Shown here: one piece after another, positions 1 through 64,000 of the stretch | Layout: each line of letters begins with the position of its first letter | How positions within the stretch are numbered: the first letter of the stretch is position 1 | Source of the DNA: an uncultured Ruficoccus sp. | GTDB taxonomy: Bacteria; Verrucomicrobiota; Verrucomicrobiia; Opitutales; Cerasicoccaceae | Length of the DNA: 64,000 bases | NCBI GenBank assembly: GCA_965140785.1 | Contig: OZ223481.1 | Coordinates: 576,001-640,000 of the forward strand | Direction of reading: 5' to 3' | Notes under the pieces: model-generated | Database searches by the model: none | The model's input: the letters and a program-made list of their open reading frames with translations, nothing else | Told to the model about the DNA's origin: nothing | Program-made: the position numbers and the translations under genes

Positions 1-199
1 TACTGAAGAGACTCAATGTGGCCGTCTTTGGGCAATTTAAGCGTAATCCGGAAGATTTCTCTCCCGGTGACACTCGCTCACTCGATTCAGTCAAAATCCA
101 AATGTCGGCATCAACAACTTCCAGTTTCTTAGCGATCCCATCGAGCTTAACGTCTTGTCCCTGTTTCGGACGTTCAAGGTTCCAAATTGCGATGCGCAT
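1..199 (-). CDS. Endonuclease/exonuclease/phosphatase (EEP) family protein, 5' part (runs off window)
   Basis: Hand translation from ATG at 199: MRIAIWNLERPKQ...DADIWILTE, the typical EEP N-terminal motifs (xxWN ... D-I-x-x-L-x-E); not in the ORF track. Confidence 0.65.
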   Translation of the reverse strand, partial: MRIAIWNLERPKQGQDVKLDGIAKKLEVVDADIWILTESSERVSPGEKSSGLRLNCPKTATLSLFS

Positions 200-327
200 G
201 GTCTACAATAATTGAAAATATCCATTCGCCTTATCGGCCATAAGCTTGCGCCTTTGTTCAAGGAAATATCCATAATCATTCAAGGCTTTATCATCGCCGA
301 GTCTGATTACATCTGAATAAGCGCACG

Positions 328-1485
328 CTACATTAAGCTGGGAATCCGCTTAACTGCTTCCCGCTGGCCCTTGTCATCCATATGCACATAGCGGCGGTGG
401 ATGTCGTCGCTGGAGTGGCCGCTCATCGCCATGCGGACATCTGCTGATACCCCGGCGTTGGCGAGGTTGGAGATCATGGAATGGCGCAAGCTATGGAAGC
501 CCAGTTTGCGGAAGGTGCGTCCCTTGCCCTTGGCATTTCGCCCCAGCTCGATCGGTATCCGGGCTTGTTCCATCAGTTCCTTGAACTGGTTACTCAGGCC
601 TCCGGCAGAGCCGGACTTCTTTCCGGTCAGGGTGGGGAAGAGGGGCGCTTTGCCGACACCTTGCGGACGTGCCTTGAGCCAGTTGAGAATATCCGGGTGC
701 AGAACGACCGTCGTTGTCGGGTTCGCTACGCGCTTACGGCCCGCAGTTTTTTGTTCAAGAAAGGTGACGGTACCAGCGTCGAGGTCGATGTTTTCCCATC
801 GCAGGTTGGCGGCATCATTCAGGCGGATACCGGCGTGATAACCGAGGAAGATCATGCCGCACCATTCTTCATCGGCTACGGCGAGGAGAGATTTTACCTG
901 TTCTACGGTAAAGGGCAGGCGTTCTTCGGAAACGCCTTTGAGGGGTTCGACGGCTTGGGCGGGATTGGTGAGGGCCAAGCCTTTGCGGTGAGCGGAGCCG
1001 AGTACGCTGGAGATGACCTTGAGCCCGAAGTCGCAAGTCGAGGCACTTTTGCCGCTCGCGTATTCAGCATCTCTATACCGCTCCACTTCGGTGGGGGTGA
1101 TGCTGCCGATCGAGCCTTTGAGGCGTGCGTCGGGCAGGCTGGCGAGAAAGGCGGCGATGACCGGGCGATAGCGGGCAAGGGTTCCCGGGGCGGTCCCGAT
1201 TTTCTCTTTTTGAGTCAGGTAATCGCGGAAGTACTCCTCAATCGAGGCGACCTGAAGTTTCTCGCCAGTGGAGCGCTCCATCATCTCACCGAGGTTCTTC
1301 AGGATAACCGCCTGGGTGAGTTCACCGGCCCGGGCTTTATGTGCCATGCGCTCCGTTTCATTAGCCAAAGCGAGTGCCTTCTTGTGGTTGGTCTGCTTAG
1401 TCGAACGCATGACCACGCGCCCGTCTTCGGCGCGGTACTTCATCATCCAGTAGGGGGAGTTGGCTTTTCGGCTGACGCTGGCCAC
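328..1485 (-). CDS. Tyrosine recombinase/integrase
   Basis: 385 aa; catalytic motifs GIR, FHSLRHS, GHSSDDIHRRY; N-terminal arm-binding-like region. Confidence 0.92.
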   Translation of the reverse strand: MASVSRKANSPYWMMKYRAEDGRVVMRSTKQTNHKKALALANETERMAHKARAGELTQAVILKNLGEMMERSTGEKLQVASIEEYFRDYLTQKEKIGTAPGTLARYRPVIAAFLASLPDARLKGSIGSITPTEVERYRDAEYASGKSASTCDFGLKVISSVLGSAHRKGLALTNPAQAVEPLKGVSEERLPFTVEQVKSLLAVADEEWCGMIFLGYHAGIRLNDAANLRWENIDLDAGTVTFLEQKTAGRKRVANPTTTVVLHPDILNWLKARPQGVGKAPLFPTLTGKKSGSAGGLSNQFKELMEQARIPIELGRNAKGKGRTFRKLGFHSLRHSMISNLANAGVSADVRMAMSGHSSDDIHRRYVHMDDKGQREAVKRIPSLM

Positions 1486-1505
1486 GGCGACGTAAGTCCT
1501 TGGTA

Positions 1506-1528
1506 AAGTTCTACCAAAAGTTCTACCG
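1506..1528. promoter_or_regulatory. Tandem AAGTTCTACC repeats, probable integrase arm-type sites
   Basis: Two direct copies immediately upstream of the integrase, between it and a tRNA fragment. Confidence 0.5.
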
Positions 1529-1612
1529 TTTGGTTGCGTTTGTCAATGTTTATGGATGTGTAACTTTCTGATATGCAACAAATATGGACATCGACGAACG
1601 TAGAAAACAGAC

Positions 1613-1643
1613 ACCGCGGTTCTATCCATTGAACTATGGGGAC
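1613..1643 (-). pseudogene. 5' half of a tRNA (Arg-like), probable att-site remnant
   Basis: Minus strand GTCCCCA-TA-GTTC-AATGGATA-GAAC-C-GCGGT: acceptor 5' strand, complete D-arm, anticodon-stem 5' strand; similarity stops at the anticodon loop. Confidence 0.6.
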
Positions 1644-1733
1644 AAACTGTTTGTATAAAACAACTTAAAGGCTTGTTGGCTTTGCGGGAAAATTGACTTT
1701 TCGCCGCATTTTGTAACCCTTTAAATTCAAGGC

Positions 1734-2073
1734 ATGCCAAAGACGAAGCCAGCCGACGCAGGAAGCGGCCAGTTCGTGAAGGTTGCTGAGAATCTATATC
1801 GCTATCAGCCATCAGGGGGTTACTATGCTTTGCTCAAACGGGGCGGCAAGCAAATCCGCCGTTCGCTCAAGACTCAGGAGCGCAAGCTGGCCGAGCGCCG
1901 TCTGGCCGATCTACGCGAAAAGGTGGACCGCATCGACACCAGCAAGGGCAAGACCAAGATTGAGTTTATGGAGGCCGCCCAGCTTTGGCTCGACTCCATG
2001 CAGCCGCCCCTCAAGCCCTGTTCGTTCCTCAGGCGGCAAACGAGTATCAAGCAACTCAAGCGGCATTTTGGGC
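1734..2073 (+). pseudogene. Truncated tyrosine integrase (N-terminal region only)
   Basis: NLYRY..GGYYALLKRGGKQIRRSLKT integrase-like N-terminus; no catalytic domain; abuts the relaxase fragment. Confidence 0.7.
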
Positions 2074-2499
2074 CTTCAACATCTCATAATTCTGCAAGGC
2101 CTTCCAACGTTTCTCCACCGGGTCGAAGGTCGCGTTCATGATCACGCAGTGCGTGTGCAGGTGCGGATCGAGCGCCCGGCTCGTCTCGTGGCGGAAGGTC
2201 GCGCCGATCACATTGCTGGTTTCGCGGTCGTCACTGCGCCCCAATTTGCGTACGCGAGTCATGGCGAAAGTCTCCAATTCGCGCATCGCTTTTTGCACGG
2301 CTTCGTCGTGAATTTTGATCAGCCGTTTGTCTTCGAAAAGCGCCATCAGCGAGACGCTCTTGGGCGGGTTGATCGTGAAGTCGTAGAAGATTCTCCGGTT
2401 CGCCACCTCCCGATCCCCGACCTGTCGGGTGGTGTTTTTACGCTGCGTCAGGCGCATTCCCGTAGCCGGATTATTACCTTCACACACCTGCCTACGCAA
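2056..2499 (-). pseudogene. MobF/TrwC-type relaxase internal fragment
   Basis: YDFTINPPKSVSL and RHETSRALDPHLHTH (HUH) motifs; N-terminal catalytic Tyr region and helicase domain absent. Confidence 0.85.
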
Positions 2500-2731
2500 A
2501 CTGTACCGCGTTGAGAGTTAGCTTGGGGGGGTAATGATGTGATTTAGGGTTAGGTTGTATAGGGAGTCAAGGCTTGGGCGGGCGGACTTCCTCGGACTCA
2601 ACAACTACGCCTCGCGGGGACCGGCCCCGGCGTGCCCAAGGAATCCTTCTGCGCCTGTCGCAAGATTATCCAGGGCGGGGTGAAGTAACCGTGTGCTGTA
2701 TCCAAAATTTAATGACAGGGAGTGTCGTCCG

Positions 2732-4210
2732 CTACCAGGGAAAGGGGTAGGTGCGGACATAACTCTCCCGTCCGAACTCCTCGCTGGCCCACAGGAAGTC
2801 CCCGCACTCGACGACCTTGTCGTGATGCCCGGCGTGGATTAGCGGGATCATCTCACGGCAGAGGGCTTGTTCGCATTCGAGGAAAAGCTGGTGGCAGGCC
2901 GGATCGTGGATGCGGTTGCGCTGCTCCTGTGGGTCTTCCTTCAGGTTGAAGAGGGTGATCTCACCGGTGGCGTATTTGGCATATTTCCACTCACCGCTCA
3001 GGTACATGCACGCGTCGGAAAGCGCGCCGAGGATGAAGGAGCGGGGTGGGGTGGTGGGACGGTTCACGCCGCTGTAGGGCAGGCCCGGCAGCGGGATACT
3101 GTCCAGCTCGGGGGGGAGCTCGGCCCCCGCATAGGTGAGGAGGGTTGCGGTCACATCGGTCAGGGTGACGAGTTCGTCGCAGACGCGCTGCCGGGGCTCA
3201 AGCGGGTCACGCACGAGCAGCGGGATGTGGCAGCTTCCCTCATAGTAGCTACCCTTGCCGGCCATGTCATGATCGCCGACATAGTCGCCGTGATCGCTGG
3301 TGAAAATGATCAGCGTGTTGTCGAGTTGGCCGGCGGCCTCCAGTGCGTCGAGAATCGCCCCCACCTCGCGGTCGATCTGCTGAACGAGCCCGGCGTAGTG
3401 CTGGCGGACGCGCCGCTTCTGCTCCGGGGTCCAGCCGTCGAGCTCCACCCCGTTCCACGCCTTGCGGTTGCCCGCGTGATTGTTCGCTTTGAGTTGCGGG
3501 CAGTCGTCGGGAACGCTCGGTGCCGGGTCGGGGATGAGCGCGGGGTCGATGTCGGCGGTGAATTCCTCGTTGGGGTCGTAGGGGCAGTGTGGGCCGGTGA
3601 ATCCGACCATCATGGCGAAAGGCGTTTCAGCTCCGTAGCGTTGGAGGTAGTCCACGGCTTCGGAACCGACGAAGTGATCCCAGGAGAGCTCCCACGGGTT
3701 GCGGCTGATGACCGCGCCCTTGTTTTCGAGATAGCCGTCGTGTTCGAGCCCGGTGTATTTGCGGGTGCCGTGCCCGCGCAGGTAGCGGTAGTAGTTGTCA
3801 CGGATGTGCGGCCAGCGCTTGTCCTCGGTGACGGAGCGGTAGTCGAAGCCCATCCGCTCGGTCCAGGGGTAGAAGTGCATCTTGCCGATACCGGCGGTGC
3901 TGTAGCCGAGTTGGCCGAGGCGTTCGGGCCAGGTTTTAATGCCCTGCCGCTGGTAGTCGGGACGTATCCACTGGCCGTTGGTCAGGATGCCGGTGCGCAG
4001 CCCGTGCATGCCGGTGATGAGCGAGGCGCGGGCGGGCACACATAAAGGATGGATCGAATAGGCCCGGGTGTAACGGGTGCTTTGCCCGGCCAGCCGGTCG
4101 ATATTGGGGGTGTGGATAAAGTCCGCTCCGGCGTATCCGAGGAAGTCCCACCGAAGCTGGTCGGCCATCATAAAGAGGATATTCGGGCGCGTGGTTTGCT
4201 CGCTGTTCAT
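2732..4210 (-). CDS. Sulfatase (Cys-type, S1 family)
   Basis: PNILFMMADQLR, CVPARASLITG (CxPxR), GKMH, SDHGD. Confidence 0.92.
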   Translation of the reverse strand: MNSEQTTRPNILFMMADQLRWDFLGYAGADFIHTPNIDRLAGQSTRYTRAYSIHPLCVPARASLITGMHGLRTGILTNGQWIRPDYQRQGIKTWPERLGQLGYSTAGIGKMHFYPWTERMGFDYRSVTEDKRWPHIRDNYYRYLRGHGTRKYTGLEHDGYLENKGAVISRNPWELSWDHFVGSEAVDYLQRYGAETPFAMMVGFTGPHCPYDPNEEFTADIDPALIPDPAPSVPDDCPQLKANNHAGNRKAWNGVELDGWTPEQKRRVRQHYAGLVQQIDREVGAILDALEAAGQLDNTLIIFTSDHGDYVGDHDMAGKGSYYEGSCHIPLLVRDPLEPRQRVCDELVTLTDVTATLLTYAGAELPPELDSIPLPGLPYSGVNRPTTPPRSFILGALSDACMYLSGEWKYAKYATGEITLFNLKEDPQEQRNRIHDPACHQLFLECEQALCREMIPLIHAGHHDKVVECGDFLWASEEFGRESYVRTYPFPW

Positions 4211-4314
4211 GATAAAAATGTATAAGAATCCCTCGCCGCACCCGCATCAGAGCGCAGCCTGAAAAACCCGGAGAATGTGTTGGGCGGAAGCTTGGGGCGG
4301 TCGGGCTTGAGCGC

Positions 4315-4343
4315 CACCACCGCGCGATTTACGCGCGGTGGTG
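4315..4343. terminator. GC-rich stem-loop between PEP-CTERM gene and sulfatase
   Basis: CACCACCGCGCG/CGCGCGGTGGTG inverted repeat. Confidence 0.45.
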
Positions 4344-4373
4344 CCTTTTCAACCCGGACCCCTCGTCCGGGAT

Positions 4374-5231
4374 TTAAGCGTGTGTGCGGCGGCGGACGGC
4401 CAGGCTCAGCAACAGGGCGAGCGCGGCCAGGAGCGCGGCGGATTCGGAGGGCTCGGGGACCGACGTGTAGGTCTCCAAGTTGTCGATGAGGAAGTCCGCT
4501 CCCGTGGCGGTGCTGAAAGTGTTGACGCCGAAGCGTCCGAGCTCGAGCGACGGGGTCGTGAAGCCAATCGAGGCACCCACCAGCGTGTCGTCAATGTAGA
4601 GGTCGAAGGTCTTGGAGGCCACGCTGGTTTCACCGCTGCCGTCGAGCGCCGTGTAGGTAAAGGCGGAGTCGCCCCCGTTGGCCACAATCTCCATCGAGTG
4701 GGCGTCGGTCGGATCGGTGAGCGTCTTGCTGCCCCCGGACCAGGTTAGTGAGCCGTTGTATTTCAGGTTAATCGCGAGGGTCTGATTCGACGGGCTGCCG
4801 AAGGTCGTATTGTCGGCCGAGGTCAGCACAATGACGCCGAAGGAGCCGGTGCTCTCCGTGTCAACGGTGACGAAGCTGAAGTTGAAACTGACATAGCCGA
4901 CGTCGTAATTCTGGCTGGCGTCGCCGAAATTCAGCCCGGCGCGGGAGGTGGAGGAGTTGGAGTTGTCGTAGAAATACAGGCCCTTGCCGCTGCCGGCGGT
5001 ATTGGGCGGCAGGACGATGCCGGAGTCGCTGGCGGTCCCGCCGGTCTGGTCGGTGATCAGCTCATTCGCACCCGAGCTGGAGTTGTTGCCGAGCTTGTAC
5101 CAGTCACCGCCCGGCTGTTGGCCGAAGGTGTAGCTTTCGAAGTCGTCGGAGGCCAGCGGTGTCCACTGCGCCTGGCTGAGGGCGGCGAGGGTGAGCGATG
5201 ACAAGGCGAGGATAAGGGTTTTTTTGTGCAT
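4374..5231 (-). CDS. PEP-CTERM surface protein
   Basis: Signal peptide; C-terminal VPEPSES + transmembrane segment + RRR. Confidence 0.9.
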   Translation of the reverse strand: MHKKTLILALSSLTLAALSQAQWTPLASDDFESYTFGQQPGGDWYKLGNNSSSGANELITDQTGGTASDSGIVLPPNTAGSGKGLYFYDNSNSSTSRAGLNFGDASQNYDVGYVSFNFSFVTVDTESTGSFGVIVLTSADNTTFGSPSNQTLAINLKYNGSLTWSGGSKTLTDPTDAHSMEIVANGGDSAFTYTALDGSGETSVASKTFDLYIDDTLVGASIGFTTPSLELGRFGVNTFSTATGADFLIDNLETYTSVPEPSESAALLAALALLLSLAVRRRTHA

Positions 5232-5338
5232 GATTCGATTCGGGTTTGAGGGGTTTTTGGGATTTTTGCTCCGTACCGCCGGGCGGCACGCTGAGAAAAA
5301 TACGCCTCCCGGTCACCCCCTGTCTATACCCCTGGGGC

Positions 5339-5352
5339 TTCATACATATGAA
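5339..5352. promoter_or_regulatory. Putative LacI-type operator TTCATACATATGAA
   Basis: Near-palindrome in the divergent promoter region; matches the site at 6619. Confidence 0.6.
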
Positions 5353-5438
5353 TTACGCTTGTCTTTGCTCATGCCGGGCTTAGGCTTAAAAGCTGTTGAG
5401 CCGCCTATTGCGTTGCCTCCGACTCCCTGCTCGTCGTT

Positions 5439-6533
5439 TTGAAACCGATCATTACCCAGAAAGACATCGCCCAGGAAACCGGGCTCGACCAGTCCACCGT
5501 GAGTCTCGCCCTGCGGGACGATCCCCGCGTGAGCAGCCGCACCCGCAAGCGGGTACTCGCGACGGCGCGGAAGCTGGGCTACCGCAAGGACCCGATGCTG
5601 ACCGCGCTGGCCTCCTATCGCGGCGACCGTCAGCAGAAAACCTACCACGGCACCCTGGCCTGGCTGAACGATCCGGAGGTGTACAAGCTCGATTACTACG
5701 AGGACTCGGTCTATTACCATTATCGCGCAGGGGCGCAGGCGCAGGCGCTTCAGCACGGCTACAAGCTGGAAATATTCGAGGTGGAGATGGAGGCCCCGAA
5801 CCAGCGGCGGCTCTCGGAAATCCTCTACCACCGCGGGATCGAGGGCATCATCCTGCCGCCGCTCCGTCATGCCGGTCCGGCGCTGAAGCTCGAGTGGGAG
5901 CATTTCGCCGTGGTGACTTTCGGCTGGACGGTGATGGAGCCGCACTTTCACTGCGTCAGTCCCAACCACTATTATAACGGCACCGAAACTGTGCGGAATT
6001 TTCGTGCGCTGGGCTATCAGCGTATCGGCGCCGTGCTCTTCATGCCGCCGAAGGATGTGGGCAAGTGGCATTATCACCTCTGGGCCCAGGGCGTGGAGAC
6101 GAGCGTTTTCACCACTGGAGGCCCCGGGGCGGTCCCGACTCTGCGCTTGACCTCCTGTGAGCGTGATCAGGCTGAAGTCTTTCAGGCCTGGTACCGTAAA
6201 TACCGCCCGGATGCGATCGCCATGATGATGGAGTGCTCGGACTTCGTGGAGGACAGCCTGAAAGAGATCGGCATCCAGGCCCCCCGCGATGTGGGCCTGG
6301 CCTGCTTCGTTTACAGGAGTCAACAGAAGCACCTGGCCGGGGTTCGGGAGAACTCCCCTTACATCGGCAAGGCGGCCGTGGACATGCTCGTGGGCACCAT
6401 CCGGCGACGCGAGTTCGGTGCGCCGCCCGTGCGCCGAATGCTGCAAATCGATGGCTCCTGGGAGCCCGGCAAGAGCGTTCGTAAACAAACCGGCCGCGCT
6501 GCGTCGACGCGGAAGAAAGCCCACCGCGGATGA
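5439..6533 (+). CDS. LacI-family transcriptional regulator
   Basis: ITQKDIAQETGLDQSTVSLAL HTH, LGYRKDP hinge, sugar-binding domain. Confidence 0.92.
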   Translation: MKPIITQKDIAQETGLDQSTVSLALRDDPRVSSRTRKRVLATARKLGYRKDPMLTALASYRGDRQQKTYHGTLAWLNDPEVYKLDYYEDSVYYHYRAGAQAQALQHGYKLEIFEVEMEAPNQRRLSEILYHRGIEGIILPPLRHAGPALKLEWEHFAVVTFGWTVMEPHFHCVSPNHYYNGTETVRNFRALGYQRIGAVLFMPPKDVGKWHYHLWAQGVETSVFTTGGPGAVPTLRLTSCERDQAEVFQAWYRKYRPDAIAMMMECSDFVEDSLKEIGIQAPRDVGLACFVYRSQQKHLAGVRENSPYIGKAAVDMLVGTIRRREFGAPPVRRMLQIDGSWEPGKSVRKQTGRAASTRKKAHRG

Positions 6534-6618
6534 ACGATGCCGTTCTGGCAGAGGATCGCGTCGGTGAAGGCCTGGCCATTACGGGTTGCGGTTCGTGTGG
6601 GGATGCAATCTGCCTCGG

Positions 6619-6634
6619 TTTCATACGTATGAAA
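6619..6634. promoter_or_regulatory. Putative LacI-type operator TTTCATACGTATGAAA
   Basis: Perfect 16-bp palindrome with central CG upstream of the sulfatase-lyase operon. Confidence 0.65.
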
Positions 6635-6705
6635 TGCCCCTCCGGTTGAAGTTTTATTTGGGCTCTGGTTATAGTTAGCCGATCAATAGGACCACGCCTG
6701 CCGGG

Positions 6706-8187
6706 ATGGCCTTAACCTACCCAATGACTTCTCGTATGCTTCAGCGAACTTTCATCCTCGCCACCCTGAGCGTTCTGGCGCTGATCCGGCCCCTGCCCGG
6801 CAAGAACGTCGTCTTCGTGCTCGCCGACGACCTTAGCCCCCGGCTGGAGTGTTATGGCGGCGACGTCATCTCGCCCAACCTGGACAAGCTGGCCGACGAG
6901 GGCTGCCTCTTCGAGCATGCCTACGCCCAGGCGACGATCTGCACGCCCTCCCGCGCGAGTATTATGACCGGTATGCGACCCGACGCCATCGGCACACGCG
7001 ACAACAACTACCGCAAGTCCCGCTTCCGCAATTACCTGCCCGACGTGCAGACCCTGCCGCAGTATTTGCAGCAGTTCGGCTATACCTCAATCGGCCTGGG
7101 CAAGAGCTATGGCCCGCCCGACCCGGACTCGTGGTCCCGGGAGGATCTGGGTGAGGCTCCGGGCATCGAGCAGTACGCCCTGCCGGAGAACCGCGCGACC
7201 TATGAAAAAAACAAGCAAGCGGGCAAACGCGGCTGGTACAACATGGGCCCGCATACGGAATCGGCGGAGGTGCCCGACTCGGCCTACCCGGACGGACGTG
7301 TGACCGACCGGGCGATTGAACTGCTGCACGCGTTGAAGGACGAGCCCTTTTTCCTCTACATCGGCTACCAGCGCCCGCACCGTCCCTTCACCGCGCCGAA
7401 GAAGTACTTCGACCTGTACGCGGACCAGACGCTGGCCTTTCCCGGTCCCGGCGGCTATCCCGAGGGGGCGCCCGAGCTCGCGCTCAAAACCCACTACAGG
7501 TCTGCGCCCCAGCCCGGCGACAAGCGCTACGCCCGCGACTACAACCAGATGCTCGGCCACTACGCGGCCGCCAGCTATGTGGACGCGCTGTTCGGGCGCG
7601 TGATGGAAACCCTGCGGGAGCTCGACCTCGACGAGGAGACACTGGTCATCTTCAGCGCCGACCATGGCTTCCATGTCGGGGAAAACGGCCAGTGGGATAA
7701 GTCCGCGCTTTTTGAAACAACCTGCGCCGTGCCGCTGATCATTCACGTGCCGGGGGACAAGGCTCAGCCTGTGCGGATCACCCAGCCGGTCGAGCTGCTC
7801 GACCTGTACCCGACGGTTCTGGATTTTCTGGAATTGCCCTATCCGCCGCAACTGGCGGGCAAGAGCCTGCTGCCACTCATGACCGGCTCGGGGAAGTCCG
7901 GCAAGGAGGTGGCCTACACCGAAGTCATGCGCAGTGCCGGGGGCAAGAACGCCGCCATGAACTGGGACGGCAGCATCGAGGGCCGTAGCCTCCGCAGCGG
8001 CGATTACCGACTCAACCGCTGGTGGGACGCGCAAACCGGCCAAGTGCTCGCACTGGAGCTTTACGACTACTCTCTGCCTCAACCCGAAACCAAAAACCTG
8101 GCCGACGATCCCGCCTATGCCGACATCCAGGCCCGCCTGCTGGCGCAGCTTGATGCCCAGTGGCCGCTTCTGCCCTCGTCCAATTAA
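6706..8187 (+). CDS. Secreted sulfatase (iduronate-2-sulfatase-like)
   Basis: NVVFVLADDL, CTPSRAS, RPHRPF, ADHGFHVGE. Confidence 0.9.
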   Translation: MALTYPMTSRMLQRTFILATLSVLALIRPLPGKNVVFVLADDLSPRLECYGGDVISPNLDKLADEGCLFEHAYAQATICTPSRASIMTGMRPDAIGTRDNNYRKSRFRNYLPDVQTLPQYLQQFGYTSIGLGKSYGPPDPDSWSREDLGEAPGIEQYALPENRATYEKNKQAGKRGWYNMGPHTESAEVPDSAYPDGRVTDRAIELLHALKDEPFFLYIGYQRPHRPFTAPKKYFDLYADQTLAFPGPGGYPEGAPELALKTHYRSAPQPGDKRYARDYNQMLGHYAAASYVDALFGRVMETLRELDLDEETLVIFSADHGFHVGENGQWDKSALFETTCAVPLIIHVPGDKAQPVRITQPVELLDLYPTVLDFLELPYPPQLAGKSLLPLMTGSGKSGKEVAYTEVMRSAGGKNAAMNWDGSIEGRSLRSGDYRLNRWWDAQTGQVLALELYDYSLPQPETKNLADDPAYADIQARLLAQLDAQWPLLPSSN

Positions 8188-8192
8188 ATTTC

Positions 8193-10358
8193 ATGTCCCG
8201 TTTACCCTTTATCCCGATGCCGCGATTCGTCCCGATCTTTTCCGCTGCCGCGCTGACCCTGCTCGGCTTGCTCGCCACCGGTTGCGAGCGTGGGCCGCTT
8301 ACCTCCGCTGTCTCATCTGCCCAGACGGAGGACAGCGTGGAAGTTGCGGACGCCACCTCGCCACAGGAGGCCGCCACCGTGGCGCACGTAGAGGAGTTTG
8401 AAGCACCGACTTACCTGCCCGCGCTGGGAGATGAAGACCCGGGCAAGGGACAGCGTTCGCATCGTCGGACCCCGCCGCCGCCGGTGCCTACGCCTGAGGA
8501 AATCGCCGCCATCGCCAAGCACGTGACGAAGCAACCCGTGGGCGTGGGCGTGCCAGCCAGTGACCGGACGGTGTGGGGGGAATTGGCCGCGCAGCCGCAG
8601 GCGCGGGACCTGATCCGGGAGGCCGGGCAGGCCCTCGACGAGCCCATCGCCCCGCTGACGGCGGAGCTGTGGCAGCGCTATGAGAAAACCGGTGATCGCA
8701 CGGCCTACCAGGACGCCTCGACCGCCCGCTATAATCGCCTCCGTGCCCTGGCGCTCGGCGAGGCGTTGGAGTATGAGGGGCGCTTCATCCCGGCCATCGA
8801 GGAGACGCTGACCGCGATATTCGAGCAGGGAGCCTGGAGCGTCCCTGCGCACGGCAAGGGCATGGACGTTTTCGAGGGCGAGCGGATCGTCGTCGATCTG
8901 GCCGCTTCACAACTGTCCTGGACATTGGCTACGGTGGACTATTGGCTGGCTGCCAAACTCCCCGCCGAGGTGCGCGCACGTCTGAAGACCGAAGTCGAGC
9001 GCCGCGTGCTGCATCCATACCTGGAGGCAATCCGCACGGGCCACGCCTTCTGGTGGATGGACGGCACGAATAACTGGAGCGCTGTCTGCTGCGGCTCCAT
9101 CACGGGGGCGGCGCTCAGCCTGGAGCCGGATGTAAATGTGCGTGCTGAGTTCATCGCGGACGCCGAGGTCATCCTCGGGCGCTACATCGACAGCTTCAGC
9201 GACGAGGGCATCAGCGAGGAAGGCATCGGCTACTGGAGCTACGGCTTCTCGCACTTTCTCTATGCCAGTGAGGCGATCCGCCGTTCGACCGGCGGAGCCA
9301 TCGACCTGCTGGATGATGAGAAGGTTTTTCGTGTCAGCCAGTCACCGCTCAGCCTGGAAATCGCCGACAACGTCTACGGCGCCTTCGGCGACCAGTCTGT
9401 CAATGGCAAGCCCGACAAGCAGCTCTACACCTTTGCCGCCCGGCGCTACGGGCTTCGCTGGGCCGAGGACGTGCGCTTTGACCAGATCAGCAAGGGCGTC
9501 TCCCATCCGCTCGGGCCGCACCTGTATTCACTCATTATTCGGACCTTTGGCCAGGATGCTGCGCCCGTGGAGGGCTTTGATATCGAGTCGGGGCAGGCTG
9601 ACGATCGGGCGCTGCGCAGTTGGTTCCCCCAGGGCGAACTGTACATCTGCCGTCCGGGCGACACCGATCAGGATGCCATGAGCGTGGCCATCCGCATCAG
9701 CAACAACGGGGAATCCCACAACCATAATGACGTCGGCAGCTATGTCGTCGTGTACAAGGGAGTGCCCGTGCTGGCCGACCCGGGGATGGAGCGCTACACG
9801 GCGAAATCCTTCGGCCCGCACCGCTACGAGTCGGGCCTGAATAATTCCTTTGGACACCCGGTGCCGTTGGTGGCGAACCGGATGCAGAAGGCCGGGGAAG
9901 AGGCCTTTGGAGAAATCCTCAGCGCCACCCCCGGAGAGCAAACCGACACCCTCGTCATCGATCTGACCGAAGCTTATCGTTCGCCCGGCCTGGAGCAGCT
10001 CATTCGCACGCTTCGCTACGAGCGCCCCGGTAAGGACGGCCCGGGAGCAATCGTCCTCACCGACTGCGTGCGCAACAGCCAGCCCGAGGATTTTTCGATG
10101 GCGTTGATCACGCGGGGAACTTTCACGATCCTCAGCCCCACGACGGTCAAGATCACGGATAGGGGCGTTTCTCTCTACGCACGCGTGGACGCGCAGGGGC
10201 GGCCTTTTGCTTTTGTCGAAAGCCCGATTACGGGCTTCACGAATCCGGACAAGGCCAAAGCCCACCGCCTGGGCATTTATCTGCTCAACCCGGTCGAGGA
10301 GGCCTGTCTCACCGTCACCGTCACCCCTACGCCTCCCGACGACACGCCTTCCAAATAA
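8193..10358 (+). CDS. Heparinase II/III-like polysaccharide lyase, lipoprotein
   Basis: Lipobox LATGC; NNW, EGIGYWSY, SHNHNDVGS, DPG motifs. Confidence 0.8.
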   Translation: MSRLPFIPMPRFVPIFSAAALTLLGLLATGCERGPLTSAVSSAQTEDSVEVADATSPQEAATVAHVEEFEAPTYLPALGDEDPGKGQRSHRRTPPPPVPTPEEIAAIAKHVTKQPVGVGVPASDRTVWGELAAQPQARDLIREAGQALDEPIAPLTAELWQRYEKTGDRTAYQDASTARYNRLRALALGEALEYEGRFIPAIEETLTAIFEQGAWSVPAHGKGMDVFEGERIVVDLAASQLSWTLATVDYWLAAKLPAEVRARLKTEVERRVLHPYLEAIRTGHAFWWMDGTNNWSAVCCGSITGAALSLEPDVNVRAEFIADAEVILGRYIDSFSDEGISEEGIGYWSYGFSHFLYASEAIRRSTGGAIDLLDDEKVFRVSQSPLSLEIADNVYGAFGDQSVNGKPDKQLYTFAARRYGLRWAEDVRFDQISKGVSHPLGPHLYSLIIRTFGQDAAPVEGFDIESGQADDRALRSWFPQGELYICRPGDTDQDAMSVAIRISNNGESHNHNDVGSYVVVYKGVPVLADPGMERYTAKSFGPHRYESGLNNSFGHPVPLVANRMQKAGEEAFGEILSATPGEQTDTLVIDLTEAYRSPGLEQLIRTLRYERPGKDGPGAIVLTDCVRNSQPEDFSMALITRGTFTILSPTTVKITDRGVSLYARVDAQGRPFAFVESPITGFTNPDKAKAHRLGIYLLNPVEEACLTVTVTPTPPDDTPSK

Positions 10359-10377
10359 TACTTTCCTTTCTGCTCCC

Positions 10378-11061
10378 ATGTTCCCCATTAACAACCCGCG
10401 CACCAGATATGGCCTGAGCCGCAACGGGTTTTCCCTGATCGAGCTACTGGTAGCTATCACTGTGCTCGCTATCCTGGCCACGCTCATCGTCGGCGTCAGC
10501 CGGAGCGCCTATATGTCCTCTCAGAAGGCCGTCGCCATGAACGGCCTGCGGTCGATCGGAGGCGCTATTCAGTTGTATGCCCAGGATAACCAGGGCTATC
10601 TGCCCGGCCCGTTGTGGTCATCCGCCAACGCCTTTTATGGCCGAACCGATGAGCGGGCGCTGGGCTATCATCTGGCGCCTTACCTGGGCCTGCCCCAGAC
10701 CGACAGCGGCCCACAGGTCTTTCCACAGGCGAGTTGCCCGCTCTTCGAGGATGTGCGACCGGCCGATGGCACGCCCGCCTATTTTATCACGCAGAGCGTG
10801 ACGCTGCCCGAGGGCAACCGGAACCCCTGGGGCTATCGTTCTAAAAGCCAGAGCGAGGACGAGGGCAGTCGGCCTCAATTGCTTTCCCGCATTATCATGG
10901 AGAGCGATCCAGATACCTGGGCCATGCATGCCGCCGATGCCGGAAACATCACCAATCCTTCCGCCGGCTGGGCTTCGAAGATTTTGCCCGAGCCGCTCTT
11001 CGGCGATGTGAGACTTTATCTGTACTTCGACTGGCACGTGGAATTTGTACCCGTGGAGTAG
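10378..11061 (+). CDS. Prepilin-type N-terminal cleavage/methylation protein
   Basis: GFSLIELLVAITVLAILA; C-terminal YLYFDWHVE, a variant of the H-X9-DG tail. Confidence 0.85.
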   Translation: MFPINNPRTRYGLSRNGFSLIELLVAITVLAILATLIVGVSRSAYMSSQKAVAMNGLRSIGGAIQLYAQDNQGYLPGPLWSSANAFYGRTDERALGYHLAPYLGLPQTDSGPQVFPQASCPLFEDVRPADGTPAYFITQSVTLPEGNRNPWGYRSKSQSEDEGSRPQLLSRIIMESDPDTWAMHAADAGNITNPSAGWASKILPEPLFGDVRLYLYFDWHVEFVPVE

Positions 11062-11153
11062 AGGCGGCTTTCCCGGTGTGGGGTTCTTCTCCTCCTGCAA
11101 GTCTGGAGACGGGGATTCTATTTGCGTTTCTTTATTCCCAAATAATTTATGTC

Positions 11154-12867
11154 ATGACTCTTGAATACGTTACCCTCGGGGTGTACCTAATCCTCCTTCT
11201 GGTTGTCGGTTCATTGTTCTCGAAAATGAACAAGAACATCAGCGACTTCGCCCGGGGCGGGGCGCAGGGGACGTGGTGGATGGTCGGCACGAGCATGTTC
11301 ATGGGTGGGATCAGCGCGTTTACGTTTACCGGAAACGCCTCGGCGGCCTTCAGTGCGGGGCCGACCTTTCTGGTCATTACCTGGGCAACTGCGTGGGCCT
11401 GGCCCTCTGCATCATCCTCGGGCCGTGGTTCCGGCAGACGCGGGCGACGACCTGGGCGGACGTGATGCGGGAGCGCTTTCATGTCAGCGTGGAACAGTTC
11501 AGCGTGTGTTTCTCGCTTGTCATCCAACCCATCAGCGCGGCCACTCAGCTCTACGCCTTGTCTATTTTTATCTCCGCTATTCTGGGGCTTCCCACGCCGT
11601 GGGTCATCGTCGTGCTCGGGTTTATCGTGCTGTTTTACTCCACCACAGGCGGGCGCTGGGCGTGATGGCGACGGACTTTGTCCAGGGCTGGTGCTGTTTG
11701 CCCTGACCGTGTTGATGTTCGCTCTGGCCCTGCACAAGATCGGCGGCTTCGAAGCCTTTTTCTCCTACTTTCATGATCCGCGCTTCGCCGAGGATTTTAA
11801 GTTCGTAAAGGACCCCGGCCAGTTCGCCGACGACAAATTCACCTGGAAGTGGATTGTCATTGTATTCATTTTGCAACTACAGGGCTACATCAACCTGGGG
11901 ACAGCGGGCCGCTTTCTGTCGGTCAAGGACAGCCGCCACGCACGCTGGGCGGCGATGTGGGCCTGCTTGCTGATGGTTCTGGCTCGGTGGTGTGGTTCGT
12001 GCCGCCGATGGTGGCGCGCTTTCTGTACTCCGAGGAGGTGATGGGCCTGGCGCTGAAGGAGCCGGCTACGGCCAGCTATGCGGTCATCGCCCAGCAGCTC
12101 CTGCCCAACGGGCTGATGGACTGATGCTGGCCGCCATGCTGGCCGCGACCATGAGCAGCATGGATACCGGGCTAAACGGATCGACCGGCGTCATCGTCAA
12201 CAACATTATTCCCCGGCTGCGTGAGCGCCTGGGTAAGGCGCCCCTCAGTGACCGGACGAATATCCGCCTGTGTCGGCTCTCCACCGTCATGCTGGGCGTA
12301 TATATTATCCTGATCGGGCTGCTGCTTGCCTTTCAAAAAGAGCTGGCGCTCTTCGATGCCTACCTGATGATCAACGCCATTATCGGTCTGCCACTGAGCA
12401 TGCCGATTCTGTTGGCCTTCTGGATCAAACGCCTGCACTGGTCCGCTTACTTTATCATTATCGGCACGGCCCTGCTCCCCTCGGCTTACTTCGTCCTGCG
12501 CAGCGCGGTGTGGGGGGAAAACTGGCCCATCCAGGACCGGCTGATGTGGATTTATGCCTTTAGCCTGATCGGGGTCGTTCTGTCGCTGCCGCTGTGGCGA
12601 CGCGCCTCGGCCGCCTACAAGGAGCAGGTGAAAAACTTTTACGAAAAAATGCATCGGCCCGTGGATTTCATTCAGGAGATCGGCACCTCCCGCGACGCCG
12701 CCCAGTACCGAATTTTGGGATGGACGACTTTTATCCTCGGCAGCCTGATCCTGCTCTTTCTCTTCGTGCCGAATGAACTGGCCGCTCGCCTGCAAATCGC
12801 CGGTCTGGCCTGTGCGGTGCTTGGCATCGGTGGCGGGCTCATTTTCCTCGGCCGTCGGCACACCTGA
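11154..12867 (+). CDS. Sodium:solute symporter (five apparent frameshifts, probably sequencing errors)
   Basis: SSS motifs (DFARGG, SAFTFTG, TDFVQG, AATMSSMDTGLN) spread over successive frames; each break is a 1-nt loss in a short run. Confidence 0.85.
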
Positions 12868-12949
12868 TCGAGTTACGCAAACTGTGGCTGGAAGTTCTCT
12901 CCTTTGGAGAAGTATTGTCGGACGAGTACGTTGACGTTCTCGACTCCGC

Positions 12950-13125
12950 CTTTTTCCATGAGTGGTAGGGCTGGCGAAAGTAGCCGGCTGCGCCGAGTGC
13001 TTCAATGAAAAGTTCCGGGCAGACTACCTCCATCGCTCTCTGGTCTTGCTCAGCCCGAGCGACTTTCGAAAACCTTAACCGAAGCAAGGCATCGGTACAG
13101 TTCGGGCTACGCCCTTAACTCCACC
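12950..13125 (+). mobile_element. Possible degenerate IS3-family 3' remnant
   Basis: Fragments translate as ECFNEKFRAD and HRSL..LSPSDF, resembling IS3 OrfB C-terminal motifs. Confidence 0.3.
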
Positions 13126-13170
13126 GGCGCCGCCGGGCTTGGCGGACCCGAGCCGCCTTTGTACGGGCGA

Positions 13171-15450
13171 TCAGCCAACGCGGTTGCGGCGTCTCCGCCC
13201 CAGGGCGAAGAGCAGAGCGCCTGCGCCAAGGAGGGCAGCAGTCGTACCCGGCTCGGGGACGGCGGAGACATCCAGTCCCAGCCACCAGTTCTCGCCCTGG
13301 TCCTGCTGCATGACGAACTCGCCCAGCAGCCCCTCGACCTCCGAGTTCAGAACAAAACTGGCCAGCTCATTCTCGGTCAGGTCGCGCATGGTTTTGATGA
13401 TGAGAATGACATCTCCGACCTCGACCGAACTGTCCATCGACACGACGGTAATGGTGCGCGAATCCACGTCGTTTTCGGTCATGATAAGCTGCTCGCTGAC
13501 AATCAACTGGTTGGGGTTGGCCGTGCTCAAGGCCAGTTCGATTGTCGTGCCCACTCCCAAGTCAAGCTTGTCGACAGTGAACTGACCGACACCATCCTCG
13601 CCCAGGCGGATACTGCCCTCGGGGTTGAGCCCCAGGGTGGTGGTAACTCCGGCGTCGCTGGTCAGGCTGCCGTTGGCAAACAGTTTTGTCGACGAGGCAA
13701 TGCCCTTGGTCGTCACCAGATCGCAATCGATATAGACCGAGCCGAGCTGAAAATAGGCTCCCGTGGTCAGCGTCTGGTTGCCGCCGATGAACTTGACGGT
13801 CCCGTTTTCCTGGATGTTGATATAGCCATTGGTCTCTGCGCTGCGGTTAAACTCGATGGAGGCTCCGCCGTAAACGACATACTCGGAACTCGTATCGGTG
13901 CCGGTGAACCGCAGCGTCCCCTCCTCGACCTCCGTCAAGCCCGAGTAGGTGTTCGACCCGGAAACGACCAGGGTGCCGGCTCCTGTCTTGACCAACCCGC
14001 CCCGGGCATCGCCGGTCGGGTCGCTCGTGTTGGCGTTCTCGGTGGTCGTCACGCCGGCCCCGCCGAGTCCGGAAACCGTCACCTCGCTGCTGGCAATTGC
14101 GAAGGTGACGTCCGATCCGAAAAAGATATTCTCGCCCACGCCCAGGCCGTTGCCGCCCGACTGGGTTTCATCCTGGCTGATTCCGCCCTGGCCACCGGTG
14201 GCTGAGTTGCCCGAAAAGGAGGCCCCTTCGACGATGAGCGTGGCACCGTTCTGGACATAGACCGCGCCGCCCGCGCCCATGCCGCCGCCCCCGTAGGAAA
14301 CACCGGACGCTCCCTCTTGTTGGGAGGCGTTGCCGGCGCCGAAGCCGCCAGCACCGGGGTCAAGTGAATAGTCGTCGCGATTATCCGAACCGCCACCGCC
14401 GCCGCCGAAGCCGCCCGCACCGCCAGTGGTACTGGAATCGGTCTCACCGCTCGCACTACCGCCGCCGCCGCCGTAGCCGCCCGCACCGCCACTGCCGCTG
14501 CCACCGCCGCCACCGCCACCGCCGAAGCCGCCCACACCGCCGTCATTACTAGAAAACTCGTTCCAAGCCCCATCCTGGCCTCCGCCCCCCCCGCCGCCGC
14601 CGGAGCTTCTCAAAACGGTCCAATCGCTGCCACCACCGCCGCCGCCGGAAGCTCCCCCCGATCCATCGTTACCGTCGGGACCGGCGCCGCCGCCGCCATC
14701 GGCTGCGGTGAGCGCTCCGTCCCCACCGTCCTCGCCGCCGTTGGCCGTGGAACTGCCGCCATCGGCATTGACGCCGAAGCCGCCGCCGCCGCCGGCGCCG
14801 GTCCCGTAAACACCCAGGCCTTCGTCATCGAGATAGCCCTCGCCGCCATTGCCGCCCATGCCGCCCCCACCACCGCCGGTGCCGGCATAGGCCCCCGCGG
14901 AGGCGCCGTTGCCGCCAATGGCCGTATTGTTGGTGAACGACACATTCGAGAGCGTAACCTGGGTCGGGTTGGTGATGTTGCTGCCGCTGATGCCCGCGCC
15001 ATTGAGGACCAGAATCGCACCGCCAGCGCCCATGCCCCCGCCGGCATAGTTAGCGCCGTTGCCGCCGCGGGCATAGCCGTTGGTGATGCCCAGGTCATTG
15101 AACGCCACCTCGCCCCCGGCGACGATAAAGGGTCGGTCCCTCAGGCTCGGGTTCGAGGGGGCCGCGTCGATACTGTGGCCGTTGCCGTTGATCACCAGGT
15201 TGACCCCCTCTTGCAGGCTGATCACGTTGGTCACACTGGCGGTCGTGCTGGCGGAAAGATCGCTCGTCAGGTTAATAATGTAGGTCGTGCCCGCCTCGGT
15301 GAGCGCGTTGGCCGTGTTGATGGACGCCTGAAGTTCCGCGTAGGAACTCACGTTCACGCTCTGGCCCTGCACCCGCAGGCCCGACCAAAGACAGATGGTG
15401 GCCAAAGCGGCCACGCGAAGATGAAGGCGATTGATGGTTCGAAGCTTCAT
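13171..15450 (-). CDS. Gly-rich PEP-CTERM surface protein with autotransporter-associated beta-strand repeat
   Basis: GGxGGxGGGGG tracts; LVKTGAGTLVVSGSNTYSGLTEVEEGTL repeat; VPEPGTT + TM + RRRR. Confidence 0.88.
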   Translation of the reverse strand: MKLRTINRLHLRVAALATICLWSGLRVQGQSVNVSSYAELQASINTANALTEAGTTYIINLTSDLSASTTASVTNVISLQEGVNLVINGNGHSIDAAPSNPSLRDRPFIVAGGEVAFNDLGITNGYARGGNGANYAGGGMGAGGAILVLNGAGISGSNITNPTQVTLSNVSFTNNTAIGGNGASAGAYAGTGGGGGGMGGNGGEGYLDDEGLGVYGTGAGGGGGFGVNADGGSSTANGGEDGGDGALTAADGGGGAGPDGNDGSGGASGGGGGGSDWTVLRSSGGGGGGGGQDGAWNEFSSNDGGVGGFGGGGGGGGSGSGGAGGYGGGGGSASGETDSSTTGGAGGFGGGGGGSDNRDDYSLDPGAGGFGAGNASQQEGASGVSYGGGGMGAGGAVYVQNGATLIVEGASFSGNSATGGQGGISQDETQSGGNGLGVGENIFFGSDVTFAIASSEVTVSGLGGAGVTTTENANTSDPTGDARGGLVKTGAGTLVVSGSNTYSGLTEVEEGTLRFTGTDTSSEYVVYGGASIEFNRSAETNGYINIQENGTVKFIGGNQTLTTGAYFQLGSVYIDCDLVTTKGIASSTKLFANGSLTSDAGVTTTLGLNPEGSIRLGEDGVGQFTVDKLDLGVGTTIELALSTANPNQLIVSEQLIMTENDVDSRTITVVSMDSSVEVGDVILIIKTMRDLTENELASFVLNSEVEGLLGEFVMQQDQGENWWLGLDVSAVPEPGTTAALLGAGALLFALGRRRRNRVG

Positions 15451-16099
15451 GTCAGTAGTCGATGGAAGACTGGGGATCAGAATCTAATGGTGTAGGGCGT
15501 CGCGCTGGCGACATTCGGCAGACCCTGTGTTCGTTCCCGTATCAACCAGCACCAGCCCCTTTCGGATTCGAAGGTTTTTGTGCCGGTTAATTAGACCTGT
15601 TAACAGCCGCGTAAATATTAGCATCCGGCATACCAATGCAATAAAAATATGCTTGTGCAATTCATTGTAGTACAATGGCATGTGGGTTGTGTATATTTAA
15701 ATTACGTATTAATTTTATGACCTAGTGTTATGTTATTATTGAAATATAAATAATTGTATATGAGTTCCTCTGGTGGCCGACTGGTTGCAGCGCCAGGACT
15801 GGTCGCGGTTACGGAAGTGAGTCCATTTGCGTCGCTAGTCTGATATTCGGGCAAGGCACCAGAAAATGGAAGGCGAGCGATACCCCCGAACACAAAGTGC
15901 GGATGCTGCGTCGAGCAGATGAGGCTGACGCTGTGAGCCTGTTGATAGCTTTGTCCGTGAGGAAGGGGGGGCGAGACTCCGACCCGTTTGTGTTGATGGA
16001 TGCGATGGCGCGGTGAAGGCATGGATCATCCATGCCTCCCGGTATGGCGCGATGGCTTTTAGGATCGCAAGAGTCTTGATTATTCCATTTTTCAACTCC

Positions 16100-18349
16100 A
16101 TGAGAAGTTGTGTCGCAGCCTTGATCGTCATTTGTTGGCTATTACCTGTACTTGTCAGGGCTGATGTGTCAGTCACAAGCGACCCGATAGATGAACAGGC
16201 GCCCACCCATCTGCGGGTGCTTGTTCTGTATTCGAACCAGCGGACGTTGCCGGCCAATCTGGATGTCCAGAAGGGACTCTGGTCCTCCCTGGAAGGCGAG
16301 ATCGCTTCGCGACAGATAGAACTCTTTGAGGAATATCTTGAGATCCATCGTCTGCCGGGCGACGACGAGGAGGCCACGATGGCAGCCTACCTGAAAAAGC
16401 GTTACCAGGTGATTAATCCCGATCTTGTGGTATCGGTAGGCCCCCAGGCCCTGGCGTTTTCGGATAAATGGCTGTCGGGCGCTTTTCCGCACGCGGTTCA
16501 GGTGTTCGCAGGGGTACGCGAAGACGAGTTGAAAGCTTTGCCAATGACCCGGCCAACGATTGGCATCCTGTACGCCGTTGCTGCTCGCCCGCTCCTTGAT
16601 CTTTTTGCGCGTCTACTGCCGGATACCCGGGAGGTTGTGTTGGTTGCGGGCAATGCCGCTTTTGACCGTGAGCTTCTCCGTGAGGTCAGACAACAAATTG
16701 ACGGTGCCTACGGCTGGAACATCACGGAGATTTCTGGCAGCACTCCAGAAACTATTGCGGAAGAGCTTTCACAGCTTAAGGCAGGGACAGTCGTACTTTT
16801 TACGTCCTACTTCAGGGATGCTGCCGGGACTATTTATATACCGAAAAATGTCCTCGCAAAGATCTCCCGGCAGTCGGCTGTTCCCGTGTTTGGCCTTTAC
16901 GATACCATGCTCGGTACAGGGGCTACCGGTATTGGTGCATCCCCATTTATCGATCAAGGGCGGGATTTGGCAGAAATCCTCAAGCGAATCGCCGCGGGTG
17001 AATCCCCCGACGAGATCGGGATTGTCCAGGCTCCGGCTCCCCGGTTTCTTTTTGATGCGCGGGCGATGCAGCGTTATGGGATCGACCCCGACCGGGTGCC
17101 GCCCGATGTGCAGGTCTTCTTCGAAACGCCCAGTCTCATCGAGTCGCACCCGGTTGCCTTTGCGCTCGGTGTCGCCACCATTCTTGTTCAGTCATTGTTG
17201 ATTATCGGTCTCCTGGTGACCCGCCATCGGAAAAAACGAGCCGAAAAGCAGGCTCTTGAGATGGGACGTTACTTCTCCACTGTTTTCCGCGAGAATCCGA
17301 ATCCCATGGCGGTTATCCGGGTTGCGGACGGGGTTTTTGAGGACATTAACCCGGCCTGGGAAGCGCTCTACGGGATTCGGCGGGAAGAGGCGATCGGGCG
17401 TAATCCATTAGAGGTCGGGATGCTTTCCGCAGAAAATGACGGAGGGCTCTACGAGGACTTCCTCAATGTGAACAAAAGTCTTTCCGGCTACGAACGACAG
17501 TTTCACACCGGTTCTGGTGAAATCCGGAATGTTACCCTCTACACAAATTCCATCGAGATCAATGGAAAGCAACTGCACATCATTACGACCGTCGATACCA
17601 GTGACAGAATCGAGACCGAACGGCTGCGGAACAATCTGGCCAGGGACAACCGAGTGGCGCAACTGGGGCAAATTTCCGCTTGGATCGCGCATGAGATCAA
17701 TCAGCCGCTCGGCTCCATTCTTAATAATGCGGAAGCCGCCCTCATGCACCTGGAATCGGCTACGGATCAGCGTGATGAACTCAGGGAAATTATTCAGGAC
17801 ATCAAAACGGAGGATCGTCGGGCCTCTCGGGTCGTGCAGCACATCCGTACCATGCTGGGGAACCACTCAGCGGCCAAGGAACCCGTCTCCCTCTCCGAGA
17901 TCTTTGAAGAGGTCTGCCATATGGCTTCTCCCGAAGCCGGTCGCCGGGGTGTCGAGCTACACACTTCGGTTGCCGGCGTCCCGGCGGGCTCCGTTCTCGG
18001 GGAACGTGTGCTTCTTGTCCAAGTCTTGCTGAATCTAATCTTCAACGCCATGGATGCCGTGGCCGGAGTCCCCCTTTCCCGGCGAATTATTACTCTCGGC
18101 TGCGAGCTCTCTTCCGATGGCTGGCAGGCAGACTTCAGCGTGTGCGATCAAGGTCCGGGAATAGCGCCGGACGAGGCTGACTCGATTTTCGAATTCTTCT
18201 ATTCCACGAAAGAGGACGGGATGGGCTTAGGGCTCGCCATTTCCAAATTTATTATTGAGGATCACCGGGGTAAACTAACCGTGGAAAATAATGACGACGA
18301 AGGAGCCTGCTTTCACGTGAGGCTGCCCCTGCAAAGAAACTCAGCATGA
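16100..18349 (+). CDS. Sensor histidine kinase (periplasmic binding-like domain, PAS, HisKA, HATPase)
   Basis: IAHEINQPL H-box, NLIFNAMDA N-box, DQGPGI, GMGLGL. Confidence 0.93.
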   Translation: MRSCVAALIVICWLLPVLVRADVSVTSDPIDEQAPTHLRVLVLYSNQRTLPANLDVQKGLWSSLEGEIASRQIELFEEYLEIHRLPGDDEEATMAAYLKKRYQVINPDLVVSVGPQALAFSDKWLSGAFPHAVQVFAGVREDELKALPMTRPTIGILYAVAARPLLDLFARLLPDTREVVLVAGNAAFDRELLREVRQQIDGAYGWNITEISGSTPETIAEELSQLKAGTVVLFTSYFRDAAGTIYIPKNVLAKISRQSAVPVFGLYDTMLGTGATGIGASPFIDQGRDLAEILKRIAAGESPDEIGIVQAPAPRFLFDARAMQRYGIDPDRVPPDVQVFFETPSLIESHPVAFALGVATILVQSLLIIGLLVTRHRKKRAEKQALEMGRYFSTVFRENPNPMAVIRVADGVFEDINPAWEALYGIRREEAIGRNPLEVGMLSAENDGGLYEDFLNVNKSLSGYERQFHTGSGEIRNVTLYTNSIEINGKQLHIITTVDTSDRIETERLRNNLARDNRVAQLGQISAWIAHEINQPLGSILNNAEAALMHLESATDQRDELREIIQDIKTEDRRASRVVQHIRTMLGNHSAAKEPVSLSEIFEEVCHMASPEAGRRGVELHTSVAGVPAGSVLGERVLLVQVLLNLIFNAMDAVAGVPLSRRIITLGCELSSDGWQADFSVCDQGPGIAPDEADSIFEFFYSTKEDGMGLGLAISKFIIEDHRGKLTVENNDDEGACFHVRLPLQRNSA

Positions 18350-18978
18350 CCGCGACGGCGACAGACTCTCCCCTAGGCCCTGTTTATCTGGTGGACGATG
18401 ATGAGTCTTTTCGTCGATCCATCTCCCGGCTCTTGAGCCTGTCCGGGTTCACGGTCCGGGATTTTGCATCGGTTGGGGAGTTTATGATGGGGTTCTCCCG
18501 GAGCTCCATTGGCTGTCTTTTGCTCGACTTGCGGATGCCCGGGCCCGACGGCATGGAGCTGCTGGAGCACCTTGGCCGGGAAGGGGAGGGGCCTCCCGTT
18601 GTTTTCCTGACCGGCCACGGGGATGTTACCACGGCTGTGAGCGCCATGCGGACGGGGGCCTTCGACTTTCTGACCAAGCCCGTCGAAAAACAACGATTGT
18701 TAGATGTCGTTCAAAGAGCGCTCGTGCAGAGTCAGAACAACCTTGCCGCGGCGGAGAAGCGCCGGGACCTCAGAGAGCGGTTTCAGACACTCACCCCGAC
18801 AGAAAAGGACGTCTATCGGTTGGTTGTCGAGGGGCTCCCCAATAAGGCGATAGCCGAGCGTATCGGTAATGCCGAACGAACGGTGAAACTCCACCGCTCA
18901 AATCTCTCGCGTAAGTTAGGCGCCCAATGTGTAGCCGATCTGGTCCGCTTTCATTATGAAGCGGATTTACGCGGATAA
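18346..18978 (+). CDS. FixJ/LuxR-family response regulator
   Basis: VDDD, LLDLRMPG, LTGHGD, FLTKP receiver motifs; LuxR HTH; overlaps the kinase stop. Confidence 0.93.
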   Translation: MTATATDSPLGPVYLVDDDESFRRSISRLLSLSGFTVRDFASVGEFMMGFSRSSIGCLLLDLRMPGPDGMELLEHLGREGEGPPVVFLTGHGDVTTAVSAMRTGAFDFLTKPVEKQRLLDVVQRALVQSQNNLAAAEKRRDLRERFQTLTPTEKDVYRLVVEGLPNKAIAERIGNAERTVKLHRSNLSRKLGAQCVADLVRFHYEADLRG

Positions 18979-19114
18979 AAACAGGGAGGAGTCTGCGGTT
19001 TTGCCCAAAGGTGCAAGTCTCGTTGCACCTTAGCTCTATTGCGGAAAGCAGTGCGTAGAGGCTATAATCGTAATCCTTTTCAAAACCACGACTAATAAAA
19101 CATTCCAATAATCC

Positions 19115-20794
19115 ATGAGGAAAAACCTTCTCTCTGCGCTAATATTTCTTAGTTGCCTCATCCTGAGTGGTTCTCTGGTTGCACAAACGTCAACCTCGAA
19201 ACCTAAAGACGACTCCAAACCTAAAGCTGACTCCAAGCCGAACATCCTTCTCATTGTGTCTGATGACACCGGGTATGGCGACTTGGAGCCCTACGGCGGC
19301 GGTGTTGGCCGCGGCATGCCCACCCCGAATCTCCAGCAGATGTCTGAGGATGGCATGACCTTCTTTTCTTTCTACGCGCAGCCCAGCTGCACGCCTGGCC
19401 GCGCCGCCATGCAAACCGGACGCATCCCCAACCGCAGTGGTATGACCACGGTGGCCTTTCAGGGGCAAGGGGGCGGGCTTCCGGCTGCCGAGTGGACCCT
19501 GGCATCCGTGCTCAAGCAGGGGGGCTACAAGACCTATTTCACGGGTAAGTGGCACTTGGGCGAATCCGATTACGCGCTGCCCAACGCCCAGGGCTACGAT
19601 GTGATGAAGTATTGCTTCCTCTACCACCTCAACGCCTACACCTATGCCGATCCGAACTGGTTCCCGGACATGCCCGATAACCTGCGTGAGATGTTCGCCA
19701 AGGTGACCAAGGGCGCGCTCAGCGGTAAGGCCGGAGAAAAGCCCAAGGAAGAGTGGAAGGTCAGCGGCGAGTACGTCAATACGCCGGAAAAGGGTGTCGT
19801 TGGCATTCCCTTCCTCGACTCATATGTCGAGTCAGCGGGCATTGAATTTCTGGAGGACGCTGCCAAGCATCCCGACCAGCCGTTCTTCATCAACATTAAC
19901 TTCATGAAGAATCACCAGCCGAACCTGCCGGCTCCTGAGTTTGAGCATAAGTCTATCTCCAAGAGCAAGTACGCTGACTCTGTGGTCGAACTCGACACCC
20001 GCATTGGCAATGTCATGGCCAAGCTGAAGGAACTCGGTCTGGACGAAAACACGCTTGTCTTCTACACCACCGACAACGGTGCGTGGCAGGACGTTTATCC
20101 CGACTCTGGCTATACGCCGTTCCGTGGCACTAAGGGCACGGTGCGTGAAGGCGGCAACCGCGTCCCTGCCATCGCCGTCTGGCCGGGTAAGATTGAAGCC
20201 GGTTCGCGCAACCACGACATCACGGGCGGTCTCGACCTGATGGCCACGTTCGCCTCAGTCGCTGACGTTGACCTGCCCAAAAATGACCGTGAGGGCAAGC
20301 CGATCATCTTCGACAGCTACGACCTCTCTCCGGTGCTTCTGGGCACGGGCGAGTGCCCACGGACCGAGTGGTTCTATTTCACCGAAGACGAGCTGACCCC
20401 GGGCGCTGCACGCGTCGCGCACTACAAGGCTGTCTTCAATCTGCGTGGGGATGACGGCGCCTCCACCGGTGGTCTCGCCGTGGATACCAATCTGGGCTGG
20501 AAGGGAGCCGATAAGTACGTGGCCACCGTGCCTCAGATCTTCGACCTCCTGCAGGACCCGCAAGAGCGATACGACCTGTTCATGAATAATTTCACCGAGC
20601 GTACCTGGACCCTCGTTACCTTTAACGAATCCATCAGCAAGCTGATGAAGACCTACGTCGATTACCCGCCGCGCAAGCTTCAAAGCGAAGTTTACACGGG
20701 ACCGCTCACCCTCACGGAGTACCAGCGCTTCGAGTGGATGCGTGACGCGCTGAAAAAAGACGGTGTAACAATTCCGTTACCAACGGGCAACTAG
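19115..20794 (+). CDS. Arylsulfatase (secreted, Cys-type)
   Basis: PNILLIVSDDTGYGD, SCTPGRAA, GKWHLG, TDNG. Confidence 0.93.
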   Translation: MRKNLLSALIFLSCLILSGSLVAQTSTSKPKDDSKPKADSKPNILLIVSDDTGYGDLEPYGGGVGRGMPTPNLQQMSEDGMTFFSFYAQPSCTPGRAAMQTGRIPNRSGMTTVAFQGQGGGLPAAEWTLASVLKQGGYKTYFTGKWHLGESDYALPNAQGYDVMKYCFLYHLNAYTYADPNWFPDMPDNLREMFAKVTKGALSGKAGEKPKEEWKVSGEYVNTPEKGVVGIPFLDSYVESAGIEFLEDAAKHPDQPFFININFMKNHQPNLPAPEFEHKSISKSKYADSVVELDTRIGNVMAKLKELGLDENTLVFYTTDNGAWQDVYPDSGYTPFRGTKGTVREGGNRVPAIAVWPGKIEAGSRNHDITGGLDLMATFASVADVDLPKNDREGKPIIFDSYDLSPVLLGTGECPRTEWFYFTEDELTPGAARVAHYKAVFNLRGDDGASTGGLAVDTNLGWKGADKYVATVPQIFDLLQDPQERYDLFMNNFTERTWTLVTFNESISKLMKTYVDYPPRKLQSEVYTGPLTLTEYQRFEWMRDALKKDGVTIPLPTGN

Positions 20795-20805
20795 CAGCAA
20801 ACGGT

Positions 20806-20841
20806 TGGTGGGCCGCAGTTTTGCGGTCCACCATTCTTTTT
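20806..20841 (+). terminator. Rho-independent terminator
   Basis: TGGTGGGCCGCA/TGCGGTCCACCA stem followed by TTCTTTTT. Confidence 0.65.
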
Positions 20842-20864
20842 ATTGAGGAATCCTGAGCAATCGA

Positions 20865-21860
20865 ATGACACACCTCCCGCTATCCAAATCTACTGGTCTG
20901 GTCGCCCTGATTCTCGCGACCCAGACACTGTTTGCTGACCCCCTCCCCTCATGGACGCCAGGCGGCGCCAAAGACGAAATCGTCGCCTATGTCGAAAACG
21001 TGACAGATCCTGATTCGCCCGACTATATCCCGCCTGCCGAGCGCATCGCGACCTTCGACAATGACGGCACACTCTGGTCCGAACAGCCGATGTATTTTCA
21101 GTTGTTCTACCTCTTTGACCGAGTGAAAGCCCTATCGCCGAAACATCCAGAGTGGCAAACCCAGGAGCCCTTCGCATCGGCGTTGAAAGGCGATTATGCC
21201 AAGGCGTTAGCCGGTGGTGACAAGGCCATTATGGAGCTTGCAGCCGCCACCCATTCCGGGATGACAGGCGAGGAGTTCGCAAACGAAGTCAGCACCTGGA
21301 TCAAGACTGCCAAGCACCCGCAGAAAAAAAAGCTCCTGAAAGATATGGTCTTCCAGCCTATGCTGGAGTTGCTGGCCTATTTGCGTGCAGAGGGGTTCAA
21401 AACCTACATCGTCTCCGGCGGAGGGGTGGACTTCATGCGTGTCTTCACCGAAGAGGTTTATGGCGTTCCGCCCGAGCAAGTCGTTGGCAGCGAACTCAAG
21501 GTGAGCTATGAATTACGGAACGGCATTCCGGTCATCGTCAAGCAGCCTGCTCTCGACTTCATCGACGATAAAGCCGGGAAGCCAGCGGGCATCTACCAGC
21601 ATATCGGGCGGCGTCCCGCTTTTGCGGCGGGGAATTCCGATGGCGATCAGCAAATGCTGGAATACACGACCCTTCCGCGGGGAAAAGATGACAAGACGGC
21701 GCGCTTCGGCCTGCTTATCCATCACGACGACGCCGAACGCGAATGGGCCTACGATCGTAACTCCCACTTCGGCAGGCTTAGCCGCGCACTCGACCTGGCC
21801 CCCCAAAGCGGTTGGTTGGTCGTCAGCATGAAAGACGACTGGTCTGTCATCTACCCCTGA
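20865..21860 (+). CDS. Secreted HAD-family hydrolase (acid phosphatase-like)
   Basis: FDNDGTLW, IVSGG, GNSDGD HAD motifs; signal peptide. Confidence 0.9.
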   Translation: MTHLPLSKSTGLVALILATQTLFADPLPSWTPGGAKDEIVAYVENVTDPDSPDYIPPAERIATFDNDGTLWSEQPMYFQLFYLFDRVKALSPKHPEWQTQEPFASALKGDYAKALAGGDKAIMELAAATHSGMTGEEFANEVSTWIKTAKHPQKKKLLKDMVFQPMLELLAYLRAEGFKTYIVSGGGVDFMRVFTEEVYGVPPEQVVGSELKVSYELRNGIPVIVKQPALDFIDDKAGKPAGIYQHIGRRPAFAAGNSDGDQQMLEYTTLPRGKDDKTARFGLLIHHDDAEREWAYDRNSHFGRLSRALDLAPQSGWLVVSMKDDWSVIYP

Positions 21861-21965
21861 ACTAACGAGTAGTAATGCTCAACTCGAAGCTTGTATGTCA
21901 GCGCGTAATTAAGACTCTGTCAAAAAGCAGACGGCATCCTGGCCCATAGCGGTGCAACGCATCTG

Positions 21966-22760
21966 GTGGGAGAAATCTGCCGCGTTATTATGAGGACCTT
22001 GAGAATGCTTGAAATGGGCTTCGACGCGTTTGGCAATGTTCTCAGGTCACGTTTCTTTCTCATAGCGATGATGAGCTGGGCGTTTTTGGGAAACTGGGTG
22101 CAGGCGCAAAACATGGGGATGGTATTCAGCCCCGTCGTGAATGAAGGAGAGAATACGGTCGATTACCGCTTTGGATACCAGCCAGACGGCAACGCATCCG
22201 CCCAGCGTGTGCAATATAAGTATGGCATCACTGACCGCTTACGACTGGGGGGGATTGTCCAATTTAACCAGAACGACCTTGAGTCATTTGCTTTCCAGTT
22301 TGTTCGATTTGAGGCCATGTGTCAGATGCTTGACGAGGAATCCCTGGGCATCGCCAGTGCTATTCGCGTTATACTCGAAGTCCCAGGCCGTGAGGATGCC
22401 CCCTATCGGACTGGCGCGGCCTGGTCCGGCCAATGGGATTTGGATGAAGACTGGCAAGCGCGGGGGAATGTGATGGTGAATTTTGATTTTGGCGAATATC
22501 GGACCCCAGGGGTATTAATTGGCGGACGCGCACAAATAAGCCGTCGAATCACCCGTCGCGTTTCTGTGGCCTTCGATTATTTCGGAGGAAACAACGATTT
22601 CGCCTCGCTGGGCAATTTTGACGAGAATCTCCATCAGGTGGGTCCGATGCTTGTGATCAAGCCTGCTGAGAGGTGGAAGCTAAGCGCAGGGGTGCTGTTT
22701 GGCGTTTCTAATGCCAGCCCGGCCGCGAGTTACCGACTCGATCTTCAATTTAGGTTTTAA
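21966..22760 (+). CDS. Putative outer-membrane beta-barrel protein (start uncertain)
   Basis: Alternating amphipathic strands; C-terminal YRLDLQFRF. Confidence 0.55.
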   Translation: MGEICRVIMRTLRMLEMGFDAFGNVLRSRFFLIAMMSWAFLGNWVQAQNMGMVFSPVVNEGENTVDYRFGYQPDGNASAQRVQYKYGITDRLRLGGIVQFNQNDLESFAFQFVRFEAMCQMLDEESLGIASAIRVILEVPGREDAPYRTGAAWSGQWDLDEDWQARGNVMVNFDFGEYRTPGVLIGGRAQISRRITRRVSVAFDYFGGNNDFASLGNFDENLHQVGPMLVIKPAERWKLSAGVLFGVSNASPAASYRLDLQFRF

Positions 22761-22859
22761 CCCTTACCGTTAAAACCCCTCGAAGTAACAGGTTTCTCGA
22801 GCGTCGGAGGGTCTCTTTTTGCGCCGCCGGGAGGATACTGGCAGACTTTTCATTGTGGG

Positions 22860-22965
22860 GTGCGTCCCTGGGATTTACGCGGAGACATTTGCTCCAAACG
22901 TCGAAACCAGGCGGAAACCCTCGACAGATCCGTGAACCCGAGCTCCTTCTCAACGGCATCAGGAG
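22860..22965 (-). pseudogene. AraC HTH C-terminal fragment
   Basis: ELGFTDLSRVSAWFRRLEQMSP resembles the AraC second HTH. Confidence 0.45.
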
Positions 22966-23310
22966 ACAGCTTCCAGTAAGCTATTACGTCCTGTGGGTTT
23001 TCCACCACATCCCGGTAGTGAAGCATGATCATCGAATCACTGGCACCGTTGCGGTGGCGACTTTGCCGATGTCTTCGCCGCGTTCGATCTGATAGCTGAT
23101 ACTCGTGTGCCGAAGAATGCCGGTGGTTTTCAGGTCGGCCCGCTCGCATGTGCGCCTTCGGTCGAAAATGTTTCTTTGTTAAGCCAAAAGGGGAGTGAAT
23201 CAGCACATCATTTTGGCGTATTGAGGTATCGGTCTTTCTTGAGTGGGGAAGCTGGGATATCGGAGAATCGTAATTCGATTCACATGCTTAACCTCAATCA
23301 CACTCCTGCC

Positions 23311-24081
23311 ATGAGAAAGATATTACAGATACTGCCCCTCGCTCTTCTAACTCCGTTTTTTGCTTTCGGAAGTGCGGCCGTTTACGAGCCGTTTGCTTAC
23401 GCGGATGGTCTTCTGGGTGGTGATGATGGTGGAACCGGCTTCTCGGGAGGCTGGACAGCCGTCAACAGATATTATGTGGAAAATGAGACACTGACCACCT
23501 CCCTGGCGCAAACCGGCTCAGCTAGCCGCGGGTTAGCTTCCGGCCTGGCGGACGACTTCTACTTCTCGATCGACTACTCGTACAGCGGGACGCTGGGTGT
23601 TACGGTCAATGACGTGTTCTATTTCAGTGATGGAAGCACCAATGTGCTGGGCGTCGGCTGGTACCGTTTCGGCGACTCAGACACCTACCGTGTCAGTCTC
23701 ATGAACGGAGGAAGCACGACCTACATCGATAATGCTTTTGCCTATGTGGCCGGACATCAGGTTGTCGGAAATGTTAAGTTCAACGGCGACGATACCGTCA
23801 CGCTGACCGTGTGGGTGGATCCGACAGGAGTAGAAACTGCGCCCTATTCAGAGTCTATCACCTTGAGCTATGCGGGTAGCGGGCTGGATACCGTGAAGCT
23901 GGTGCGTTATTCATCCGGATCCGGCGAGACGACCATCCAGCAAAATATGGACAGCTTTGCCATTGGGGAGACGTGGAATGACGTGACTCAGATTCCCGAG
24001 CAAAGCACCTCGGTGATGCTTGGTCTCCTTGCGTTTTGCATGGCTCTTGTTGTTTGGAAGCGAGGTGCGGGGAGGAAGTGA
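23311..24081 (+). CDS. PEP-CTERM-like surface protein
   Basis: Signal peptide, YEPFAY N-terminus, IPEQST + TM + KR tail (variant sorting motif). Confidence 0.8.
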   Translation: MRKILQILPLALLTPFFAFGSAAVYEPFAYADGLLGGDDGGTGFSGGWTAVNRYYVENETLTTSLAQTGSASRGLASGLADDFYFSIDYSYSGTLGVTVNDVFYFSDGSTNVLGVGWYRFGDSDTYRVSLMNGGSTTYIDNAFAYVAGHQVVGNVKFNGDDTVTLTVWVDPTGVETAPYSESITLSYAGSGLDTVKLVRYSSGSGETTIQQNMDSFAIGETWNDVTQIPEQSTSVMLGLLAFCMALVVWKRGAGRK

Positions 24082-24131
24082 TTTCGCCGCTGTTTTTCCG
24101 GCGCGCATTTCATTCTTGTTGAACCTTTGCG

Positions 24132-25517
24132 ATGAACACTCTTCTCGATCATTCAGAACACCTGGGCGCGTCTGCTGAAAAGCATCGTAGTTGCTCGTAT
24201 GATGGTGTTCTCAGCGCCTCCGTCATTTATAACATCTGGCTGCGTTCGTTCACTGCGGAAGGAACAATCCGAGCCGCGAGCGAACGCCTGCCCGACGTGG
24301 CCGATTTGGGTGTGAGCTGGCTGCTGGTATCTCCATTCCTGAAGCTGTCACCGGACTCCACGTCGTGCCCGGGGAGTGCCGCCGTGCAGTCTACTCAGAG
24401 CCATACGGTCGCCAATCCCTATGGCATAGCCGATTACGAGGCGGTGGACCCGGAGTTTGGGACATGGGATGACTGGCGGAAGTTCGTCGATACCGCACAC
24501 CGGCTCGGGATGAAGGTGATGATGGAAGTTGCTTTCGCCCACAGTGGCCCCCGTTGTGGGCTATTAGAATATCCGGGCTTCTATCGGCTCGACGATCGGG
24601 GAAAACCGCTGCTCGGAGAATGCGGATTCCCGCTGTTTGACTTCAGGAGCGATGAGCTCAGAGCTTACTTGATCGCGCGGCTGTGCCAGTGGGGCAGCAA
24701 TGACCACGTTGATGGCTTTTCCTGTGTGCGCTCCTCTGAGGTCCCGATTGACTTCTGGAAGAAGGCTCGAGCGGCTCTCAGGGAGAGGAATCCACAAGTT
24801 GTAATGCTTGGGGACGGTACGCCTGAGGAAATGACTGGGGTGTTCGATCTCGGATACGATAAGCGGTATTATTCGTCGATTTTGTCGGCGGTGGCGGACG
24901 GGCAGCCAGCGACGGTCGTTCGCCGCGCCTGGGAGGATGCTCAAGCCCGTATTCCTGAGGGGAGTCTTCTGGTCCGTTCCAATGAGGATGTCGGCACCGA
25001 GCGGGCCGACCTGGCCCTGGGGGAGGGGGGAGCCGAGGCCACGGGTGTATTTGCCTGCTTGTTGGATGGCGTCCCGCTTTTTATGAACGGGCAGGAGATC
25101 GGCGATGCGACCCCGATCAACTTCACGTCAGCGCAGACTATCCGCTGGGATTCGGGTTCCTTTGTTGCGTCCAACTTCCGCGCCCGCCCTCGGCGGAAGT
25201 TGTTCCGCCAACTGTTCGAACTGCGCAAGGAAAAAGCCTGCCTGAATCGCGGCGAGTTCGTGTGGCTGGATAACGATCAGCAGGAAAGTGTGCTCTCTTT
25301 TGTTCGTCAGCACGATGGTCAGAAGATGCTGGTGGTGATCAATCTCTCTAACCGTTCCCTTCAGGTGTCGCTCGATACCAGCCTGAAGCCTTTTAATCGG
25401 ATTTTCGACGTGATCCGTAGATGCCCCCTGTCGTCCGTACTGGGGTACGGACGTCCTACATTCATGCTTGAAGCCTACACGTATATCGTCGGCGAACCCA
25501 TGAGCCAGAGAGCGTGA
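24132..25517 (+). CDS. GH13 alpha-amylase-family protein, catalytically degenerate
   Basis: NPYGIADY..VDPEFGT and AHRLGMKVMME motifs, but DGFSCV replaces DGFRxD. Confidence 0.8.
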   Translation: MNTLLDHSEHLGASAEKHRSCSYDGVLSASVIYNIWLRSFTAEGTIRAASERLPDVADLGVSWLLVSPFLKLSPDSTSCPGSAAVQSTQSHTVANPYGIADYEAVDPEFGTWDDWRKFVDTAHRLGMKVMMEVAFAHSGPRCGLLEYPGFYRLDDRGKPLLGECGFPLFDFRSDELRAYLIARLCQWGSNDHVDGFSCVRSSEVPIDFWKKARAALRERNPQVVMLGDGTPEEMTGVFDLGYDKRYYSSILSAVADGQPATVVRRAWEDAQARIPEGSLLVRSNEDVGTERADLALGEGGAEATGVFACLLDGVPLFMNGQEIGDATPINFTSAQTIRWDSGSFVASNFRARPRRKLFRQLFELRKEKACLNRGEFVWLDNDQQESVLSFVRQHDGQKMLVVINLSNRSLQVSLDTSLKPFNRIFDVIRRCPLSSVLGYGRPTFMLEAYTYIVGEPMSQRA

Positions 25518-26905
25518 ATATGAGAAAAGACATACCTACCGTTGCTCCTGATGAATCGCTTGGCGAGGCTCCGTGCTGTGAGACGCCCTTGCGCCTGCGC
25601 CCCTCCCGGCCCGCGGCGGACCATGTCCCGGAGATGATGATCTATCAGATATGGCTCCGATCGTTTACCTCCGAAGGTACGCTGCGGGCAGCCAAAGAGC
25701 GCTTGGGGTACGTGGCTAAGCTGGGAGCCAACACGGTTTACCTCTCGCCGATCTCGAAGCACTCCGAGGATGCCCGCCCGCAATATTTAAGCCCCCGCAC
25801 AAGCCAGTCGTCAGCCGGGCACGTGAAAAACCCTTACCGCATCTGTGATTACGACACCGTGGAGCCCGAATACGGAACCGAGGAGGACCTGCGGGCGTTC
25901 ATCGCCGAAGCGCATCACCTTGGGTTACGGGTGCTCATGGATTTAGTGTATTTTCATTCCAGTGCGGATAGTGTGCTATTGAAGGACCCGGAATTCCATG
26001 TACGCGATGAAAACGGAGAGCCGGTTTTGGGCGACTGGAATTTCCCGGTCCTGAATTTTGAGTCTGCGAACCTGCGTCGGTGTATGATCGGCAATATGCT
26101 GCACTGGGTGCGTGATTGCGGGGCGGATGGTTTCCGCTGTGATGTTTCCTATGGGGTGCCGTCGAGTTTCTGGGAGGAGGCTCGCGATGCGCTGGAGGCC
26201 GTGAAGCCGGATATCGTGATGCTGGCCGAGTCGGAAGTGCCGCAGGAGCAGCTCAAGGCCTTCGACCTGAGCTACAATTTTTCCTATTATCTGGTGCTGT
26301 ACGATGTGATGCGCAAGGGCCATCCGGCCACGCGCCTGCGCGAGCAGTGGGAAATCAAGAGGTCAAAGTTCCCGACGGGTGCCCGCCATGCCTACTTCTG
26401 CGACAACCACGACAAGGACCGGGTTGACGTGGTGTTCGGGTATCGCGGAGCCGAAGCCGTCGCCGCCCTGATGTTCGCGCTCGACGGGATCCCTTTTGTC
26501 TATAATGGGCAGGAGATCGCAGACGCTACGCCTGACGACGTGATGTCGCGCGAGACGATTCGCTGGGATCTGGCTGACGAGCCGGCACGGCGGGAACGAA
26601 CGGCGTTTTTCCGCGACTTGTTCGCTGTGCGCAGAAGGGAACGTGTGCTGACTCGCGGCGTGTTGAAGTGGGTGGCAAACTCCGCCCCCGATGCTGTCCT
26701 GACGTTTACCCGCGAGGATGGTGGCCGGAAACTGCTGGTGGCGGTCAATCTCTCCAATCGCAACGAGATTGTGGACCTGGATTGTCGGCTGAGCGAAGAG
26801 ACGCCCCTGCTGGAGAGGCGTTGGTCGCGGATGAGTGGCCCCGGAGGTTCCGGTGAGCGCCTGTGCCTGCGGGCTTACGGCTTTCTGATGGCAGCCATCG
26901 ACTGA
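25514..26905 (+). CDS. GH13 alpha-amylase-family glycosidase
   Basis: Catalytic triad intact: DGFRCD, LAESE, DNHD; YNGQEI. Confidence 0.9.
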   Translation: MNMRKDIPTVAPDESLGEAPCCETPLRLRPSRPAADHVPEMMIYQIWLRSFTSEGTLRAAKERLGYVAKLGANTVYLSPISKHSEDARPQYLSPRTSQSSAGHVKNPYRICDYDTVEPEYGTEEDLRAFIAEAHHLGLRVLMDLVYFHSSADSVLLKDPEFHVRDENGEPVLGDWNFPVLNFESANLRRCMIGNMLHWVRDCGADGFRCDVSYGVPSSFWEEARDALEAVKPDIVMLAESEVPQEQLKAFDLSYNFSYYLVLYDVMRKGHPATRLREQWEIKRSKFPTGARHAYFCDNHDKDRVDVVFGYRGAEAVAALMFALDGIPFVYNGQEIADATPDDVMSRETIRWDLADEPARRERTAFFRDLFAVRRRERVLTRGVLKWVANSAPDAVLTFTREDGGRKLLVAVNLSNRNEIVDLDCRLSEETPLLERRWSRMSGPGGSGERLCLRAYGFLMAAID

Positions 26906-27024
26906 TGCCTTTATTTCTGAAGAGAGGAGTCCCTTGCCGCATGGGGATGAGAGCAGCCTGGCAAGGGCTTTGGGCTTGTGATTGTCACGGGGACGGCATA
27001 GATATCTGACGGTTATCCCGTGTT

Positions 27025-28173
27025 GTGGCAATGACAGCTACCCCCCTCATCTGGCATGGTAAGTATGTCCTGGTTTTGGTAAGATGGATATCCCCAAGCC
27101 TGGAATACGGTATTCGCTCCTATGCGCGCGAAACGGACTGGATGCTGTTGTTTCCACGTTTGCAGTTCAGCGTCGGCGATGGGATCAAACACGTGGATGG
27201 CCTCATCATGCTGCTTTACGAAGATGAGGTGGTTTCCACGCGAAAGCTTTTTCCCAATGCGAAAATTGTGGATGTCCGCGGCACGCGCGGGTTGTCCTCG
27301 GATGCGGTGGTGCACCCGAATAACGCGCGTATCGGTGTCATGGCCGCCGATTACTTCTACGCCAAGGGATTTCGCTCGTTCATGGGCGTCTCGCCGCGGA
27401 AAGAGTCGATTATGGATGCCCGGTTGCGGAGTTTTTCCCGCCGGGTGAGAGAGCTGGGCTGCGATGTCGCCATCGAGAGTGGGGAAGGATGGTTCTACGA
27501 CCCCAAGCGGGTGGTTGAGCACTTTGAGCGATACCTGCGTAAGCGGGTGCAACCGCTGGCCATCTTTACGCCGGGAGACTTTATGGCCACTGTGGTCGTG
27601 CAGGCGGTGCAGATACTCGGCTACCGTATCCCGGAGCAGATATCCGTGCTGGGGGTAAACAATGATCGTATTTTCTGTGAAACCTCTAAGGTGCCCATCT
27701 CCAGTATCGATGAGGACCTCACGCTGGTGGGCTATGAGGCGGCGCGGACACTGGATGCCCTGATGGCGGGTAAGTCCGTGAAAAAGCGCACCCTCATCTC
27801 GCCGCTCAAGGTGCATGAACGACATTCGACCTCGCGGGAGCACTCGGCGGATTCGCTGGCCAATGCCATTCTGGTCTATATCCGCGATCATTTTTCGGAG
27901 AAAATTTCCATCGAGGAACTCTGTCGCCATGTGGGCGCTTCACGCTCTTTGGCCAACAGCCGTTTCCGCAAAATCATGGGCCGGACGATCGGGGATGAAA
28001 TTGAACGCGTCAGGATGGAGTATGGGCAGTCCCTGTTGCGCAAGACGGATTACAAGGTCGATGCAGTGGCCAGGCTCTGCGGTTACGAGAATACCTCGGC
28101 CTTTTGCCGCCGCTTTCGTCGCAATATAGGACTGACACCGGGAGCTTTCCGCGAGAAGGAACAGGTCAAATGA
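27025..28173 (+). CDS. XylR-type regulator (sugar-binding domain + AraC HTH)
   Basis: IPEQISVLGVNND, ISSIDED; C-terminal AraC CGYENTSAFCRRF. Confidence 0.88.
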   Translation: MAMTATPLIWHGKYVLVLVRWISPSLEYGIRSYARETDWMLLFPRLQFSVGDGIKHVDGLIMLLYEDEVVSTRKLFPNAKIVDVRGTRGLSSDAVVHPNNARIGVMAADYFYAKGFRSFMGVSPRKESIMDARLRSFSRRVRELGCDVAIESGEGWFYDPKRVVEHFERYLRKRVQPLAIFTPGDFMATVVVQAVQILGYRIPEQISVLGVNNDRIFCETSKVPISSIDEDLTLVGYEAARTLDALMAGKSVKKRTLISPLKVHERHSTSREHSADSLANAILVYIRDHFSEKISIEELCRHVGASRSLANSRFRKIMGRTIGDEIERVRMEYGQSLLRKTDYKVDAVARLCGYENTSAFCRRFRRNIGLTPGAFREKEQVK

Positions 28174-28276
28174 GTCTGCCGCGTTCTGTCGTCTGGCGCA
28201 TCTGCATATATTTCTGGCACACCGGAGGATGGCTGTTTGTTGACGGTAGTCCTTGAGAACTCAAGTCTTGCGCTTA

Positions 28277-31200
28277 ATGCCCCCCGTGTCTCCTTTCCTT
28301 GCGACTCCAACGCTGGCGTTCACCCTTTCCTTTGCCACAGTTATGCTTCTTGGAACGTCACATGGTCAGCTGGCGCCAGACGACCCCCTGAGCCGTACTG
28401 ATCCCTACACCCTTTATTTGAACGGCGACGAGCCCCCGCTTCCCGGTTACTTCTCGCTTGCCTTCGTGGGAGGGCTTCCGGCCAGGACGATTCCCCTGGG
28501 CTATAATCTGTCCAGCATCCATTCCTCATTTGCCCAGGATTTTGCGGACGGTGCCGCCTTTCCTCCGGCTCCGTTTCAGCCGGAAGACCACCTGCGCTAC
28601 ATGAGCAAGGAGCTGGGAGGGATCAATCTCGGGATACGCATGATCTCGGCCGCAAAGAAAGGAGCCCTGCCTCTGAAAACCAAAAAGTACGGAGACATGT
28701 ATCCGTCTCTGGATACGTCGGGGGAGCCCTATACGCATGTGTTGAAAATCATCAATGTTTTCGATCCGGCCACGCGGCGCTACCTGCTCGATTATGCCCG
28801 CGCTCATGTGCGCGAATGGGGGGTGGAGGATCCGTCGGGTAAGACGATTATCTACTGGTCGATGGACAATGAGTGGGAGGGCGCTCCCAATTATTCCCCT
28901 GCCGCCCGTGCGGCCTTCGCCGATTGGCTGGAGGAGGCATACGGGGGCGATGTGGCGGTACTGAACGATTGCTGGGGTGAAAATTACGCCAGTTTTGAAG
29001 CCGCCGCGAACGGAGACCTTCCAGCACCGGATGAGTACCGGACGCGCCCGGCTGTATTCCTGGATTGGTACACCTTTCAGAGTGATGCCTTTACCGGGTT
29101 CCTCAGTGAGATCGCCGCAGCGATGTATGAGGAGGACCCGCAGCGGCGCCCCGTCATCCACAAGTCCACGCAACAAACGATAGAAATGCCGACGGCTAAC
29201 CGGCGCTTCACGTTCGATCCAGCGCTCTTCGCCGAGCAGATGCGCACGGTCGGCGGGGGCTATTTCGGCATCGATATTTACGGGGCCGGTGATCGTGAGG
29301 CGTATGAGACGAACTACGCTTACCAGTGCATCCGCCCGGACGGGCAAAGTTCCGGCTATGGGGTTGTCCTGTGCGAGACCAATAACCACGGCGGTCCCGG
29401 CCATCAGTACGCGGCGACCTTCTGGCGCCTGCTGGCCAATGGCGTAAAAGGGCTGCACAACTTTACGACCGGCTTTGCCGGAGCCGAAGGCGACTTCTCC
29501 AAGTTCGGGTTTCTGGACGCTCAGACGGGGATGCCGAGAGACAAGTTCTTTTACGCCGCCCGCCTGGCCCACGAGATCCACCGCTCCGAGGGATTCTGGA
29601 CACAAAGCGTTCCTGCGGCATCCAACAAACGGGTCGCCATGCTGATGCCGCGCCGGGACGTCTTGCTGGCTGACTCGTCCCAGAGAAACAAGCACGTCAG
29701 TATCTGGGCCTACGCGGAGAATCACCGTTGGCTCCTGTTTCGCCGGCTGCGGGAGCAGGGCTATTGGGTGGACATCATTCCCTACACCAAACTGAATCCA
29801 GACTACCTGAGGGGCTACGAGGCTTTGTTCCTGATTGGGGCTGAACACCTGAGTCAGTCTGAGCAGGATGTGATCGAGGAGTACGTCGCAGATGGCGGCA
29901 CGCTCGTCGCGGACGAGCGACCGGGCTACTACGACGAGCACCATCGTGTGCTGAACGACCTCGAAATCGTCCTGGGCATGTCGCTGGGTGAGACGGAAAA
30001 TGTTTCACCAGTGCGCTTCGAGACGGGAGGCATCGAGATTTCCGGCAAGCGGTCGTTTTCCTCCCGGCCGGTTGGGGCCGAGCCGGTGGCTGAGAACGCC
30101 GCCGGTGCGCCACTGGCTTACCTGCATCGCTACGGGGAGGGGACCGTCCTGTATTTCCCCTGTATGCTTGGCACGCTGGAGGGCGATTTTTCCAGTGCGG
30201 GCGGAAAGAGCTTTGTGGTTGAGGACGGTCCGACCGCTGACGGCGAGGAGTACCGCGCGCGAACGGGAGAGTTTGCTCTCGGCGATTGGTTGGGAGAAAT
30301 GCTCGCTCGGGCAGGGCTGACCCCGGCCGTGCAGGTGGCGGGCAATCACCCGGAGACACGCGGCCTGTTGCGGCTGGAGCAGCCGGTCATCGATGAGCAG
30401 GGAAACGTCGCGGTGGTCATCAGCAGCCGGGCCGCTTCCGAGCACGAGGTCATCGCTCCGTGTACGGTTCGGCTCGCACTGCCGGGTGGTCCCTGGTCGG
30501 CGGGGCTGTGGTCGCCCGCCGAGCACGACGGACTGGAGACGGTTTCCCTGACCGCTCTGGAAGACGGGCGGTATGAAATTGCTCTGCCGGAGATTCAAAC
30601 GGCGGGGGTGCTCTATCTTTTCAACCACCACAGCCCCCTGCTGGGGATCGCGCCTGTCGAGACCGCGAGCCGCTCGGTGGATGGTCATGGCCCCATCGTT
30701 CGTCCCGGTGAGACCTTTGAGGTCTGCGTTCAGCTTTTCAATACCACGGGAGACGAGATGCCGGAGGGGGCTTTGCGTCTGGTCGCTCCGATGGAGTGGC
30801 ATGTCGAACGCTCCGAGGTTCCGACCGAGGCGCTCCCGGCGGGAGCGAGTACAACCGTGTCATTCGTCGTGACGCCTCCGGGGGAGGACGCGGCGTTGCA
30901 GCCCGGATTCTTATATCCTCTCGTGGCACGGTGGAGCGATGGTGCTGAAGACCGCGCTGTGATTTCCACCAATGTCGAGGCGGCCCCGGACCCGTCAGCA
31001 GTTCCCCGTCTGCTCACGGATAACGCCACCTACCCGGATACCTATCCCTACCGGACCCAGACTGGCGCGACTTACCAGACCCTCGTCCCGGAAAACCATC
31101 GGCTCTACCGCGATCCCGTCGCACCGGGTGAAGGCGACCAGCGTGGCGCCTTGCTCAATGGGCACGGCTGGTGGCTGGGGCGGATGGGCCTGCCCGTCAC

Positions 31201-31519
31201 GCGCACGGTCGAACGGAAAGCGTATGCCACCTACCAGGTACCCGAGACGGTGTTGCTTTTCGATCTGAAAGGAGTGAGGGAATTGGCCTCGGTCTATGTT
31301 GTTACGATGCCCGAACTGGGTACACCGGCCAGTATCTGCATCGAAACCAGTAAAGACGGGAAGGTCTTCGAGTGGCAGGAAACGGTTGATTTTTCCGAGC
31401 GCTGGCAAACAGCCAGGATTGAGCTGCCTGCCTGCCGTGCACAATACGTGAAAATGACCATTGTCTGGCCATCTGAAAAAGGAGGAGCACTCGATGAAGT
31501 CGAAATCTGGGGAAGATAA
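28277..31519 (+). CDS. Large glycoside hydrolase (GH42-like barrel, trimerisation domain, NEW3-like and F5/8-like modules)
   Basis: WSMDNEW acid/base motif, FADWLEEAYGGDVAVLNDCWG, YVADGGTLV; C-terminal ALDEVEIWG. Confidence 0.72.
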   Translation: MPPVSPFLATPTLAFTLSFATVMLLGTSHGQLAPDDPLSRTDPYTLYLNGDEPPLPGYFSLAFVGGLPARTIPLGYNLSSIHSSFAQDFADGAAFPPAPFQPEDHLRYMSKELGGINLGIRMISAAKKGALPLKTKKYGDMYPSLDTSGEPYTHVLKIINVFDPATRRYLLDYARAHVREWGVEDPSGKTIIYWSMDNEWEGAPNYSPAARAAFADWLEEAYGGDVAVLNDCWGENYASFEAAANGDLPAPDEYRTRPAVFLDWYTFQSDAFTGFLSEIAAAMYEEDPQRRPVIHKSTQQTIEMPTANRRFTFDPALFAEQMRTVGGGYFGIDIYGAGDREAYETNYAYQCIRPDGQSSGYGVVLCETNNHGGPGHQYAATFWRLLANGVKGLHNFTTGFAGAEGDFSKFGFLDAQTGMPRDKFFYAARLAHEIHRSEGFWTQSVPAASNKRVAMLMPRRDVLLADSSQRNKHVSIWAYAENHRWLLFRRLREQGYWVDIIPYTKLNPDYLRGYEALFLIGAEHLSQSEQDVIEEYVADGGTLVADERPGYYDEHHRVLNDLEIVLGMSLGETENVSPVRFETGGIEISGKRSFSSRPVGAEPVAENAAGAPLAYLHRYGEGTVLYFPCMLGTLEGDFSSAGGKSFVVEDGPTADGEEYRARTGEFALGDWLGEMLARAGLTPAVQVAGNHPETRGLLRLEQPVIDEQGNVAVVISSRAASEHEVIAPCTVRLALPGGPWSAGLWSPAEHDGLETVSLTALEDGRYEIALPEIQTAGVLYLFNHHSPLLGIAPVETASRSVDGHGPIVRPGETFEVCVQLFNTTGDEMPEGALRLVAPMEWHVERSEVPTEALPAGASTTVSFVVTPPGEDAALQPGFLYPLVARWSDGAEDRAVISTNVEAAPDPSAVPRLLTDNATYPDTYPYRTQTGATYQTLVPENHRLYRDPVAPGEGDQRGALLNGHGWWLGRMGLPVTRTVERKAYATYQVPETVLLFDLKGVRELASVYVVTMPELGTPASICIETSKDGKVFEWQETVDFSERWQTARIELPACRAQYVKMTIVWPSEKGGALDEVEIWGR

Positions 31520-32168
31520 ACAGCGGTTCGTCAAGATCGGGAGACCCCACGGATTCAGCCTGATCGAGCTGCTGGCGGTTATAGCCGTCATCGCTGTGCT
31601 GGCCGGAGTGATCATTGGCGTCCTCGGGAGGACGAAAAAAGCGGCGCAGTCCGTTCAGTGTGTTTCAAATCTCCGGCAGATCGGGATGGCTGTGAAATCC
31701 TTTATCGTGGACAACCACAACACGATGGTCCCGGCCACGGATAAGACAATTGCGGATTCGTGGACGGTGTGGCATACGTTTTTAAGGCCTTACATTCCTT
31801 TGCAATACACGGAAGAGGGGAAACTGGTGCGTTCTCTCTATTGCCCGGTGATCGATCACAGCCTGAGCGCTTCTTCCTACTATACGGGGTATACCTTTAA
31901 TGAGAGTTTCGACTTCCAGAAGATGGGTGGACAGTTTGACGACACCCGCTGCCCGATCACCTGGGATGACGAGCAGATTACTGGAAATTCCAGCTTTTTC
32001 GGAGGACGTCCGTCTGCGGGTGCCGGGGGAGGTTCCTGGTACAAGTTCGCTTTCAGGCACGACGGCGTTTGCCATGTGCTGATGCTCGACGGGCATGTCG
32101 AATCTATCGAGGAAATCGGAAACGGCAAAGCGGACAATTACCCCCAGTTTAACTGGGGGGCGGAATAA
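31494..32168 (+). CDS. Prepilin-type cleavage/methylation protein with H-X9-DG tail
   Basis: GFSLIELLAVIAVIAVLA, CVSNLRQIG, RHDGVCHVLMLDGHV. Confidence 0.9.
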   Translation: MKSKSGEDKQRFVKIGRPHGFSLIELLAVIAVIAVLAGVIIGVLGRTKKAAQSVQCVSNLRQIGMAVKSFIVDNHNTMVPATDKTIADSWTVWHTFLRPYIPLQYTEEGKLVRSLYCPVIDHSLSASSYYTGYTFNESFDFQKMGGQFDDTRCPITWDDEQITGNSSFFGGRPSAGAGGGSWYKFAFRHDGVCHVLMLDGHVESIEEIGNGKADNYPQFNWGAE

Positions 32169-32276
32169 TCACATAGGGATGTCAGCATTGGGACATGGAT
32201 CGCGTCCACGAAGACTGAACAGGCCCTAGTCTGGGCACATCGCAAGGATTCAGAAGGTGAAGACCAAGCAATGCTC

Positions 32277-32446
32277 GACCTAAAAAGTCACTAGGATTTT
32301 TGTCCAGTTGAGGCTATTCAGGGCAAATTCAGGGAATGCTTAAAAATCGAAAAATATCGATTAAATGCCTGATATGCAGAGGTTTACGCCTAAAATAGCA
32401 TGGTGCGAGCGGAGGGAATCGAACCCTCATCTCAGGCTTGGGAAGC
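32277..32446. repeat. Left att site: 46-bp tRNA-Gly 3' half (32401-32446) plus ~125-bp near-copy of the integrase-side arm
   Basis: 32401-32446 is identical to 59609-59654; 32277-32400 closely matches 59475-59608. Confidence 0.92.
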
Positions 32447-32610
32447 GGCCGGACACCCGCATTGTTGTGAGGAATTGTCGATTAGGTCACTAAAAAGTCA
32501 CTAGAATTTTTGACGAGCCTTCTCTCGCGTCTAGTGACTTTTGCGCATTTTGGGCGCCTCCGAATCCGGGTTCGAATGACGTGATTTCGCGGCAATGCAC
32601 ACAGCTTGAA

Positions 32611-33087
32611 TTACTCCCCCAATTTCTCGCGGATGGCCTTGAGCTTTTGGATGGTCTGCCGGTCTTTCTCCCGGTTCATTGCGCTCTTGGCCTTGATCAG
32701 CCCGTCGAAGTCGAGGGTGCGCACGGAACCGAAAACCAGCCGGATCTCCCGGGCGTACTCAAGCACAATATCATAATCGCCGAGCCCCAGAATCGACCCG
32801 AGGCAGTCCAGGGCTCCCAGGTCCGTGAGCAGGTAGAGGTTTTTGATGGAATCGGCGGTGAAAGCCTCGCGGTTGAGCGCGGGTTTGTTGGGATGCATCC
32901 GGTAGCGGGGATGCAGGTCCTCGATCGCGTCATAGAGTCGGCTTAAATTCTCGTCCCCGAGCCGGACGCAGACATCCAGGTCTTGGGTGAGCAGGTCACT
33001 ACCCAAAATCATGGACGCGTACCCGCCTACGATGATGAACTCAACGCGGTGGTCATGAAACCGCCTCAATAGCGTCAGAAAGTCCAT
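32611..33087 (-). CDS. Minimal nucleotidyltransferase-like protein (putative TA component)
   Basis: FIIVGGYA, TQDLDV (DxD), LIKAKSAMNREKD. Confidence 0.75.
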   Translation of the reverse strand: MDFLTLLRRFHDHRVEFIIVGGYASMILGSDLLTQDLDVCVRLGDENLSRLYDAIEDLHPRYRMHPNKPALNREAFTADSIKNLYLLTDLGALDCLGSILGLGDYDIVLEYAREIRLVFGSVRTLDFDGLIKAKSAMNREKDRQTIQKLKAIREKLGE

Positions 33088-33265
33088 GGATTTGCTTCAG
33101 GGCCGCTCTGCGCAAAGCCATAGCCTGGGATATAGCCCGGTCGTGACGGACGCAGCGTTCCTGGTAGGAAAGCTCGAGGTTGGCTTCGATCAGGGACATG
33201 TCGCACCCCTCGTCCTGAGCTTGCTCCCAGGCACTTGTTGATGGCAGGCGATCTTCCCCTTTCAT
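33053..33265 (-). CDS. Small partner protein of the nucleotidyltransferase
   Basis: 70 aa, overlaps the NTase start; DMSLIEANLELSYQER. Confidence 0.6.
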   Translation of the reverse strand: MKGEDRLPSTSAWEQAQDEGCDMSLIEANLELSYQERCVRHDRAISQAMALRRAALKQIHGLSDAIEAVS

Positions 33266-33635
33266 TACTACTTACTCTATACGAACGAGGCCATCAGGCA
33301 AGTTCAACCGCATGACGTATTTACAAAAGAGCGCCCTTGCGTCACTAATATGGCTACGGAAGCCAGGAAAATCCACGCTCTGAAATCCGAGCACAAGAAA
33401 TTGATAGCCCTTTATGAAGAGCCCACTGAGCGCTCGATCTACCGACACGGCTTCCTGGATGCCCTCGAAGCGGCGGCAATGGTGGATGGGGTGGGGTGAG
33501 CGTACGCGCTATTTTTCAGGTTAAATGAATTCGTGGGCCCTTTGCATTGCTTGAACTCATATTCGGGGATTGGGTTGAGGCAGAAATCTTTTGATAGACC
33601 GCAGTCGGAGAACGCAATAGAACACAGATATTATC

Positions 33636-36125
33636 ATGCCCCGGAAAGCGACCGCACACAAACCCGCGAAGCCAAAAGGAAAAGCCAAGCAACCTCGTGA
33701 TCTGTTTATTTTAGGCTTTGATGCAGAGTGGGTCCGGGATCGCGAGAACGTGAACGAAAACCGCATCCTGAGTTATCAGTGGTATGTTATCAATGGAAGT
33801 AAACGAGGTGGGGGCCTGTTTCTTACGAGAGAAACGGGTCGCCTGGGTTTCGCAAAGTTCATTTCTCTCAGTCTTGAAGATGCCAAGCAGCAGGCGTTGT
33901 TTAAGCACTACCCTGAGACCGTTATTCTTGTGTCCCACTTTACGCGTGCAGACCTGAGTTCATTCAGTGATTACCATAGTGTACTCAAGAAATCTTTCGA
34001 TAACGTCCGTAAAAGCTATACCAGCTTAGGGACCACCTACAAGGTTACCTTGACGGACAGCAATCGGAACCAACGTAAGATTGACGTCACGCTGAGGGAT
34101 ACGATGCATATCGCTCCCGCCGGAAGTTCGCTGGAAGCGTTGGGTGAATTGCACAAAGTGAAAAAAGTTACCCTGCCGGCGGGTGCTATTGAGCATATGG
34201 ATGAACTTCTGGAGACGAACCCGGAGTTATTCAAACAATATGCTGTCAGGGACGCGGAGATTACGGCCCTACATGCACTGAAGATGGCGGAATCCTCCGA
34301 AAAGATGTTTGGTGAACGTGAAGTACCGATCACCCTGGGCGGGATGGGGGTGAAATATTGTCAGCATTTATGGCGTGCCAATGGGATGACCCCCTTGAGG
34401 GTTCTGGGACAGCACGAGGTCGCTAGGACATTCTTCGATGAGAAAACCCGCCGCCGAAAGAAGGTGAAGGAAATTCAGTTTATTCCTGAAGTGTCAGCGT
34501 CTGAAAACCTTGTCATTGATGCCTATCATGGTGGTCGAAATGAATCCTTTTTCTTTGGGGCGACGCCTGAAGATGATTGGCGGGATATCGATTTGAAAGG
34601 AGCGTATTCGACGGCTATGGCCACGATTCGTCAACCCGTCTGGAAGCGTGTCGAGCACACGACGGACGTTGACCGTTACGATCTCGATACCATGGGGTTT
34701 GCTTACGTTTATTTCGTTTTCCACCAGGAGATGCGATTTCCTGGACTACCTGTGAGGCACGATGGCAGTCTCTTTTTCCCTCGGGAGGGGCGGACCCATG
34801 CAACTGCTTCAGAAATCGCGTTGGCCCGTCTGCAGGGTGCTAGGGTTGAAGTGTTGGATGGAGTTGTCGTACCTTTAGAGCAGGATAACTACCCCATCCG
34901 CGAGATCGTACTGAAGGCAACGCAGTCCCGCAATAACGCGAAAACGACACTTGAGAACAAACTCTATAAGGAGTTGATCAATTCGTTCTACGGGAAATTT
35001 GCGCAGGGGCTAAGGCGTAGCCGTGGGTTGAATACGCGTTCAGGGGAGATTGAGGATTTGCCGCCGTCGAAAATTACGCAGGCATATTTTGCGGCGCATA
35101 TCACCGGACTTGTACGAGCGGTTCTTAGTGAGATCATGAACCGCATTCCTGAGAAATACGATGTAATCAGCGTGACGACGGACGGCTTCATTACCAACGC
35201 GCCTGAAGAGGTGACGGCGGAAGCCTCTCAAGGACCTATTAGCGCAATTTTCAAGCAAGCTCGCGGGATATTGACGGGTAGCGACGATAGCATCTTGGAA
35301 GAGAAACATCGCGTTCGGCAGGTTCTCTCGTGGGCAACAAGGGGGCAGGCAACGCTTAAATCGGCTGATGGGGGAAAGGCCATTTTAGCTAAAGCAGGAA
35401 TTCAGGCTCCGAGAGAGTTGAGCGCGGAAGGCCAGAACCAATGGGTCGTGGACCTGTTCAAGAACCGTGACGAGAATAGTAAGCTGGAGATAACGCAACT
35501 CAAAGGAATGAGTGCTATGTACCATGAGGAGTCCGGTGGGTTGGTCGATTTGCATAAAACCCGCTCGTTGCAGATGGATTTTGATTTTAAGCGTCAAGTT
35601 AATCATCATAAAAAGGGGATGCGAGCCGTTGATGGGATGGATCATGTATGGTTTAAAACATACCCTTGGCAATGCATAGACGACTGCGTTCGTGCCCGGA
35701 ATACGATTCAGCGTTTCCGTAGCGAGGAGAAGCGATGTCTAAAAACGCTTGATGATCTGTATCATTTCCAGCGATGCTACGAAGCGACCGCACTTCCTGG
35801 AGGATTCAACCGTACACGAGGCGGCGGGACGGTTGATGATGCCGTTCGTGTCCTTATACGCGCGATGGTTCAGGACAAGTGGAACTTGAGCTTAAAGGGT
35901 AGAACCCACACGGAGTGGTGTGAGTGGTTTGGACAGCATGGTTATTCGGTATCCATCGATCAGTTTAAGAAAGCATCGGCCAATCCTGTCATTTCCAATG
36001 CAATAGAGCTGGGGGCTGAGGTGTCTAAACTGATCGATCTAATAAAATCAGAATTCCCTGAGTTCGATCATAACATCCTCCTTACGATGCGCCCGAAGAG
36101 TGAGGATTCGTCTGATGAGGAATGA
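33636..36125 (+). CDS. Family B DNA polymerase, primer-independent type (piPolB)
   Basis: ExoI FDAEW, ExoII HFTRADL, ExoIII YAVRD; YHGGRNE; motif A DLKGAYST; motif B KELINSFYGKFAQG; motif C SVTTDGF; KH...TRGQ. Confidence 0.88.
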   Translation: MPRKATAHKPAKPKGKAKQPRDLFILGFDAEWVRDRENVNENRILSYQWYVINGSKRGGGLFLTRETGRLGFAKFISLSLEDAKQQALFKHYPETVILVSHFTRADLSSFSDYHSVLKKSFDNVRKSYTSLGTTYKVTLTDSNRNQRKIDVTLRDTMHIAPAGSSLEALGELHKVKKVTLPAGAIEHMDELLETNPELFKQYAVRDAEITALHALKMAESSEKMFGEREVPITLGGMGVKYCQHLWRANGMTPLRVLGQHEVARTFFDEKTRRRKKVKEIQFIPEVSASENLVIDAYHGGRNESFFFGATPEDDWRDIDLKGAYSTAMATIRQPVWKRVEHTTDVDRYDLDTMGFAYVYFVFHQEMRFPGLPVRHDGSLFFPREGRTHATASEIALARLQGARVEVLDGVVVPLEQDNYPIREIVLKATQSRNNAKTTLENKLYKELINSFYGKFAQGLRRSRGLNTRSGEIEDLPPSKITQAYFAAHITGLVRAVLSEIMNRIPEKYDVISVTTDGFITNAPEEVTAEASQGPISAIFKQARGILTGSDDSILEEKHRVRQVLSWATRGQATLKSADGGKAILAKAGIQAPRELSAEGQNQWVVDLFKNRDENSKLEITQLKGMSAMYHEESGGLVDLHKTRSLQMDFDFKRQVNHHKKGMRAVDGMDHVWFKTYPWQCIDDCVRARNTIQRFRSEEKRCLKTLDDLYHFQRCYEATALPGGFNRTRGGGTVDDAVRVLIRAMVQDKWNLSLKGRTHTEWCEWFGQHGYSVSIDQFKKASANPVISNAIELGAEVSKLIDLIKSEFPEFDHNILLTMRPKSEDSSDEE

Positions 36126-36151
36126 GAAACAGGTAACGTTTGGACCCTCAA

Positions 36152-36260
36152 AAACTACGAAAATCGGACGTTTTTCGTAGTTTATTTGCGTCGATTGTTG
36201 TTTGTAAGTACTTGCTTATAAGTATATAATGGAATAGGTTCCGTAACCGGGTATGGGTAT
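36152..36260. repeat. Bipartite cis-element, copy 1 (hairpin + CGTAACCGGGTATGGGTAT)
   Basis: AAACTACGAAAA/TTTTCGTAGTTT stem at 36152-36183; 19-mer at 36242-36260; recurs at 55131-55240. Confidence 0.8.
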
Positions 36261-36370
36261 ACCCGAACCATGTTAGCGCACCAGCCTCCCTCGCATAGTT
36301 TCTAGACGCATTAGGCTAGTTCCAGTTCTTGCTGATGTTGTAGGCGATGACACTCAGAACCCTTGTGCGT

Positions 36371-37006
36371 TTACCTGAAATTCCGCTCTGCCATTTTGGG
36401 TACGAGCACCACCGAAAATGCTTTGCTGACAAATATTCTTAGATGGTAACCCTTTTGGACGGATGAGTACTCCCAGTAGGAAGGGATTCGTTTGTTGGTA
36501 AAGTAGTCCGTCCTGTACTTTACGTTTAGCTCAGGGATACCGTAGGAGCTCATGAATAATTTCGCGAAATCACGTCCTGTGAGGTCTGCTACTTTAAAGA
36601 GGTGGTTGACGCCTTCCTCGGTAAGCATGAAACCGATAACAACATTTTCGTAAACATAGACTGCGCCGTAATTTACCCCGTTTACTTCAAATTGGTTAAT
36701 GATCTGTGGACTATGCCCGATGGGAAAGACGAAATCCGGTGGAATATCCTGTTTCAAATACTTGATGTTCCCCTCGACAACTTGATTCAGTTGGCTGGTA
36801 AACTCTCTTGCCGCCATGCCGGGGTATAGCCCGTGGACGATCAAGCCTGCGCTATACTCGGGTACATAAAAGCGAGAGTCAGGTATGGATTGCCTGGTCC
36901 CTCCTTCATCGGGATTTTCCGTTTGAGCCGTGGCAACGGATACAACATTCATGATGCCGATAAGCAGGGCGAGGTGCAGGGTTACATTAGGCAGTAGGTT
37001 TTTCAT
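36371..37006 (-). CDS. Hypothetical secreted protein
   Basis: 211-aa ORF with signal peptide, coupled to the upstream gene. Confidence 0.65.
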   Translation of the reverse strand: MKNLLPNVTLHLALLIGIMNVVSVATAQTENPDEGGTRQSIPDSRFYVPEYSAGLIVHGLYPGMAAREFTSQLNQVVEGNIKYLKQDIPPDFVFPIGHSPQIINQFEVNGVNYGAVYVYENVVIGFMLTEEGVNHLFKVADLTGRDFAKLFMSSYGIPELNVKYRTDYFTNKRIPSYWEYSSVQKGYHLRIFVSKAFSVVLVPKMAERNFR

Positions 37007-37458
37007 TTTGTGGGCTTTATTTTGATTAAATCGTGTATGTCAGGCTGCCTATGGATGCGGACCGCTAACACGGTGATTGGCAGCCGAAAGCTCTCCGTAA
37101 CCTGTTCCAGGCGCAGCAGGTATTTTTCGTCGGAGGGACTTTCGATAATCAGGATGATGACCGCCTGGTTCCCTGACTCCGCCGCGTAGTTCAGGCTTTG
37201 TCCAATGGCCTCGGCCCACTTGTCCGCGAACTCCACCTCGATCGCGTACTTATCTGTCAGGATGTCGCAGCGGGTTCCGTTGGGAAGAACGACTTCGGTA
37301 TGACCATCCAGAACGCCCGCCGCCTGCTCCTGATAGTAAGACTCGGGATTTTTACGTGCCGCTTCCAGGGATGTGACTGCCAGCAGAAGGGGAAGGAGGT
37401 ACCTCAGCCGCAGGTACTGGAACAAGCGCTCTGGCGGTATTTTAAAGCCGTTTCGCAT
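37003..37458 (-). CDS. Hypothetical protein, possible PD-(D/E)XK-like fold
   Basis: EVVLPNGTRCDILTDKYAIEVEF..KWAEAIGQSLNY; hydrophobic N-terminal segment. Confidence 0.6.
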   Translation of the reverse strand: MRNGFKIPPERLFQYLRLRYLLPLLLAVTSLEAARKNPESYYQEQAAGVLDGHTEVVLPNGTRCDILTDKYAIEVEFADKWAEAIGQSLNYAAESGNQAVIILIIESPSDEKYLLRLEQVTESFRLPITVLAVRIHRQPDIHDLIKIKPTK

Positions 37459-37697
37459 GTTTAAAGTCGATTCGCATGTCTTGCGGGCCGGGTCAGTGGA
37501 GCGGGGATCTACCTTGCGGGTGTAGCCGGTTGAGCGGTTCGAGGTCGTGGTGGCAGATTTTCGGATGGTGTGCGGTTATGGAGGCGTGATCCGGGCATGA
37601 ATGCACAATCACCTCATGATCATGGGGTCTGTGTGTCAATTAAAAACCTTACGTTCATGGGGTGTCCTGCCGAACCCTGCGCTCGTATGGTGGTCGG

Positions 37698-37910
37698 GTG
37701 AATAATTCTCTGACGGAACTGGGCGATCGCCTGCGGGCATTACGGGCCAAACACGGCCTCACGCAGGAGGAATTTGCCCAACTGGCTGGCATCGGCTACA
37801 AGTTCTACCAGCAGATCGAGGGAGCGCGTAAAAAGGAGATCTGGCTCTCGACCGTCGAACGTCTCGCCGCCCCCTACGGCCTGCGCGCCTGGCAACTCCT
37901 GGCTCCCTGA
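37698..37910 (+). CDS. XRE-family HTH regulator
   Basis: LRALRAKHGLTQEEFAQLAGI..YQQIE. Confidence 0.85.
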   Translation: MNNSLTELGDRLRALRAKHGLTQEEFAQLAGIGYKFYQQIEGARKKEIWLSTVERLAAPYGLRAWQLLAP

Positions 37911-38138
37911 CATGCCCGAAGATTCCAAGCTGACCCGCAAAGTCCCCAGCAGCCGGGTGCATCGGGGGTAGGCTAAATCAAACGCGAAATTCGAGAGGGA
38001 GGTTGATACGAAATCCCTCAACCTCTTCGGTCTGCCCGGACGAATAGTCTAGATCATGCTGAATTCGGTACTTCGAATAAGTTTTGAACTATCAATATAT
38101 ATCTTGCAGATGCTATGTTATCACCCTGTAATACAGTG

Positions 38139-38290
38139 ATGCCTATTACTGAAAGCTTACCGGATCTCGTTAAGTCCGTGCGAAAACAGCTAGGACTGAG
38201 TCAAGAAGGCCTGGCGAGGGAGATTGGTGTCAGTTTTTCAAGCATTAGCCGGTGGGAAAGCGGCAAAACGGCACCCATGCCCCTGCAACG
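38139..38290 (+). pseudogene. XRE HTH regulator, probably truncated
   Basis: VRKQLGLSQEGLAREIGVSFSSISRWESGKTAP, then similarity is lost next to a transposase remnant. Confidence 0.65.
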
Positions 38291-38364
38291 GAGACAGTCT
38301 AAAGGAACGCCTGGGGGAGGAGGCGAGGGTCCGGATTGCGGCGACCACGTTTTCGATCTATGCC

Positions 38365-38490
38365 TTCGAGGCTCTTTGAGAATGCGATTTTCCTCCAACA
38401 GGTAGTCGATGACTGTCTGCTGTTTACGCCCCTGACCACTCGGCCAGCCCAGTAGAAATGTCAGTAGAGCTGTAAATTGTGTATCCAAAG
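38365..38490 (-). mobile_element. Transposase N-terminal remnant
   Basis: LLGW..KQQTVIDYLLEENRILKE, resembling the N-terminus of integrase-core transposases. Confidence 0.5.
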
Positions 38491-38877
38491 TAACGTATTC
38501 TGTTTTTCTGCAATTAGTTATCAAACATAGGTTCTCTATCTGAGGATCATGAGGTTGTATGGGGCAGAATCGAAATTGTCGTAATTATCAAACCTTTCTA
38601 CGCTTTGATTCCCATCCTTGGATCTTCAATGACAAGGTTTATGACGGATTACTGATCGACAGTTTTGTAGTCATAGCTTCTGTCTGTCGTTTTTTTTTGC
38701 GAGTCGTCGAGGGTAGAGAATATGCAACACTCTTAGTCGTTGTTTTTAGTCGCAACGTTCTTGTATTCATTGATTTGAATTGGTTCAGATTTAAAACACT
38801 TTCCAGTCCTGAGCTACTTTTGTATATTTTCACAATCAACTTCCGTTTATGTATTGTTTAACCTCATCACAAATATC

Positions 38878-39909
38878 ATGAGAATCTCTATGCCTTACTC
38901 GTATAAAATATTGTCTAGCCGTAGCCGAATGGTCTTAGTCACGGCTTTCTTTGCTTTTTCTGCGTTCTCTGTTAAGCTTGATGCGGCATTGCTGGCCTAT
39001 GAATCTTTTGATTATGGCCAGAGTAGCAGTAATCTTAACCTAGTTTCCGAGAGTCAGCGTCAAACCGGACTGGGCGGGACGTGGAATTCAGTTCCCGGAT
39101 ACAACATTCCTTGGTACAATGCCGGATCGAGTCTTTCGTTTGGCTCCCTGCAGACATTTGGCGGTCACATCGCTCAGTCGACCAGTACGGCTAACGGGCG
39201 GGCAAAGGTTCCGCTGGGCGTCGATACAAAAGGGACGACCGGAACTATATACCTGAGCTATCTGTTCCGCGCCGAGCCCTACGGCGGGGCAGAGTATAAT
39301 CCAGGGGTTGCGGCCTATGTCTCGCTCAATTCCTCCTCGTTCTTTGGCTCTTCGCAGGCCATATCGGATACAAGCGGCGTGCTTACTACGGATGCCCGAT
39401 ACAGCAATATCATTGCCTCCAGCGGATTGTATGGGGCCTCGAATGCAGATTTAAGAGCGCTGCAGGCATCTACAACCTACATGGTTATTACCGAATTTAC
39501 AAACGTTGGGTTGCCGCTTACCGGAGGCAACCCGGGGGTTGCAACGATGTGGGTGCTTACTTCTGCGCAGTACGACTACTTCATAACTAGTGGAGCCACG
39601 ACAGAGGCGCTGAATGCGGCGTCTATCGGCAGCGATGCCGACTCTGTCTTCTCTCGCGGTAGCGCACCCAAGTCCAGCGGTACCTGGACTCTGGCCGAGG
39701 ATGCATCCCTGACTGTTTATATGCATCCTTCTGTAGACAATTACTCAGCCTCTGTCGGTGCATACTTCCGCATGGATGAGATCCGGCTTGCGACAACGTT
39801 ATCCGATGCATTAACCGGTACGGTTGTTATTCCGGAGCCATCGGCCGTCGCGTTTGGAATCGGAGTCATTGCTCTAGTTGCGGCTGTTATGCGCCGCCGC
39901 CGCTCCTGA
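38878..39909 (+). CDS. PEP-CTERM surface protein
   Basis: Signal peptide, LLAYESFDY, MDEIRLAT, IPEPSA + TM + RRRR. Confidence 0.9.
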   Translation: MRISMPYSYKILSSRSRMVLVTAFFAFSAFSVKLDAALLAYESFDYGQSSSNLNLVSESQRQTGLGGTWNSVPGYNIPWYNAGSSLSFGSLQTFGGHIAQSTSTANGRAKVPLGVDTKGTTGTIYLSYLFRAEPYGGAEYNPGVAAYVSLNSSSFFGSSQAISDTSGVLTTDARYSNIIASSGLYGASNADLRALQASTTYMVITEFTNVGLPLTGGNPGVATMWVLTSAQYDYFITSGATTEALNAASIGSDADSVFSRGSAPKSSGTWTLAEDASLTVYMHPSVDNYSASVGAYFRMDEIRLATTLSDALTGTVVIPEPSAVAFGIGVIALVAAVMRRRRS

Positions 39910-40007
39910 TCTTCATCCGATTATTATGTACACAGATTTCCGGCCAGACTTGTCTGTGCTGGCCGGGAATCATTTATCTTCCCCGTCTGATTTGAAAAAA
40001 TACGATC

Positions 40008-40733
40008 ATGGAAAAGCCTTTAGTGATTCAGGACGGATCTCGTTGTCGTGGTCGGCATGGTTTTACTCAGACCGAATTACTCGCCGCAATCGCAATCATT
40101 CTGGTGCTGGCGGCCATCATTATCCCCGTTGTGGGCATGGTGCGCGAGGGAGCGACGGTTGTTCAATGCCAGTCAAACCTGCGGCAGATCTATACTGCAT
40201 TGATGATATTCACCGTAGAGAACGATGACTATCTGCCTCCCGGTCCGAACTGGCCGAAGGGACTAACCTACACTCAGTACGGCGGGTATTCGGCAAGCAA
40301 CTACTCGCAGATGGCATCGCATCTGGCCCCCTATATGGGCAAGGAGGTATTGACTGGTGACCGCATTGACACGACCTGGTTTTGCCCTGGGCAGTCCAAG
40401 GGTCCTTCCACCTTTTTTGAGTTTGCAAACTGTCGCTGCTATGCGATTCCGTATTTCGGGAGCTACAGCAATTATCCGTTTGGTAATATTCATCAGGGGG
40501 GCATGAAGTCTTCGAGAATGAATGACTATCTGGGGGACAGACTACCCAGTGTTGCGTGGGTGTTGCGTGATATTGACCGCAGTGTTTCCCGCTATGATGT
40601 TCCCGATGTCACCCCGTCGCGCAGTCACAGAAATGGGCACAACTTCCTTTATTTCGACGGATCTGTACGTCTGCTTACGGATCAGGAGCAGGCTGAAAGG
40701 CTTGTCGAGATCGAAAGCGGAAGAAGACCCTGA
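40008..40733 (+). CDS. Prepilin-type protein with H-X9-DG tail
   Basis: GFTQTELLAAIAII, CQSNLRQI, HRNGHNFLYFDGSV. Confidence 0.88.
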   Translation: MEKPLVIQDGSRCRGRHGFTQTELLAAIAIILVLAAIIIPVVGMVREGATVVQCQSNLRQIYTALMIFTVENDDYLPPGPNWPKGLTYTQYGGYSASNYSQMASHLAPYMGKEVLTGDRIDTTWFCPGQSKGPSTFFEFANCRCYAIPYFGSYSNYPFGNIHQGGMKSSRMNDYLGDRLPSVAWVLRDIDRSVSRYDVPDVTPSRSHRNGHNFLYFDGSVRLLTDQEQAERLVEIESGRRP

Positions 40734-40805
40734 TAGGTGTAGTGTATGATCTGATAGATATCGGAGTAACGATATTCTATGTTCTAATTAAAATTATTTT
40801 ATATC

Positions 40806-41837
40806 ATGTCTATAAGTCAAACAGCGATAAGCTACTATGGTCTTAGTTATGTTGAACACGCAGAGCGGGATTTTCGCGAGATGGCCGGACATGGCTGCTC
40901 AACGGTGATTCTTGCTGTTACCGAGTTCGATTTTGATTTCTGGAGGCCGAACATCGGTAAGATTGTTGATCAAGCTCATGAACTCGGGTTGAGGGTTCTG
41001 CTGGATCCGTGGGGGATCGGCAAGTTCTTTGGCGGAGAGCAGGTCAGCCTATTCCTGCAAAACAATATTGAAAACCGTCAGGTTTCGGCCCTCACCGGAG
41101 AGAAACTTCCGTATGCCTGCTTTAATACTCAAGCATTTCGTGATTATTTTCAGAATATCTGCCTCACGCTTGCCCGCGAAACAGATGCGGACGGATTTTT
41201 CTGGGATGAACCGCACTACGCGTTCCCTAAGTCCTATGCATCGATTACGGGCGGGGCAGGGGATGACTGGAGCTGTCGCTGCCCTGTGTGCATGGCGAAG
41301 TTCAAGACGTACTATGGTTATGAAATGCCGCGCCTGATGAATGATGATGTGAAGCAGTTTCGCTGGCGTGAAGCGCTGTTTATTTTGGAGGATACCTCGC
41401 GGAAGCTCAAGGAACTCAAGCCGCAACTGGAGATAACCTGCTGCGTACATGCCACGCTCAACAGCTACTACGTAACCGAGCATCGCGGCTACGATAACTG
41501 GGACATGGTGGCAGCATCGCCTTATTTTGACGTGTTCTCAACGACAATCATCAATTGGGATCTGCCGCATTCCTTCTTTGAGCACATCACACGCCGGACA
41601 GTTGAGATTGCTCGGAAACATGGGAAAAAGTCGGAGCGCTGGCTGATGGGCTATTACAAGCAGCCTGCCGATTTTTCTGATCTGGATAAGGTTGTCGATC
41701 TCTATGTTGATCTCGGCGTCGATCGCCTGGCCACATGGACGTACCGTGGAGGATACGGCACCGTTCTTGCCGCTCCGGACGCGATCAAGCTGTGGGATAA
41801 GATTGGCGAAAACTATAACCGTGTTCTTGTTAAATAA
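40806..41837 (+). CDS. Putative glycoside hydrolase (TIM-barrel), family unclear
   Basis: AHELGLRVLLDPW, DGFFWDEPH, CRCPVC; no signal peptide. Confidence 0.6.
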   Translation: MSISQTAISYYGLSYVEHAERDFREMAGHGCSTVILAVTEFDFDFWRPNIGKIVDQAHELGLRVLLDPWGIGKFFGGEQVSLFLQNNIENRQVSALTGEKLPYACFNTQAFRDYFQNICLTLARETDADGFFWDEPHYAFPKSYASITGGAGDDWSCRCPVCMAKFKTYYGYEMPRLMNDDVKQFRWREALFILEDTSRKLKELKPQLEITCCVHATLNSYYVTEHRGYDNWDMVAASPYFDVFSTTIINWDLPHSFFEHITRRTVEIARKHGKKSERWLMGYYKQPADFSDLDKVVDLYVDLGVDRLATWTYRGGYGTVLAAPDAIKLWDKIGENYNRVLVK

Positions 41838-41848
41838 ATTTTATTGTT

Positions 41849-42607
41849 ATGAGAGATCTTAATGACTTTGGATATCTTGATCAGGTTGTTAGCAACCTGA
41901 AAAAAGTGAAAGAAACTCAGGCGGAGAATATCGCAGATGCCGCGCGACTTATGGCTGGCGCAATTGCGGAGGATCGCCTGATCCATGTGTATGGCGGCGG
42001 CGGCCACACGACTCTGGTTATGGGTGAAATGTTTTTCAGAGCCGGTGGCCTTGCCAACATCAACCCGATTATGGAGACGGGACTTTCCGTATTTAATCAG
42101 GCGTTGAAGTATCTGGAACTGGAGCGCACGGAGAACTATGGCTCTGCCATTGTGAAATACTATGAGCTGCAGGAAGGAGATGTTCTGATCATATTCCATA
42201 ACATCGGGATTAACGCAGCGACGATTGATGCGGCAATGGAGGCAAAGAGAGCTGGTGCGAAGATTATCGCCGTTTCCAGCAGTTTCTGGCAGAATGAAAT
42301 GCCGTCAGATCATTTCATCCGACACAGTTCGGCACGGAATCTTTTTGAATTCGCCGATGTGTGTATCGATGACTTTAATCCTGTCGGGGACTCAGTTGTG
42401 ACTGTTCCTGGGTTTGCGACTCCGATCGCACCGATCTCCAATGTGGTAGACTTTACTATCGCCCACTGGCTGGAGATTGAGTGCATTCGTCAATGCGTTG
42501 AGCGCGGGGTTGTTCCTCCGGTCTGGCGGAGTGCAAACGCTCCGGGAGGTGATCAGTTTAATGCTGAGAATCTTAAAAAGTACCGCCCGCTGGTTAAAAG
42601 TCTTTAG
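41849..42607 (+). CDS. SIS (sugar isomerase) domain protein
   Basis: IHVYGGGGH, EMFFRAGGL, PPVWRSANAPGGD. Confidence 0.85.
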   Translation: MRDLNDFGYLDQVVSNLKKVKETQAENIADAARLMAGAIAEDRLIHVYGGGGHTTLVMGEMFFRAGGLANINPIMETGLSVFNQALKYLELERTENYGSAIVKYYELQEGDVLIIFHNIGINAATIDAAMEAKRAGAKIIAVSSSFWQNEMPSDHFIRHSSARNLFEFADVCIDDFNPVGDSVVTVPGFATPIAPISNVVDFTIAHWLEIECIRQCVERGVVPPVWRSANAPGGDQFNAENLKKYRPLVKSL

Positions 42608-42625
42608 GGGAAATGCCGAATGAAA

Positions 42626-42656
42626 CCCTGATCCGAAAGTCATTTTCGGATCAGGG
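42626..42656. terminator. Intergenic 13-bp stem-loop
   Basis: CCCTGATCCGAAA/TTTCGGATCAGGG; no U-tract, so possibly an mRNA stabiliser. Confidence 0.5.
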
Positions 42657-42691
42657 ACAGTCTCTAAAAATTGCTATAAATACCCTCTATT

Positions 42692-45600
42692 ATGTATAAC
42701 TTAATTGCAGTTATTTTGTTTCTTGCTATCTTCATTCGTCCGCTGAATTCCCAGACTCTGGAAGTTATTAATGAGGCCGGAAATTCCAACATTCTGTTCA
42801 AAGTCGAATCGTTAGAAATCTCTGACGATATCAATTACTTCGGAGGAAAAAACTGGGACAGCTATGAGAACAAAGTGACACTTGATGCTGACGGGATTGC
42901 TGTGCTAAATACATATGGTACGGAGGCTGATTGGTCATTCCGGCGGGAGATTGGTGTTTTGGCTGGCGGCCATGAAGTGGAAATCACCATTCAGGCATAT
43001 CAGAAAGCATATAGCAATGTGCAGGGTAATCATTTTGAATATGTGATAAGGATGCCGCGGGTCGGGCTTGAAGGCATTCGCTGGGAGGCGATTGTCGGGC
43101 GCTCGAAGCGAACGGCAGAGGAATCCGGCGTTGTCGATTCTGCTGCTTCCAATGGGGGGCTTCCGGTAAGTCCTTGCCGCTGGATCAACTTCGATTTGCC
43201 TTCCGGTAGTATTGTTTTCGATTTCAATCCCGAGGGTGTTACTTCCTACTCCGACTGGGGGCAGACGCTGATCCGCGGGCAGTGGATAATAAGGGTTCGT
43301 GGCGACTTTATTGAGTTCGTATTCTCCCAGTCTGCGGGCATTACTGGATTTACGATCAACAGCAAAGTTCTCATTTTTGAAGGGACACTTGCTGACTATG
43401 ATGCGCGTCACACGGAAAAGAAGTATTACTATTACGATAACTTCCGCGCGGCAAAAAGCTTTAGCTTTGGTGCGTCAGTTCCCGGCGAATCATTTACCCG
43501 CGTTGACGATACATTGTTTTCGAACAATGCTCAGGCCGGTTGGTTGGATAATGCGCCGGTTGCATTGGGGAAAATTGCGGATAAGGGAGGGTTTTACGGC
43601 TACGCAGAGGGGAGCGAAGCGTCCGTATTCCAAAGCGTGGTCGATCCCGGTCTGTATCTGATAAATGTCTCCGTGGCCAGTGGTGAGGATGCTCTGAATC
43701 CGTTTACGATCAGCTCGAACGGCCGGCTTGTTTCTGATGACTCGGCTTTGCCTGCTGAAAACTTGCGCACCTACACCTTTTCGCAGTGGCTTGACGACGG
43801 CATCTTTCGCCTTGAGCTTGGTTCCGACTGGAGGATATCGGCTGTTACGTTGCAATTGATCCAGCGTCGGACTGAAGACTATAAAGTGCGGCGCTCTTTT
43901 TGGCGCGTTTCCGATCTGTATGAGCCGTCAACGCTTTATAGTTCCTTTGACTATTCAGGGGAGCCGGATTATAAGGTGGTTGTTCAGGATCAGCCACTGC
44001 CTGTTTATATTGATTCGGATATTCCCAATGCGATTATTCAGGCGGATAGTGAGGTGTTGCTTCCGGATCAGCGCAGTCCGAGTTTTGCCTGGCGGACAAA
44101 TTCGACCCTAGGAAGTTTGGGGACGGGAGTCTTGGGCAGTTTTGATGAGTTTAATACGCCTGAGCTTATTGCTCGCCGCGTTGCCGAGCTTAAAGAGCGC
44201 GGGATTACTGCGATCACTGTTGACGGGCTGCACTCGCGCCTGCTTTTTTCCGAGCAACTGCCGAAGGTGGAGGAGAATATGCGAATGCTGGTTGAGGAGT
44301 GCCATCGCAACGGCATCAAGGTCATTGACCATTACAGCCTTACTCTGCTTTGGAACTGGGGGAACGGCACCCGTTTTTTGGTCGAGCATCCGGACTGGTT
44401 GCAGCGTTCGGTATCGGAAAATCTTCCGAATCGGGGTATCTGCCCCAATAACCCAGAGTTTCGAGAGTTCTACTTTGACTATGTTAAAGATTTTATCGCG
44501 AAGACGGATATTGACGGCATGATGATTGACGAGATCGGTTTTCAGAATAAGAGCACTTGCGCCTGTATTTACTGCCGCGAGGCCTTCACCCGAGATACGG
44601 GGCTTGTGCTACCTTTGAATGAAACTTCGCATCTTGTTGATCACATCAGTACTAACTTAGGCAAAAGTTATCTCGCATGGCGTGCGCGTTCCATTGGTGA
44701 CTTCTACGTTGAAATGCGTCGTGAAATTAATAAAGTAAAGCCCGAGTTTACGTTGTTAAACTATACTACACACCGCCTTTTTTTCGAGAGTGAATGTGTG
44801 ATTGCTAACGGCGTGAGTATTACGGAGGCAGCACGCGGATCAGACTGGCTTGGGATCGAGTTTATGACGCGGGCACCGATGGCGTCCCATCGTACCAATC
44901 TTGCATTTGGGAAACTGACAAATTCGCTACGCATGGCGTACGATGCCCCGATCTTTCGTCTGGTCTATACAAATGATTATGATGTCGCGTATTTTTGCTG
45001 GGCACAAAACGCGATGCTGGGGCAGGTGACGTGGTTTATCAATCCGGTTCCCGAATCCAAGGGCAGAGACTTCTCCCAATATAAAAGCGGAATGGATGTT
45101 AACAGCGCCACGCCGCGCGCAACGGTTGCGATGTTTTTCTCTACGCAGAGCCGCGACTGGGCGGGGCGGGGTATGCCGCATGCTCCCGACGCGGTTGGCT
45201 TTCTGCAAAACCTTGGTGATCGCAATGTACCGGCCATTGCCCTTATTGAGCCTTCATTCAGCCCTGAAGAATTGTCGGAGTATCCGGTTCTGATTCTGCC
45301 GAGTGCATCCTGTATGTCGGATCGTGAGGTTGAGGTCGCTCTGGATTTTGTGAAAGACGGCGGCTATCTGGTGGTGACGGGTGATACCGCAACGTTGGAT
45401 GAGGCAGGAAACCCGCGCACGGTCTGGCCTTTTGCCTCGCTGTTTGGCATCTCTCCGGAGCCATTTAAGCGGGTGCGTATATCGACGATTCAGTCCGGTG
45501 ATTCCGTTGTGGCGGCTCCTGCCAACATGAGGTTCGCTGCTCTTAAGAACGTAGAGCATGCCAAGGGGGATGTTGTTTTTGAAGCTACCGAGCCTAACGG

Positions 45601-46132
45601 GCGCACTTATCCGGTCGGTTTGGCCGTCGATTACGGCAAGGGCAAGGCCCTTTATCTGTCCGGACAGTTTGGTGTTTTAAACTACGAGCCTTATGAGCAG
45701 AAACTGGGGGTTGTGCCGGTTCTGTCGCGCAGTGCCGAGCAGGATGCTGTTATGGATGCCTTGCTGGGAGAGGTTCTCGCGGGTCGGAATTTTTTCGATT
45801 TCCCATACTCAGGAGATCGTATTGCGTCCACGGTTTATACTGAGAAGACGGCTGATGGGGAGGCGACGCTTGTGCATCTTCTCAATACAGCCGGGGCCGG
45901 CTATCCATCCGGAGTCATTGTGCGTGAAGTAGCTTATGGCGATCCGTTTCCTGCGCTTGAAGCCATTACTTTTGGCATCGCAACGCAGCCAATTGTGTCT
46001 GCCAAACTTACATCTCCTGATTTTGACGGCGAGATTAAGTTGGCATGGCAGAAACGTGCAGACGGAACTTTTCAGATTGAAATCCCCGGTGGGACTTTTT
46101 CCAGCTATGCGATTGTTCGTCTGGAGCACTGA
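42692..46132 (+). CDS. Large secreted putative glycoside hydrolase with beta-galactosidase trimerisation-like domain
   Basis: Signal peptide; CHRNGIKV, EHPDW, CPNNPEF, DGMMIDEI, CACIYC, FVKDGGYLV. Confidence 0.7.
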   Translation: MYNLIAVILFLAIFIRPLNSQTLEVINEAGNSNILFKVESLEISDDINYFGGKNWDSYENKVTLDADGIAVLNTYGTEADWSFRREIGVLAGGHEVEITIQAYQKAYSNVQGNHFEYVIRMPRVGLEGIRWEAIVGRSKRTAEESGVVDSAASNGGLPVSPCRWINFDLPSGSIVFDFNPEGVTSYSDWGQTLIRGQWIIRVRGDFIEFVFSQSAGITGFTINSKVLIFEGTLADYDARHTEKKYYYYDNFRAAKSFSFGASVPGESFTRVDDTLFSNNAQAGWLDNAPVALGKIADKGGFYGYAEGSEASVFQSVVDPGLYLINVSVASGEDALNPFTISSNGRLVSDDSALPAENLRTYTFSQWLDDGIFRLELGSDWRISAVTLQLIQRRTEDYKVRRSFWRVSDLYEPSTLYSSFDYSGEPDYKVVVQDQPLPVYIDSDIPNAIIQADSEVLLPDQRSPSFAWRTNSTLGSLGTGVLGSFDEFNTPELIARRVAELKERGITAITVDGLHSRLLFSEQLPKVEENMRMLVEECHRNGIKVIDHYSLTLLWNWGNGTRFLVEHPDWLQRSVSENLPNRGICPNNPEFREFYFDYVKDFIAKTDIDGMMIDEIGFQNKSTCACIYCREAFTRDTGLVLPLNETSHLVDHISTNLGKSYLAWRARSIGDFYVEMRREINKVKPEFTLLNYTTHRLFFESECVIANGVSITEAARGSDWLGIEFMTRAPMASHRTNLAFGKLTNSLRMAYDAPIFRLVYTNDYDVAYFCWAQNAMLGQVTWFINPVPESKGRDFSQYKSGMDVNSATPRATVAMFFSTQSRDWAGRGMPHAPDAVGFLQNLGDRNVPAIALIEPSFSPEELSEYPVLILPSASCMSDREVEVALDFVKDGGYLVVTGDTATLDEAGNPRTVWPFASLFGISPEPFKRVRISTIQSGDSVVAAPANMRFAALKNVEHAKGDVVFEATEPNGRTYPVGLAVDYGKGKALYLSGQFGVLNYEPYEQKLGVVPVLSRSAEQDAVMDALLGEVLAGRNFFDFPYSGDRIASTVYTEKTADGEATLVHLLNTAGAGYPSGVIVREVAYGDPFPALEAITFGIATQPIVSAKLTSPDFDGEIKLAWQKRADGTFQIEIPGGTFSSYAIVRLEH

Positions 46133-46249
46133 GGAGCGGGGTGGCCTCTGTATCCGTAATGGGTCGGATTGCTGTTTGCGGGCGATCTGCGCAGGTGGGA
46201 CAATCGCTGTTTTACCCGACTGAATTTTAAATAAATATCCGCTTTAGTT

Positions 46250-46900
46250 ATGAAGCCTGTAATATCTTTGTATGCAGCCTCGAAGCGTAATGATGACGCT
46301 TATGTCGCTGCACTTCTTTGGAGAGCAAGCCCGATCCTGTTGCGGGTGAAGCAAGCGGTTGTGGAAAACTCCTGCGGAGAGCTACGCTCACTGCGCTTTA
46401 CATGGTCGCGCCCGAAGAAGCGTGCATCAGGCAGTGCGGATTTTGTCTACGGGACATTGGGGGCGATGCTGGATGGCGTGTGTGCACTGGTGGGAGGTGA
46501 CTGCAGGAGCTTGCATATCGAGAAGTGCGAGGGGGCAAACATTTTGTTCGCTCTGGCCGAGTTTACCGGAGGTGTTGTGGCCGAGTTTGAACTGAATGAA
46601 TGCCTGCCGGACTCAATGCCCGATATCTGCTTTGTTAAGGCGAATTTTACCGATGGACATCTTACGAATCAGCCTCTGGTTGGGTATTTAAATGATGAAG
46701 GTGCGATCTTTGCAGATGATGAATCACTCCGCTTTCCGATGCCGCTGGGCAATGGAGAACTGACGGTGGAGGGGCCGGTCGAATATCTCGGGCACTGTTT
46801 CAAGACAGCAGTGCAATCGGGCACAATCCCGTGCGGTGCGCAAAACTCAGCCCGTTTAATTAAACTTATTGATGTAGCTCTGACCCATGCAGAAAATTAA
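46250..46900 (+). CDS. Hypothetical protein, possibly a Gfo/Idh/MocA C-terminal-like domain
   Basis: CGELRSLRF segment resembles the neighbouring oxidoreductase (LGEIKSIYL); no Rossmann motif. Confidence 0.5.
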   Translation: MKPVISLYAASKRNDDAYVAALLWRASPILLRVKQAVVENSCGELRSLRFTWSRPKKRASGSADFVYGTLGAMLDGVCALVGGDCRSLHIEKCEGANILFALAEFTGGVVAEFELNECLPDSMPDICFVKANFTDGHLTNQPLVGYLNDEGAIFADDESLRFPMPLGNGELTVEGPVEYLGHCFKTAVQSGTIPCGAQNSARLIKLIDVALTHAEN

Positions 46901-48002
46901 CATACTCATTGCCGGAACGGGAAACCCGCATATCCCTGCTTACCTTCGGGGGAGCGGGCGTGATGTGAGCGGGCTGAACATCGTTGCAGTTTCGGATGCG
47001 GACGCAGGGCGTTTGGAGCGGGCGGGGGAAATGCTCGGTGACGACTCCGCCCGTGTACGCTTTTACCGTGACCACAGGGAAATGTTTGCCGCGCATCCGG
47101 ATGCGGATGCCGTGATTATCGGCAGTGATAATATCGATCATCTACGCATGTTTGAAGATGCGGTTTTCCACAATTTTCACATCTTTATGATGAAGGTGAT
47201 CTCGATGGATGAGAGAGAGTGCCGTCGGATGCTTGAGTTGGTCAAGAGCTATGACAGGGTGGTGCAGTGCGAGCTGGAGCTGCACTTTCACCCTCAGTTC
47301 AGGGCTGCGCGGGAGCTTGTCCGCTCGGACAGACTGGGCGAAATAAAATCCATATACCTGAGCAATATCAGCCAGAGCCCTTGCAATTATTTCCCCAACT
47401 GGGGCGACCCGGTGCTGTCGTACGGAAAGAAAATTCCGATTCGTCCGGGAGCGGATTATTACCGCGGAGGGGCATTGACTGATCACCCCCATGCCTTTGA
47501 CATGGTGCGCTGGATTACCGGTGCAGAGTTTGATACCGTGCGTGCGCTGTCTGCCCTGAACCAGCGTTCGCATCTAGAAGTTGAGGATCATGTTGCCGTC
47601 ATGGGGCGTCTGGACAACGGCGTGAAATATTTTATCAATCCTTCGTACTCCAATCTGGAGGAGCGGGTTGCGACACGCAGATTGCTCTGGCCGAAATCTT
47701 TGGAGTGTAATCTGAAGATCACGGGCACCGCAGGGTATTATTCCTGTGATTTCTTTGACCATCACTGCTACATAATCGGTAGCAATTATGTCTCTGCAAA
47801 TCGTCTGATCGTTGACAGCACTCCGCGCCCTAAACCCGATCAGGATGATTCGATTATCGGGAGCTTTATTGCGTGCATCCATAAGCGGCGGGAGCATCCC
47901 GAGTCTGCGCTGGCCGATTCTTATGCCGCAGTAAGAGTGATGAATGCGGCCTATGAGTCGATTTATCATAATTGCGAAATCACACTGGAGCCGCTGCGGT
48001 AA
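46887..48002 (+). CDS. Gfo/Idh/MocA-family oxidoreductase
   Basis: IAGTG, DAVII, GGALTDHPHAFD, EVED. Confidence 0.88.
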   Translation: MQKINILIAGTGNPHIPAYLRGSGRDVSGLNIVAVSDADAGRLERAGEMLGDDSARVRFYRDHREMFAAHPDADAVIIGSDNIDHLRMFEDAVFHNFHIFMMKVISMDERECRRMLELVKSYDRVVQCELELHFHPQFRAARELVRSDRLGEIKSIYLSNISQSPCNYFPNWGDPVLSYGKKIPIRPGADYYRGGALTDHPHAFDMVRWITGAEFDTVRALSALNQRSHLEVEDHVAVMGRLDNGVKYFINPSYSNLEERVATRRLLWPKSLECNLKITGTAGYYSCDFFDHHCYIIGSNYVSANRLIVDSTPRPKPDQDDSIIGSFIACIHKRREHPESALADSYAAVRVMNAAYESIYHNCEITLEPLR

Positions 48003-49348
48003 TGAGTGTTGTTGAAAATACGTATCGCTGTGGCACGCTGACTTACACGAGGCTCGGATTGATCAATCTGTTCGTCTGGCTGCTGTGGGGAGACTTTTGT
48101 TATACCATCATGGCTACCATGATGCCGACTCTGGTCCCGCTGATGCTGCGCAGCCATGATGCCAGTAATTTCACGATCGGACTTTTGGTCGGGAGCGTAC
48201 CTGCGATCCTGAACTTTATTATCAATCCGATTGTCAGCACAACCAGTGACCGTACGCGGAGCCGCTGGGGACGCCGCCGTCCGTTCCTGATGTTCTCACC
48301 ACCTTTTGTGGTGATATCGCTGATCCTCCTTGGCTGGAGCGACAACATCGGCGCATTCTTCTATCAGATGGCTTGGGGAGATGAGGGGAGCCCGGCAACA
48401 TTCATCATCTGCCTGATTGCCATCTTTACGATCTCATATCAGGCCTTTGATCTGTTTGTCGGCGCAGTGTACTCTTATCTGTTTGCCGATGTTGTGCCGC
48501 TGCAGTTTATCGGCCGCTTTATGGCTCTGTTCCGTATGGTCGGTGCATTGGGCGGAATGTGCTTCAATCTTGTCGTGCTGCCGTTGGCCGATGTGCATAT
48601 GCCTATGATCTTTACGGTCATTGCGATTATCTACTTTCTCAGTTTCACTGCAATGTGCATTAATGTGAAAGAGGGCGAGTACCCGCCTCCGGCAACGGTT
48701 GCCCCCGGTATTTTGCCAATGGTGAAGATGTATGTGCGGGAATGCTTCAGTATCCCCTTCTTTTTCATTCTGTTTATCGGGCTCGGGATGAACTACGCAT
48801 CCACGGTTTGCCGTGGAATATTCAATCTGCTTTTCGCTACCGAGACGTTGGGCCTCAGCCTGAGACAGTATGGGAATATTGCAGTCGTTGGCTCGATTGT
48901 CGCCATTGTGCTCTATATCCCTGCCGGTATTCTGGTTGACCGGCTTCACCCGCTGCGGGTTTACATGATGGGGGCCGTGCTAGTCATACTTGCAAATTTA
49001 TTTGGATTTTTCTTCGTCAGCGATTTCTACAGCTTCTTCATCGTCGCCGTCGTTATTGCGATTGTCTACGTGTTTCAGGACAGCAGTATGCTGCCTATCT
49101 GTGTTAAGCTCTATCCGAAGGCAAAGTTCGGGCAGTTTTGTTCGGCTGCGGCTATGGTGAAGGCGCTGCTCCTTGTGGCGGCCAATGCCGGTGGGGGAGC
49201 ATTTATTGACTGGCTTGGGTATCAGTATATCTTTATCTGGGACCTTATATTCACTTCGATTTGCTTATGTGTCCTTATCTGGGTATATCGCAAATGGAAG
49301 ACTCTCGGCGGAGATCGGAACTACACGCCGCCGTGTGTTGAAACGTAA
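48002..49348 (+). CDS. MFS transporter
   Basis: SDRTRSRWGRRRPF motif; about 12 hydrophobic segments. Confidence 0.9.
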   Translation: MSVVENTYRCGTLTYTRLGLINLFVWLLWGDFCYTIMATMMPTLVPLMLRSHDASNFTIGLLVGSVPAILNFIINPIVSTTSDRTRSRWGRRRPFLMFSPPFVVISLILLGWSDNIGAFFYQMAWGDEGSPATFIICLIAIFTISYQAFDLFVGAVYSYLFADVVPLQFIGRFMALFRMVGALGGMCFNLVVLPLADVHMPMIFTVIAIIYFLSFTAMCINVKEGEYPPPATVAPGILPMVKMYVRECFSIPFFFILFIGLGMNYASTVCRGIFNLLFATETLGLSLRQYGNIAVVGSIVAIVLYIPAGILVDRLHPLRVYMMGAVLVILANLFGFFFVSDFYSFFIVAVVIAIVYVFQDSSMLPICVKLYPKAKFGQFCSAAAMVKALLLVAANAGGGAFIDWLGYQYIFIWDLIFTSICLCVLIWVYRKWKTLGGDRNYTPPCVET

Positions 49349-49404
49349 TGCGGGTCAGGCCTGCGATGTGCTGCATCTCTGATGCTGCGTTGTTGCCGGT
49401 AGCA

Positions 49405-50466
49405 TCAGGGCGCCGGAGTGCTCTTTAACGGACCGCGCAGAGTCGGCCCCTCCGTCCACTGCGGGCGGAGCAGCAACTCGCGGCTTGCTGAAGGAATGCC
49501 TGTGTCACCGCGCAGGATGAGGCTGTGCATGAGATCGATTGCTCCTTCGCCGATCTGATCGACGTTAAGGATGATGCCTGCGGCCTCGGGCGAATGGATG
49601 TTGGTAATCAGTGAAACACCGACATCTTCAGGCACCCTGACTCCGGTGGAGCGGATCCAGTTGATGGCTTTTACCTGCGGTGTCACCACGACTTCGGGTC
49701 TTTCGCTGAGAAACCACTCGGTGAAGTCTTCCTGCTCGATCTGGTCGGGCAAATAGGGGCGGACGTACTCCAGCTTCCGGTCGTGGGGCAGGTGCCATTC
49801 TTTACTGAGGCCACCAAGCCACTCAAACCGGTGTCGTTGCAATAAATGGCGTTGCTGTGCGAGGCCGATTCTGCGCACTCCGCGTGCTTTGAGTTGTTTG
49901 CAAATCAGATGCATCGACGAATACGCGTCAACTGCCACGCGGTGCCATTGTTCGACATAGGCAGGGTCGCCAACTCCGACGCCGACCAATGAATAGTATT
50001 TCCAGTCCATCTTTGGCAGCTTCGCGGTTTCATTGCGAAAAGGCAGAACGATTAGACCTCTTGTGCCTCGCGCCTTCAGAATACGATCCGGCTGCTTCCA
50101 ATTGTGTAGGTGCTTTTCTAAAAGAACTTCGTTCAGGGCATAGCCGTATAAAGCCGCAGCCTTATGCATTCCCGACAGGCACAGCTTGAGCCATGAGTTG
50201 TCTTCGCCAGCACGGTCATCCGTCCAGCAGTCATCAATGATAACTGCAAGATTTGCCAGTGCGCGCCGCTGGCCACGCCGTGCAACCAGTGCGGCCAGTA
50301 TCGGATCTGGCCTGTAGCCCAATTCCTTGGCAGCCTCTCTGAGCCGTGCCCGTGTGGAAGCTGCGATTTCTGGGTTATTACGTAGCCCCATGCTTGCGGT
50401 TGCTATGCTTACGCCGGCATGGTTTGCGACATCTCTCAACGTGATGTTTTTTTCGTCAGATGGCAT
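49405..50466 (-). CDS. LacI-family transcriptional regulator
   Basis: ITLRDVANHAGVSIATASMGL, LGYRPDP, VPEDVGV. Confidence 0.92.
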   Translation of the reverse strand: MPSDEKNITLRDVANHAGVSIATASMGLRNNPEIAASTRARLREAAKELGYRPDPILAALVARRGQRRALANLAVIIDDCWTDDRAGEDNSWLKLCLSGMHKAAALYGYALNEVLLEKHLHNWKQPDRILKARGTRGLIVLPFRNETAKLPKMDWKYYSLVGVGVGDPAYVEQWHRVAVDAYSSMHLICKQLKARGVRRIGLAQQRHLLQRHRFEWLGGLSKEWHLPHDRKLEYVRPYLPDQIEQEDFTEWFLSERPEVVVTPQVKAINWIRSTGVRVPEDVGVSLITNIHSPEAAGIILNVDQIGEGAIDLMHSLILRGDTGIPSASRELLLRPQWTEGPTLRGPLKSTPAP

Positions 50467-50495
50467 AATCCCCTTTGATATGTATTTATATGCAG

Positions 50496-51579
50496 CGCGG
50501 ATTCCAACTTCTAAGGAATCATTGTTGTGCTGGGTTGAGCTGGTCAAGCTGCGAGGTGTAGTTTGAGGTTGTTGGGTGAAAGGAAGTGGAGGGTTTTGCG
50601 TGGGCGTTGGTTGAGTTGGGCTTCGATGTGGGCGAGCCTAGGCTCGCCCACATCGAGGAAGTTCGTGCCTTTGGGAAAGTATTGTCGGACCAGTCCGTTG
50701 AAGTTCTCGAGGCCGCCTTTTTCCCATGAGTGGTAGGGCTTGCAAAAGAATCCGGCTGCGCCGAGGGCCTCACTGAGGCGTTGGTGTCCGGCGAACTCGA
50801 GCCCGTTGTCATAGGTGATGGTGTGCACGCGGTAGCCTTGCAAGGCGGCGATGATGGCCTCAGCGGTCTCGTTGGCATCTTTGCTTTGCAACAGTGCCAG
50901 CCGCCCATAGCGGCTCTTGCGCTCGTAAAGGCTCAGCACGTAACCACCACCCCGGCAGCCCGCGATGAGGTCCGCCTCCCAGTCGCCGTAACGCTCGCGC
51001 CGCTGCACGATGGCAGGCCGCAGCTCAATGTCCACGCGGGCCGGAAGCTTGTGGCGGCGGGCTTTGTTCTTGTGCCGATAGCGGCGTTTACCGTTGATGC
51101 GCAGGTGCAGGTAAAGCTGGCCTCCGCGGTCGCGCTCGGCCTGGATAAACGTGTAGATGCTCGTGCGCGAAGGAACCGCCTGGCCTTCGCGACGCAGCGC
51201 CCCGCTGATCTGCTCGGGGCTGTGCTTGCACTCAAGCCGCTCACGCACAAGGGTCTCCAACTCTGCCTCGATCACTCGGTGGCGGCGACGCTTGCCGCGT
51301 TGACGCTCAAGCGCCTTGGCATGCGCCTGACCAGGACGATAACCGCGTAGCCCGTGATTACGACTCAGCTCCTTGCTGATCGTCGATTGAGAAAATCCCA
51401 GATAATGGGCGATCTCACGCTGACTCTTTCCGGCTTTACGCATGCGATAAATGATGGGACGATCCTCCACGCGGAGGCGACGGTAGCTCTTCTTCGGCAT
51501 TTTGATTGTGGTAAATCGCAATGCTTGAGCACCTGCTCGACCTCCGCACCTTTTTATTCCCTAGATGGTGGCATCCGCC
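50496..51579 (-). mobile_element. IS30-family insertion sequence, apparently intact
   Basis: Imperfect terminal IRs GCGGATTCCAACTTCTAAGGAAT / GCGGATGCCACCATCTAGGGAAT; CAG duplicated on both flanks. Confidence 0.9.
50544..51521 (-). CDS. IS30-family transposase
   Basis: SPEQIS, GDWEADL, TYDNGLEF, PYHSWEKGGLENFNGLVRQYFPKG. Confidence 0.95.
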   Translation of the reverse strand: MRFTTIKMPKKSYRRLRVEDRPIIYRMRKAGKSQREIAHYLGFSQSTISKELSRNHGLRGYRPGQAHAKALERQRGKRRRHRVIEAELETLVRERLECKHSPEQISGALRREGQAVPSRTSIYTFIQAERDRGGQLYLHLRINGKRRYRHKNKARRHKLPARVDIELRPAIVQRRERYGDWEADLIAGCRGGGYVLSLYERKSRYGRLALLQSKDANETAEAIIAALQGYRVHTITYDNGLEFAGHQRLSEALGAAGFFCKPYHSWEKGGLENFNGLVRQYFPKGTNFLDVGEPRLAHIEAQLNQRPRKTLHFLSPNNLKLHLAA

Positions 51580-51626
51580 CAGCTTAATATTGCGATTTTA
51601 AAGGAATAAATCGCTGGTTTGATTGC

Positions 51627-52117
51627 TTAACTTATACGGAATTTACGCCTATAGGATTGCGGGGTAAGACCAATGACTTTTTTGAATCCGCGGTTGAAGT
51701 GGGCGCTGTCGGCAAATCCCAACTGGTGGGCAATCTCTGAGGATGTCGCGTTGCTGGAAAGCAGGCGGCGGCATGCGCGATGAATCCTTCGGCGTTGGAA
51801 ATAATCGCTGGCAGTCAGTCCTGTAGTCATCTTAAAAAGTCGACAGAAGTGTGATGCGGATGCTCCAGAATGGGAGGCAATCATTTTCATATCGGGCGTT
51901 TCTCCGGTACGTACCGGTCGTTCGATTTCCAGTAGTCCGCGCATGACGGAATCGGGCCATGCTCTGCTGGCTGTTGCATTGAACTCGCGTACGTAGGAGC
52001 GAATCATGCGGATCAGGCACTTAAGAAAGCAGGCCTCAAGGAACAGCGTCTGTCCGTCGGGGGAATCGCCCTTGCGTTGAAGTTGTTGAAAGTCGACAAG
52101 ACATTCGTCTAGCTGTC
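51627..52117 (-). pseudogene. AraC regulator, 5' part removed by IS3 insertion
   Basis: LGFADSAHFNRGFKKVIGLTP; the frame runs into the IS3 left end. Confidence 0.8.
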
Positions 52118-53162
52118 TGAGCCTCCCGAAAGTGGTCCATTGCTGATGAGATGATTTTCTGTCAGATGACAGATAATCGAGTATGAAACGAGGAAGACGA
52201 AGCACCGAAGAGATCATCCGCATCCTTCGCGCGAGCGAAGGGCTAAACGTCGAGGATGCCTGCCGCGAGCACGGTATCAGCACGGCGACGTACCATCGCT
52301 ACAAGCGCCAGTATGGGGGGTTGGATGTGAAGGAGGCACAGCGGCTACGGGACTTGGAGAAGGAGTTCACGAGCGTAGCGAGAAGGCCTGACACTCCGAG
52401 TTGAAGAAGCTGCTTGCCGACCAGTTGCTCAAGACCAAAGCCCTTGAGATTGCGTTGGAAAAAAACGCCTGAGCCCGGATCACCAGCGCGGGGCGGCCGC
52501 CAAGGTCGTCGCCGCGCTTCGGTGCTCCGGGAGACAAGTGTGCCGGTGGCTGGACATTCATCGATCAACCTATCGTTACCAACCCAAGCCGCTGCCCGAG
52601 AAGAAGCGGCTGCTCGAAGCCCAGATCGTGAAGATGAGCCAAGGTCACGCGCAAACTGCGAGAGGCCGGTTGGGCCGTGGGCAAGAAGCTGGTGCAACGC
52701 GTACGTCGACAAGAGGGCCTGCAAGTGCCTGCTCCTAAACCACGCACACGTCGTCAGGGCTTGTCGACCGGACTGCCGCAGCAGGCCACGCATCGCAACC
52801 ATGTCTGGGCCTGGGACTTCGTCTCCGACCATACTCAGCGCGGCGGCGCCCTGCGTTGCGTTAACCTCATCGACGAGTTTACGCGGGAGTGTCATTGCAT
52901 CCATGCGGATCGCTCGATCAAGGCCGATGATGTACTCGCCGTGCTCAAGCAGGCAATCGCCACCCATGGCGCGCCCGAGTATATCCGCTCCGATAATGGG
53001 CCTGAGTTTATCGCCAGGCCCATTAAGCGCTGGTTGGCCGACAACCAGATCAAGACGCTCTATATCGATCCGGGGTGCCCTTGGCAGAATGGCTACGTCG
53101 AATCCTTCAACAGCCGCTTCCGGCAGGAGTGTCTGGATCGCGAACTGCTCTATACCCTCAGC
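52118..53162 (+). mobile_element. Degenerate IS3-family element (orfA/orfB)
   Basis: TG-start left end; orfA HTH at 52183; A-run slippage site near 52460; orfB WAWDF, RSDNGPEF, PWQNGYVESFN; internal indels; 3' end cut by IS66 end. Confidence 0.85.
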
Positions 53163-53442
53163 GTAAGCGTCACGTGTAGCACCATCGGATATGGCTTGTC
53201 TTGGCCCTTGTGGTCGTATGTGGGCGAGCTACGACGGTTATGACAGTTACGACTCAGGCTGCGTGCGGCGCTGTGAGCCGTTTGCTTTTGGCAATGGCGA
53301 CAGGAGTCATACTCGGGATGCGTCGAGTGGTGGCAGCCGGGAGGGTTTTGAGCAGGAAGAGGATGTAGGGGTCGAGGCCGTGTCGCTTGGCGGACTCGAT
53401 GAGGGTGGAGAGGATGGCGGAGGTTTCCGAGTCGATCATCAT
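53163..53442 (-). mobile_element. IS66-family right-end remnant
   Basis: GTAAGCGTC terminus; STLIESAKRHGLDPY TnpC C-terminal motif. Confidence 0.7.
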
Positions 53443-53446
53443 ATCC

Positions 53447-53555
53447 CAGCTAAAAGTAAAGTCCCCCCTCTTGCTGCCCCTGCATACGAGGCGAGTACGG
53501 AAGGGGAGCTTTTCTGGGAATGTAAACCATGGTTTACACTTTGGTGGTCGGCATG
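53447..53555. repeat. ~105-bp direct repeat, copy 1 (contains palindrome TGTAAACCATGGTTTACA)
   Basis: Near-identical to 54189-54293. Confidence 0.9.
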
Positions 53556-53630
53556 CTGACCCAAACGTAGAAGTGCAATTAACATTTAAATTATTGACAT
53601 GACCCCTTCCTCTCCTGCAATGACACTGTT

Positions 53631-54067
53631 ATGACTACCGATAGGTTTGAAAAAAAGCTCTTCGAGAAGTAAAAAAAGAACAACCGGATTTTCAAAAAGC
53701 AGTTCGGATTCTAGAAGAAGGCATAGCCTTGGGGTCGGGTGAGTGCTCTTACGCGCTGGGAACGTGGTACCTTCATGGCGAACATGTCAAAAAAAACATG
53801 AGACGTGCAATATCTCTGTTGAGAATAGGGGTAAAGTGTGGAATTGCAAATGCTTGCTACGATTTAGCAGTATGCTATGAAAATGGAGCCGGTGTAAGGA
53901 AAAATTTATCCAAAGCATTTGAGTTATATACATTGGCAATGTTAAATGGAGATAAGCAATCGATTATGGAAATTGGGAGGTGTTTCTATTATGGGATAGG
54001 AGTTGAGGTAAATAGGAAGGTCGCTAGAGTATGGCTTGATCACGCCAATGCGTTAGGTCTAAAATAG
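53631..54067 (+). CDS. SEL1/TPR-like repeat protein (AT-rich; 1-nt frameshift in an A-run near the start)
   Basis: YALGTWYLHG, YDLAVCYENGAGV, EIGRCFYYGIGV repeats. Confidence 0.8.
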
Positions 54068-54188
54068 AGGCTTACAAGCAGACAGCATTCTTGTGGTGCA
54101 GCCACAGTTTCAGCTTCTCTTGTGCATGTTGGCGGGTTGGATGAATCGCCAACAGCAGCAGCTGATCGAGTATTTTCAGGTGGTGCGT

Positions 54189-54293
54189 CAGCTAAAGAAA
54201 AGCCCCTCTTGCTGCCCCTGCATACGAGGCGAGTACGGAAGGGGATCTTTTCTGGGAATGTAAACCATGGTTTACACTGTGGTAGTCGGCATG
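54189..54293. repeat. ~105-bp direct repeat, copy 2
   Basis: Near-identical to 53447-53555; lies just downstream of the DUF932 gene. Confidence 0.9.
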
Positions 54294-54330
54294 TCTTGGC
54301 ACTCTTGAGGGCGCGGGTGTCCGCTTCTGC

Positions 54331-55101
54331 TCAGTTCAGCCCTAAGGTTTTGTCGAGGAGTTGGTGGAGGCGGTGGGTGCGTTCGGGGAGGAGGCCGATG
54401 CGGCCCTTGAAGACCTCGGTGAAGGCGTTCTGGAGGCTCCAGGCGGTGCGGGGCTTAAAAACCTCATGCCGGGGGTGGCGCCATTCGTGCAGGACTTTGG
54501 GGATGTACCCGTTGGCCATGACACCGGCATCCACAGCGCGGATGATGAGGTCGTGGGCGCAGCGGTCGTTGAGGCGGACGCGGCGGTAATAATCGACCCG
54601 CCGGTCGTGTCGGTCCCAGTAGCGTTTGAGGCCCGCGACAGCATCCATGGCCAGCGCGGGCAGGTCTTGAAGGATGCGCGGGGTGTGTTTGCGAGCGAGT
54701 TGTATCTCCCCGGAGAAAGAGAGATTGTCGCAGACGAGGACTTGGCTTCCGGCAACGACCCCGGCGGAGAAGCGTTGGTCATGGCTGTTGCGCACACCGA
54801 CGACGTAGTTGTATTCGAGTCCCGATACGTGGGCGTCGATTTCGAGCAGGCCAAAGTACCGGGCGCGGTCATGGGTGAGCCCGTGGGCCTGTCCGGCGAC
54901 GGTAAAACCCTGTTCGAGCAAGGCGATCTCGACGACCTGCAAGAGCTGGATGTGCGGAATGGGCCTCCACGTGCGGGTGGCACGGGGCGTTTCGGTCTGG
55001 GCAAGTTCGCTCAGGCTGATGGCATGGCTACCGTGGTGCAGGAGCAGGTTGCAGCGCTTGGGAGCGGCGGGTGAGACGGGTTCGAGGGTGTCTGTGATCA
55101 T
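54331..55101 (-). CDS. DUF932-like protein
   Basis: TRTWRPIPH, GVRNSHD, VLVCDNLSFSG, RKHT, TAWSLQNAFTE. Confidence 0.78.
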   Translation of the reverse strand: MITDTLEPVSPAAPKRCNLLLHHGSHAISLSELAQTETPRATRTWRPIPHIQLLQVVEIALLEQGFTVAGQAHGLTHDRARYFGLLEIDAHVSGLEYNYVVGVRNSHDQRFSAGVVAGSQVLVCDNLSFSGEIQLARKHTPRILQDLPALAMDAVAGLKRYWDRHDRRVDYYRRVRLNDRCAHDLIIRAVDAGVMANGYIPKVLHEWRHPRHEVFKPRTAWSLQNAFTEVFKGRIGLLPERTHRLHQLLDKTLGLN

Positions 55102-55130
55102 GGTTTTTGTGGGTTGGATTTGAGGGTTAA

Positions 55131-55240
55131 AAACTACGAAAAATGTTCGATTTTCGTAGTTATTGGAAAATGCTTACCAGCCTGCATGGTCGATGAATAA
55201 AGGCCCCGTTCGTCGCGGTGTCGTAACCGGGTATGGGTAT
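55131..55240. repeat. Bipartite cis-element, copy 2
   Basis: AACTACGAAAA/TTTTCGTAGTT stem at 55132-55161; identical 19-mer at 55222-55240. Confidence 0.8.
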
Positions 55241-55374
55241 CCCAGATGGCTTTTACGGCACCGGGCGGCATCGGTGAGGTGGGCAGGCTGATGGAGGGTG
55301 CGGGAAAAGACAAAAACCCCGCCCCGGTGGAAGGGCCGGAGCGGGGCTGTATTGACCTGTCATGACATGCAGGC

Positions 55375-55611
55375 TCAGCGGTAGCGTTCGCGCTCCCGTT
55401 CGTACTCGGGGTATTCCGGCATGAAGGGCGAACGCCTCACGGCCCCCACTGCGTAGCCGATGGCCCCGATGAGGACGGCCACGGAGATGACCAGGAACGG
55501 ACTGAGTGCTTCCTTGGCCTCGTTGACGGCTCCGATGGCTACGGGCCCCACAAGCGTCCCGACGCTGTAGGCCGTGAGCGCGACGAGTGCGAGCTTAAGG
55601 ACGGCATTCAT
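55375..55611 (-). CDS. Small membrane protein
   Basis: 78 aa, two hydrophobic segments, overlaps the upstream gene. Confidence 0.6.
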   Translation of the reverse strand: MNAVLKLALVALTAYSVGTLVGPVAIGAVNEAKEALSPFLVISVAVLIGAIGYAVGAVRRSPFMPEYPEYERERERYR

Positions 55612-55867
55612 GGTCGGGCGGGTTGCGGGGATTGTTCCTGGCCGGGAGGTACGGAGCCCGATGCTTATACCGGGCCGCCCGTACGAGGCTGCTTCCCCAG
55701 ATCAGTGAGCAGGCGACCGAACAGCCCCCGACCCAGTACAGGGCATGAACCAGGGGAAGGAGGGACGGCTGCTCGACGGGTGGAGGCGCGGGTGGCTCGT
55801 CGTGGTCGTTGAGCATGAAGAGGCCCGCCCCCAGGCTGAGCGCGGCGATTATGATGGTCTGGATCAT
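55595..55867 (-). CDS. Small membrane protein
   Basis: Start overlaps the nuclease stop (ATGA); two hydrophobic segments. Confidence 0.6.
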   Translation of the reverse strand: MIQTIIIAALSLGAGLFMLNDHDEPPAPPPVEQPSLLPLVHALYWVGGCSVACSLIWGSSLVRAARYKHRAPYLPARNNPRNPPDHECRP

Positions 55868-56685
55868 CGCTCGCCTCCCGTCCATTTCGCGCACCGGGAA
55901 CGGAAGCTGCACCAGGCGCAGTGCATCCCCGGCTGCGGGTGGAAACGCTCGTGGTAGATGCCGTCCACCGCCGCGCAGGCGATGTCGAGCACGCGTTGCT
56001 TTTCCTTATCGGTGGCCGCAGGGAGTCGGTGGACGATAACCTTTGGTTTCTTGGTTTTCACGAGGAAGACCAGTTCGCGTCCCTCGACGTGTTCGTCGGT
56101 GGCCGATTCGATCAGCAGTTGGTAGAGCGTGAGCTGGACCTCGTGCTGGAAGGCTTCGAGCTGGACATCCGGTGTGCTCGCACAGGTCTTGTAATCGACC
56201 GGCACGTTGCCCGGACGCACGAGGTCAATGTAGCCGAGTACCGGGCTGGGAATCGCCGGCAGGTCCTCCTCCAACTGGACCTCGACGCCCAGCGGAAGCT
56301 CCTCCATCCGTCCATGGTCGGAGTCCAGGTAAGCTTCGACGATGGCAACGCCTTTGTCGTGGTTGGTCTGACGTGTATTCGTATTTGGATACGAGGCGGC
56401 CTCTGCCGGCGCATTAAACGCCGCCGTGAAGGCCTTGAGCACCGTCTCCTTGTCATGGCACTCGCCGCGCCAGCGAGCGCGGTGGAAGTGCTGGAGGGCG
56501 GCATGGACAGCCTTGCCCAGGTGCAGGCTGGGTGAGATCGGTTCGGGCAGCTTGAGGACTTTTTTGTACCAGAACTTCAACGGGCAGGTCAGGTAGAGCT
56601 TGATCGAGCTCGCGGAGATGTGGGCGAGCAGGCCGTCGGTCGATGGCTGCTGGCCGTTGCGGTTGTGTTCGAGCGGCTGGATCAT
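55864..56685 (-). CDS. PD-(D/E)XK nuclease (RecB/Cas4-like, probable Fe-S cluster)
   Basis: ISASSIKLYLTCP, GKAVH, GYIDLV..VDYKT, QLTLY, HCAWCSFRSRC. Confidence 0.88.
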   Translation of the reverse strand: MIQPLEHNRNGQQPSTDGLLAHISASSIKLYLTCPLKFWYKKVLKLPEPISPSLHLGKAVHAALQHFHRARWRGECHDKETVLKAFTAAFNAPAEAASYPNTNTRQTNHDKGVAIVEAYLDSDHGRMEELPLGVEVQLEEDLPAIPSPVLGYIDLVRPGNVPVDYKTCASTPDVQLEAFQHEVQLTLYQLLIESATDEHVEGRELVFLVKTKKPKVIVHRLPAATDKEKQRVLDIACAAVDGIYHERFHPQPGMHCAWCSFRSRCAKWTGGER

Positions 56686-57155
56686 GAGCGTGCCCTTCCT
56701 TTGGTCGGGCCGTAGGTGCCGATCAATTCGTCGATCAGCCCCGAGGCCTGCATCTTGTTCAGGTGCGCGAGCGGGGCGCGGAAGCGGCTTTGGGCCAGCT
56801 CCTCCAGTGCGTCGCGGGTGATGCCGTGGTCTTTCATCAGCCGTTCGATCAGGCCCTTTTGTTTGAGGGAGCAGGCCCATTCTCCCGGCTGACGGTTGAC
56901 GTTTACCCGGCCCGGCGGGACTCCCATGGAGATCGCCGGTGACGGGGCTCCAGTTCGGGGCGGGGAGGGGAGGAATCCGGTTTGCTGGATGTCCCGGTCC
57001 ACCGCGTCCTGGAGTTGCCGATACAGGTGCGTGCTGGCTTCGTGGATGTGCGCGAGGTCGTTGACCTCCGTGCGCACGGTGATCGAGTATTGATGAGATG
57101 AATACGCGGGCAGCCCCAGTTTTTTCGAGTAGTTGGCTTCGAGCGTGATCGCCAT
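56682..57155 (-). CDS. Hypothetical backbone protein (YSKKLGLP motif)
   Basis: Good RBS (AAGGAA); ATGA-coupled to the nuclease. Confidence 0.7.
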   Translation of the reverse strand: MAITLEANYSKKLGLPAYSSHQYSITVRTEVNDLAHIHEASTHLYRQLQDAVDRDIQQTGFLPSPPRTGAPSPAISMGVPPGRVNVNRQPGEWACSLKQKGLIERLMKDHGITRDALEELAQSRFRAPLAHLNKMQASGLIDELIGTYGPTKGRARS

Positions 57156-57186
57156 AATGGTTCCTTTGCTTGCGACCGTGCAGGTA

Positions 57187-57222
57187 CAAAAAAGCCCGGC
57201 GAGGGGTCGGCTCGCCGGGCTT
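57187..57222 (-). terminator. Terminator-like hairpin upstream of the backbone operon
   Basis: AAGCCCGGCGAG/CTCGCCGGGCTT stem with a minus-strand T-run. Confidence 0.55.
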
Positions 57223-57613
57223 CTGATAGCGGGTCAGTCCGCCATCATGGATATATAGCGCACTTGCGGGTTTTATTGCAGGACGAGGGCAGTTCGATTG
57301 GGCCTGTTTGGTTGAGGTGTCAAAAACCGCAGTATCCGATGGTTAATCGCCTGTGGGCCAGCTCAGGATTTTTTCGTTAAAAACAAATGGTTAACTTTAT
57401 CTTGTTTTTGGAAATGCCTGTCGCGTCGGAAGGGGGGTGTGTTGCGCCTCATTTGTCATTTTTTTTGGCCCACTTTCACGGGGAAAAAGGGCCTTGCTCG
57501 CGAAATTGGACCCTTGTTCGGGATCGATTCGACCTTGCTCAGGTTTTCCAATGGCCGGTTTTCGGGAGCGTTGTGGAATTGCATTTACGGGCGGCAGGCG
57601 TCAAAACTTCTGG

Positions 57614-58033
57614 ATGGCTCCTGATGAGTTGACGCCGCCCTATCCCTTTTCCCACAGAACAAGTCCCGAAGATCTGCGGGCCTATCATGAGGCAATGGAA
57701 CGGGATGCAGTCACCTCGCTTTTTCGGAGATGGGCTCAAGAAGAGGAGGCCCGGGATGCCGAGCTTGAGCGCAAGGAGCAGGAGCAACTCGTGAAGCGCG
57801 AACTGCAAGACACGCTGCGTAAGCTGGCAGATAATAGCGACGCGATGAAGACCGCCTCCGCGTTGAATCATAAAATCTGGATGGGACGGCAGGAGGCTGC
57901 GGACTATCTGGGGATTTCAACACGGACGCTCGACCGAAAGCGGGAAACGGGGACGCTACGTGGCTATCTCGTGGAGGGGACGAAAGCTTATCGTTTTAAG
58001 CGTTCAGATTTAGACGCATTGATGGAGGGCTGA
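57614..58033 (+). CDS. Excisionase-like HTH protein
   Basis: WMGRQEAADYLGISTRTLDR..YRFKRSDLDALM; convergent with the integrase. Confidence 0.82.
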   Translation: MAPDELTPPYPFSHRTSPEDLRAYHEAMERDAVTSLFRRWAQEEEARDAELERKEQEQLVKRELQDTLRKLADNSDAMKTASALNHKIWMGRQEAADYLGISTRTLDRKRETGTLRGYLVEGTKAYRFKRSDLDALMEG

Positions 58034-58058
58034 AGGGACTGACGCTTCGGCTTGTGTA

Positions 58059-59432
58059 TCAAGTAGGCGTAGGTTCCTTTCGGCTCCAGTGTCCGCGTGG
58101 CGTGGATTTGAGGCCGAGTTTTTTGAGGTGTTTCCTGACCGCTTGATCGGAAACGCCCAAGGCGCAGGCGATATGGGTGACGGGTTGCTGCTTGACCAGC
58201 ACTTTCAGATCTTCACGCGACGGCCAGTCGGCCTTGTGTGCATGGGGATCGACTTTGCGTTGTAGCGTGTAGGTAGTCTGGGAGGGAGTGATAGCGAAAA
58301 AGGCTTTTCCCGCGGCATTCGGGGCCATGCCCTTGTAAAACTCCTCCAGCGTCTGTTGGCTGCGGTGGCCAGTCCATCCGCAGACTTTTCCGGGGTTGGA
58401 GGTGAAGGCGACCCCATAAGTGGCAAAACTGTGACGGGCGGCATTGTGGGGATACTGGATACCGGCGCTTACGCAAAGCCGATGACGGCGTCGATCGAGG
58501 TTCTGCTTGTCCAGCATGACATGGCTGTTGTCGTCCAGGAAGGGCTTTAGCCAAGACCAGAGCGTACCGGGCAGCTTCTCAATGTAGCGAGGGAGCGGGC
58601 GTCCCTTGCGCTTTCTCTTGGCTACCTCGGGGCGTATGTTAATCGCCTTGTCCTCAACATGAATGTCCTCGGGGGAGAGGCGTTTGATTTCCTCGGTCCT
58701 GATTCCGGCGAAGAAGGCCAGAGCCAGGCAGGGGAGAAGACCAGGGTCTTTCTTTTCGGCCTCGCGGAAGAGCTTTTCGACATCGTCAACACGGAGGAAC
58801 TCCTTGGCCGGCGCATCTTCGCGTTTGTATTCGAGGGCTTCCGCAGGCGAGTTGGAGATGAAGCGGAACTGCCGCTTGGTACACCATTTGAAAAACGTCT
58901 TATAGGCGCGAAGGTAGTTGTTGTAGGTTGTGTCGGAGAAGGGGAGGTCGTCCAGGAGCTCTTCGAGCATTTCGGGTGTAATATCCCGGATGGGTAATGT
59001 GCCGAGCGATTCACTGAGAAGGTTGAAGGTGGATTTCATCCCGGCGACCGTCGTATCCCGAAAATCCGGATAGGCCTTGTCTTCGTACTGCTTGAGCGCG
59101 TCGGTGAGGGTGATCCCTTCGTCCTGGGGATGCCTTTCAATCCAGAACTTAGCGGCGTCTCGCAGGTCAATATCCTTCAAGATGGCTTTTGCCTCCCGGT
59201 ATTCTGCCAGTTCCGCCTGGGTCAGGTTTCCGCTGATTCCCAGCTCCTGATGGGTCTGTCTTTGTTGCCGGAGCCAGGCCTCCGCCGCCCCTTTGGTGGC
59301 AACGGTTTTCTCCTTTTGGGCATAGATGCGTTTGCCCGTTGGGGAAAGGCGCGTCGTAGGGATTTGCGCCCGGGCTTTCCACTTACCATTCGGCAGTTGG
59401 CAGGGGTTGGGCCGGGTAGGAGAGGCGGTCAC
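58059..59432 (-). CDS. Tyrosine integrase of the tRNA-Gly element
   Basis: FAGIRTEE, HNAARHSFATY, GH......FY; lies next to the tRNA. Confidence 0.92.
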   Translation of the reverse strand: MTASPTRPNPCQLPNGKWKARAQIPTTRLSPTGKRIYAQKEKTVATKGAAEAWLRQQRQTHQELGISGNLTQAELAEYREAKAILKDIDLRDAAKFWIERHPQDEGITLTDALKQYEDKAYPDFRDTTVAGMKSTFNLLSESLGTLPIRDITPEMLEELLDDLPFSDTTYNNYLRAYKTFFKWCTKRQFRFISNSPAEALEYKREDAPAKEFLRVDDVEKLFREAEKKDPGLLPCLALAFFAGIRTEEIKRLSPEDIHVEDKAINIRPEVAKRKRKGRPLPRYIEKLPGTLWSWLKPFLDDNSHVMLDKQNLDRRRHRLCVSAGIQYPHNAARHSFATYGVAFTSNPGKVCGWTGHRSQQTLEEFYKGMAPNAAGKAFFAITPSQTTYTLQRKVDPHAHKADWPSREDLKVLVKQQPVTHIACALGVSDQAVRKHLKKLGLKSTPRGHWSRKEPTPT

Positions 59433-59608
59433 ATACCTAGTGAATCGAACCCGCCTCGATTTTTCAAGTCACTAGACCTAAAAAGTCACTAGAAGTCACT
59501 AGGATTTTTGTCCAGTTGAGGCTATTTGGGGCAAATTCAGGGAATGCTTAAAAATCGAAAAATATCGATTAAATGCCCGATATGCAGCGACTTACGCCTA
59601 AAATAGCA

Positions 59609-59683
59609 TGGTGCGAGCGGAGGGAATCGAACCCTCATCTCAGGCTTGGGAAGCCCACATAATAGCCGTTATACGACGCTCGC
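59609..59683 (-). tRNA. tRNA-Gly (CCC)
   Basis: GCGAGCG acceptor stem, TTCCCAA anticodon loop, GGTTCGATTCC T-arm, encoded CCA. Confidence 0.93.
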
Positions 59684-59940
59684 ACGTAAGCCCATCACGA
59701 TAGTGTTCGCGGTGACGCTGTAAAGGGTGATTCCGTAGGGGAGTGAAGAAATGCGAGTGAGAGAGCAAGGAATAACGAAGGAGTGGGAACTTCCGGCAGA
59801 CGCGGTGTAATGTAAAATATATGCTAAAGCCGTGCATTAAAAACCCTTGCCTGCGATGGCTTTAGACTGGCCAAGGTGTCTGGGCAGGAGGTAGCTTGGG
59901 TGCCTGCTCTATCTCCTGTTGAACGTCATTTTGAAGCCAC

Positions 59941-60927
59941 ATGAAGGTCATTTTTTGGGGCACCCAAGGGTCATTACCGGCAAGCGTGAACGAGAAAACC
60001 GTTCGCGAGAAGATTTTCATGGCCTTGCAGGCGGCCCAAGGGTACGAGCTGGGGTCGGCAGAGGCGATCAACCAGTTTATCGACAGTGAATTGCCCTTCG
60101 CCGTGCGCGGGACCTACGGGACGAATACCGCCTGCGTGCAACTGGATAACCCGGGGGGCGACTTTATCATCCTTGACGCGGGCTCCGGCCTGCGCGAGCT
60201 GGGGCTCTCGCTGGTGCGCGACGGGCGGGCCAAGGAGCCCTCGACCTACCACTTTGTGATGAGCCACCTGCACTGGGATCACCTCCAGGGCTTCCCGTTC
60301 TTCGTCCCGGCCTTCATTCCCGGCAACAAGATCGTCATCCACGCCTACCATCCGGAGACGGAGGCGTGTTTCCGCGAGCAGATGTCCGGACAGTTTTTTC
60401 CGATCCATTTTGACCAGTTAGCAGCGGACATCAGCTTTGAGATTCGGGAGCCGGACACACCTTTCGAGCTGGCAGGCTTCCAGGTCAGCAGCCGGGCCCA
60501 GAACCACCCCGGCATCTCCTACGGGTACCGGTTCGAGAAGGAGGGTAAATGCGTGGTGTACTCGACCGACTCCGAGCATAAACACGACGCCTACGAAAAG
60601 AATTACCCCTTCGTGGACTTTTTCCGAGGGGCGGATCTGCTGATTTTCGACGCCCAGTATACGATGGCCGACGCGACCTTTACCAAGGCCAACTGGGGGC
60701 ACTCGAGCAATGTCATGGGGGTGGAGTTGGCCGCCCGCTCAGGCGTGCGCAACCTGGTTATTTTCCACCATGAGCCGACCAGCAGCGACGCGGCACTGGA
60801 AGAATTTCTTTTCAACACCCGTATGTACTGCAATATATACCATCAGGAAACGGGCAGCAAACTCGGACACGAGCGTTACCCGGAACAAATTTTGCTCGCA
60901 TATGACGGGTTGGAGATGGAGATATAG
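59941..60927 (+). CDS. MBL-fold metallo-hydrolase
   Basis: DAGSG, SHLHWDHLQG, WGHS, FHHEP. Confidence 0.9.
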   Translation: MKVIFWGTQGSLPASVNEKTVREKIFMALQAAQGYELGSAEAINQFIDSELPFAVRGTYGTNTACVQLDNPGGDFIILDAGSGLRELGLSLVRDGRAKEPSTYHFVMSHLHWDHLQGFPFFVPAFIPGNKIVIHAYHPETEACFREQMSGQFFPIHFDQLAADISFEIREPDTPFELAGFQVSSRAQNHPGISYGYRFEKEGKCVVYSTDSEHKHDAYEKNYPFVDFFRGADLLIFDAQYTMADATFTKANWGHSSNVMGVELAARSGVRNLVIFHHEPTSSDAALEEFLFNTRMYCNIYHQETGSKLGHERYPEQILLAYDGLEMEI

Positions 60928-61617
60928 ATGGCAGGAAAGACTTTAGCAAATTTGGAACAAGAGACTGAAATTGAGGCGCTGCCGTACGCCACGAGCATTA
61001 CCAAAGCCGAAATCAACGACCTTCCACTCTTCCGCTATGAGGGGACAATCCACCTCATCGACAATGCTGAAGAGGCGCGCAAGGCTGTCAAAATCCTGAA
61101 GAACGAGCCGGTGCTGGGCTTCGACACCGAGTCGCGCCCGTCCTTCCGCAAGGGGGACCACTTCCTGCCGTCGCTGGTGCAGTTTGCCACCGTCGAGGAG
61201 GTTTACCTGTTCCAGATCGGGCAGTTTGACGGGATCGAGGTGCTCAAGCCCGTTCTCAGCAGCAAGTCCGTGGCCAAGGTCGGTGTCGCCCTGCACGACG
61301 ATGTGCGCCGCTTGCAGGAAATCGCCCCCTACAAGGACCGGGGCTTTGTGGAAATCGCCACCATGACCAAGCAGTTGGGCATCAAGAATACCGGTCTGCG
61401 TTCCCTGGCCGGTATTTTGCTGGACTTCCGCATCTCCAAAGGGGCCCAAGTCTCGAACTGGGCACGGACGAAGCTGACCCGTAGCCAGCTCACCTACGCG
61501 GCGACAGATGCCTGGGTCAGCCGGATGCTCTATGAGGCAGCCAGCGAGCTGGTCGAAACCTACGGTCAAGCGGTGAAACCGGCCTCGAAGGACAAAAAAG
61601 CCCGCCGGAAGGGTTGA
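60928..61617 (+). CDS. 3'-5' exonuclease (DEDDy, RNase D/WRN-like)
   Basis: GFDTE, SNW, YAATDAW. Confidence 0.9.
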   Translation: MAGKTLANLEQETEIEALPYATSITKAEINDLPLFRYEGTIHLIDNAEEARKAVKILKNEPVLGFDTESRPSFRKGDHFLPSLVQFATVEEVYLFQIGQFDGIEVLKPVLSSKSVAKVGVALHDDVRRLQEIAPYKDRGFVEIATMTKQLGIKNTGLRSLAGILLDFRISKGAQVSNWARTKLTRSQLTYAATDAWVSRMLYEAASELVETYGQAVKPASKDKKARRKG

Positions 61618-61665
61618 TTTTCAGCCCGGCGGATACACGCCGATTTCATTATTTGCCAACCCTGC

Positions 61666-63388
61666 TCAGGGCAGGTTGTCCTGGATTTTCTTGCGAACGC
61701 GCTTTTCCTGTTCTTCGAGCTGGAGTTGGCTCAAGGTGGACTGCCAGGTTTCGGCCTGAGAGGTTTCGCCGGTGCGGTGGGCGGTCTCGATAGCGGCGGC
61801 ATAGTAGGTGGTGAGGGCGGCTGGGGTATCCTCGGCCAGATCGATAAGATACTCGTATACGTCGAGGGCTTTCCGGCCTTCGCCCACCGATTCCAGGAAG
61901 GCTCCGATCTCGTAGTAGAGGCTCCACTGACTGACGCTCAGCTCCGGCTCGTCCAGCCAGGGTTCGAGCATTTCCATCGCCTTGTTATGGGAGCCGCGCA
62001 TCTGGTACTGGCGGGCCAGGGAAAAAGCCAGCGCGAGGCCGTGGAGCTTGCGGTTCTCCTCGATGCCATAGACGAAGGCGTCCTCGTACTGCTTGTCGGC
62101 GCGCATGAGCTTCATCTTGCGCAGGACGACGTACTGGGACAGCTCGTCCGGCTGGTTCTCCATCTGGCTGAGCTGGGCGTCGAGGTCGGTCTTGAAGGGC
62201 TGGTAGAGCGGGTCGCCGACGAAGACGGTCATCCAGCTCAGGACGGGTAGCGAATAGTAGGCGGCCTCGCCCGCGCACATACCGCGTACGGCCATGCCCT
62301 CCATAAAGAGATTGGGGCGGTGGGTCAGTTGCAGGTAGGGCTCGTAGAAATTTCCGACAGTGATGGCGGCTCCGCGGTCGATGAGCGGGCCTGTCCAGCG
62401 GTTCTGCGGGTGGCGCATGCCGGAGGCCGAGAAGCTGTGGATGTGAAACGCGATGGCACCGGGCGGGAAGCGGAAGTCCGGATCGGCAAAGACGCCGAAC
62501 GCATTCGTGCTCCACCAGCCGAAGTAAAAGGCGGCGGCATCGACGCGGTTTTTCCAGTTGATGAGTGGTTTTTCCTTGTCCCAGCTAACCGGGTAGCCCA
62601 GGCGTTCGATAAACTTGCCGGCCTGCTCGATCCACCGGTCACCGTCTCCGTGGGGGGCCGCCCATGTCGATGTAGCCGCGTCCGCGCAGGCCGAGGCGTT
62701 CACCTTCCAGGGCCGAGTCGATGCTGCGCTTGACCGCTTCGAAGCCGGGGCCGTCGAGCCGGGCCACTTTGACGATGGCCTCCTCGTTGATTTTGGGCAG
62801 GTTAAATTTGCCAAACAGAGGATTGGAGACGAAGCCGATGGTGGGCGTGTCATTTTGCATGAGCAGGCTCAGCTCACTGTCTACCGTGCCGCTGTTGACC
62901 CGGAATTCACGCTTGGAGGGGGGATTCTCGGCCCGTGCCAGGCGCGCGCTGTCCCGGCGGATGCCGGTCGGCAGTCGGCACAGGACGAGGAAGTCGATGT
63001 TGTTGCTGGCCAAGGCAGCCTGAATGCGTCCTTCGCTGTCCGTCTGGCTGCTGAGGGTGCCGCTGAGCCAGTCCTGCTCCACCAACTGGCGGCGGAGGGG
63101 GTTGTAAATCGTGGCGATAAAGTCGTCCCAACTGATCTGCTCTTCGGTTGTCGTCTCCAGTTCGATCAGGTTCTTCTCCGGGATGCCGCGCTGCTCCATG
63201 TAGTAGCGGGCTATTTGTTCGGAGACCGGATCGGCGGAGTTGGCGACCACGACCACGCGCTCGGGGGAGACGTCAGCCTGGGCGAGCGCGATTGAAAATA
63301 CCCACGCCAGCAAACCGATAATAAAGGACAATCCAAAACGGAGGTGAATGGGCGGGCAAATATGTCGGATGGGAGCGGTGCGCGTCAT
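61666..63388 (-). CDS. TIGR03790-like protein (one frameshift in a G6 run near 62652)
   Basis: VVVVAN..S..IARYY, VDSEL, VARLDGP, then YFGW, GAIAFHIHSFSA, GNFYEPYL, VGDPLYQPF. Confidence 0.82.
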
Positions 63389-63443
63389 GAGCAGGTCAGC
63401 TAAAGGCGAGGATTGCGATGGAAGATTTTTTGAAGACTCCGCC

Positions 63444-63818
63444 CTAAACCCGGGCAGTCAGTCCGGCGAGTTTGAGGCCGACGACGACCGCGATCAGCGT
63501 CAGGATGAGGTTCAGAGCAATGTTGGCGATTGCGCCGAAGGTGTTGCCCTCCTTGAACAGGGCGATGGTCTGGTAGCTGAAGGTGGAGAAAGTGGTCAGT
63601 GCGCCGCAGAAACCGGTCGTCAGCATGATACGCAGGTTCGGGCTGAGGTGGTGAAAGGCCTCCAGACCGAAAATAAAGCCGATGAGGAGGGAGCCGAGCA
63701 CGTTGACCACGAGGGTCGCCCACGGGTACTCGGTGGGAATCCAGATGCCGATAACCGCGCGGCAGACGGCCCCGAGGGCGCCGCCCAGGGCGATCCAGAT
63801 GAAATGCACGGCATTCAC
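63444..63818 (-). CDS. crcB: Fluoride channel Fluc/CrcB
   Basis: GGALGAVCR, PWATLVVN, TGFCGALTTFSTF. Confidence 0.93.
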   Translation of the reverse strand: MNAVHFIWIALGGALGAVCRAVIGIWIPTEYPWATLVVNVLGSLLIGFIFGLEAFHHLSPNLRIMLTTGFCGALTTFSTFSYQTIALFKEGNTFGAIANIALNLILTLIAVVVGLKLAGLTARV

Positions 63819-63828
63819 GACGACAAAC

Positions 63829-64000
63829 TTATCCCTTCCCGCGAAGGATATTGAGCTTCTTCTGGTACAGCAGGATGCCTTCCACCAGCGCGTCGGCAAG
63901 TTTATCCCGCGCCTCGGCGGTTTTGAGGCGCTCGGCCTCGGTGGGATTGGAGAGGAAGCCGCCCTCGACGAGGACGCCGGGGCAGTTCAGGTCGCGCAGC
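63829..64000 (-). CDS. N-acetylmuramoyl-L-alanine amidase (Amidase_3), 3' end
   Basis: Hand translation LRDLNCPGVLVEGGFLSNPTEA...LADALVEGI. Confidence 0.85.
   Translation of the reverse strand, partial: LRDLNCPGVLVEGGFLSNPTEAERLKTAEARDKLADALVEGILLYQKKLNILRGKG

Follow-up and report, generated by a model that had tools for sequence, protein, structure and literature searches.

Can bacteria deal with complex sugars other than through the familiar outer-membrane importers? This question is raised by three carbohydrate loci (A to C) in a 64,000-nucleotide stretch of an uncultured Ruficoccus sp. genome (the window), whose repeated design may reveal how such handling is achieved. The original prediction, made from the letters of the window alone, held that the loci share a SusC/D-free architecture in which pilin-like and PEP-CTERM proteins capture glycans. 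The common plan stood, in that all three loci encode a protein with a C-terminal PEP-type sorting signal, an H-X9-DG/DUF1559 prepilin-like protein, a LacI/XylR-type regulator, and carbohydrate enzymes, but several details had to be corrected. Locus A and its immediate flank are composed as follows.

2732-4210, minus strand: sulfatase (PF00884, E 3.2e-44), no signal peptide visible at the N terminus
4374-5231, minus strand: exported PEP-CTERM protein, 285 aa (SVPEPS, hydrophobic stretch, RRR; TIGR02595, 17.5 bits, cut-off 16)
5439-6533, plus strand: LacI-family regulator (PF00356 and PF13377)
6706-8187, plus strand: exported sulfatase (PF00884, E 6.8e-47), signal-peptide-like N terminus
8160-10358, plus strand: lipoprotein-type exported protein, 732 aa, weakly heparinase II/III-like (PF07940, 21.4 bits, below the cut-off of 24; LATGC lipobox-like N terminus)
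10378-11061, plus strand: prepilin-like protein of the H-X9-DG/DUF1559 paralogue family (TIGR02532, 29.9 bits; 179.6 bits to the own-genome family HMM)
11155-12867, plus strand: sodium:solute symporter gene broken over three frames (SSF/TIGR00813 profile pieces 46-139, 151-253, and 294-394)
13171-15450, minus strand: fourth PEP-CTERM protein, 759 aa, with a pectate-lyase-like adhesive domain (PF20585, E 1.6e-6; TIGR02595, 20.4 bits)

Pfam, NCBIfam, and the translations confirmed the two sulfatases, LacI, PEP-CTERM, and prepilin-like genes of locus A. The predicted SSS transporter does match the SSF profile, but the successive profile pieces fall in ORFs 11273-11665, 11481-12041, and 11992-12867, and the gene is most likely a pseudogene or the product of assembly errors; the call of a heparinase-like lyase is weak, its Hepar_II_III_C match being below cut-off. 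The claim of exactly one PEP-CTERM gene per locus depends on the boundaries, with the fourth such gene, which has a paralogue on contig C48, lying just outside locus A as originally drawn, 300 bp past its end. The 285-aa PEP-CTERM protein has one paralogue, adjoining another pilin-like gene, and the pilin-like protein of this locus shows a variant C terminus, F...DW, which lacks the H and G of H-X9-DG (alignment A1). Locus B differs in its enzymes.

23284-24081, plus strand: exported protein, 265 aa, with a variant sorting signal (IPEQS, hydrophobic stretch, and KRGAGRK in the translation)
24132-26905, plus strand: two GH13 alpha-amylase-family enzymes (PF00128), neither with a signal peptide
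27025-28173, plus strand: XylR-type regulator, Peripla_BP_3 sugar-binding fold plus AraC HTH (PF13377, E 2.6e-27; PF12833)
28253-31519, plus strand: large exported GH42-like enzyme (PF02449, PF08532, PF10633), signal-peptide-like N terminus
31494-32168, plus strand: prepilin-like H-X9-DG/DUF1559 protein (TIGR02532, TIGR04294, and PF07596, each above cut-off; TIGR04294, 25.8 bits, cut-off 19)

All of these genes were as predicted except for the sorting signal, which is IPEQ and not PEP and found no supporting HMM match in the sorting-signal profile scans. Locus C lies on a mobile element.

32285-59654, no strand: integrated island of ~27.4 kb carrying locus C, with 162-nt direct repeats at both ends
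38929-39909, plus strand: exported PEP-CTERM protein, 326 aa (IPEPS...RRRRS), with four homologues (alignment A2)
40008-40733, plus strand: prepilin-like H-X9-DG/DUF1559 protein (TIGR02532, 20.7 bits; PF07596, 24.1 bits; family HMM, 117.9 bits)
40806-41837, plus strand: protein of no recognizable family (no Pfam match)
41849-42607, plus strand: SIS-domain protein (PF13580, E 1.4e-38)
42692-46132, plus strand: large exported GH-like enzyme, GHL/GH42M-like (PF02638 GHL10, 32 bits, cut-off 27.9; PF08532, 26.6, cut-off 25.8; PF14871, 34.8, cut-off 35), with a signal peptide
46887-48002, plus strand: GFO/IDH/MocA oxidoreductase (Pfam)
47972-49348, plus strand: MFS_2 sugar transporter (Pfam)
49405-50547, minus strand: LacI-family regulator (PF00356, E 2.2e-13)

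The prepilin-like, SIS, oxidoreductase, MFS, and LacI genes were again confirmed, whereas only the larger of the two supposed GH-like enzymes is supported; ORF 40806-41837, originally called GH-like, matched no Pfam family up to E ≤ 1 and nothing meaningful among PDB sequences. The sorting motif of the PEP-CTERM protein is clear by eye, but PF07589 scored 14.0 against a cut-off of 20.7, and the pilin-like gene starts 98 bp downstream. The island repeats (32285-32446 and 59493-59654) are 96% identical, the right one overlaps the 3′ part of tRNA-Gly(CCC) (59609-59683, minus strand), and Pfam identified an integrase (58059-59432, minus strand), a polB-type gene (33636-36125), and an IS30-like transposase (50544-51521) within the element. 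The island has a lower GC content, and the loci differ in GC as predicted (A, ~0.59 to 0.64; B, 0.57 to 0.60; C, 0.48 to 0.53). Searches of 20 relatives did not detect locus C DNA. The PEP-CTERM and pilin-like genes lead the locus C operon as cargo of the tRNA-Gly island, which implies that the module travels as one block and has to rely on the machinery of its host. No TonB-receptor, secretin, or pilus-ATPase domain was detected by Pfam in the 53 window ORFs scanned, as had been claimed for the loci. The shared machinery that the prediction assumed is indeed encoded elsewhere, with one Peptidase_A24 (prepilin peptidase), five secretin, and seven T2SSE-family ATPase matches and three exosortase loci in the whole genome, in which TonB_dep_Rec had only two matches.

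Location of locus C on an island would also suit an explanation without any shared function, whereby numerous, fast-evolving PVC families gather with CAZymes and regulators in flexible, horizontally exchanged regions and proximity reflects common residence. The linkage across the genome argues against it. Home-made gene calls yielded 3609 genes, among them 45 pilin-like genes (≥60 bits to a family HMM built from this genome), 77 PEP-CTERM genes (home-made motif regex), and 68 LacI/XylR-type regulators (home-made iterated HMM). Ten of the 45 have a PEP-CTERM gene as direct neighbor (null mean, 1.9; at most 8), and one occurs within two genes of 16 (null, 3.6) and within five genes of 22 (null, 8.5), a proximity that none of 2000 label shuffles and none of 1000 circular shifts attained. 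Direct pairs are spaced by −8 to 241 bp and share the strand in 8 of 10 cases, with the PEP-CTERM gene upstream in 7 of those 8; linkage thus acts between adjacent genes and favors one strand arrangement and order. Similarly, 35 of the 45 pilin-like genes have a same-strand neighbor less than 150 bp away. A regulator lies within five genes of 30/45 (null, 7.2; 0/1000), and a pilin-like or PEP-CTERM gene is found within that range of 50 of the 68 regulators. Pfam content of 227 of the 246 genes at ±3 of pilin-like genes was compared by Fisher tests with that of 140 genes from 20 random 7-gene blocks. Neighbors were richer in GH/PL/sulfatase/CBM domains (45/227 versus 6/140; p 1.7e-5), sugar-type regulators (28/227 versus 3/140; p 4e-4), and SSF/MFS_2/RhaT/ABC-sugar transporters (15/227 versus 1/140; p 7e-3). 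Linkage of pilin-like genes to PEP-CTERM genes and regulators thus exceeds chance, and the anticipated co-occurrence beyond family abundance is borne out in this genome. Most of its sugar-utilization clusters appear to come with a dedicated small pilin-like protein, frequently accompanied by a lectin-like surface protein. The pairing is not universal: 15 pilin-like genes have no regulator within five genes, and only 15/45 combine a PEP-CTERM gene with a regulator at that range. Exactly one PEP-CTERM plus one prepilin gene per locus is not a rule.

Co-occurrence extended to relatives in part. Within the family, 20 pilin-centered 16.6-kb windows from three other genera were set against 20 controls offset by ~100 to 200 kb (mostly 100 kb). 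PEP-CTERM ORFs were found in 16/20 versus 2/20 and regulators in 13/20 versus 2/20, related genomes being nonindependent samples, a replication that again speaks against common residence. Sulfatases were not enriched in these windows (4/20 versus 5/20 controls). The seed of the sulfatase HMM accidentally contained the overlapping heparinase-like gene. In a small phylum sample of 20 pilin-centered windows from 17 other genera, by contrast, neither PEP-CTERM (4/20 versus 1/20 controls; p 0.34) nor regulator genes (5/20 versus 2/20; p 0.41) were significantly enriched, several pilin-like genes stood beside housekeeping genes, and a family member also occurred in 8/20 control windows. Some genomes of the phylum hold hundreds of family candidates. 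These phylum-level data favor common residence, which we nonetheless consider unlikely as the explanation of the linkage.

In the pilin-like protein, the class III (prepilin) signal is intact (G-1, F+1, E+5) and precedes ~205 residues; alignment A3 shows no exception to E+5. For the locus B protein, the AF2 model (pLDDT 76; pTM 0.73) combines a 50-residue alpha1 helix with a four-stranded sheet, and type IV pilins or pseudopilins accounted for 21 of its best 22 VIA-align matches. Matches included PilA4 (Z 5.7) and the DNA-uptake minor pilin ComP, along with the pseudopilins EpsG (Z 5.3), PulG (Z 4.2), and GspK-I-J (Z 3.3); every Z value in these comparisons was below 8, making the fold evidence moderate, and Foldseek gave no match at E ≤ 1e-3. 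Structure prediction therewith supports a type IV pilin or pseudopilin fold for this protein, as the prediction would have it.

This fold bears on a further alternative, namely, that the pilin-like protein is never polymerized but remains tethered to the inner membrane through its N-terminal helix, binding periplasmic oligosaccharide and either feeding the adjacent SSS/MFS symporter or signaling to the regulator. The transporter enrichment noted above fits such a role, several transporter genes directly adjoin the pilin-like gene, and the secondary transporters of these loci lack a dedicated binding protein. The Pfam name for DUF1559, 'SBP_bac_10', implies such a role, and an excerpt of one paper names DUF1559 proteins as solute-binding proteins (PMC4807772). 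However, the model is a pilin lollipop, with no periplasmic-binding-protein chain among the 50 fold matches listed, and the LacI/XylR regulators are cytoplasmic and do not need a periplasmic sensor. E+5 and the prepilin-peptidase motif are both strictly conserved. Fiber assembly requires E+5, whose conservation would be unexplained in a static anchor. We regard this role as quite improbable.

A stronger competitor is export or surface display, in which each pilin-like protein would be a cargo-specific minor pseudopilin of a shared type II secretion system (T2SS), pushing the exported proteins of its locus across the outer membrane. The cargo would be the large glycosidase, lyase, or sulfatase together with the PEP-CTERM protein, the latter as one cargo or as anchor for the others. 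Pseudopilins are among the fold matches, and the best family-specific NCBIfam match of the pilin-like N terminus is GspG, although at 24 bits it is far from the equivalog threshold of 88.85. Every locus of the window has at least one large exported enzyme, which the pilin-like gene directly follows in locus A (19-bp gap) and locus B (26-bp overlap with the end of the GH42-like gene). Across the genome, 18 of the 45 pilin-like genes adjoin a same-strand gene of at least 500 aa (null, 9; 4/2000), a modest enrichment, and the PEP-CTERM protein of a diderm needs some route across the outer membrane. Conversely, some pilin-like genes adjoin importers instead of exported enzymes, i.e., RhaT (L002), MFS_2 (L033), ABC permeases (L038), and SSS (locus A), and in other lineages pilin-like genes can lie beside enzyme-free uptake genes (ZnuA-ABC; PHO4; ExbB with CobN). 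To our knowledge, T2SSs use a single minor pseudopilin set for all cargoes, and 45 cargo-specific ones would be unprecedented. Two papers also speak for export. The Opitutales isolate Verruconatronum alginivorum encodes a pulG-like pseudopilin, which has 67 paralogues, within a gene cluster induced by alginate, and a further pseudopilin was overexpressed on alginate in single-replicate proteomics, as excerpted from a 2026 report whose authors assign the pulG-like protein to T2SS export of alginate lyases (PMC13274419); this induction also counts against mere common residence. Likewise, an excerpt describes T2SS upregulation on fucoidan in a planctomycete (PMC11685898). Export or surface display fits the same data, and the large exported enzymes and large neighbors suit it equally well; we rate it possible but less probable than glycan capture.

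The PEP-CTERM proteins are mostly BLAST singletons and, for that reason, form a class defined by signals rather than one family. The AF2 model of the locus C protein had low confidence (pLDDT 49), and its top fold matches were legume-type lectins (peanut lectin, Z 7.6 over 168 residues, the highest value), ERGIC-53/VIP36, PL7/14/18 lyases, GH12, and LamG, which suggests a ConA-like lectin jelly roll for this protein. Among the 19 PEP-CTERM proteins scanned (16 encoded within three genes of a pilin-like gene, plus those of window loci A and B), 2 had a Laminin_G_3 match above cut-off.

Collectively, the original observation is largely real and partly confirmed, and its interpretation is partly supported. 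Our best explanation, tentatively preferred at somewhat short of even chances, is that locus-specific pilin-like and PEP-CTERM proteins capture and import glycan via shared machinery in place of SusC/D. Its demonstrated basis comprises the genes and their signals, a pilin fold, linkage supported by statistics, and the encoded machinery itself. Both envelope proteins share operons with LacI/XylR-type regulators, exported and cytoplasmic CAZymes or sulfatases, and SSS/MFS importers. We infer co-regulation, whereby sugar induction would make the operon supply a substrate-specific minor pilin, to be incorporated into a common pilus or pseudopilus fiber, while the PEP-CTERM protein, a small exported beta-sandwich that is lectin-like wherever a judgment was possible, would bind glycan and hold it at the cell surface. 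Transport would presumably be inward, both proteins passing the captured glycan through the outer membrane to periplasmic enzymes and the inner-membrane symporter, and both would depend on the prepilin peptidase, secretins, T2SS/T4P-type ATPases, and exosortases encoded elsewhere. According to an excerpted report, Verrucomicrobiota take up labeled glycans, and in Akkermansia this uptake requires mul genes, including one for a pilin-like protein (PMC13174399). The pseudopilin findings in V. alginivorum speak for this explanation as well. The glycan-utilization operons of this genome would thus have, instead of a SusC/D pair, two locus-specific envelope proteins, with the PEP-CTERM one often present, taking the role that in Bacteroidota falls to SusC/D and surface glycan-binding proteins.

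Gene content was read from Pfam (53 ORFs), NCBIfam (16 proteins), and direct translation in a source genome of 4.36 Mb in 50 contigs, and most of the gene list of the original prediction was borne out. TonB receptors and pilus assembly genes had been reported as missing from the three carbohydrate loci (A, B, and C) and, accordingly, the 53 window ORFs carry no TonB receptor, secretin, or pilus ATPase. The genes of the three loci, in which PEP-CTERM denotes a C-terminal exosortase sorting signal, are as follows.

Locus A, 2732–4210, minus strand: sulfatase
Locus A, 4374–5231, minus strand: PEP-CTERM protein, 285 aa
Locus A, 5439–6533: LacI regulator
Locus A, 6706–8187, plus strand: sulfatase
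Locus A, 8160–10358: lipoprotein, weakly heparinase-like
Locus A, 10378–11061: prepilin-like protein
Locus A, 11155–12867: SSS (sodium:solute symporter), pseudogene or assembly indels
300 bp past locus A, 13171–15450, minus strand: PEP-CTERM protein, 759 aa, pectate-lyase-like adhesive domain; paralogue of 766 aa on contig C48
Locus B, 23284–24081: 265-aa protein with an IPEQ-type C-terminal signal
Locus B: two GH13 enzymes
Locus B: XylR-type regulator
Locus B: GH42-like enzyme, 1088 aa
Locus B, 31494–32168: prepilin/H-X9-DG protein
Locus C, 38929–39909: PEP-CTERM protein
Locus C, 40008–40733: prepilin-like protein, 98 bp 3′ of the PEP-CTERM gene
Locus C, then in order: unknown protein, SIS protein, 1146-aa GH-like enzyme, unknown protein, GFO oxidoreductase, MFS transporter
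Locus C: LacI regulator, convergent

The predicted SSS transporter of locus A is present but broken, with consecutive parts of the SSF profile in three reading frames, and the heparinase-like lyase shows a weak likeness that scores under the Pfam cut-off. Locus C had been credited with two GH-like enzymes; one is supported, since the ORF at 40806–41837 has no detectable family. The claim of exactly one PEP-CTERM gene per locus stands or falls with the choice of boundary, because the 759-aa protein is a fourth PEP-CTERM protein lying next to locus A.

The interval separating loci A and B (13171–22760) forms an additional envelope/sugar cluster, without a pilin-like gene, to which this fourth protein belongs; the cluster also encodes a PAS histidine kinase, a response regulator of the LuxR type, a HAD hydrolase, and a third exported sulfatase. 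A small protein encoded immediately 5′ of locus B (21966–22760) weakly resembles the Phenol_MetA_deg family of outer-membrane barrels (19.6 bits versus a cut-off of 22). A clearer member (E = 3.9e-6) adjoins a sulfatase in one of the random control blocks described below (L056:4556–5311), and proteins of this type are possible candidates for the outer-membrane channels of sugar loci. At the window start, a second tyrosine-integrase ORF (328–1485) overlaps or abuts tRNA-Arg(TCG) (891–966), which suggests another island boundary.

The co-occurrence of pilin-like genes (H-X9-DG/DUF1559 prepilin-like paralogues) with PEP-CTERM genes, regulators, and CAZyme-type domains was assessed genome-wide and exceeded chance in each case. 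A codon-usage model called 3609 genes. An HMM built from 27 motif-selected paralogues retrieved 57 pilin-like genes, of which the 45 scoring at least 60 bits were kept and the 12 weaker ones dropped; a regular expression for the C-terminal motif yielded 77 PEP-CTERM genes, and 68 LacI/XylR-type regulators came from an iterated HMM search started from the three regulators of the window. A PEP-CTERM gene directly adjoins 10 of the 45 pilin-like genes (null mean, 1.9; maximum, 8), lies within two genes of 16 (null, 3.6), and within five genes of 22 (null, 8.5). None of 2000 label shuffles or 1000 circular shifts, the latter preserving gene clustering, matched the observed linkage. Eight of the ten direct pairs are co-directional, the PEP-CTERM gene coming first in seven of these eight, with gaps of −8 to 241 bp. 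Regulators lie within five genes of 30/45 pilin-like genes (null, 7.2; 0/1000) and, conversely, for 50/68 regulators at least one gene of the pilin-like or PEP-CTERM kind is found at this distance or closer. Both partners, a PEP-CTERM gene and a regulator, occur within this distance of only 15/45 pilin-like genes.

Neighboring functions were surveyed with Pfam. Of the 246 genes no more than three positions from a pilin-like gene, 227 were scanned (19 genes in loci L042 to L045 were left out) and compared by Fisher tests with 140 genes from 20 random seven-gene blocks. Names of glycoside hydrolases, polysaccharide lyases, sulfatases, or carbohydrate-binding modules were found for 45/227 neighbors versus 6/140 control genes (p = 1.7e-5), and four of these six control matches sit in the four random blocks that touch a pilin-like neighborhood. 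LacI, PBP3, AraC, GntR-PBP, or ROK regulators (28/227 versus 3/140; p = 4e-4) and SSF, MFS_2, RhaT, or ABC-sugar transporters (15/227 versus 1/140; p = 7e-3) were likewise enriched. The neighboring enzymes include GH78/GH106 rhamnosidases, GH10, GH113, GH20, GH29, GH2, GH39, GH66, and GH71 members, alginate and heparin lyases, and sulfatases. Since they span many substrates, the pilin-like gene is a general accessory of sugar loci with no tie to any one substrate. A crude signal-peptide rule scored 8/18 large neighbors of pilin-like genes versus 143/450 of all large genes, a comparison judged unreliable because start codons are uncertain. The single cobalamin riboswitch match was sub-threshold (29.1 bits versus 31.5) and, at C10:385505, lies ∼92 to 106 kb from the nearest pilin-like genes; it is uninformative either way.

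The pilin-like family occurred in all 21 relatives searched, with 33 to 66 matches in genomes of the same genus, 1 to 6 in the sampled genomes of 0.8 to 2.7 Mb, and only 2 to 9 in others of up to 5.1 Mb. Linkage was then evaluated around 20 top-listed matches (a non-random draw) from three other genera of the same family, taking 8 kb on each side and controls offset by ∼100 to 200 kb, mostly 100 kb. A PEP-CTERM ORF was found in 16/20 of these windows versus 2/20 controls, and a regulator in 13/20 versus 2/20; sulfatases were not enriched (4 versus 5, of 20 each). In one Verrucomicrobiota family, individual pilin-like genes are thus linked to those of sugar regulators, importers, CAZymes, and putatively lectin-like PEP-CTERM proteins.

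Across the phylum, 55 of 61 sampled genomes carry the family. In 20 windows from 17 other genera, PEP-CTERM ORFs (4/20 versus 1/20) and regulators (5/20 versus 2/20) did not differ significantly from offset controls, eight of which carry pilin-like genes themselves, the regular expression and HMMs having been tuned on the source genome. Pfam domains of the immediate neighbors in this sample comprised sugar-type regulators at 7/20 loci and CAZyme-type domains at about 6/20, with no clean contrast. Four of these loci (L125, L122, L130, and L127) have other uptake genes beside the pilin-like gene, encoding ZnuA and an ABC ATPase; a PHO4 phosphate transporter; a phytase-like protein accompanied by a PEP-CTERM ORF; and ExbB with a CobN-type chelatase. 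Further loci have housekeeping neighbors. The zinc, phosphate, and CobN/ExbB neighbors indicate that the family is not confined to sugar loci in other genera, in keeping with a possible general accessory role in nutrient acquisition. Linkage beyond the source genome therefore held in three genera of the family and fell short of significance in the small phylum sample: the rule is solid for this family and tentative outside it.

DUF1559/H-X9-DG proteins form one of the largest paralogue families in Verrucomicrobiota and Planctomycetota. All three window members carry the prepilin N-terminal signal (G-1, F+1, E+5), with TIGR02532 scores of 29.9, 29.0, and 20.7 bits (cut-off, 16.3), and E+5 is invariant in the alignment of paralogues. 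The C-terminal H-X9-DG motif is present in two of the three: the locus B protein matches TIGR04294 (25.8 bits versus 19), and the motif of the locus C protein is readable (H-RNGHNFLYF-DG) with no HMM match listed, whereas the locus A protein has both H and G replaced (F...DW). DUF1559 (PF07596; cut-off, 23.3) is similarly matched by the proteins of locus B (29.7 bits) and locus C (24.1 bits) and not by that of locus A, and all three score 118 to 180 bits against the HMM made from the genome's own paralogues. Shared traits are the class III signal, an SNLRQIG stretch on a long helix, a variable middle, and a C-terminus of the form RH-x-G-x4-LF-x-DGHV; mean column identity is 19% across 39 paralogues. 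The GspG equivalog TIGR01710 was not reached (22.6 to 24.6 bits versus 88.85), its matches being limited to the N-terminal region.

The pilin-like protein of locus B was modeled with AF2 (pLDDT 76, pTM 0.73), giving a 50-residue α1 helix (23–73) and a four-stranded sheet. In an exhaustive VIA-align search with this model, pilins and pseudopilins made up 21 of the top 22 rows (Z 3.0 to 5.7), among them PilA4 (Z 5.7), EpsG (Z 5.3), a CFA/III-type pilin (Z 5.0), PilV, PilE, PulG, ComP, and GspK. Foldseek returned nothing from the PDB at E≤1e-3, so the fold evidence is of moderate strength, and the model points, with moderate confidence, to a type IV pilin or pseudopilin fold. The periplasmic solute-binding fold implied by the Pfam name was absent among the 50 VIA-align rows listed. 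A single-protein scan with the same protein recovered one close relative (94% identity) in a Verrucomicrobiota MAG. Its N-terminal 60 to 160 residues also match Armatimonadota proteins (Fimbriimonadaceae and Chthonomonas; L107 to L118) at 33 to 57% identity, which hints at comparable expansions outside the PVC group.

The PEP-CTERM partners are heterogeneous. The TIGR02595 cut-off of 16 was passed only by the locus A protein (17.5 bits) and the 759-aa protein (20.4 bits). In locus C the motif is canonical (IPEPS...RRRRS) but scores below the PF07589 cut-off (14.0 bits versus 20.7), and the locus B protein carries an IPEQ/PEQ variant with no HMM match. The partners near pilin-like genes measure 225 to 538 aa, and many open with an F/Y-x-E/D-x-F motif after the signal peptide. 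They were also considered as one sequence family, an idea rejected because clustering of the 77 proteins left mostly BLAST singletons and a biggest cluster of five. No Pfam domain was found in the PEP-CTERM proteins of loci A, B, and C, and a search of 5.8 billion sequences detected only four homologues of the locus C protein. The structural model of the latter is of low quality (pLDDT 49), and nearly all of its top 50 structural rows are ConA-like lectin/glucanase folds, the best being peanut lectin (Z 7.6 across 168 residues). In a language-model atlas, this protein falls among hypothetical PEP-CTERM proteins of Verrucomicrobiota, and a Laminin_G_3 cluster stands at 0.91. Laminin_G_3 exceeded its cut-off in 2 of 19 scanned PEP-CTERM proteins, and 3keto-disac_hyd matched one weakly. 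Profile-profile comparison of the locus C protein and its homologues with LamG-type paralogues reached 86.8% probability over 70 columns covering the last strand region and anchor only. Taken together, the structural matches lend moderate support to small lectin-like β-sandwiches.

The machinery that such proteins would need is encoded elsewhere in the genome, so the locus-specific proteins cannot work alone. Outside the window there is a single prepilin peptidase, and secretins gave five matches and T2SSE-family ATPases seven; three of the ATPase matches lie in ORFs of 389 to 396 aa that, judged by size alone, would fit PilT-type retraction ATPases. Exosortase (PF09721) was matched four times, always above the cut-off, at three loci, and TonB_dep_Rec gave two matches in the whole genome, both on contigs other than that of the window. 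Tandem short pilin-like genes and secretin/ATPase clusters lie at C18:67157–70831, C46:7575–9802, C40:7783–17876, and C23:6398–10388, the last with three T2SSE-family ATPase genes side by side; these are probably the core pilus/T2SS operons that would serve the scattered paralogues.

Locus C is cargo of a ∼27.4-kb integrated element (32285–59654) with a GC content below that of its flanks. The element is bounded by a 162-nt direct repeat (32285–32446 and 59493–59654; 96% identical) overlapping the 3′ part of tRNA-Gly(CCC), and includes the following genes.

33636–36125: polB-type polymerase
50544–51521: IS30-like transposase
58059–59432: tyrosine integrase
Also: excisionase-like HTH_17 protein, PD-(D/E)XK nuclease, DUF932 protein

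A second direct repeat of 91 nt lies inside the element (53465–53555 and 54203–54293; 97% identical, 738 bp apart). Locus C DNA was not found in the 20 relatives searched, four of the same genus among them. Since the locus sits on the island complete with its pilin-like and PEP-CTERM genes, the sugar module moves horizontally and must plug into the machinery of its recipient.

How whole glycans enter Verrucomicrobiota and Planctomycetota without SusC/D, that is, by which outer-membrane route, is an open question for marine and gut carbon cycling; selfish glycan uptake has been observed. The window loci may represent a variant of the polysaccharide-utilization locus endowed with a pair of candidate specificity proteins. 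Each sugar operon would be under its own LacI/XylR-type regulator and make depolymerizing enzymes for export, finishing enzymes for the cytoplasm, and an importer of the SSS/MFS type, to which it would add a pilin-like subunit matched to the substrate and, in many cases, a lectin-like protein with a PEP-CTERM anchor. As one of its subunits, the pilin-like protein would confer specificity on a shared pilus or pseudopilus. Quite possibly, the pair captures a glycan and hands it inward at the outer membrane, a reading that we hold tentatively. It draws on the scheme of one diverging, putative binding module per operon, which mirrors SusC/D, on a genome lacking TonB transporters for its ∼68 sugar regulons, and on the enrichment of importers beside pilin-like genes. 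Ligand-specific minor pilins are also on record: through ComP, a shared fiber gains a specific ligand that is taken up via a secretin. Moreover, according to the accessible parts of PMC13174399, Verrucomicrobiota take labeled glycans inside, which in Akkermansia depends on mul genes including one for a pilin-like protein.

The main rival explanation casts the pilin-like proteins as pseudopilins, each specific to a cargo, that export the enzymes and the PEP-CTERM protein of their locus. We regard this as somewhat less likely, and it has points in its favor: in loci A and B the pilin-like gene adjoins a large exported enzyme, and the authors of PMC13274419, in the sections available, suggest such export for their own alginate cluster. 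Every result reported here leaves import and export unseparated. The original interpretation of substrate-specific subunits plugging into shared machinery as a SusC/D analogue is partly supported, by the linkage, the predicted pilin fold, and the shared machinery encoded elsewhere. Carrying the import reading further, it is conceivable, if doubtful, that Opitutales-type Verrucomicrobiota import polysaccharides by a TonB-independent pilus machine in which an operon-specific minor pilin is paired with a PEP-CTERM lectin; the lectin would capture the glycan, and a shared, possibly retractile type IV pilus/T2SS-like fiber would draw it through a secretin into the periplasm. If true, this would be a functional replacement of SusC/D whose specificity modules are two-gene plug-ins travelling with enzymes on mobile islands, and relatives would perhaps import other scarce nutrients likewise. 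A vague family expansion becomes a set of concrete substrate-matched candidates. Current predictors of polysaccharide-utilization loci depend on SusC/D, and a pair serving as uptake or export specificity module would improve the prediction of glycan-utilization loci in PVC genomes.

That DUF1559 has expanded in PVC bacteria is already known (PMC4807772, as far as the available text goes). The DUF1559 papers found, in their accessible parts, include none on sugar loci and report no tested function. Our literature search found no paper linking PEP-CTERM with DUF1559 or giving a genome-wide rule, PMC13274419 alone being directly relevant. In the portions available, that study describes in Verruconatronum alginivorum (Opitutales) a pulG-like pseudopilin with 67 paralogues in the genome, located within an alginate-induced polysaccharide-lyase cluster; a second pseudopilin was induced on alginate (in single-replicate proteomes), and the genes neighboring the pseudopilin were transferred together. 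Compared by description, this is likewise a pseudopilin-like gene in a polysaccharide locus of an Opitutales bacterium. In contrast, it concerns one cluster, read as T2SS export, and neither a genome-wide rule nor a PEP-CTERM partner is reported in those portions of PMC13274419.

The MUL1/MUL2 loci of Akkermansia muciniphila (Davey et al. 2023, as cited in the accessible parts of PMC13174399 and PMC12418764) provide a second verrucomicrobial, SusC/D-independent glycan route, again compared by description and not by sequence. Glycan uptake into the cell there has a genetic requirement for pilus-type proteins, and MUL2 contains PilM together with a protein that resembles type IV pilin in structure (same sources and extent). 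However, MUL2 is a single conserved locus, whereas here the paralogues are distributed per operon, and neither PEP-CTERM nor H-X9-DG proteins are mentioned in the parts of these two sources at hand.

With the polysaccharide-utilization loci of Bacteroidota, the loci described here share the organization of one regulator-controlled operon per glycan. Both combine exported and intracellular CAZymes/sulfatases with a sugar importer of the inner membrane and with envelope proteins that are specific to the locus and diverge fast; a surface protein of lectin-like type would be the counterpart of SusD and the surface glycan-binding proteins. The loci described here differ in that Pfam searches of the 53 window ORFs gave no TonB_dep_Rec, Plug, or SusD match, the locus-specific proteins being instead of predicted pilin fold and PEP-CTERM-anchored, and the regulators of LacI/XylR/AraC type. 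T2SS pseudopilins (GspG to GspK) and type IV minor pilins resemble the pilin-like proteins in their class III signal and their long α1 helix with a small sheet. However, the 45 paralogues are scattered among sugar operons, outside pilus/T2SS operons, their C-terminal H-X9-DG motif is foreign to classical pilins, and their GspG equivalog scores fall far under the cut-off. Finally, PEP-CTERM/exosortase sorting (TIGR02595/PF07589), reportedly described by Haft et al. in 2006, is classically tied to exopolysaccharide and biofilm loci. The partners described here resemble it in their N-terminal signal peptide, C-terminal PEP motif (a variant in locus B), hydrophobic helix, and basic tail, and exosortase genes are present, but the substrates are probably small lectin-like proteins encoded in catabolic sugar operons, beside pilin-like genes.

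Follow-up and report, generated by a model that had tools for sequence, protein, structure and literature searches.

Pipolins have as their hallmark a family-B DNA polymerase of the primer-independent type (piPolB). As described in PMC5695915, piPolBs have a specific PolC motif, SxTTDG, in which Thr takes the place of the first catalytic Asp of YxDTDS, and an extended KH-X8-KTRG motif in place of KxY; in the E. coli enzyme treated there, the K623A change impaired both primer extension and synthesis past the dinucleotide. Most of the alphaproteobacterial pipolins covered in PMC11551731 use serine recombinases at yifB; the integrase of the element reported here is of the tyrosine type. The supplement of Mateo-Caceres & Redrejo-Rodriguez (2024; PMC11551731) already includes verrucomicrobial piPolBs, among them that of Ruficoccus sp. 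ZRK36 (here P0002), and the present element is therefore a further example of a known pipolin family. It occupies positions 32447-59654 of the window (the whole 64-kb stretch of DNA that was analysed), and we consider it an integrated pipolin with a probability of about 0.88. Motifs, sequence similarity, tree, predicted fold and island anatomy (a piPolB and a tyrosine integrase with tRNA-derived repeats) all agree on this, as the sequence-only reading had proposed.

An integrated element at tRNA-Gly(ccc)

The element is integrated in the 3' part of a tRNA-Gly(ccc) gene and spans 27,208 bp (32447-59654 or, equivalently, 32285-59492), with a GC content of 53.1% against 59.0% for the genome. The target gene is intact (59609-59683, reverse strand; called by ARAGORN, and by the Rfam tRNA model at 57.7 bits) and its 3' 46 nt (59609-59654) are duplicated at 32401-32446, so that the tRNA-Gly-derived repeats claimed for both ends are indeed present. 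The repeat length of 46 bp given with that claim was not borne out, as only 46 nt of the repeat are tRNA. The att-like direct repeats that flank the element and overlap the tRNA gene (left, attL side, 32285-32446; right, attR side, 59493-59654) are 162 nt long with 6 mismatches (96% identity), and their terminal 63 nt (32384-32446 and 59592-59654) are identical. Homology extends to 32274 and 59472 if a 10-nt indel is allowed, and the whole genome has two copies of the repeat only. Furthermore, the 10-mer AAGTCACTAG has 6 matches in the 64 kb, against 0.03 expected, every one of them at the element ends (32285, 32495, 32531, 59466, 59483 and 59493). Two of these are just inside the left junction (32495-32504, forward strand, and 32531-32540, reverse strand), a pair that we regard as candidate arm-type sites for the recombinase or the excisionase, and three are found between the integrase start and the tRNA (59466-59502, forward strand). 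The length of the repeats, together with this distribution of the 10-mer, excludes a chance origin for them.

The other 116 nt of the repeat lie outside the tRNA gene, past its 3' end, the left copy (32285-32400) being a copy of the integrase-side arm, and they look like an arm that an element occupying this site earlier has left behind. In G002, a genome of the same genus, position 32205 is joined to 59302 onward and the intervening 27 kb are absent, which makes the site polymorphic for the insertion. The G002 site is not a naive empty one, because an older element has left its scars there, namely a nuclease fragment and residues 1-53 of an integrase (51% identity). Long repeats comprising a tRNA and downstream sequence are known for genomic islands, and a homologue of the 116 nt lies 3' of tRNA-Gly(ccc) in G002 and also in G001, another genome of the genus. 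It is thus possible, if rather doubtful, that the whole 162 nt represent the attP/attB homology of a single integration and that the 116 nt are captured native chromosomal sequence, with no need for an earlier occupant. However, in G002 these 116 nt lead directly into the integrase remnant, they include an arm-type 10-mer, and at tRNA-Gly(ccc) they were not detected in G004 or G008, and in G003 only as a 30-nt piece. We prefer to explain them by a previous occupant.

The polymerase and its placement

The polymerase gene (33636-36125, forward strand) encodes 829 aa with no stop, and its product matches PF03175 (E 9.5e-13). All the Exo motifs (ExoI FDAEW at 28, ExoII HFTRADL at 101, ExoIII YAVRDAE at 202) and Pol motifs (PolA DIDLKGAYS at 317, PolB KELINSFYGK at 445, PolC SVTTDG at 512, residues 512-517) could be read directly from the translation, confirming the intact enzyme with TTDG and HFTRADL motifs that had been announced. 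The active-site residues D29/E31, H101...D106, Y202...D206, D317/D319 and K445...G453 are present, in columns that are invariant in 62/62 aligned homologues. SVTTDG conforms to the piPolB-specific SxTTDG, and xxTTDG is found in 110 of 120 homologues, while Bam35, phi29 and PRD1 have YCDTDS. The motif previously taken as KTRG is instead ATRG in this protein: it reads K557-H558-X8-A567-T-R569-G, in which KH, the spacing and TRG are kept and the first Lys is replaced by Ala. The 120 homologues include 88 with RTRG, 12 with KTRG, 1 with ATRG (the window) and 1 with TTRG, so a basic residue rather than Lys is the rule in this clade. Lys or Arg is found at this position in 112/120, the exceptions including the window (Ala) and P0002 (Thr).

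In the two closest polymerases the KTRG primer-terminus motif no longer has its basic residue, a natural loss that may mean an altered balance of priming versus elongation.

The nearest polymerases are those of Ruficoccus sp. ZRK36 (P0002, 73%) and Verrucomicrobiota bacterium JB024, named as in their source records. We built a quick-search tree of 36 rows with three phage protein-primed PolBs (pPolBs) as outgroup, a set without casposon, linear-plasmid or RNA-primed PolBs, and in it the 33 piPolB rows were split from the 3 protein-primed PolBs with support of 99. The window polymerase pairs with P0002 (support 100) within a 7-row subclade (99) of mostly Verrucomicrobia-titled records, which is nested among 31 Gram-negative piPolBs (97). 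The earlier assignment to piPolBs and not to phage protein-primed PolBs therefore stands within this set. The names of the nearest polymerases and of this subclade also agree with the probable verrucomicrobial host that had been suggested, and the proteins flanking the element, which carry DUF1559 with an N-methyl domain (Pfam), were counted toward the same host. Neither a PDB sequence search nor NCBIfam names the polymerase. Its AlphaFold model (pLDDT 91.1) has phi29 polymerase as its best PDB match (E 3.7e-17, TM 0.67 over the whole 570-aa target), archaeal PolBs giving a TM of about 0.35. A beta-hairpin (463-474) between motifs B and C and an insert of ~118 aa between motifs A and B are seen in the model, according to which both the TPR1 and TPR2 insertions would be present in a phi29-like architecture, with the subdomains assigned by position only.

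We considered it very improbable that the polymerase is protein-primed and the island an integrated casposon, linear plasmid or tectivirus-like provirus, even though PF03175 includes protein-primed PolBs as well, the best fold match of the model is phi29 polymerase, and a Cas4-like nuclease is encoded in the element. In fact, the motif is SxTTDG and not YxDTDS, the tree sets the polymerase apart from the three pPolBs, and in tblastn Bam35, the best of 4 phage records, gave an E of 6e-4 versus 9e-34 for the polymerase of the S. epidermidis pipolin plasmid pSE-12228-03 (25% identity over 85% of the query). Moreover, terminal protein, capsid and Cas1 were unmatched among the ORFs scanned with Pfam, NCBIfam and PHROGs, and the ends are tRNA-derived direct repeats accompanied by a tyrosine integrase. 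From signatures, similarity, tree and predicted fold, the polymerase is a piPolB.

Conserved core and variable cargo

The element, which unites a piPolB and a site-specific recombinase, follows a two-part plan in which a conserved core (PolB, two Xre regulators, DUF932, two small ORFs and a PD-(D/E)XK nuclease) encloses a variable cargo slot. At the left end there is a 158-aa ORF (32611-33087, reverse strand) whose match to the nucleotidyltransferase-like DUF6036 is weak and below cut-off (Pfam E 0.002); a 39%-identical homologue of this ORF adjoins PolB in locus L087. Immediately 5' of the polymerase lies a conserved stretch or 49-aa ORF with no Pfam match (33350-33499, forward strand); at the DNA level, the G002 PolB contig shares 88% identity with 33367-33491 and about 66% with the aligned PolB stretch (34957-35353). 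On the 3' side of PolB, a hairpin (36150-36182) and a conserved block (36237-36293, on to 36350) form the first copy (36150-36350) of an intra-element repeat, with a second copy at 55129-55273, that was seen only in pipolins of this genus. Two ORFs of 211 and 151 aa (36371-37458, reverse strand) had no family match in Pfam, NCBIfam, PHROGs or PADLOC, and the shorter one (o151) has paralogues elsewhere in the same genome. Two Xre-type HTH regulators (37662-37910 and 38115-38405, forward strand; Pfam HTH_31 / HTH_3), with 87% and 85% aa identity to G001, complete the left-hand core.

The right-hand core starts with a DUF932 protein (54331-55101, reverse strand; Pfam; 82% aa identity and dN/dS 0.13 versus G001), followed by two small ORFs of 78 and 105 aa with no family assigned (55375-55912, reverse strand; 94% and 71% aa identity to G001) and a 441-aa PD-(D/E)XK (Cas4/RecB-like) nuclease (55864-57189, reverse strand; PF12705 E 6e-31; phrog_69 exonuclease) that is 69% identical to its G001 counterpart and 34% to that of L045. 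Next to the tRNA are an excisionase-like HTH_17 protein (57437-58033, forward strand), whose true start is probably internal because its C-terminal HTH_17 / TIGR01764 'excise' domain spans residues 148-197, and a 457-aa tyrosine integrase (58059-59432, reverse strand; PF00589 and SAM-like domains; phrog_1 integrase E 4e-29) with R245, R333, H356 and Y366, read by eye, as candidate catalytic residues, and H-N-A-A-R where an HxxR box is usual. This is the arrangement reported before, with integrase and excisionase at one end and PolB at the far one. The stated lack of capsid, terminal-protein and conjugation genes held as well: capsid, terminal-protein, relaxase/T4SS and Cas1 families had no match among 32 ORFs (Pfam) or the 16 unassigned ones (NCBIfam and PHROGs), nor did the ORFs 5' of PolB (49, 70 and 158 aa) match a terminal protein.

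Two other kinds of element were tried and rejected: a casposon, given that no Cas1 family is found among the 32 ORFs and that the ends are direct repeats, and a protein-primed PolB replicon, given the lack of a terminal-protein match 5' of PolB and the SVTTDG motif.

The cargo module (38559-50547; Pfam), with a GC content of 50.9%, begins with two unknown ORFs (from 38559) and a DUF1559/N-methyl protein (40008-40733), followed after one unknown ORF by an SIS protein (41849-42607) and a 1146-aa glycoside-hydrolase-like protein (42692-46132), and after another by a GFO/IDH/MocA oxidoreductase (46887-48002), an MFS sugar transporter (47972-49348) and a LacI regulator (49405-50547, reverse strand). 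No close copy of the module was found in 20 relatives. Beyond it are an IS30-family insertion sequence (50496-51590, reverse strand; transposase 50544-51521 with HTH_38 and rve), multicopy at 90-91% in G003 and G002; a 218-aa AraC-type HTH ORF (51627-52283, reverse strand; Pfam); an IS3-family-like repeated element (52114-53243, forward strand; rve-domain ORF 52677-53243, E 2.8e-20), with 87% copies on contigs C25 (two) and C49 and many weaker ones; and a Sel1-repeat ORF (53729-54067, forward strand) between direct repeats of 105-109 nt (53447-53555 and 54189-54293). PADLOC gave no defence match in 13 ORFs of the variable region 38559-55101, a scan that left aside the SIS, 1146-aa glycoside-hydrolase-like, GFO, MFS, LacI, IS30 and AraC genes. 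The cargo appears to combine a sugar-use cassette under LacI control with two insertion sequences; the latter, together with the truncated-looking AraC gene, hint at decay.

G001 carries a sister pipolin of 21.6 kb with a 73% identical polymerase (dN 0.20, dS saturated); P0002, which is as similar, is among the piPolBs of the supplement mentioned above (PMC11551731). Both elements share the core order PolB, two Xre HTH, cargo slot, DUF932, two small ORFs, PD-(D/E)XK nuclease and tyrosine integrase, as well as tRNA-Gly-derived direct repeats and the repeated conserved block. However, the G001 integrase is only 23% identical to that of the window, and the G001 element targets tRNA-Gly(tcc), with respect to which it lies in inverted orientation. 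Its repeat is an exact 62 nt, its polymerase has TTRG instead of ATRG, no excisionase homologue was found in it, and in place of sugar genes it carries as cargo a type III R-M system and a GajA/GajB-like pair. The backbone of its own attributed to the window element is therefore only partly so: beyond PolB, only 4/29 element proteins have a match in the 80 other piPolB loci, and each of the four in just one of them, but the non-polymerase core is common to the same-genus G001 element. Other islands of the window genome also carry paralogues of some element genes.

Bounded by the repeated conserved block, the same core holds restriction and Gabija-like genes in one species, and in another it appears to hold a cassette for polysaccharide/sugar use under LacI control. 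We tentatively suggest, as a possibility we would not favour strongly, that pipolins of this genus are general cargo platforms and not dedicated defence islands, that tRNA-Gly(ccc) has been repeatedly colonised, and that the priming/elongation balance may be altered. On the cargo-platform reading, an element that replicates itself would be able to mobilise a catabolic trait.

Mobility and relation to known systems

In the life cycle that we propose, recombination between the identical 63-nt cores by integrase and excisionase, with guidance from the AAGTCACTAG arm repeats, would give a circle on which piPolB, by analogy with the E. coli enzyme, could start DNA synthesis without a primase and continue by strand-displacement copying; the circle would then go back into tRNA-Gly. 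As the element has no transfer genes of its own, helpers or transformation would be needed for its spread from cell to cell. Neither an excised circle nor an empty junction was found in the assembled contigs of the likely source sample (two runs, one study), and contigs cannot show rare forms. This result would also fit a pipolin by descent that is now fixed, either immobile or not self-replicating, with its polymerase weakened or redeployed by the host (e.g. for damage tolerance) and its cargo built by insertion sequences, a reading that we find unlikely. The ATRG found instead of K/RTRG, considering the impairing K623A change of E. coli (PMC5695915), the IS30- and IS3-family elements within the cargo, and the decay that is the common fate at this site in G002, whose PolB is frameshifted, would be in its favor. 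However, the core ORFs are all intact, purifying selection acts on PolB and DUF932 in the comparison with G001, the 63-nt cores are identical with intact arm repeats, and integrase and excisionase are full length. We therefore retain a pipolin potentially able to follow the cycle proposed above.

Several known systems share part of these features. The PolBs of phi29, Bam35, PRD1 and casposons have a phi29-like fold with insertions at the TPR1/TPR2 positions and belong to the same Pfam family, but phi29, Bam35 and PRD1 have YCDTDS, a terminal protein gene beside the polymerase and linear genomes, none of which is found in the window. The S. epidermidis plasmid pSE-12228-03 encodes a polymerase that also has SVTTDG, with KH-X9-KTRG versus KH-X8-ATRG in the window; unlike our element, it is an 8-kb free circular plasmid with a serine-type 'recombinase family protein', a relaxase and a piPolB of the Gram-positive group. 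In the alphaproteobacterial and actinobacterial pipolins with an IntTn916-type tyrosine recombinase described in PMC11551731, a recombinase swap alters the target, as between G000 and G001. Finally, the enterobacterial pipolins (E. coli 3-373-03_S1_C2 type), as presented in PMC5695915 and PMC11551731, resemble the window element in combining a piPolB with a tyrosine recombinase, in integrating at a tRNA 3' end between att-like direct repeats, and in their size of ~20-30 kb with a small core and exchangeable cargo. On the other hand, the window polymerase belongs to another subclade and has ATRG instead of KTRG (the E. coli piPolB being compared by its published motifs), UDG and DUF2787, named there as enterobacterial core genes, were not among the window ORFs (Pfam), and the cargo is metabolic where the one described for enterobacterial pipolins is defensive. 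All these data indicate that the element is a genuine but fairly ordinary pipolin, unusual mainly for carrying sugar-use rather than defence genes.

Identity of the polymerase

piPolBs are defined by SxTTDG in place of YxDTDS in PolC and by KH-X8-KTRG in place of KxY (Redrejo-Rodriguez et al. 2017, PMC5695915). The 829-aa polymerase encoded at 33636-36125 has SVTTDG at residues 512-517, in agreement with the TTDG motif C that the sequence-only reading had assigned to it, and xxTTDG is present in 110 of the 120 homologues listed. Its second motif is K557-H558-X8-A567-T-R-G, in which alanine takes the place of the first lysine of KTRG (residues 567-570, window 35334-35345). Among the same 120 homologues listed, 88 have RTRG, 12 KTRG, one ATRG (that of the window) and one TTRG (its nearest relative), the first residue being basic in 112; the copy of G002, a genome of the same genus, has RTRG. 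The polymerases of Bam35, phi29 and PRD1 have YCDTDS and the second motif is absent from them. The residue equivalent to A567 in the E. coli piPolB is K623, and the K623A mutant is reported to be impaired in primer extension and in synthesis past the dinucleotide (PMC5695915). A567 is the single blemish, and the natural ATRG and TTRG variants offer an inexpensive test of the role of the first residue of KTRG.

A tblastn search of 72,556 plasmids matched 45 records, which came exclusively from Pseudosulfitobacter, Staphylococcus or Fusobacterium, including the polymerase of the plasmid pipolin pSE-12228-03 of S. epidermidis (E 9e-34, 85% of the query), and the sole matches among 50,697 phage records were four Bam35-like tectiviruses (E 6e-4). 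The search for related piPolB loci was run from a 14-row alignment. Searching the PDB by sequence gave nothing meaningful (best E 0.06, a ribonuclease), a 14-sequence polymerase profile had no match there, and neither the polymerase nor 13 further unassigned ORFs fell into an NCBIfam family. We built a tree of 36 rows (IQ-TREE quick mode, LG+G4, 830 columns) with the window's polymerase, 26 of the 80 piPolB loci hand-picked to span taxa, four further homologues, two plasmid piPolBs and three phage protein-primed PolBs; Vibrio, Aeromonas and Photobacterium piPolBs were aligned in place of that of E. coli. All 33 piPolB rows were separated from the protein-primed PolBs (SH-aLRT 99), which form a small, long-branched outgroup, RNA-primed and casposon PolBs being left out. 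The phylogeny that the sequence-only reading had called for places the window's polymerase inside the piPolBs and not with the three phage sequences. Within the Gram-negative piPolB group (97), the polymerase belongs to a seven-row subclade with five rows labelled Verrucomicrobia (99), and its neighbour is P0002, the nearest polymerase (support 100).

The AlphaFold model, obtained from 62 sequences, has a pLDDT of 91.1 and a pTM of 0.84, and its top Foldseek match is the phi29 polymerase (E 3.7e-17, TM 0.67 on the 570-aa target), archaeal PolBs scoring about 0.35. A predicted beta-hairpin (residues 463-474) lies at the position of TPR2 of phi29, and an insert of about 118 aa is modelled at that of TPR1. 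Comparison with the same-genus orthologue gave a dN of 0.20 for PolB with dS saturated, and a dN/dS of 0.13 for the DUF932 protein. Taken together, motifs, similarity, tree, fold and selection argue that the polymerase is a piPolB.

Gene content of the element

Genes were called with Pfam on 32 ORFs, with NCBIfam and PHROGs on 16, and with PADLOC. The tyrosine integrase (457 aa, 58059-59432, minus strand) adjoins the tRNA, and beside it lies an ORF with a C-terminal excisionase-type HTH_17 domain (57437-58033). Further inward come a PD-(D/E)XK nuclease of the Cas4/RecB type (441 aa), two small ORFs and a DUF932 protein. The cargo that follows comprises a Sel1 protein, IS3- and IS30-family elements, an AraC-type ORF, LacI, an MFS sugar transporter, a GFO/IDH/MocA oxidoreductase, a 1146-aa glycoside-hydrolase-like protein, a SIS protein, a DUF1559/N-methyl protein and several ORFs of no named family. 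Past the cargo there are two Xre-type regulators and two ORFs of no named family, and the polymerase stands at the far end, preceded by a weak DUF6036-like ORF. The arrangement read from the sequence, with integrase and excisionase at one end and an intact polymerase at the other, was borne out. Capsid, terminal-protein, relaxase, type IV secretion and Cas1 families had no match (Pfam on 32 ORFs, NCBIfam and PHROGs on 16), as had been claimed for capsid, terminal-protein and conjugation genes. Among the element ORFs scanned with PADLOC there was no defence match except the Cas4-like ones of the core nuclease.

These data indicate that the element is a genuine and apparently complete pipolin, in a host that is probably a member of Verrucomicrobiota. 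Judging from the protein families, the integrase and the excisionase would recombine the repeat cores, with the 10-mer AAGTCACTAG as arm sites, and the piPolB would both initiate and elongate DNA on the circle, needing no primase, like the E. coli enzyme. The nuclease and the DUF932 protein may act in DNA processing, the Xre pair could control the switch, and transfer from cell to cell would proceed by other means.

In the cargo, the IS30-family (50496-51590) and IS3-family-like (52114-53243) elements are adjacent. The former is multicopy in the related genome G003 (91%), and the latter has several 87% copies in the window's own genome. The Sel1-repeat gene is flanked by two direct repeats of 105-109 nt (53447-53555 and 54189-54293, 93%), with a related copy on contig C4. 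In X1, one of three sequencing runs of a single study, contigs carry diverged variants of the region of the 211-aa ORF and the HTH gene (36441-36911 and 37683-37972); one of 248 nt omits 353 nt, and another of 2003 nt matches over 87 nt only. To judge from these variants, the likely source sample may contain another related element or strain. Islands elsewhere in the window's genome hold paralogues of the HTH gene, the 151-aa ORF and the DUF932 gene, on contigs C43 (about 212-228 kb), C39 (about 122 kb), C4 and C10 (282 kb and 471 kb), with amino acid identities of 93% for the HTH gene on C39 and 58-61% on C43 for the 151-aa ORF and DUF932. They point to PolB-less mobile islands that would have modules in common with the pipolin.

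The tRNA-Gly site and its history

Of the window's two tRNA genes, one is tRNA-Gly(ccc) at 59609-59683 (minus strand); at 57.7 bits it was the only Rfam match above threshold in 32000-60000. The direct repeat had been described as 46 bp of tRNA-Gly; the 46 tRNA-derived nucleotides (59609-59654) are indeed present, but the repeat is 162 nt long (32285-32446 and 59493-59654, six mismatches), the 116 nt past the tRNA 3' end having been missed. Its final 63 nt are identical (32384-32446 and 59592-59654), and the crossover would have to be located inside them. When a 10-nt indel is allowed, homology extends to 32274 and 59472. The genome contains only these two copies, and a tandem array was rejected because no third copy further left was found in it. 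The 27,208 bp between the repeats have a GC content of 53.1%, versus 59.0% for the whole genome, and AAGTCACTAG occurs six times, exclusively at the element ends (0.03 expected). Assembled contigs of X1 and X2 span 24001-44000, X3 gave none there, and unitigs end within the repeat, so that neither an attB nor an attP junction would be visible in them; contigs would in any case miss rare junctions. The acceptor-stem base that pairs with the 5' half of the tRNA is lineage-specific and the same in both repeat copies (G001, a same-genus genome, and G002 have a G-C pair), which fits either a long residence of the element in the lineage or gene conversion.

In the case of G002, one contig matches 23117-32205 at 92% identity, and the homologue of 59302-64000 (about 78%) comes directly after this left flank, so that the 27 kb are absent from the site. 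The site is not naive, as it bears integrase and nuclease scars: the left flank is fused to the first 53 integrase codons (51% identical), and a PD-(D/E)XK fragment (87.5% at the DNA level) lies at the far side of the 9.1-kb left-flank block. The 116-nt part of the repeat continues there directly into the integrase remnant, and it includes one of the six AAGTCACTAG copies. At the tRNA-Gly(ccc) loci of related genomes, the 116 nt were not found in G004 and G008, and G003 has only a 30-nt piece. We infer that an earlier pipolin, since decayed, left the 116 nt behind as its integrase-side arm; the element seen today would have inserted into the regenerated tRNA, with the result that core plus arm now stands twice. 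On a rival and less likely reading, the whole repeat would be one long attP/attB homology.

The 9.1-kb block (23117-32205; contig C48 of G002, 15001-24635; loci L017, L105 and L106) encodes two GH13 amylase-like proteins, an AraC/PBP regulator, a GH42-like 1088-aa protein and a DUF1559 protein. It is 92% identical between the two genomes, versus about 78% for the chromosome right of the tRNA, and in G002 it sits between the nuclease fragment and the integrase remnant, as if it were former cargo of an older pipolin or had moved along with it. Window 1-32200 had no pipolin remnant apart from a fragment of the same IS30-family transposase (12843-13036), which lies outside the island. The PolB reading frame of G002 (contig C57, locus L006) is interrupted just past ExoIII (about 2200-2210) and continues in another frame, owing either to a frameshift or to an assembly error in this 3.7-kb contig. 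Ahead of PolB in the window, 33350-33499 is a 49-aa ORF or a non-coding stretch whose conservation exceeds that of the polymerase gene, with 88% identity to the PolB contig of G002 and 80% to a site on contig C8 of the window's genome.

Relation to other pipolins

Searches for PolB were positive in 3 of the 41 genomes sampled as relatives and in 5 of the 401 sampled from the phylum, the window's own being counted in both and one of the five having only a 94-aa fragment; the latter frequency is comparable in magnitude with the ~0.9% that PMC11551731 reports for bacteria. When 29 window proteins were compared with 80 other piPolB loci, only PolB matched in all 80, while the nuclease, the integrase, the DUF6036-like ORF and the GFO protein matched in one each. 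In the other Verrucomicrobia-titled loci, a recognisable tyrosine integrase stands beside PolB in two of five, one of them adjoining tRNA-Met; a tRNA-Asn is near a third, and a PD-(D/E)XK nuclease occurs in one of five. In the verrucomicrobial locus L033, a 1066-aa protein (7027-10227, 2 kb downstream of PolB) has UDG, 3'-5' exonuclease and family-A polymerase domains, so this locus would hold two polymerases.

The island of G001 has a 73%-identical polymerase and spans 21.6 kb, with an exact 62-nt tRNA-Gly(tcc) repeat at its two ends. PolB, both HTH genes, DUF932, both small ORFs and the nuclease are present in the same order (69-94% amino acid identity). In contrast, the two integrases share only 23% identity, the G001 element has the opposite orientation with respect to its tRNA and yielded no homologue of the excisionase, and its cargo consists of a type III restriction-modification system, a DUF4062/HATPase protein and a GajA/GajB-like ATPase-helicase pair. 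The backbone that had been proposed as the element's own is common to it and the G001 element. Outside the genus, the core is not conserved.

Both elements carry a conserved block with core CGTAACCGGGTATGGGTAT twice in direct orientation, in the window at 36237-36293 and 55217-55273 with a hairpin ahead of each (whole units 36150-36350 and 55129-55273), and the short G002 PolB contig has it once; it is absent elsewhere in the genome and from the other loci compared. The two copies enclose the regulators, the cargo and DUF932, and the block is 88% identical in G002, versus about 66% for PolB coding DNA. Possible roles of hairpin and block are those of an operator, of a site for module exchange or of a signal for replication.

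Pipolins have been studied nearly exclusively in Gammaproteobacteria and Gram-positive bacteria, and our literature search returned no paper joining 'pipolin' with 'Verrucomicrobia'. The main text of the 2024 survey (Mateo-Caceres and Redrejo-Rodriguez, PMC11551731) likewise does not mention the phylum by name, whereas among the piPolB entries of its supplement 'verrucomicrob' occurs at least 12 times, together with Limisphaerales, Spartobacteria and 'Ruficoccus sp. ZRK36', the source name of P0002. The lineage is thus catalogued but undescribed. We consider the findings of modest interest: the two elements form a cleanly delimited pipolin pair from the PVC group, in which an integrase replacement goes with a switch between tRNA-Gly isoacceptors, the cargo slot holds defence genes in one and sugar use in the other, and one site is scarred by successive occupants; the natural ATRG and TTRG variants are a further point. 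A functional sugar cassette would make this a case of a metabolic trait borne by a pipolin. The same survey presents pipolins as bimodular defence islands, with a core and a defence cargo, and it describes recombinase replacement and tyrosine recombinases that target tRNAs outside Gammaproteobacteria too (PMC11551731). The window agrees with this plan except in its cargo, which has sugar-use genes where defence genes were expected, and the known picture of pipolins is extended by it rather than altered.

Follow-up and report, generated by a model that had tools for sequence, protein, structure and literature searches.

According to the available part of PMC11551731, pipolins are bimodular defence islands. 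Their polymerase, piPolB, is reported to have no strong need for a particular template sequence when priming, and multiple origins have been proposed (PMC5695915, available in part). The window analysed here, a stretch of 64,000 nucleotides from an uncultured Ruficoccus sp., carries an island resembling the pipolins in the accessible portion of PMC11551731, as it is integrated at a tRNA gene and combines a piPolB core with an exchangeable cargo block. It differs from them in that its cargo, which contains an IS30-like transposase, is a sugar-utilisation cluster, and in that sister islands, with cargo of restriction-modification and ATPase/helicase genes, can lack piPolB altogether. The main text of that article, in the portion available, contains no match for DUF932, hairpins, inverted repeats or origin.

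The island is bordered on the left by attL, a 162-nt direct repeat of the tRNA-Gly end (32285..32446, 96% identical to 59493-59654) overlapped by a weak tRNA-like match at 32404-32460, and on the right by the attR repeat with tRNA-Gly(ccc) (59493..59683, minus strand). The piPolB gene (33636..36125, plus strand, 829 aa; PF03175, E 9.5e-13) encodes a protein to which the homologue of the sister pipolin in genome G001 is 73% identical. Beyond it lies the remnant 3' end of a convergent gene with a broken ORF (36316..36350, minus strand), homologous to the C-terminus of a 344-aa gene of G001 whose protein ends ..IAYNIGKNWN; positions 36242-36350 align to G001 at 73%, the matching frame in the window having been assigned by reading the sequence by eye. 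At the other end of the cargo is a DUF932 gene (54331..55101, minus strand, 256 aa; PF06067), homologues of which occur in 20 of the 401 genomes of the order sample. Next come a strong GC-rich intrinsic terminator (55315..55348, minus strand; 13 pairs, 10 of them G-C, then a T run) and the upstream operon that it closes (55375..57189, minus strand), which comprises a 78-aa small membrane-type ORF, a 105-aa ORF and a PD-(D/E)XK exonuclease, and is kept in all related islands examined. An HTH_17 excisionase/regulator-like gene (plus strand) and a tyrosine integrase gene (minus strand) occupy 57437..59432.

The sequence-only reading had reported a hairpin paired with a 19-mer, present twice in this island, and both copies were read in the window as described. 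The first hairpin, AAACTACG-AAAATCGGACGTTTTT-CGTAGTTT (36152-36183), starts 27 nt beyond position 36125, where the piPolB stop codon ends, and its 19-mer (36242-36260) follows 90 nt from the hairpin start. The second, AAACTACG-AAAAATGTTCGATTTT-CGTAGTT (55131-55161), is separated by 30 nt from the start codon of DUF932 (55101, minus strand) and is followed at 91 nt by an identical 19-mer (55222-55240). Each copy spans about 145 nt and forms a module of HP1, a spacer of fixed length and SL2. HP1 is a palindrome with 12-bp arms, an 8-nt centre and A and T runs on both flanks, whereas SL2 is a 46-nt imperfect dyad with the 19-mer as its 5' half. In the piPolB-side module (P), HP1 (36150..36183, centre TCGGACGT) was delimited from pattern, repeat and fold evidence, the AT-rich spacer covers 36184..36236 and SL2 covers 36237..36282 (plus strand; covariance model 60.0 bits). 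The sequence TTGTAA-17-TATAAT lies in this spacer on the plus strand (36202-36230). In the DUF932-side module (D), HP1 (55129..55162) has the same arms around the centre ATGTTCGA, the spacer (55163..55216) contains the genus-conserved blocks GGAAAATG and CCTGYATGKTCGATRAAT, and SL2 lies at 55217..55262 (plus strand; 65.3 bits), with the backbone operon of 55375..57189 ending in its direction. Pairwise comparison of the two window spacers found no alignable similarity; the spacer varies freely in sequence but not in length.

Such a pair is not expected by chance. With up to three mismatches the 19-mer has two matches in the window against 0.01 expected, and the hairpin pattern has four (two sites, each on both strands) against 0.05; neither count was reached in 100 shuffles. 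Across the whole genome (4,361,983 bases in 50 contigs, 90.85% complete), matches to the hairpin are confined to the two window sites, and the 19-mer is found there and once on another contig with three mismatches, a reversed control also matching once. A generic promoter or terminator scattered over the genome is thus ruled out by the pattern and covariance-model searches. The same searches recovered 13 copies in five genomes, which belong to two genera within one Verrucomicrobiota family (two in the genome of the window, G000, five in G001, three in G002, one in G013 and two in G014; a sixth genome, G003, has none). All are intergenic and lie within one family of islands, with none elsewhere in those genomes. 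The module is a conserved non-coding unit of this tRNA-integrated island family, found in both genera.

The element is not specific to pipolins. Nine of the 13 copies lie upstream of DUF932, mostly in islands lacking piPolB, three at the piPolB stop and one upstream of piPolB. Three islands of G001 carry the module without piPolB, and in module-bearing G013 and G014 no piPolB match was obtained at E <= 1e-10. Among related pipolins, the two closest have the module beside piPolB with the same spacing, but it was not found in three more distant pipolin loci. In G000 HP1 lies 27 nt past the piPolB stop, in G001 it includes the stop codon, and in G002, where the piPolB-side copy has a collapsed HP1, a remnant is left 5 nt after the stop. 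The distance from HP1 core to 19-mer is 87-89 nt in each of the 12 copies whose HP1 is intact, despite unalignable spacers (11 values from the pattern search, the twelfth, 89, calculated by hand).

Both stems carry compensatory changes. Sequence conservation is seen in the HP1 arms and in the 5' half of SL2, 93.6% of the cells are paired against 31-52% in slid controls, six stem pairs are altered on both sides (9 of 500 shuffles yield as many) and the covariation score is matched by none of 500 shuffles. Together, these observations support the module as a real, selected, bipartite cis element. A functionless relic, that is an intergenic stretch duplicated once whose palindromes persist by self-correction through template switching, is a very remote prospect. 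It would agree with the collapsed HP1 in G002 and with homologous module-less islands that keep the same backbone, but motif sequences and register persist in both genera and at all three placements, whereas the spacer has become random, and the 19-mer is identical in two window copies without remaining spacer similarity.

Covariation could also reflect a small RNA or an untranslated-region element, either a short RNA of the 19-mer strand, begun at a promoter within the spacer, that would have SL2 as its 5' stem-loop and extend antisense into the convergent gene, or an opposite-strand element following the upstream gene, with the SL2 complement, the spacer and HP1 as terminator. On the plus strand, which carries the 19-mer, the folding energy of the module D SL2 is -28.8 kcal/mol (z -2.94), against -18.2 kcal/mol on the minus strand. 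The promoter-like sequence in the module P spacer ends 7 nt before SL2, and an A/T-rich box (TGAATAAA, TAATAA or TATAAT) falls in a shared set of alignment columns in most copies. In every copy SL2 is on the side of a convergent gene, whose 3' end lies 14 to about 220 nt away, and in G002 a GC hairpin with T5 follows SL2 on the 19-mer strand. However, these convergent genes belong to three unrelated families, making a gene-specific antisense role unlikely, and the gene-sense RNA of gene-upstream copies is complementary to that of gene-downstream copies, so one RNA function cannot serve both. In addition, the SL2 fold of module P (-15.9 kcal/mol, z -0.60) is no better than shuffles, a linker fixed within 1 nt is unusual for RNA and an Rfam search of the module gave no family match. 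We consider an RNA element improbable.

The sequence-only reading had noticed that the hairpin centre of one window copy is flipped relative to the other, and this holds: copy 1 agrees with the reverse complement of copy 2 at 14 of 16 positions and with its forward sequence at 11, and BLAST aligns the two on the minus strand at 91%, although 12 of these 16 positions are self-complementary and the signal is carried by just four asymmetric positions. The piPolB-adjacent centres resemble one another in the forward sense (forward/reverse 10/8, 12/7 and 8/7), as do the DUF932-adjacent ones, whereas comparisons between the classes favour reverse in 15 of 21 cases, with three ties and three favouring forward. 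On these alignments the opposite centre appears to be a long-standing, fixed distinction between the copies next to piPolB and those next to DUF932. Flip/flop loops from hairpin-primed replication or template switching had been suggested, but orientation is split by class and there is no sign of ongoing flip-flop; the public data are assembled contigs, in which minor forms are invisible, and they hold a single orientation, with no joint at the two modules. The flip looks like an ancient inversion of the palindrome, of the kind produced by template switching, which became fixed in the piPolB-adjacent lineage, and not like a trace of hairpin-primed replication.

The geometry of HP1, 12-bp inverted arms around an 8-bp asymmetric centre, is that of a tyrosine-recombinase core, which raises the question of a site for recombination or inversion at the joints between the piPolB block, the block of cargo with DUF932 and the integrase backbone, HP1 acting as a lox/FRT-like core and SL2 as an accessory site. 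The modules sit exactly at these joints, directly repeated around cargo and DUF932 in G000 and G001 and inverted around piPolB in G002. Between flanks of 96-100% identity the module forms a divergence trough (61-80%), it lies on opposite sides of a GC terminator in the two genera, and in one second-genus copy the HP1 half is common to one relative, the SL2 half and right flank to another. Nevertheless, the 8-nt window centres differ at two positions in inverted orientation, so that simple excision of the cargo is not predicted, and the recombinases found are limited to the tRNA integrase, which has the 162-nt repeats as its att sites, and the cargo transposase. G001 keeps five copies on one chromosome, four with near-identical HP1, in orderly and similar neighbourhoods. 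The copies had been said to bracket the entire variable cargo, which is loosely correct, but DUF932 and four genes conserved in the sister pipolin also lie between them, and homology with G001 breaks at about 38.3 kb and 54.19 kb, away from the modules. A recombination site is accordingly doubtful.

A signal for replication or for conversion of single-stranded DNA to duplex, comparable to plasmid single-strand origins, the two-hairpin minus-strand origin of filamentous phages and conjugative ssi/Frpo elements, is another candidate, which we regard as unlikely. HP1 and SL2 would then form by folding of the 19-mer strand and bring in a primase, RNA polymerase, piPolB or DUF932. Two hairpins lie at a fixed distance within about 145 nt, and in nine of 13 copies SL2 folds more stably on the 19-mer strand than on the other. 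Cells of the G-U type favour the same strand in SL2 (14 versus 3, ten of the 14 from four paralogues) and HP1 (6 versus 2), but the bias falls to about 6-7 versus 3 with paralogues counted once. The 19-mer strand is the DUF932 template strand and, in G000 and G001, the piPolB sense strand, the HP1 side of every module abuts piPolB or DUF932, and in G002 piPolB lies between two inverted modules. No account of a pipolin origin turned up in the texts searched; the accessible text of PMC11551731 has no match for 'origin of replication', 'hairpin' or 'inverted repeat'. On the other side stand the module's presence in piPolB-less genomes and islands and its absence from three more distant pipolin loci, the reported undemanding priming by piPolB and the multiple origins proposed (PMC5695915, available in part), the lack of a nickase, Rep or relaxase among the island ORFs scanned, and a DUF932 protein without an assignable fold, whose best structural match, the TnsE C-terminal domain (Z 7.2), is within background.

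A bipartite cis element, as first proposed, thus stands, but neither replication origin, priming signal nor recombination site is its best-supported reading. As a conserved non-coding module that polymerase-less islands also carry, it probably serves as a regulatory boundary and not as the replication origin of the polymerase. We tentatively favour a regulatory or boundary module working at the DNA level, while holding this to be somewhat short of an even chance. The module would act at borders between transcription units, with HP1 as a terminator-like or operator-like palindrome and SL2 as a second recognition dyad in fixed register, the two jointly insulating neighbouring genes and controlling their expression through a factor other than piPolB. 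HP1 faces the start of DUF932 (nine copies), the start of piPolB (one) or its stop (three). In the window the strong terminator ends the upstream operon immediately ahead of module D, so DUF932 must have a control region of its own at that point, and gene-upstream copies have a -10-like box (CATTTT, CATTCT or GATAAT, identified by eye only) 7-9 nt before HP1 on the gene-sense strand. Several observations count against a boundary module. A sigma-70 scan found no promoter around module D and one at module P, on the plus strand only, and a terminator scan flagged HP1 at neither window module. Second-genus copies have a GC terminator and T run separating HP1 from the DUF932 start, and transcription begun in the module would therefore end before reaching the gene; on the HP1 side of three copies there is no gene that could be driven. 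Homologous module-less islands, one of them retaining the backbone operon, have DUF932 directly behind the upstream terminator, which makes the module dispensable, and no backbone gene is specific to module-bearing islands, which leaves no candidate binding factor. The lean of SL2 G-U pairs to the 19-mer strand, much of it contributed by four paralogues, would suit a folded single strand better than duplex DNA.

Among known elements, the bidirectional intrinsic (Rho-independent) terminators found between convergent genes resemble HP1, whose stem-loop (about -12 to -13 kcal/mol) is preceded by an A run and followed by a T run, and which in three pipolins lies right where piPolB ends, opposite a convergent gene. 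In module P HP1 folds at -13.3 kcal/mol as RNA (z -2.84) and -10.3 kcal/mol as DNA (z -3.36), and in module D at -11.8 and -11.9 kcal/mol on the plus and minus strands (z -3.5 and -5.6). Unlike such terminators, its stem is AT-rich and kept in sequence across genera without drift, it stands before a start codon and not after a stop in ten of 13 copies, it is tied to a second conserved dyad at 87-89 nt, and a consensus terminator scan does not flag it. The tyrosine-recombinase cores loxP and FRT are organised as 13+8+13 and dif as 11+6+11; HP1 shares inverted arms of about 12 bp, an 8-bp asymmetric centre and an orientation varying between copies, but its centres are non-identical, it has no dedicated recombinase and assembled contigs hold no recombination product. 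Plasmid ssoA, the M13/f1 minus-strand origin and Frpo of the F plasmid are strand-dependent elements of about 130-200 nt with two hairpins. The module matches them in size, in its two hairpins and possibly in strand dependence, and departs from them in that its island has no rolling-circle Rep or relaxase among the scanned ORFs, its strand bias is weak and SL2 is too short for a folded -35/-10 promoter. Finally, the flip/flop terminal hairpins of parvoviruses and the small hairpin-loop inversions of plastids have an asymmetric centre between perfect inverted arms and occur in both orientations, as HP1 does. In contrast to parvovirus flip/flop, HP1 has one, lineage-conserved orientation per locus, inside a circularisable island and not at a linear end; on this comparison, its flip fits mutational inversion of the plastid type, not replicative flip-flop.

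The two sites proposed from the sequence alone were borne out exactly when the window was read again. The hairpin, AAACTACG-N16-CGTAGTT, lies at 36152 and 55131, and the 19-mer CGTAACCGGGTATGGGTAT at 36242 and 55222, 90 and 91 nt from the respective hairpin starts. Chance would give 0.05 hairpins and 0.01 19-mers, and none of 100 shuffles reached the observed counts. Comparison with related genomes revealed a larger element, a 46-nt imperfect dyad named SL2 (36237-36282 and 55217-55262), of which the 19-mer makes up the 5' half. The outer arms of SL2 are GGTGYCGTAA and TTACRGCACC, and it has an inner GGG-N3-4-CCC. In the hairpin, HP1, arms of 12 bp enclose an 8-nt centre, and A and T runs stand on the flanks. 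The whole module, of ~145 nt, comprises HP1, the spacer and SL2. As had been claimed, the spacer has diverged and its length has been kept: no alignment of the two spacers was obtained. In the assembly of the window's own genome (G000; 4.36 Mb, 90.85% complete), the hairpin is confined to the two window sites, and a covariance model of the second motif found the same two places and none besides. The 19-mer has one further match there, on another contig and with three mismatches, which equals the rate of a reversed control. With only two copies in G000, the element is not scattered genome-wide.

The island carrying both copies is a 27.2 kb pipolin that uses a tRNA-Gly gene as its site and ends in 162-nt direct repeats (32285-32446 and 59493-59654). 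Short extra repeats of the families D3, D6 and D8 lie by attL and attR, at 32274-32517 and 59439-59515, and may be remnants of earlier or tandem integrations. From left to right, piPolB (33636-36125) comes first, and to the right of module copy 1 are two minus-strand ORFs and two XRE-type HTH genes. The cargo of sugar-utilisation genes and an IS30-like transposase separates these from DUF932 (54331-55101, minus strand). Right of module copy 2 stand a strong minus-strand terminator (55348-55315) and a backbone operon encoding a 78-aa ORF, a 105-aa ORF and a PD-(D/E)XK exonuclease; an HTH_17 excisionase/regulator-like gene and the integrase occupy the right end. The exonuclease ORF (55864-57189) has 441 aa in the window and corresponds to two ORFs of ~158 and 273 aa in the related genome G001, reflecting either a fusion or a different start. 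The ORF facing copy 1 (36371-37006) is a broken homologue of a 344-aa gene of G001, and at 36441-36795 the contigs of both runs also hold a variant that skips 353 nt and has AATAA instead.

Among 101 related genomes, piPolB was found in three: G000, G001 (73% identity) and G002 (~50%, in two separate frames). Searches by motif, by pattern and by model yielded 13 module copies in five genomes, namely two in G000, five in G001, three in G002 and, in a second genus of the same Verrucomicrobiota family, one in G013 and two in G014. All 13 sit inside islands of one family, and G003 and G004, of the same genus as the window, have no copy. The pattern search matched six of 401 genomes of the order sample; one of these matches, in G521, is probably due to chance, since a reversed control matched four genomes once each. 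BLAST of the module against 401 genomes of the phylum sample matched only G000 and G001, apart from a 46-nt match (E 8.4e-4) over the terminator part. A scan of the genome collection with the 16-mer CGTAAYCGGGTATGGG is uninformative because ~500 chance matches are expected in 596 Gb; among the at least 119 stretches listed, the locus L055 alone has the hairpin and an extended SL2. The combined hairpin and 19-mer pattern had no match in metagenomes, viral contigs gave no module match, and blastn with a 211-nt module found none in plasmids and phages. A single metagenome match to the SL2 pattern was dismissed as chance, as it has neither hairpin nor outer stem. A MITE- or REPIN-like dispersed repeat was likewise rejected, the copies being too few (1-5 per genome) and all within one island family. 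The module is a new, conserved, structured intergenic cis element of mobile islands, and a narrowly distributed one, as it is seen in only five genomes of one family.

Nine of the 13 copies lie upstream of DUF932 (type D), where HP1 stands closer to the start codon in the window's genus (30 nt) than in the second (~70 nt). A module is present at nine of 23 DUF932 upstream regions (24 were extracted, one being cut by a contig end), a count that leaves out thirteen further partial or unlocated DUF932 matches. Three copies, one each in G000, G001 and G002, stand at the end of piPolB (type P). HP1 starts 27 nt past the piPolB stop in G000, contains the stop codon within its loop in G001 and has collapsed to a remnant 5 nt past the stop in G002. 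The remaining copy, again in G002, lies ~30-45 nt upstream of the piPolB start (type U) and is inverted relative to the type P copy, so that inverted modules bracket piPolB there. On its SL2 side, each of the 13 copies meets the 3' end of a gene running toward the module, at 14 to ~220 nt; this gene encodes the 78-aa ORF, a secreted-type protein of 344 aa or a protein of 159 aa. At 145 nt, with two conserved dyads, a fixed register and three placements with respect to piPolB and DUF932, the module is a compact candidate for a cis-acting site.

The sequence-only reading had proposed a replication origin, priming signal or recombination site of the pipolin. A real bipartite element does recur near piPolB, with the same spacing, in G001 and G002, but it is not specific to pipolins. 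Three of the four type D copies of G001 belong to separate islands with the same backbone, different cargo and no piPolB, and no piPolB match at E <= 1e-10 was found in the module carriers G013 and G014. Conversely, three more distant pipolin loci of the same class, two in G407 and one in G140, showed no module when 420-530 nt to either side of piPolB were examined; their piPolB identity is 33-37%, and ordinary GC hairpins lie by the gene. The co-occurrence expected of an origin specific to piPolB is therefore not observed, and such an origin with flip-flop hairpins is no longer the default reading. Rather, these pipolins form a branch of a larger island family whose members share the backbone and the module and elsewhere lack piPolB. 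The four related islands of G001 (L030, L031 and L032) are on one chromosome. The three without piPolB carry a methylase with a ResIII helicase, an RHS-repeat protein and DUF1573 proteins, and the piPolB-bearing one an AAA_15 protein with a UvrD-like helicase, a methylase and DUF4062.

The hairpin centre had also been described as flipped between the two copies, in the manner of flip/flop loops. The flip itself holds in the window, where copy 1 read forward and copy 2 reversed agree at 14 of 16 positions, and the two forward readings at 11 of 16; because the centre is 12/16 self-complementary, four positions decide the matter, and the T-T mismatch of one centre answers to an A-A mismatch in the other. 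Across genomes, the three piPolB-adjacent centres resemble one another in the forward sense, as do the DUF932-adjacent centres among themselves. Between the two classes the reverse sense was favoured in 15 of 21 comparisons, which are not independent, with three ties and three favouring the forward sense. Orientation is thus conserved by class, therefore a lineage trait and not a stochastic state, and nothing points to ongoing flip-flop. The contigs of two runs hold one form, with no joint at either module, although contigs drop rare forms. Inversion of a palindrome centre by template switching is a known mutational route, and hairpin-primed replication is unnecessary. A rolling-hairpin terminus of the flip/flop kind does not agree with the internal position of the module and the single orientation per locus in assembly and contigs. 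No HUH or Rep domain was found among the island ORFs scanned.

Both dyads are maintained by paired changes. In an alignment of 12 copies, 93.6% of cells hold standard pairs, compared with only 31-52% in slid controls. Both-side changes occur at six pairs, which nine of 500 shuffles matched, and the covariation score was reached by none of 500. HP1 offers the example of CTACG/CGTAG changed to CTGCT/AGCAG, and SL2 that of GGTG..CACC changed to GGTT..AACC. Twelve copies have an intact HP1, and in each of them 87-89 nt separate the HP1 core from the 19-mer; eleven of these values come from the pattern search and the twelfth (89) from separate motif data. This register, kept to within 1 nt over a free spacer, and the one conserved arm in each dyad point to a module that would be recognised, as DNA, by a protein complex.

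A transcribed element, either a small RNA or part of a UTR, appears improbable. The 19-mer strand gives the stabler SL2 in nine of 13 copies, and for the copy upstream of DUF932 in the window the fold reaches -28.8 kcal/mol on this strand vs -18.2 on the other. At the piPolB copy, however, SL2 folds no better than shuffles, and the strand on which HP1 folds more stably differs between lineages. A gene-sense RNA cannot cover all placements, since a copy upstream of a gene and one downstream would yield RNAs complementary to each other. Rfam 15, searched over 32000-60000 at E <= 1, returned only tRNA and three unrelated weak matches, none of them at the modules. A small ORF across the 19-mer was rejected by eye, its frame being lost in G013 and its start codon missing in G001.

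A signal for replication or priming on single-stranded DNA is also unlikely. A single-strand origin, an ssi site or an ssDNA promoter would take shape on one strand only. Among the non-Watson-Crick cells in SL2, those of the G-U type number 14 on the 19-mer strand vs three on the other, and four G001 paralogues contribute 10 of the 14. We also considered a broader version, in which the module is a cis-acting replication or block-exchange site of the island family, a two-hairpin element that acts through folded single-stranded DNA and is recognised by a protein, and hold it to be doubtful. Under this scheme the recogniser would be the product of the gene on the HP1 side, piPolB or DUF932, and the two HP1 orientations would mark two cognate proteins. 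Were it true, pipolins would have their first defined cis element, and DUF932 would gain a function.

Comparison of the DUF932 protein with PDB sequences gave nothing below E 0.6, no PHROG family was assigned and Foldseek returned no match at E <= 0.001. The AlphaFold model (pLDDT 83) consists of a five-stranded sheet followed by long helices. VIA-align matches it best to the DNA-binding C-terminal domain of TnsE, with a score (Z 7.2 over 119 residues) that lies within the stated background of the tool, and the protein atlas returned DUF932 clusters and no others. The portions of the literature on DUF932, YfjQ and YafZ that were accessible name no function.

The two modules had further been taken to bracket the entire variable cargo. 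Similarity to the G001 pipolin covers piPolB, SL2 with the end of the remnant gene and the two HTH genes (to 38297), and resumes at 54189-57262. The variable cargo therefore extends from behind the HTH genes to a 91-nt repeat located downstream of DUF932, so that its borders fall away from the modules. This direct repeat (53465-53555 and 54203-54293, 97% identical) contains an 18-bp perfect palindrome, TGTAAACCATGGTTTACA, and G001 keeps a copy just downstream of DUF932, at the right border of the variable cargo. Contigs at the repeat include one skip of 722 nt (53372 to 54095) and one joint between opposite strands (53608/54122). As a site of cargo exchange, the 91-nt repeat is a better candidate than the modules, and we consider it quite improbable that the modules serve recombination or inversion at block joints.

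The cargo itself (38854-52283) is a sugar-utilisation cluster and not a set of defence genes. It encodes DUF1559, SIS, a 1146-aa glycosyl-hydrolase-like protein, a GFO/IDH/MocA oxidoreductase, an MFS transporter and LacI and AraC regulators. To the left of attL (27025-32168), the host carries similar genes, for an AraC-type regulator, a GH42-like protein and DUF1559. The IS30-like transposase ORF (HTH_38 and rve; 50544-51521) within the cargo contains a 34-bp perfect palindrome at 50623-50656.

At the loci L161 and L180 of G013 and G014, identity drops to 73, 61 and 80% in 60-nt windows at the module, between neighbours at 96-100%. In this second genus the module also lies across a GC terminator from the side that it holds in the window's genus. 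It follows that the module either moves or evolves fast in comparison with its surroundings. Both dyads survive the trough through paired changes. A functionless relic, a reading that the collapsed HP1 of G002 would favour, is very improbable.

Our tentative preference is for a DNA-level regulatory boundary module of the island family, placed where the SL2 side meets an oncoming gene end and HP1 adjoins piPolB or DUF932. Against it, no promoter was shown, the second genus has a terminator between HP1 and DUF932, module-less islands exist and no binding factor stands out as a candidate. The idea of a trans factor restricted to module-bearing islands was rejected, as all backbone genes are also present in the module-less island of G003.

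In the parts available to us, the pipolin literature examined names no cis-acting site besides the att repeats, and PMC11551731, PMC5695915 and the DUF932 literature give no description of the module. The accessible text of PMC11551731, supplements aside, mentions neither DUF932, hairpins, inverted repeats nor an origin, and that of PMC5695915 reports that priming makes no strong demand on the template, and puts forward multiple origins. Among known systems, HP1 was compared with a bidirectional intrinsic terminator. Its stem folds at -11.8 to -13.3 kcal/mol (z -2.7 to -5.6), T runs of 3-6 stand on both flanks, and a consensus scan flags HP1 on neither strand. The three copies at the piPolB stop have the position of such a terminator, just past the stop codons of convergent genes, and the other ten lie ~30-70 nt before a start codon. 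The geometry of a tyrosine-recombinase core of the lox, FRT or dif kind, 12-bp arms around an 8-nt centre, is present in both window copies, but their centres differ at two of eight positions once oriented, and the sole integrase is served by att sites of its own, the 162-nt repeats at the tRNA gene. Integron attC sites pair RYYYAAC ... GTTRRRY boxes, carry extrahelical bases and are recombined by the IntI integrase. The base of the SL2 stem, ..CGTAAC ... GTTACG.., bears a partial likeness to them by eye.
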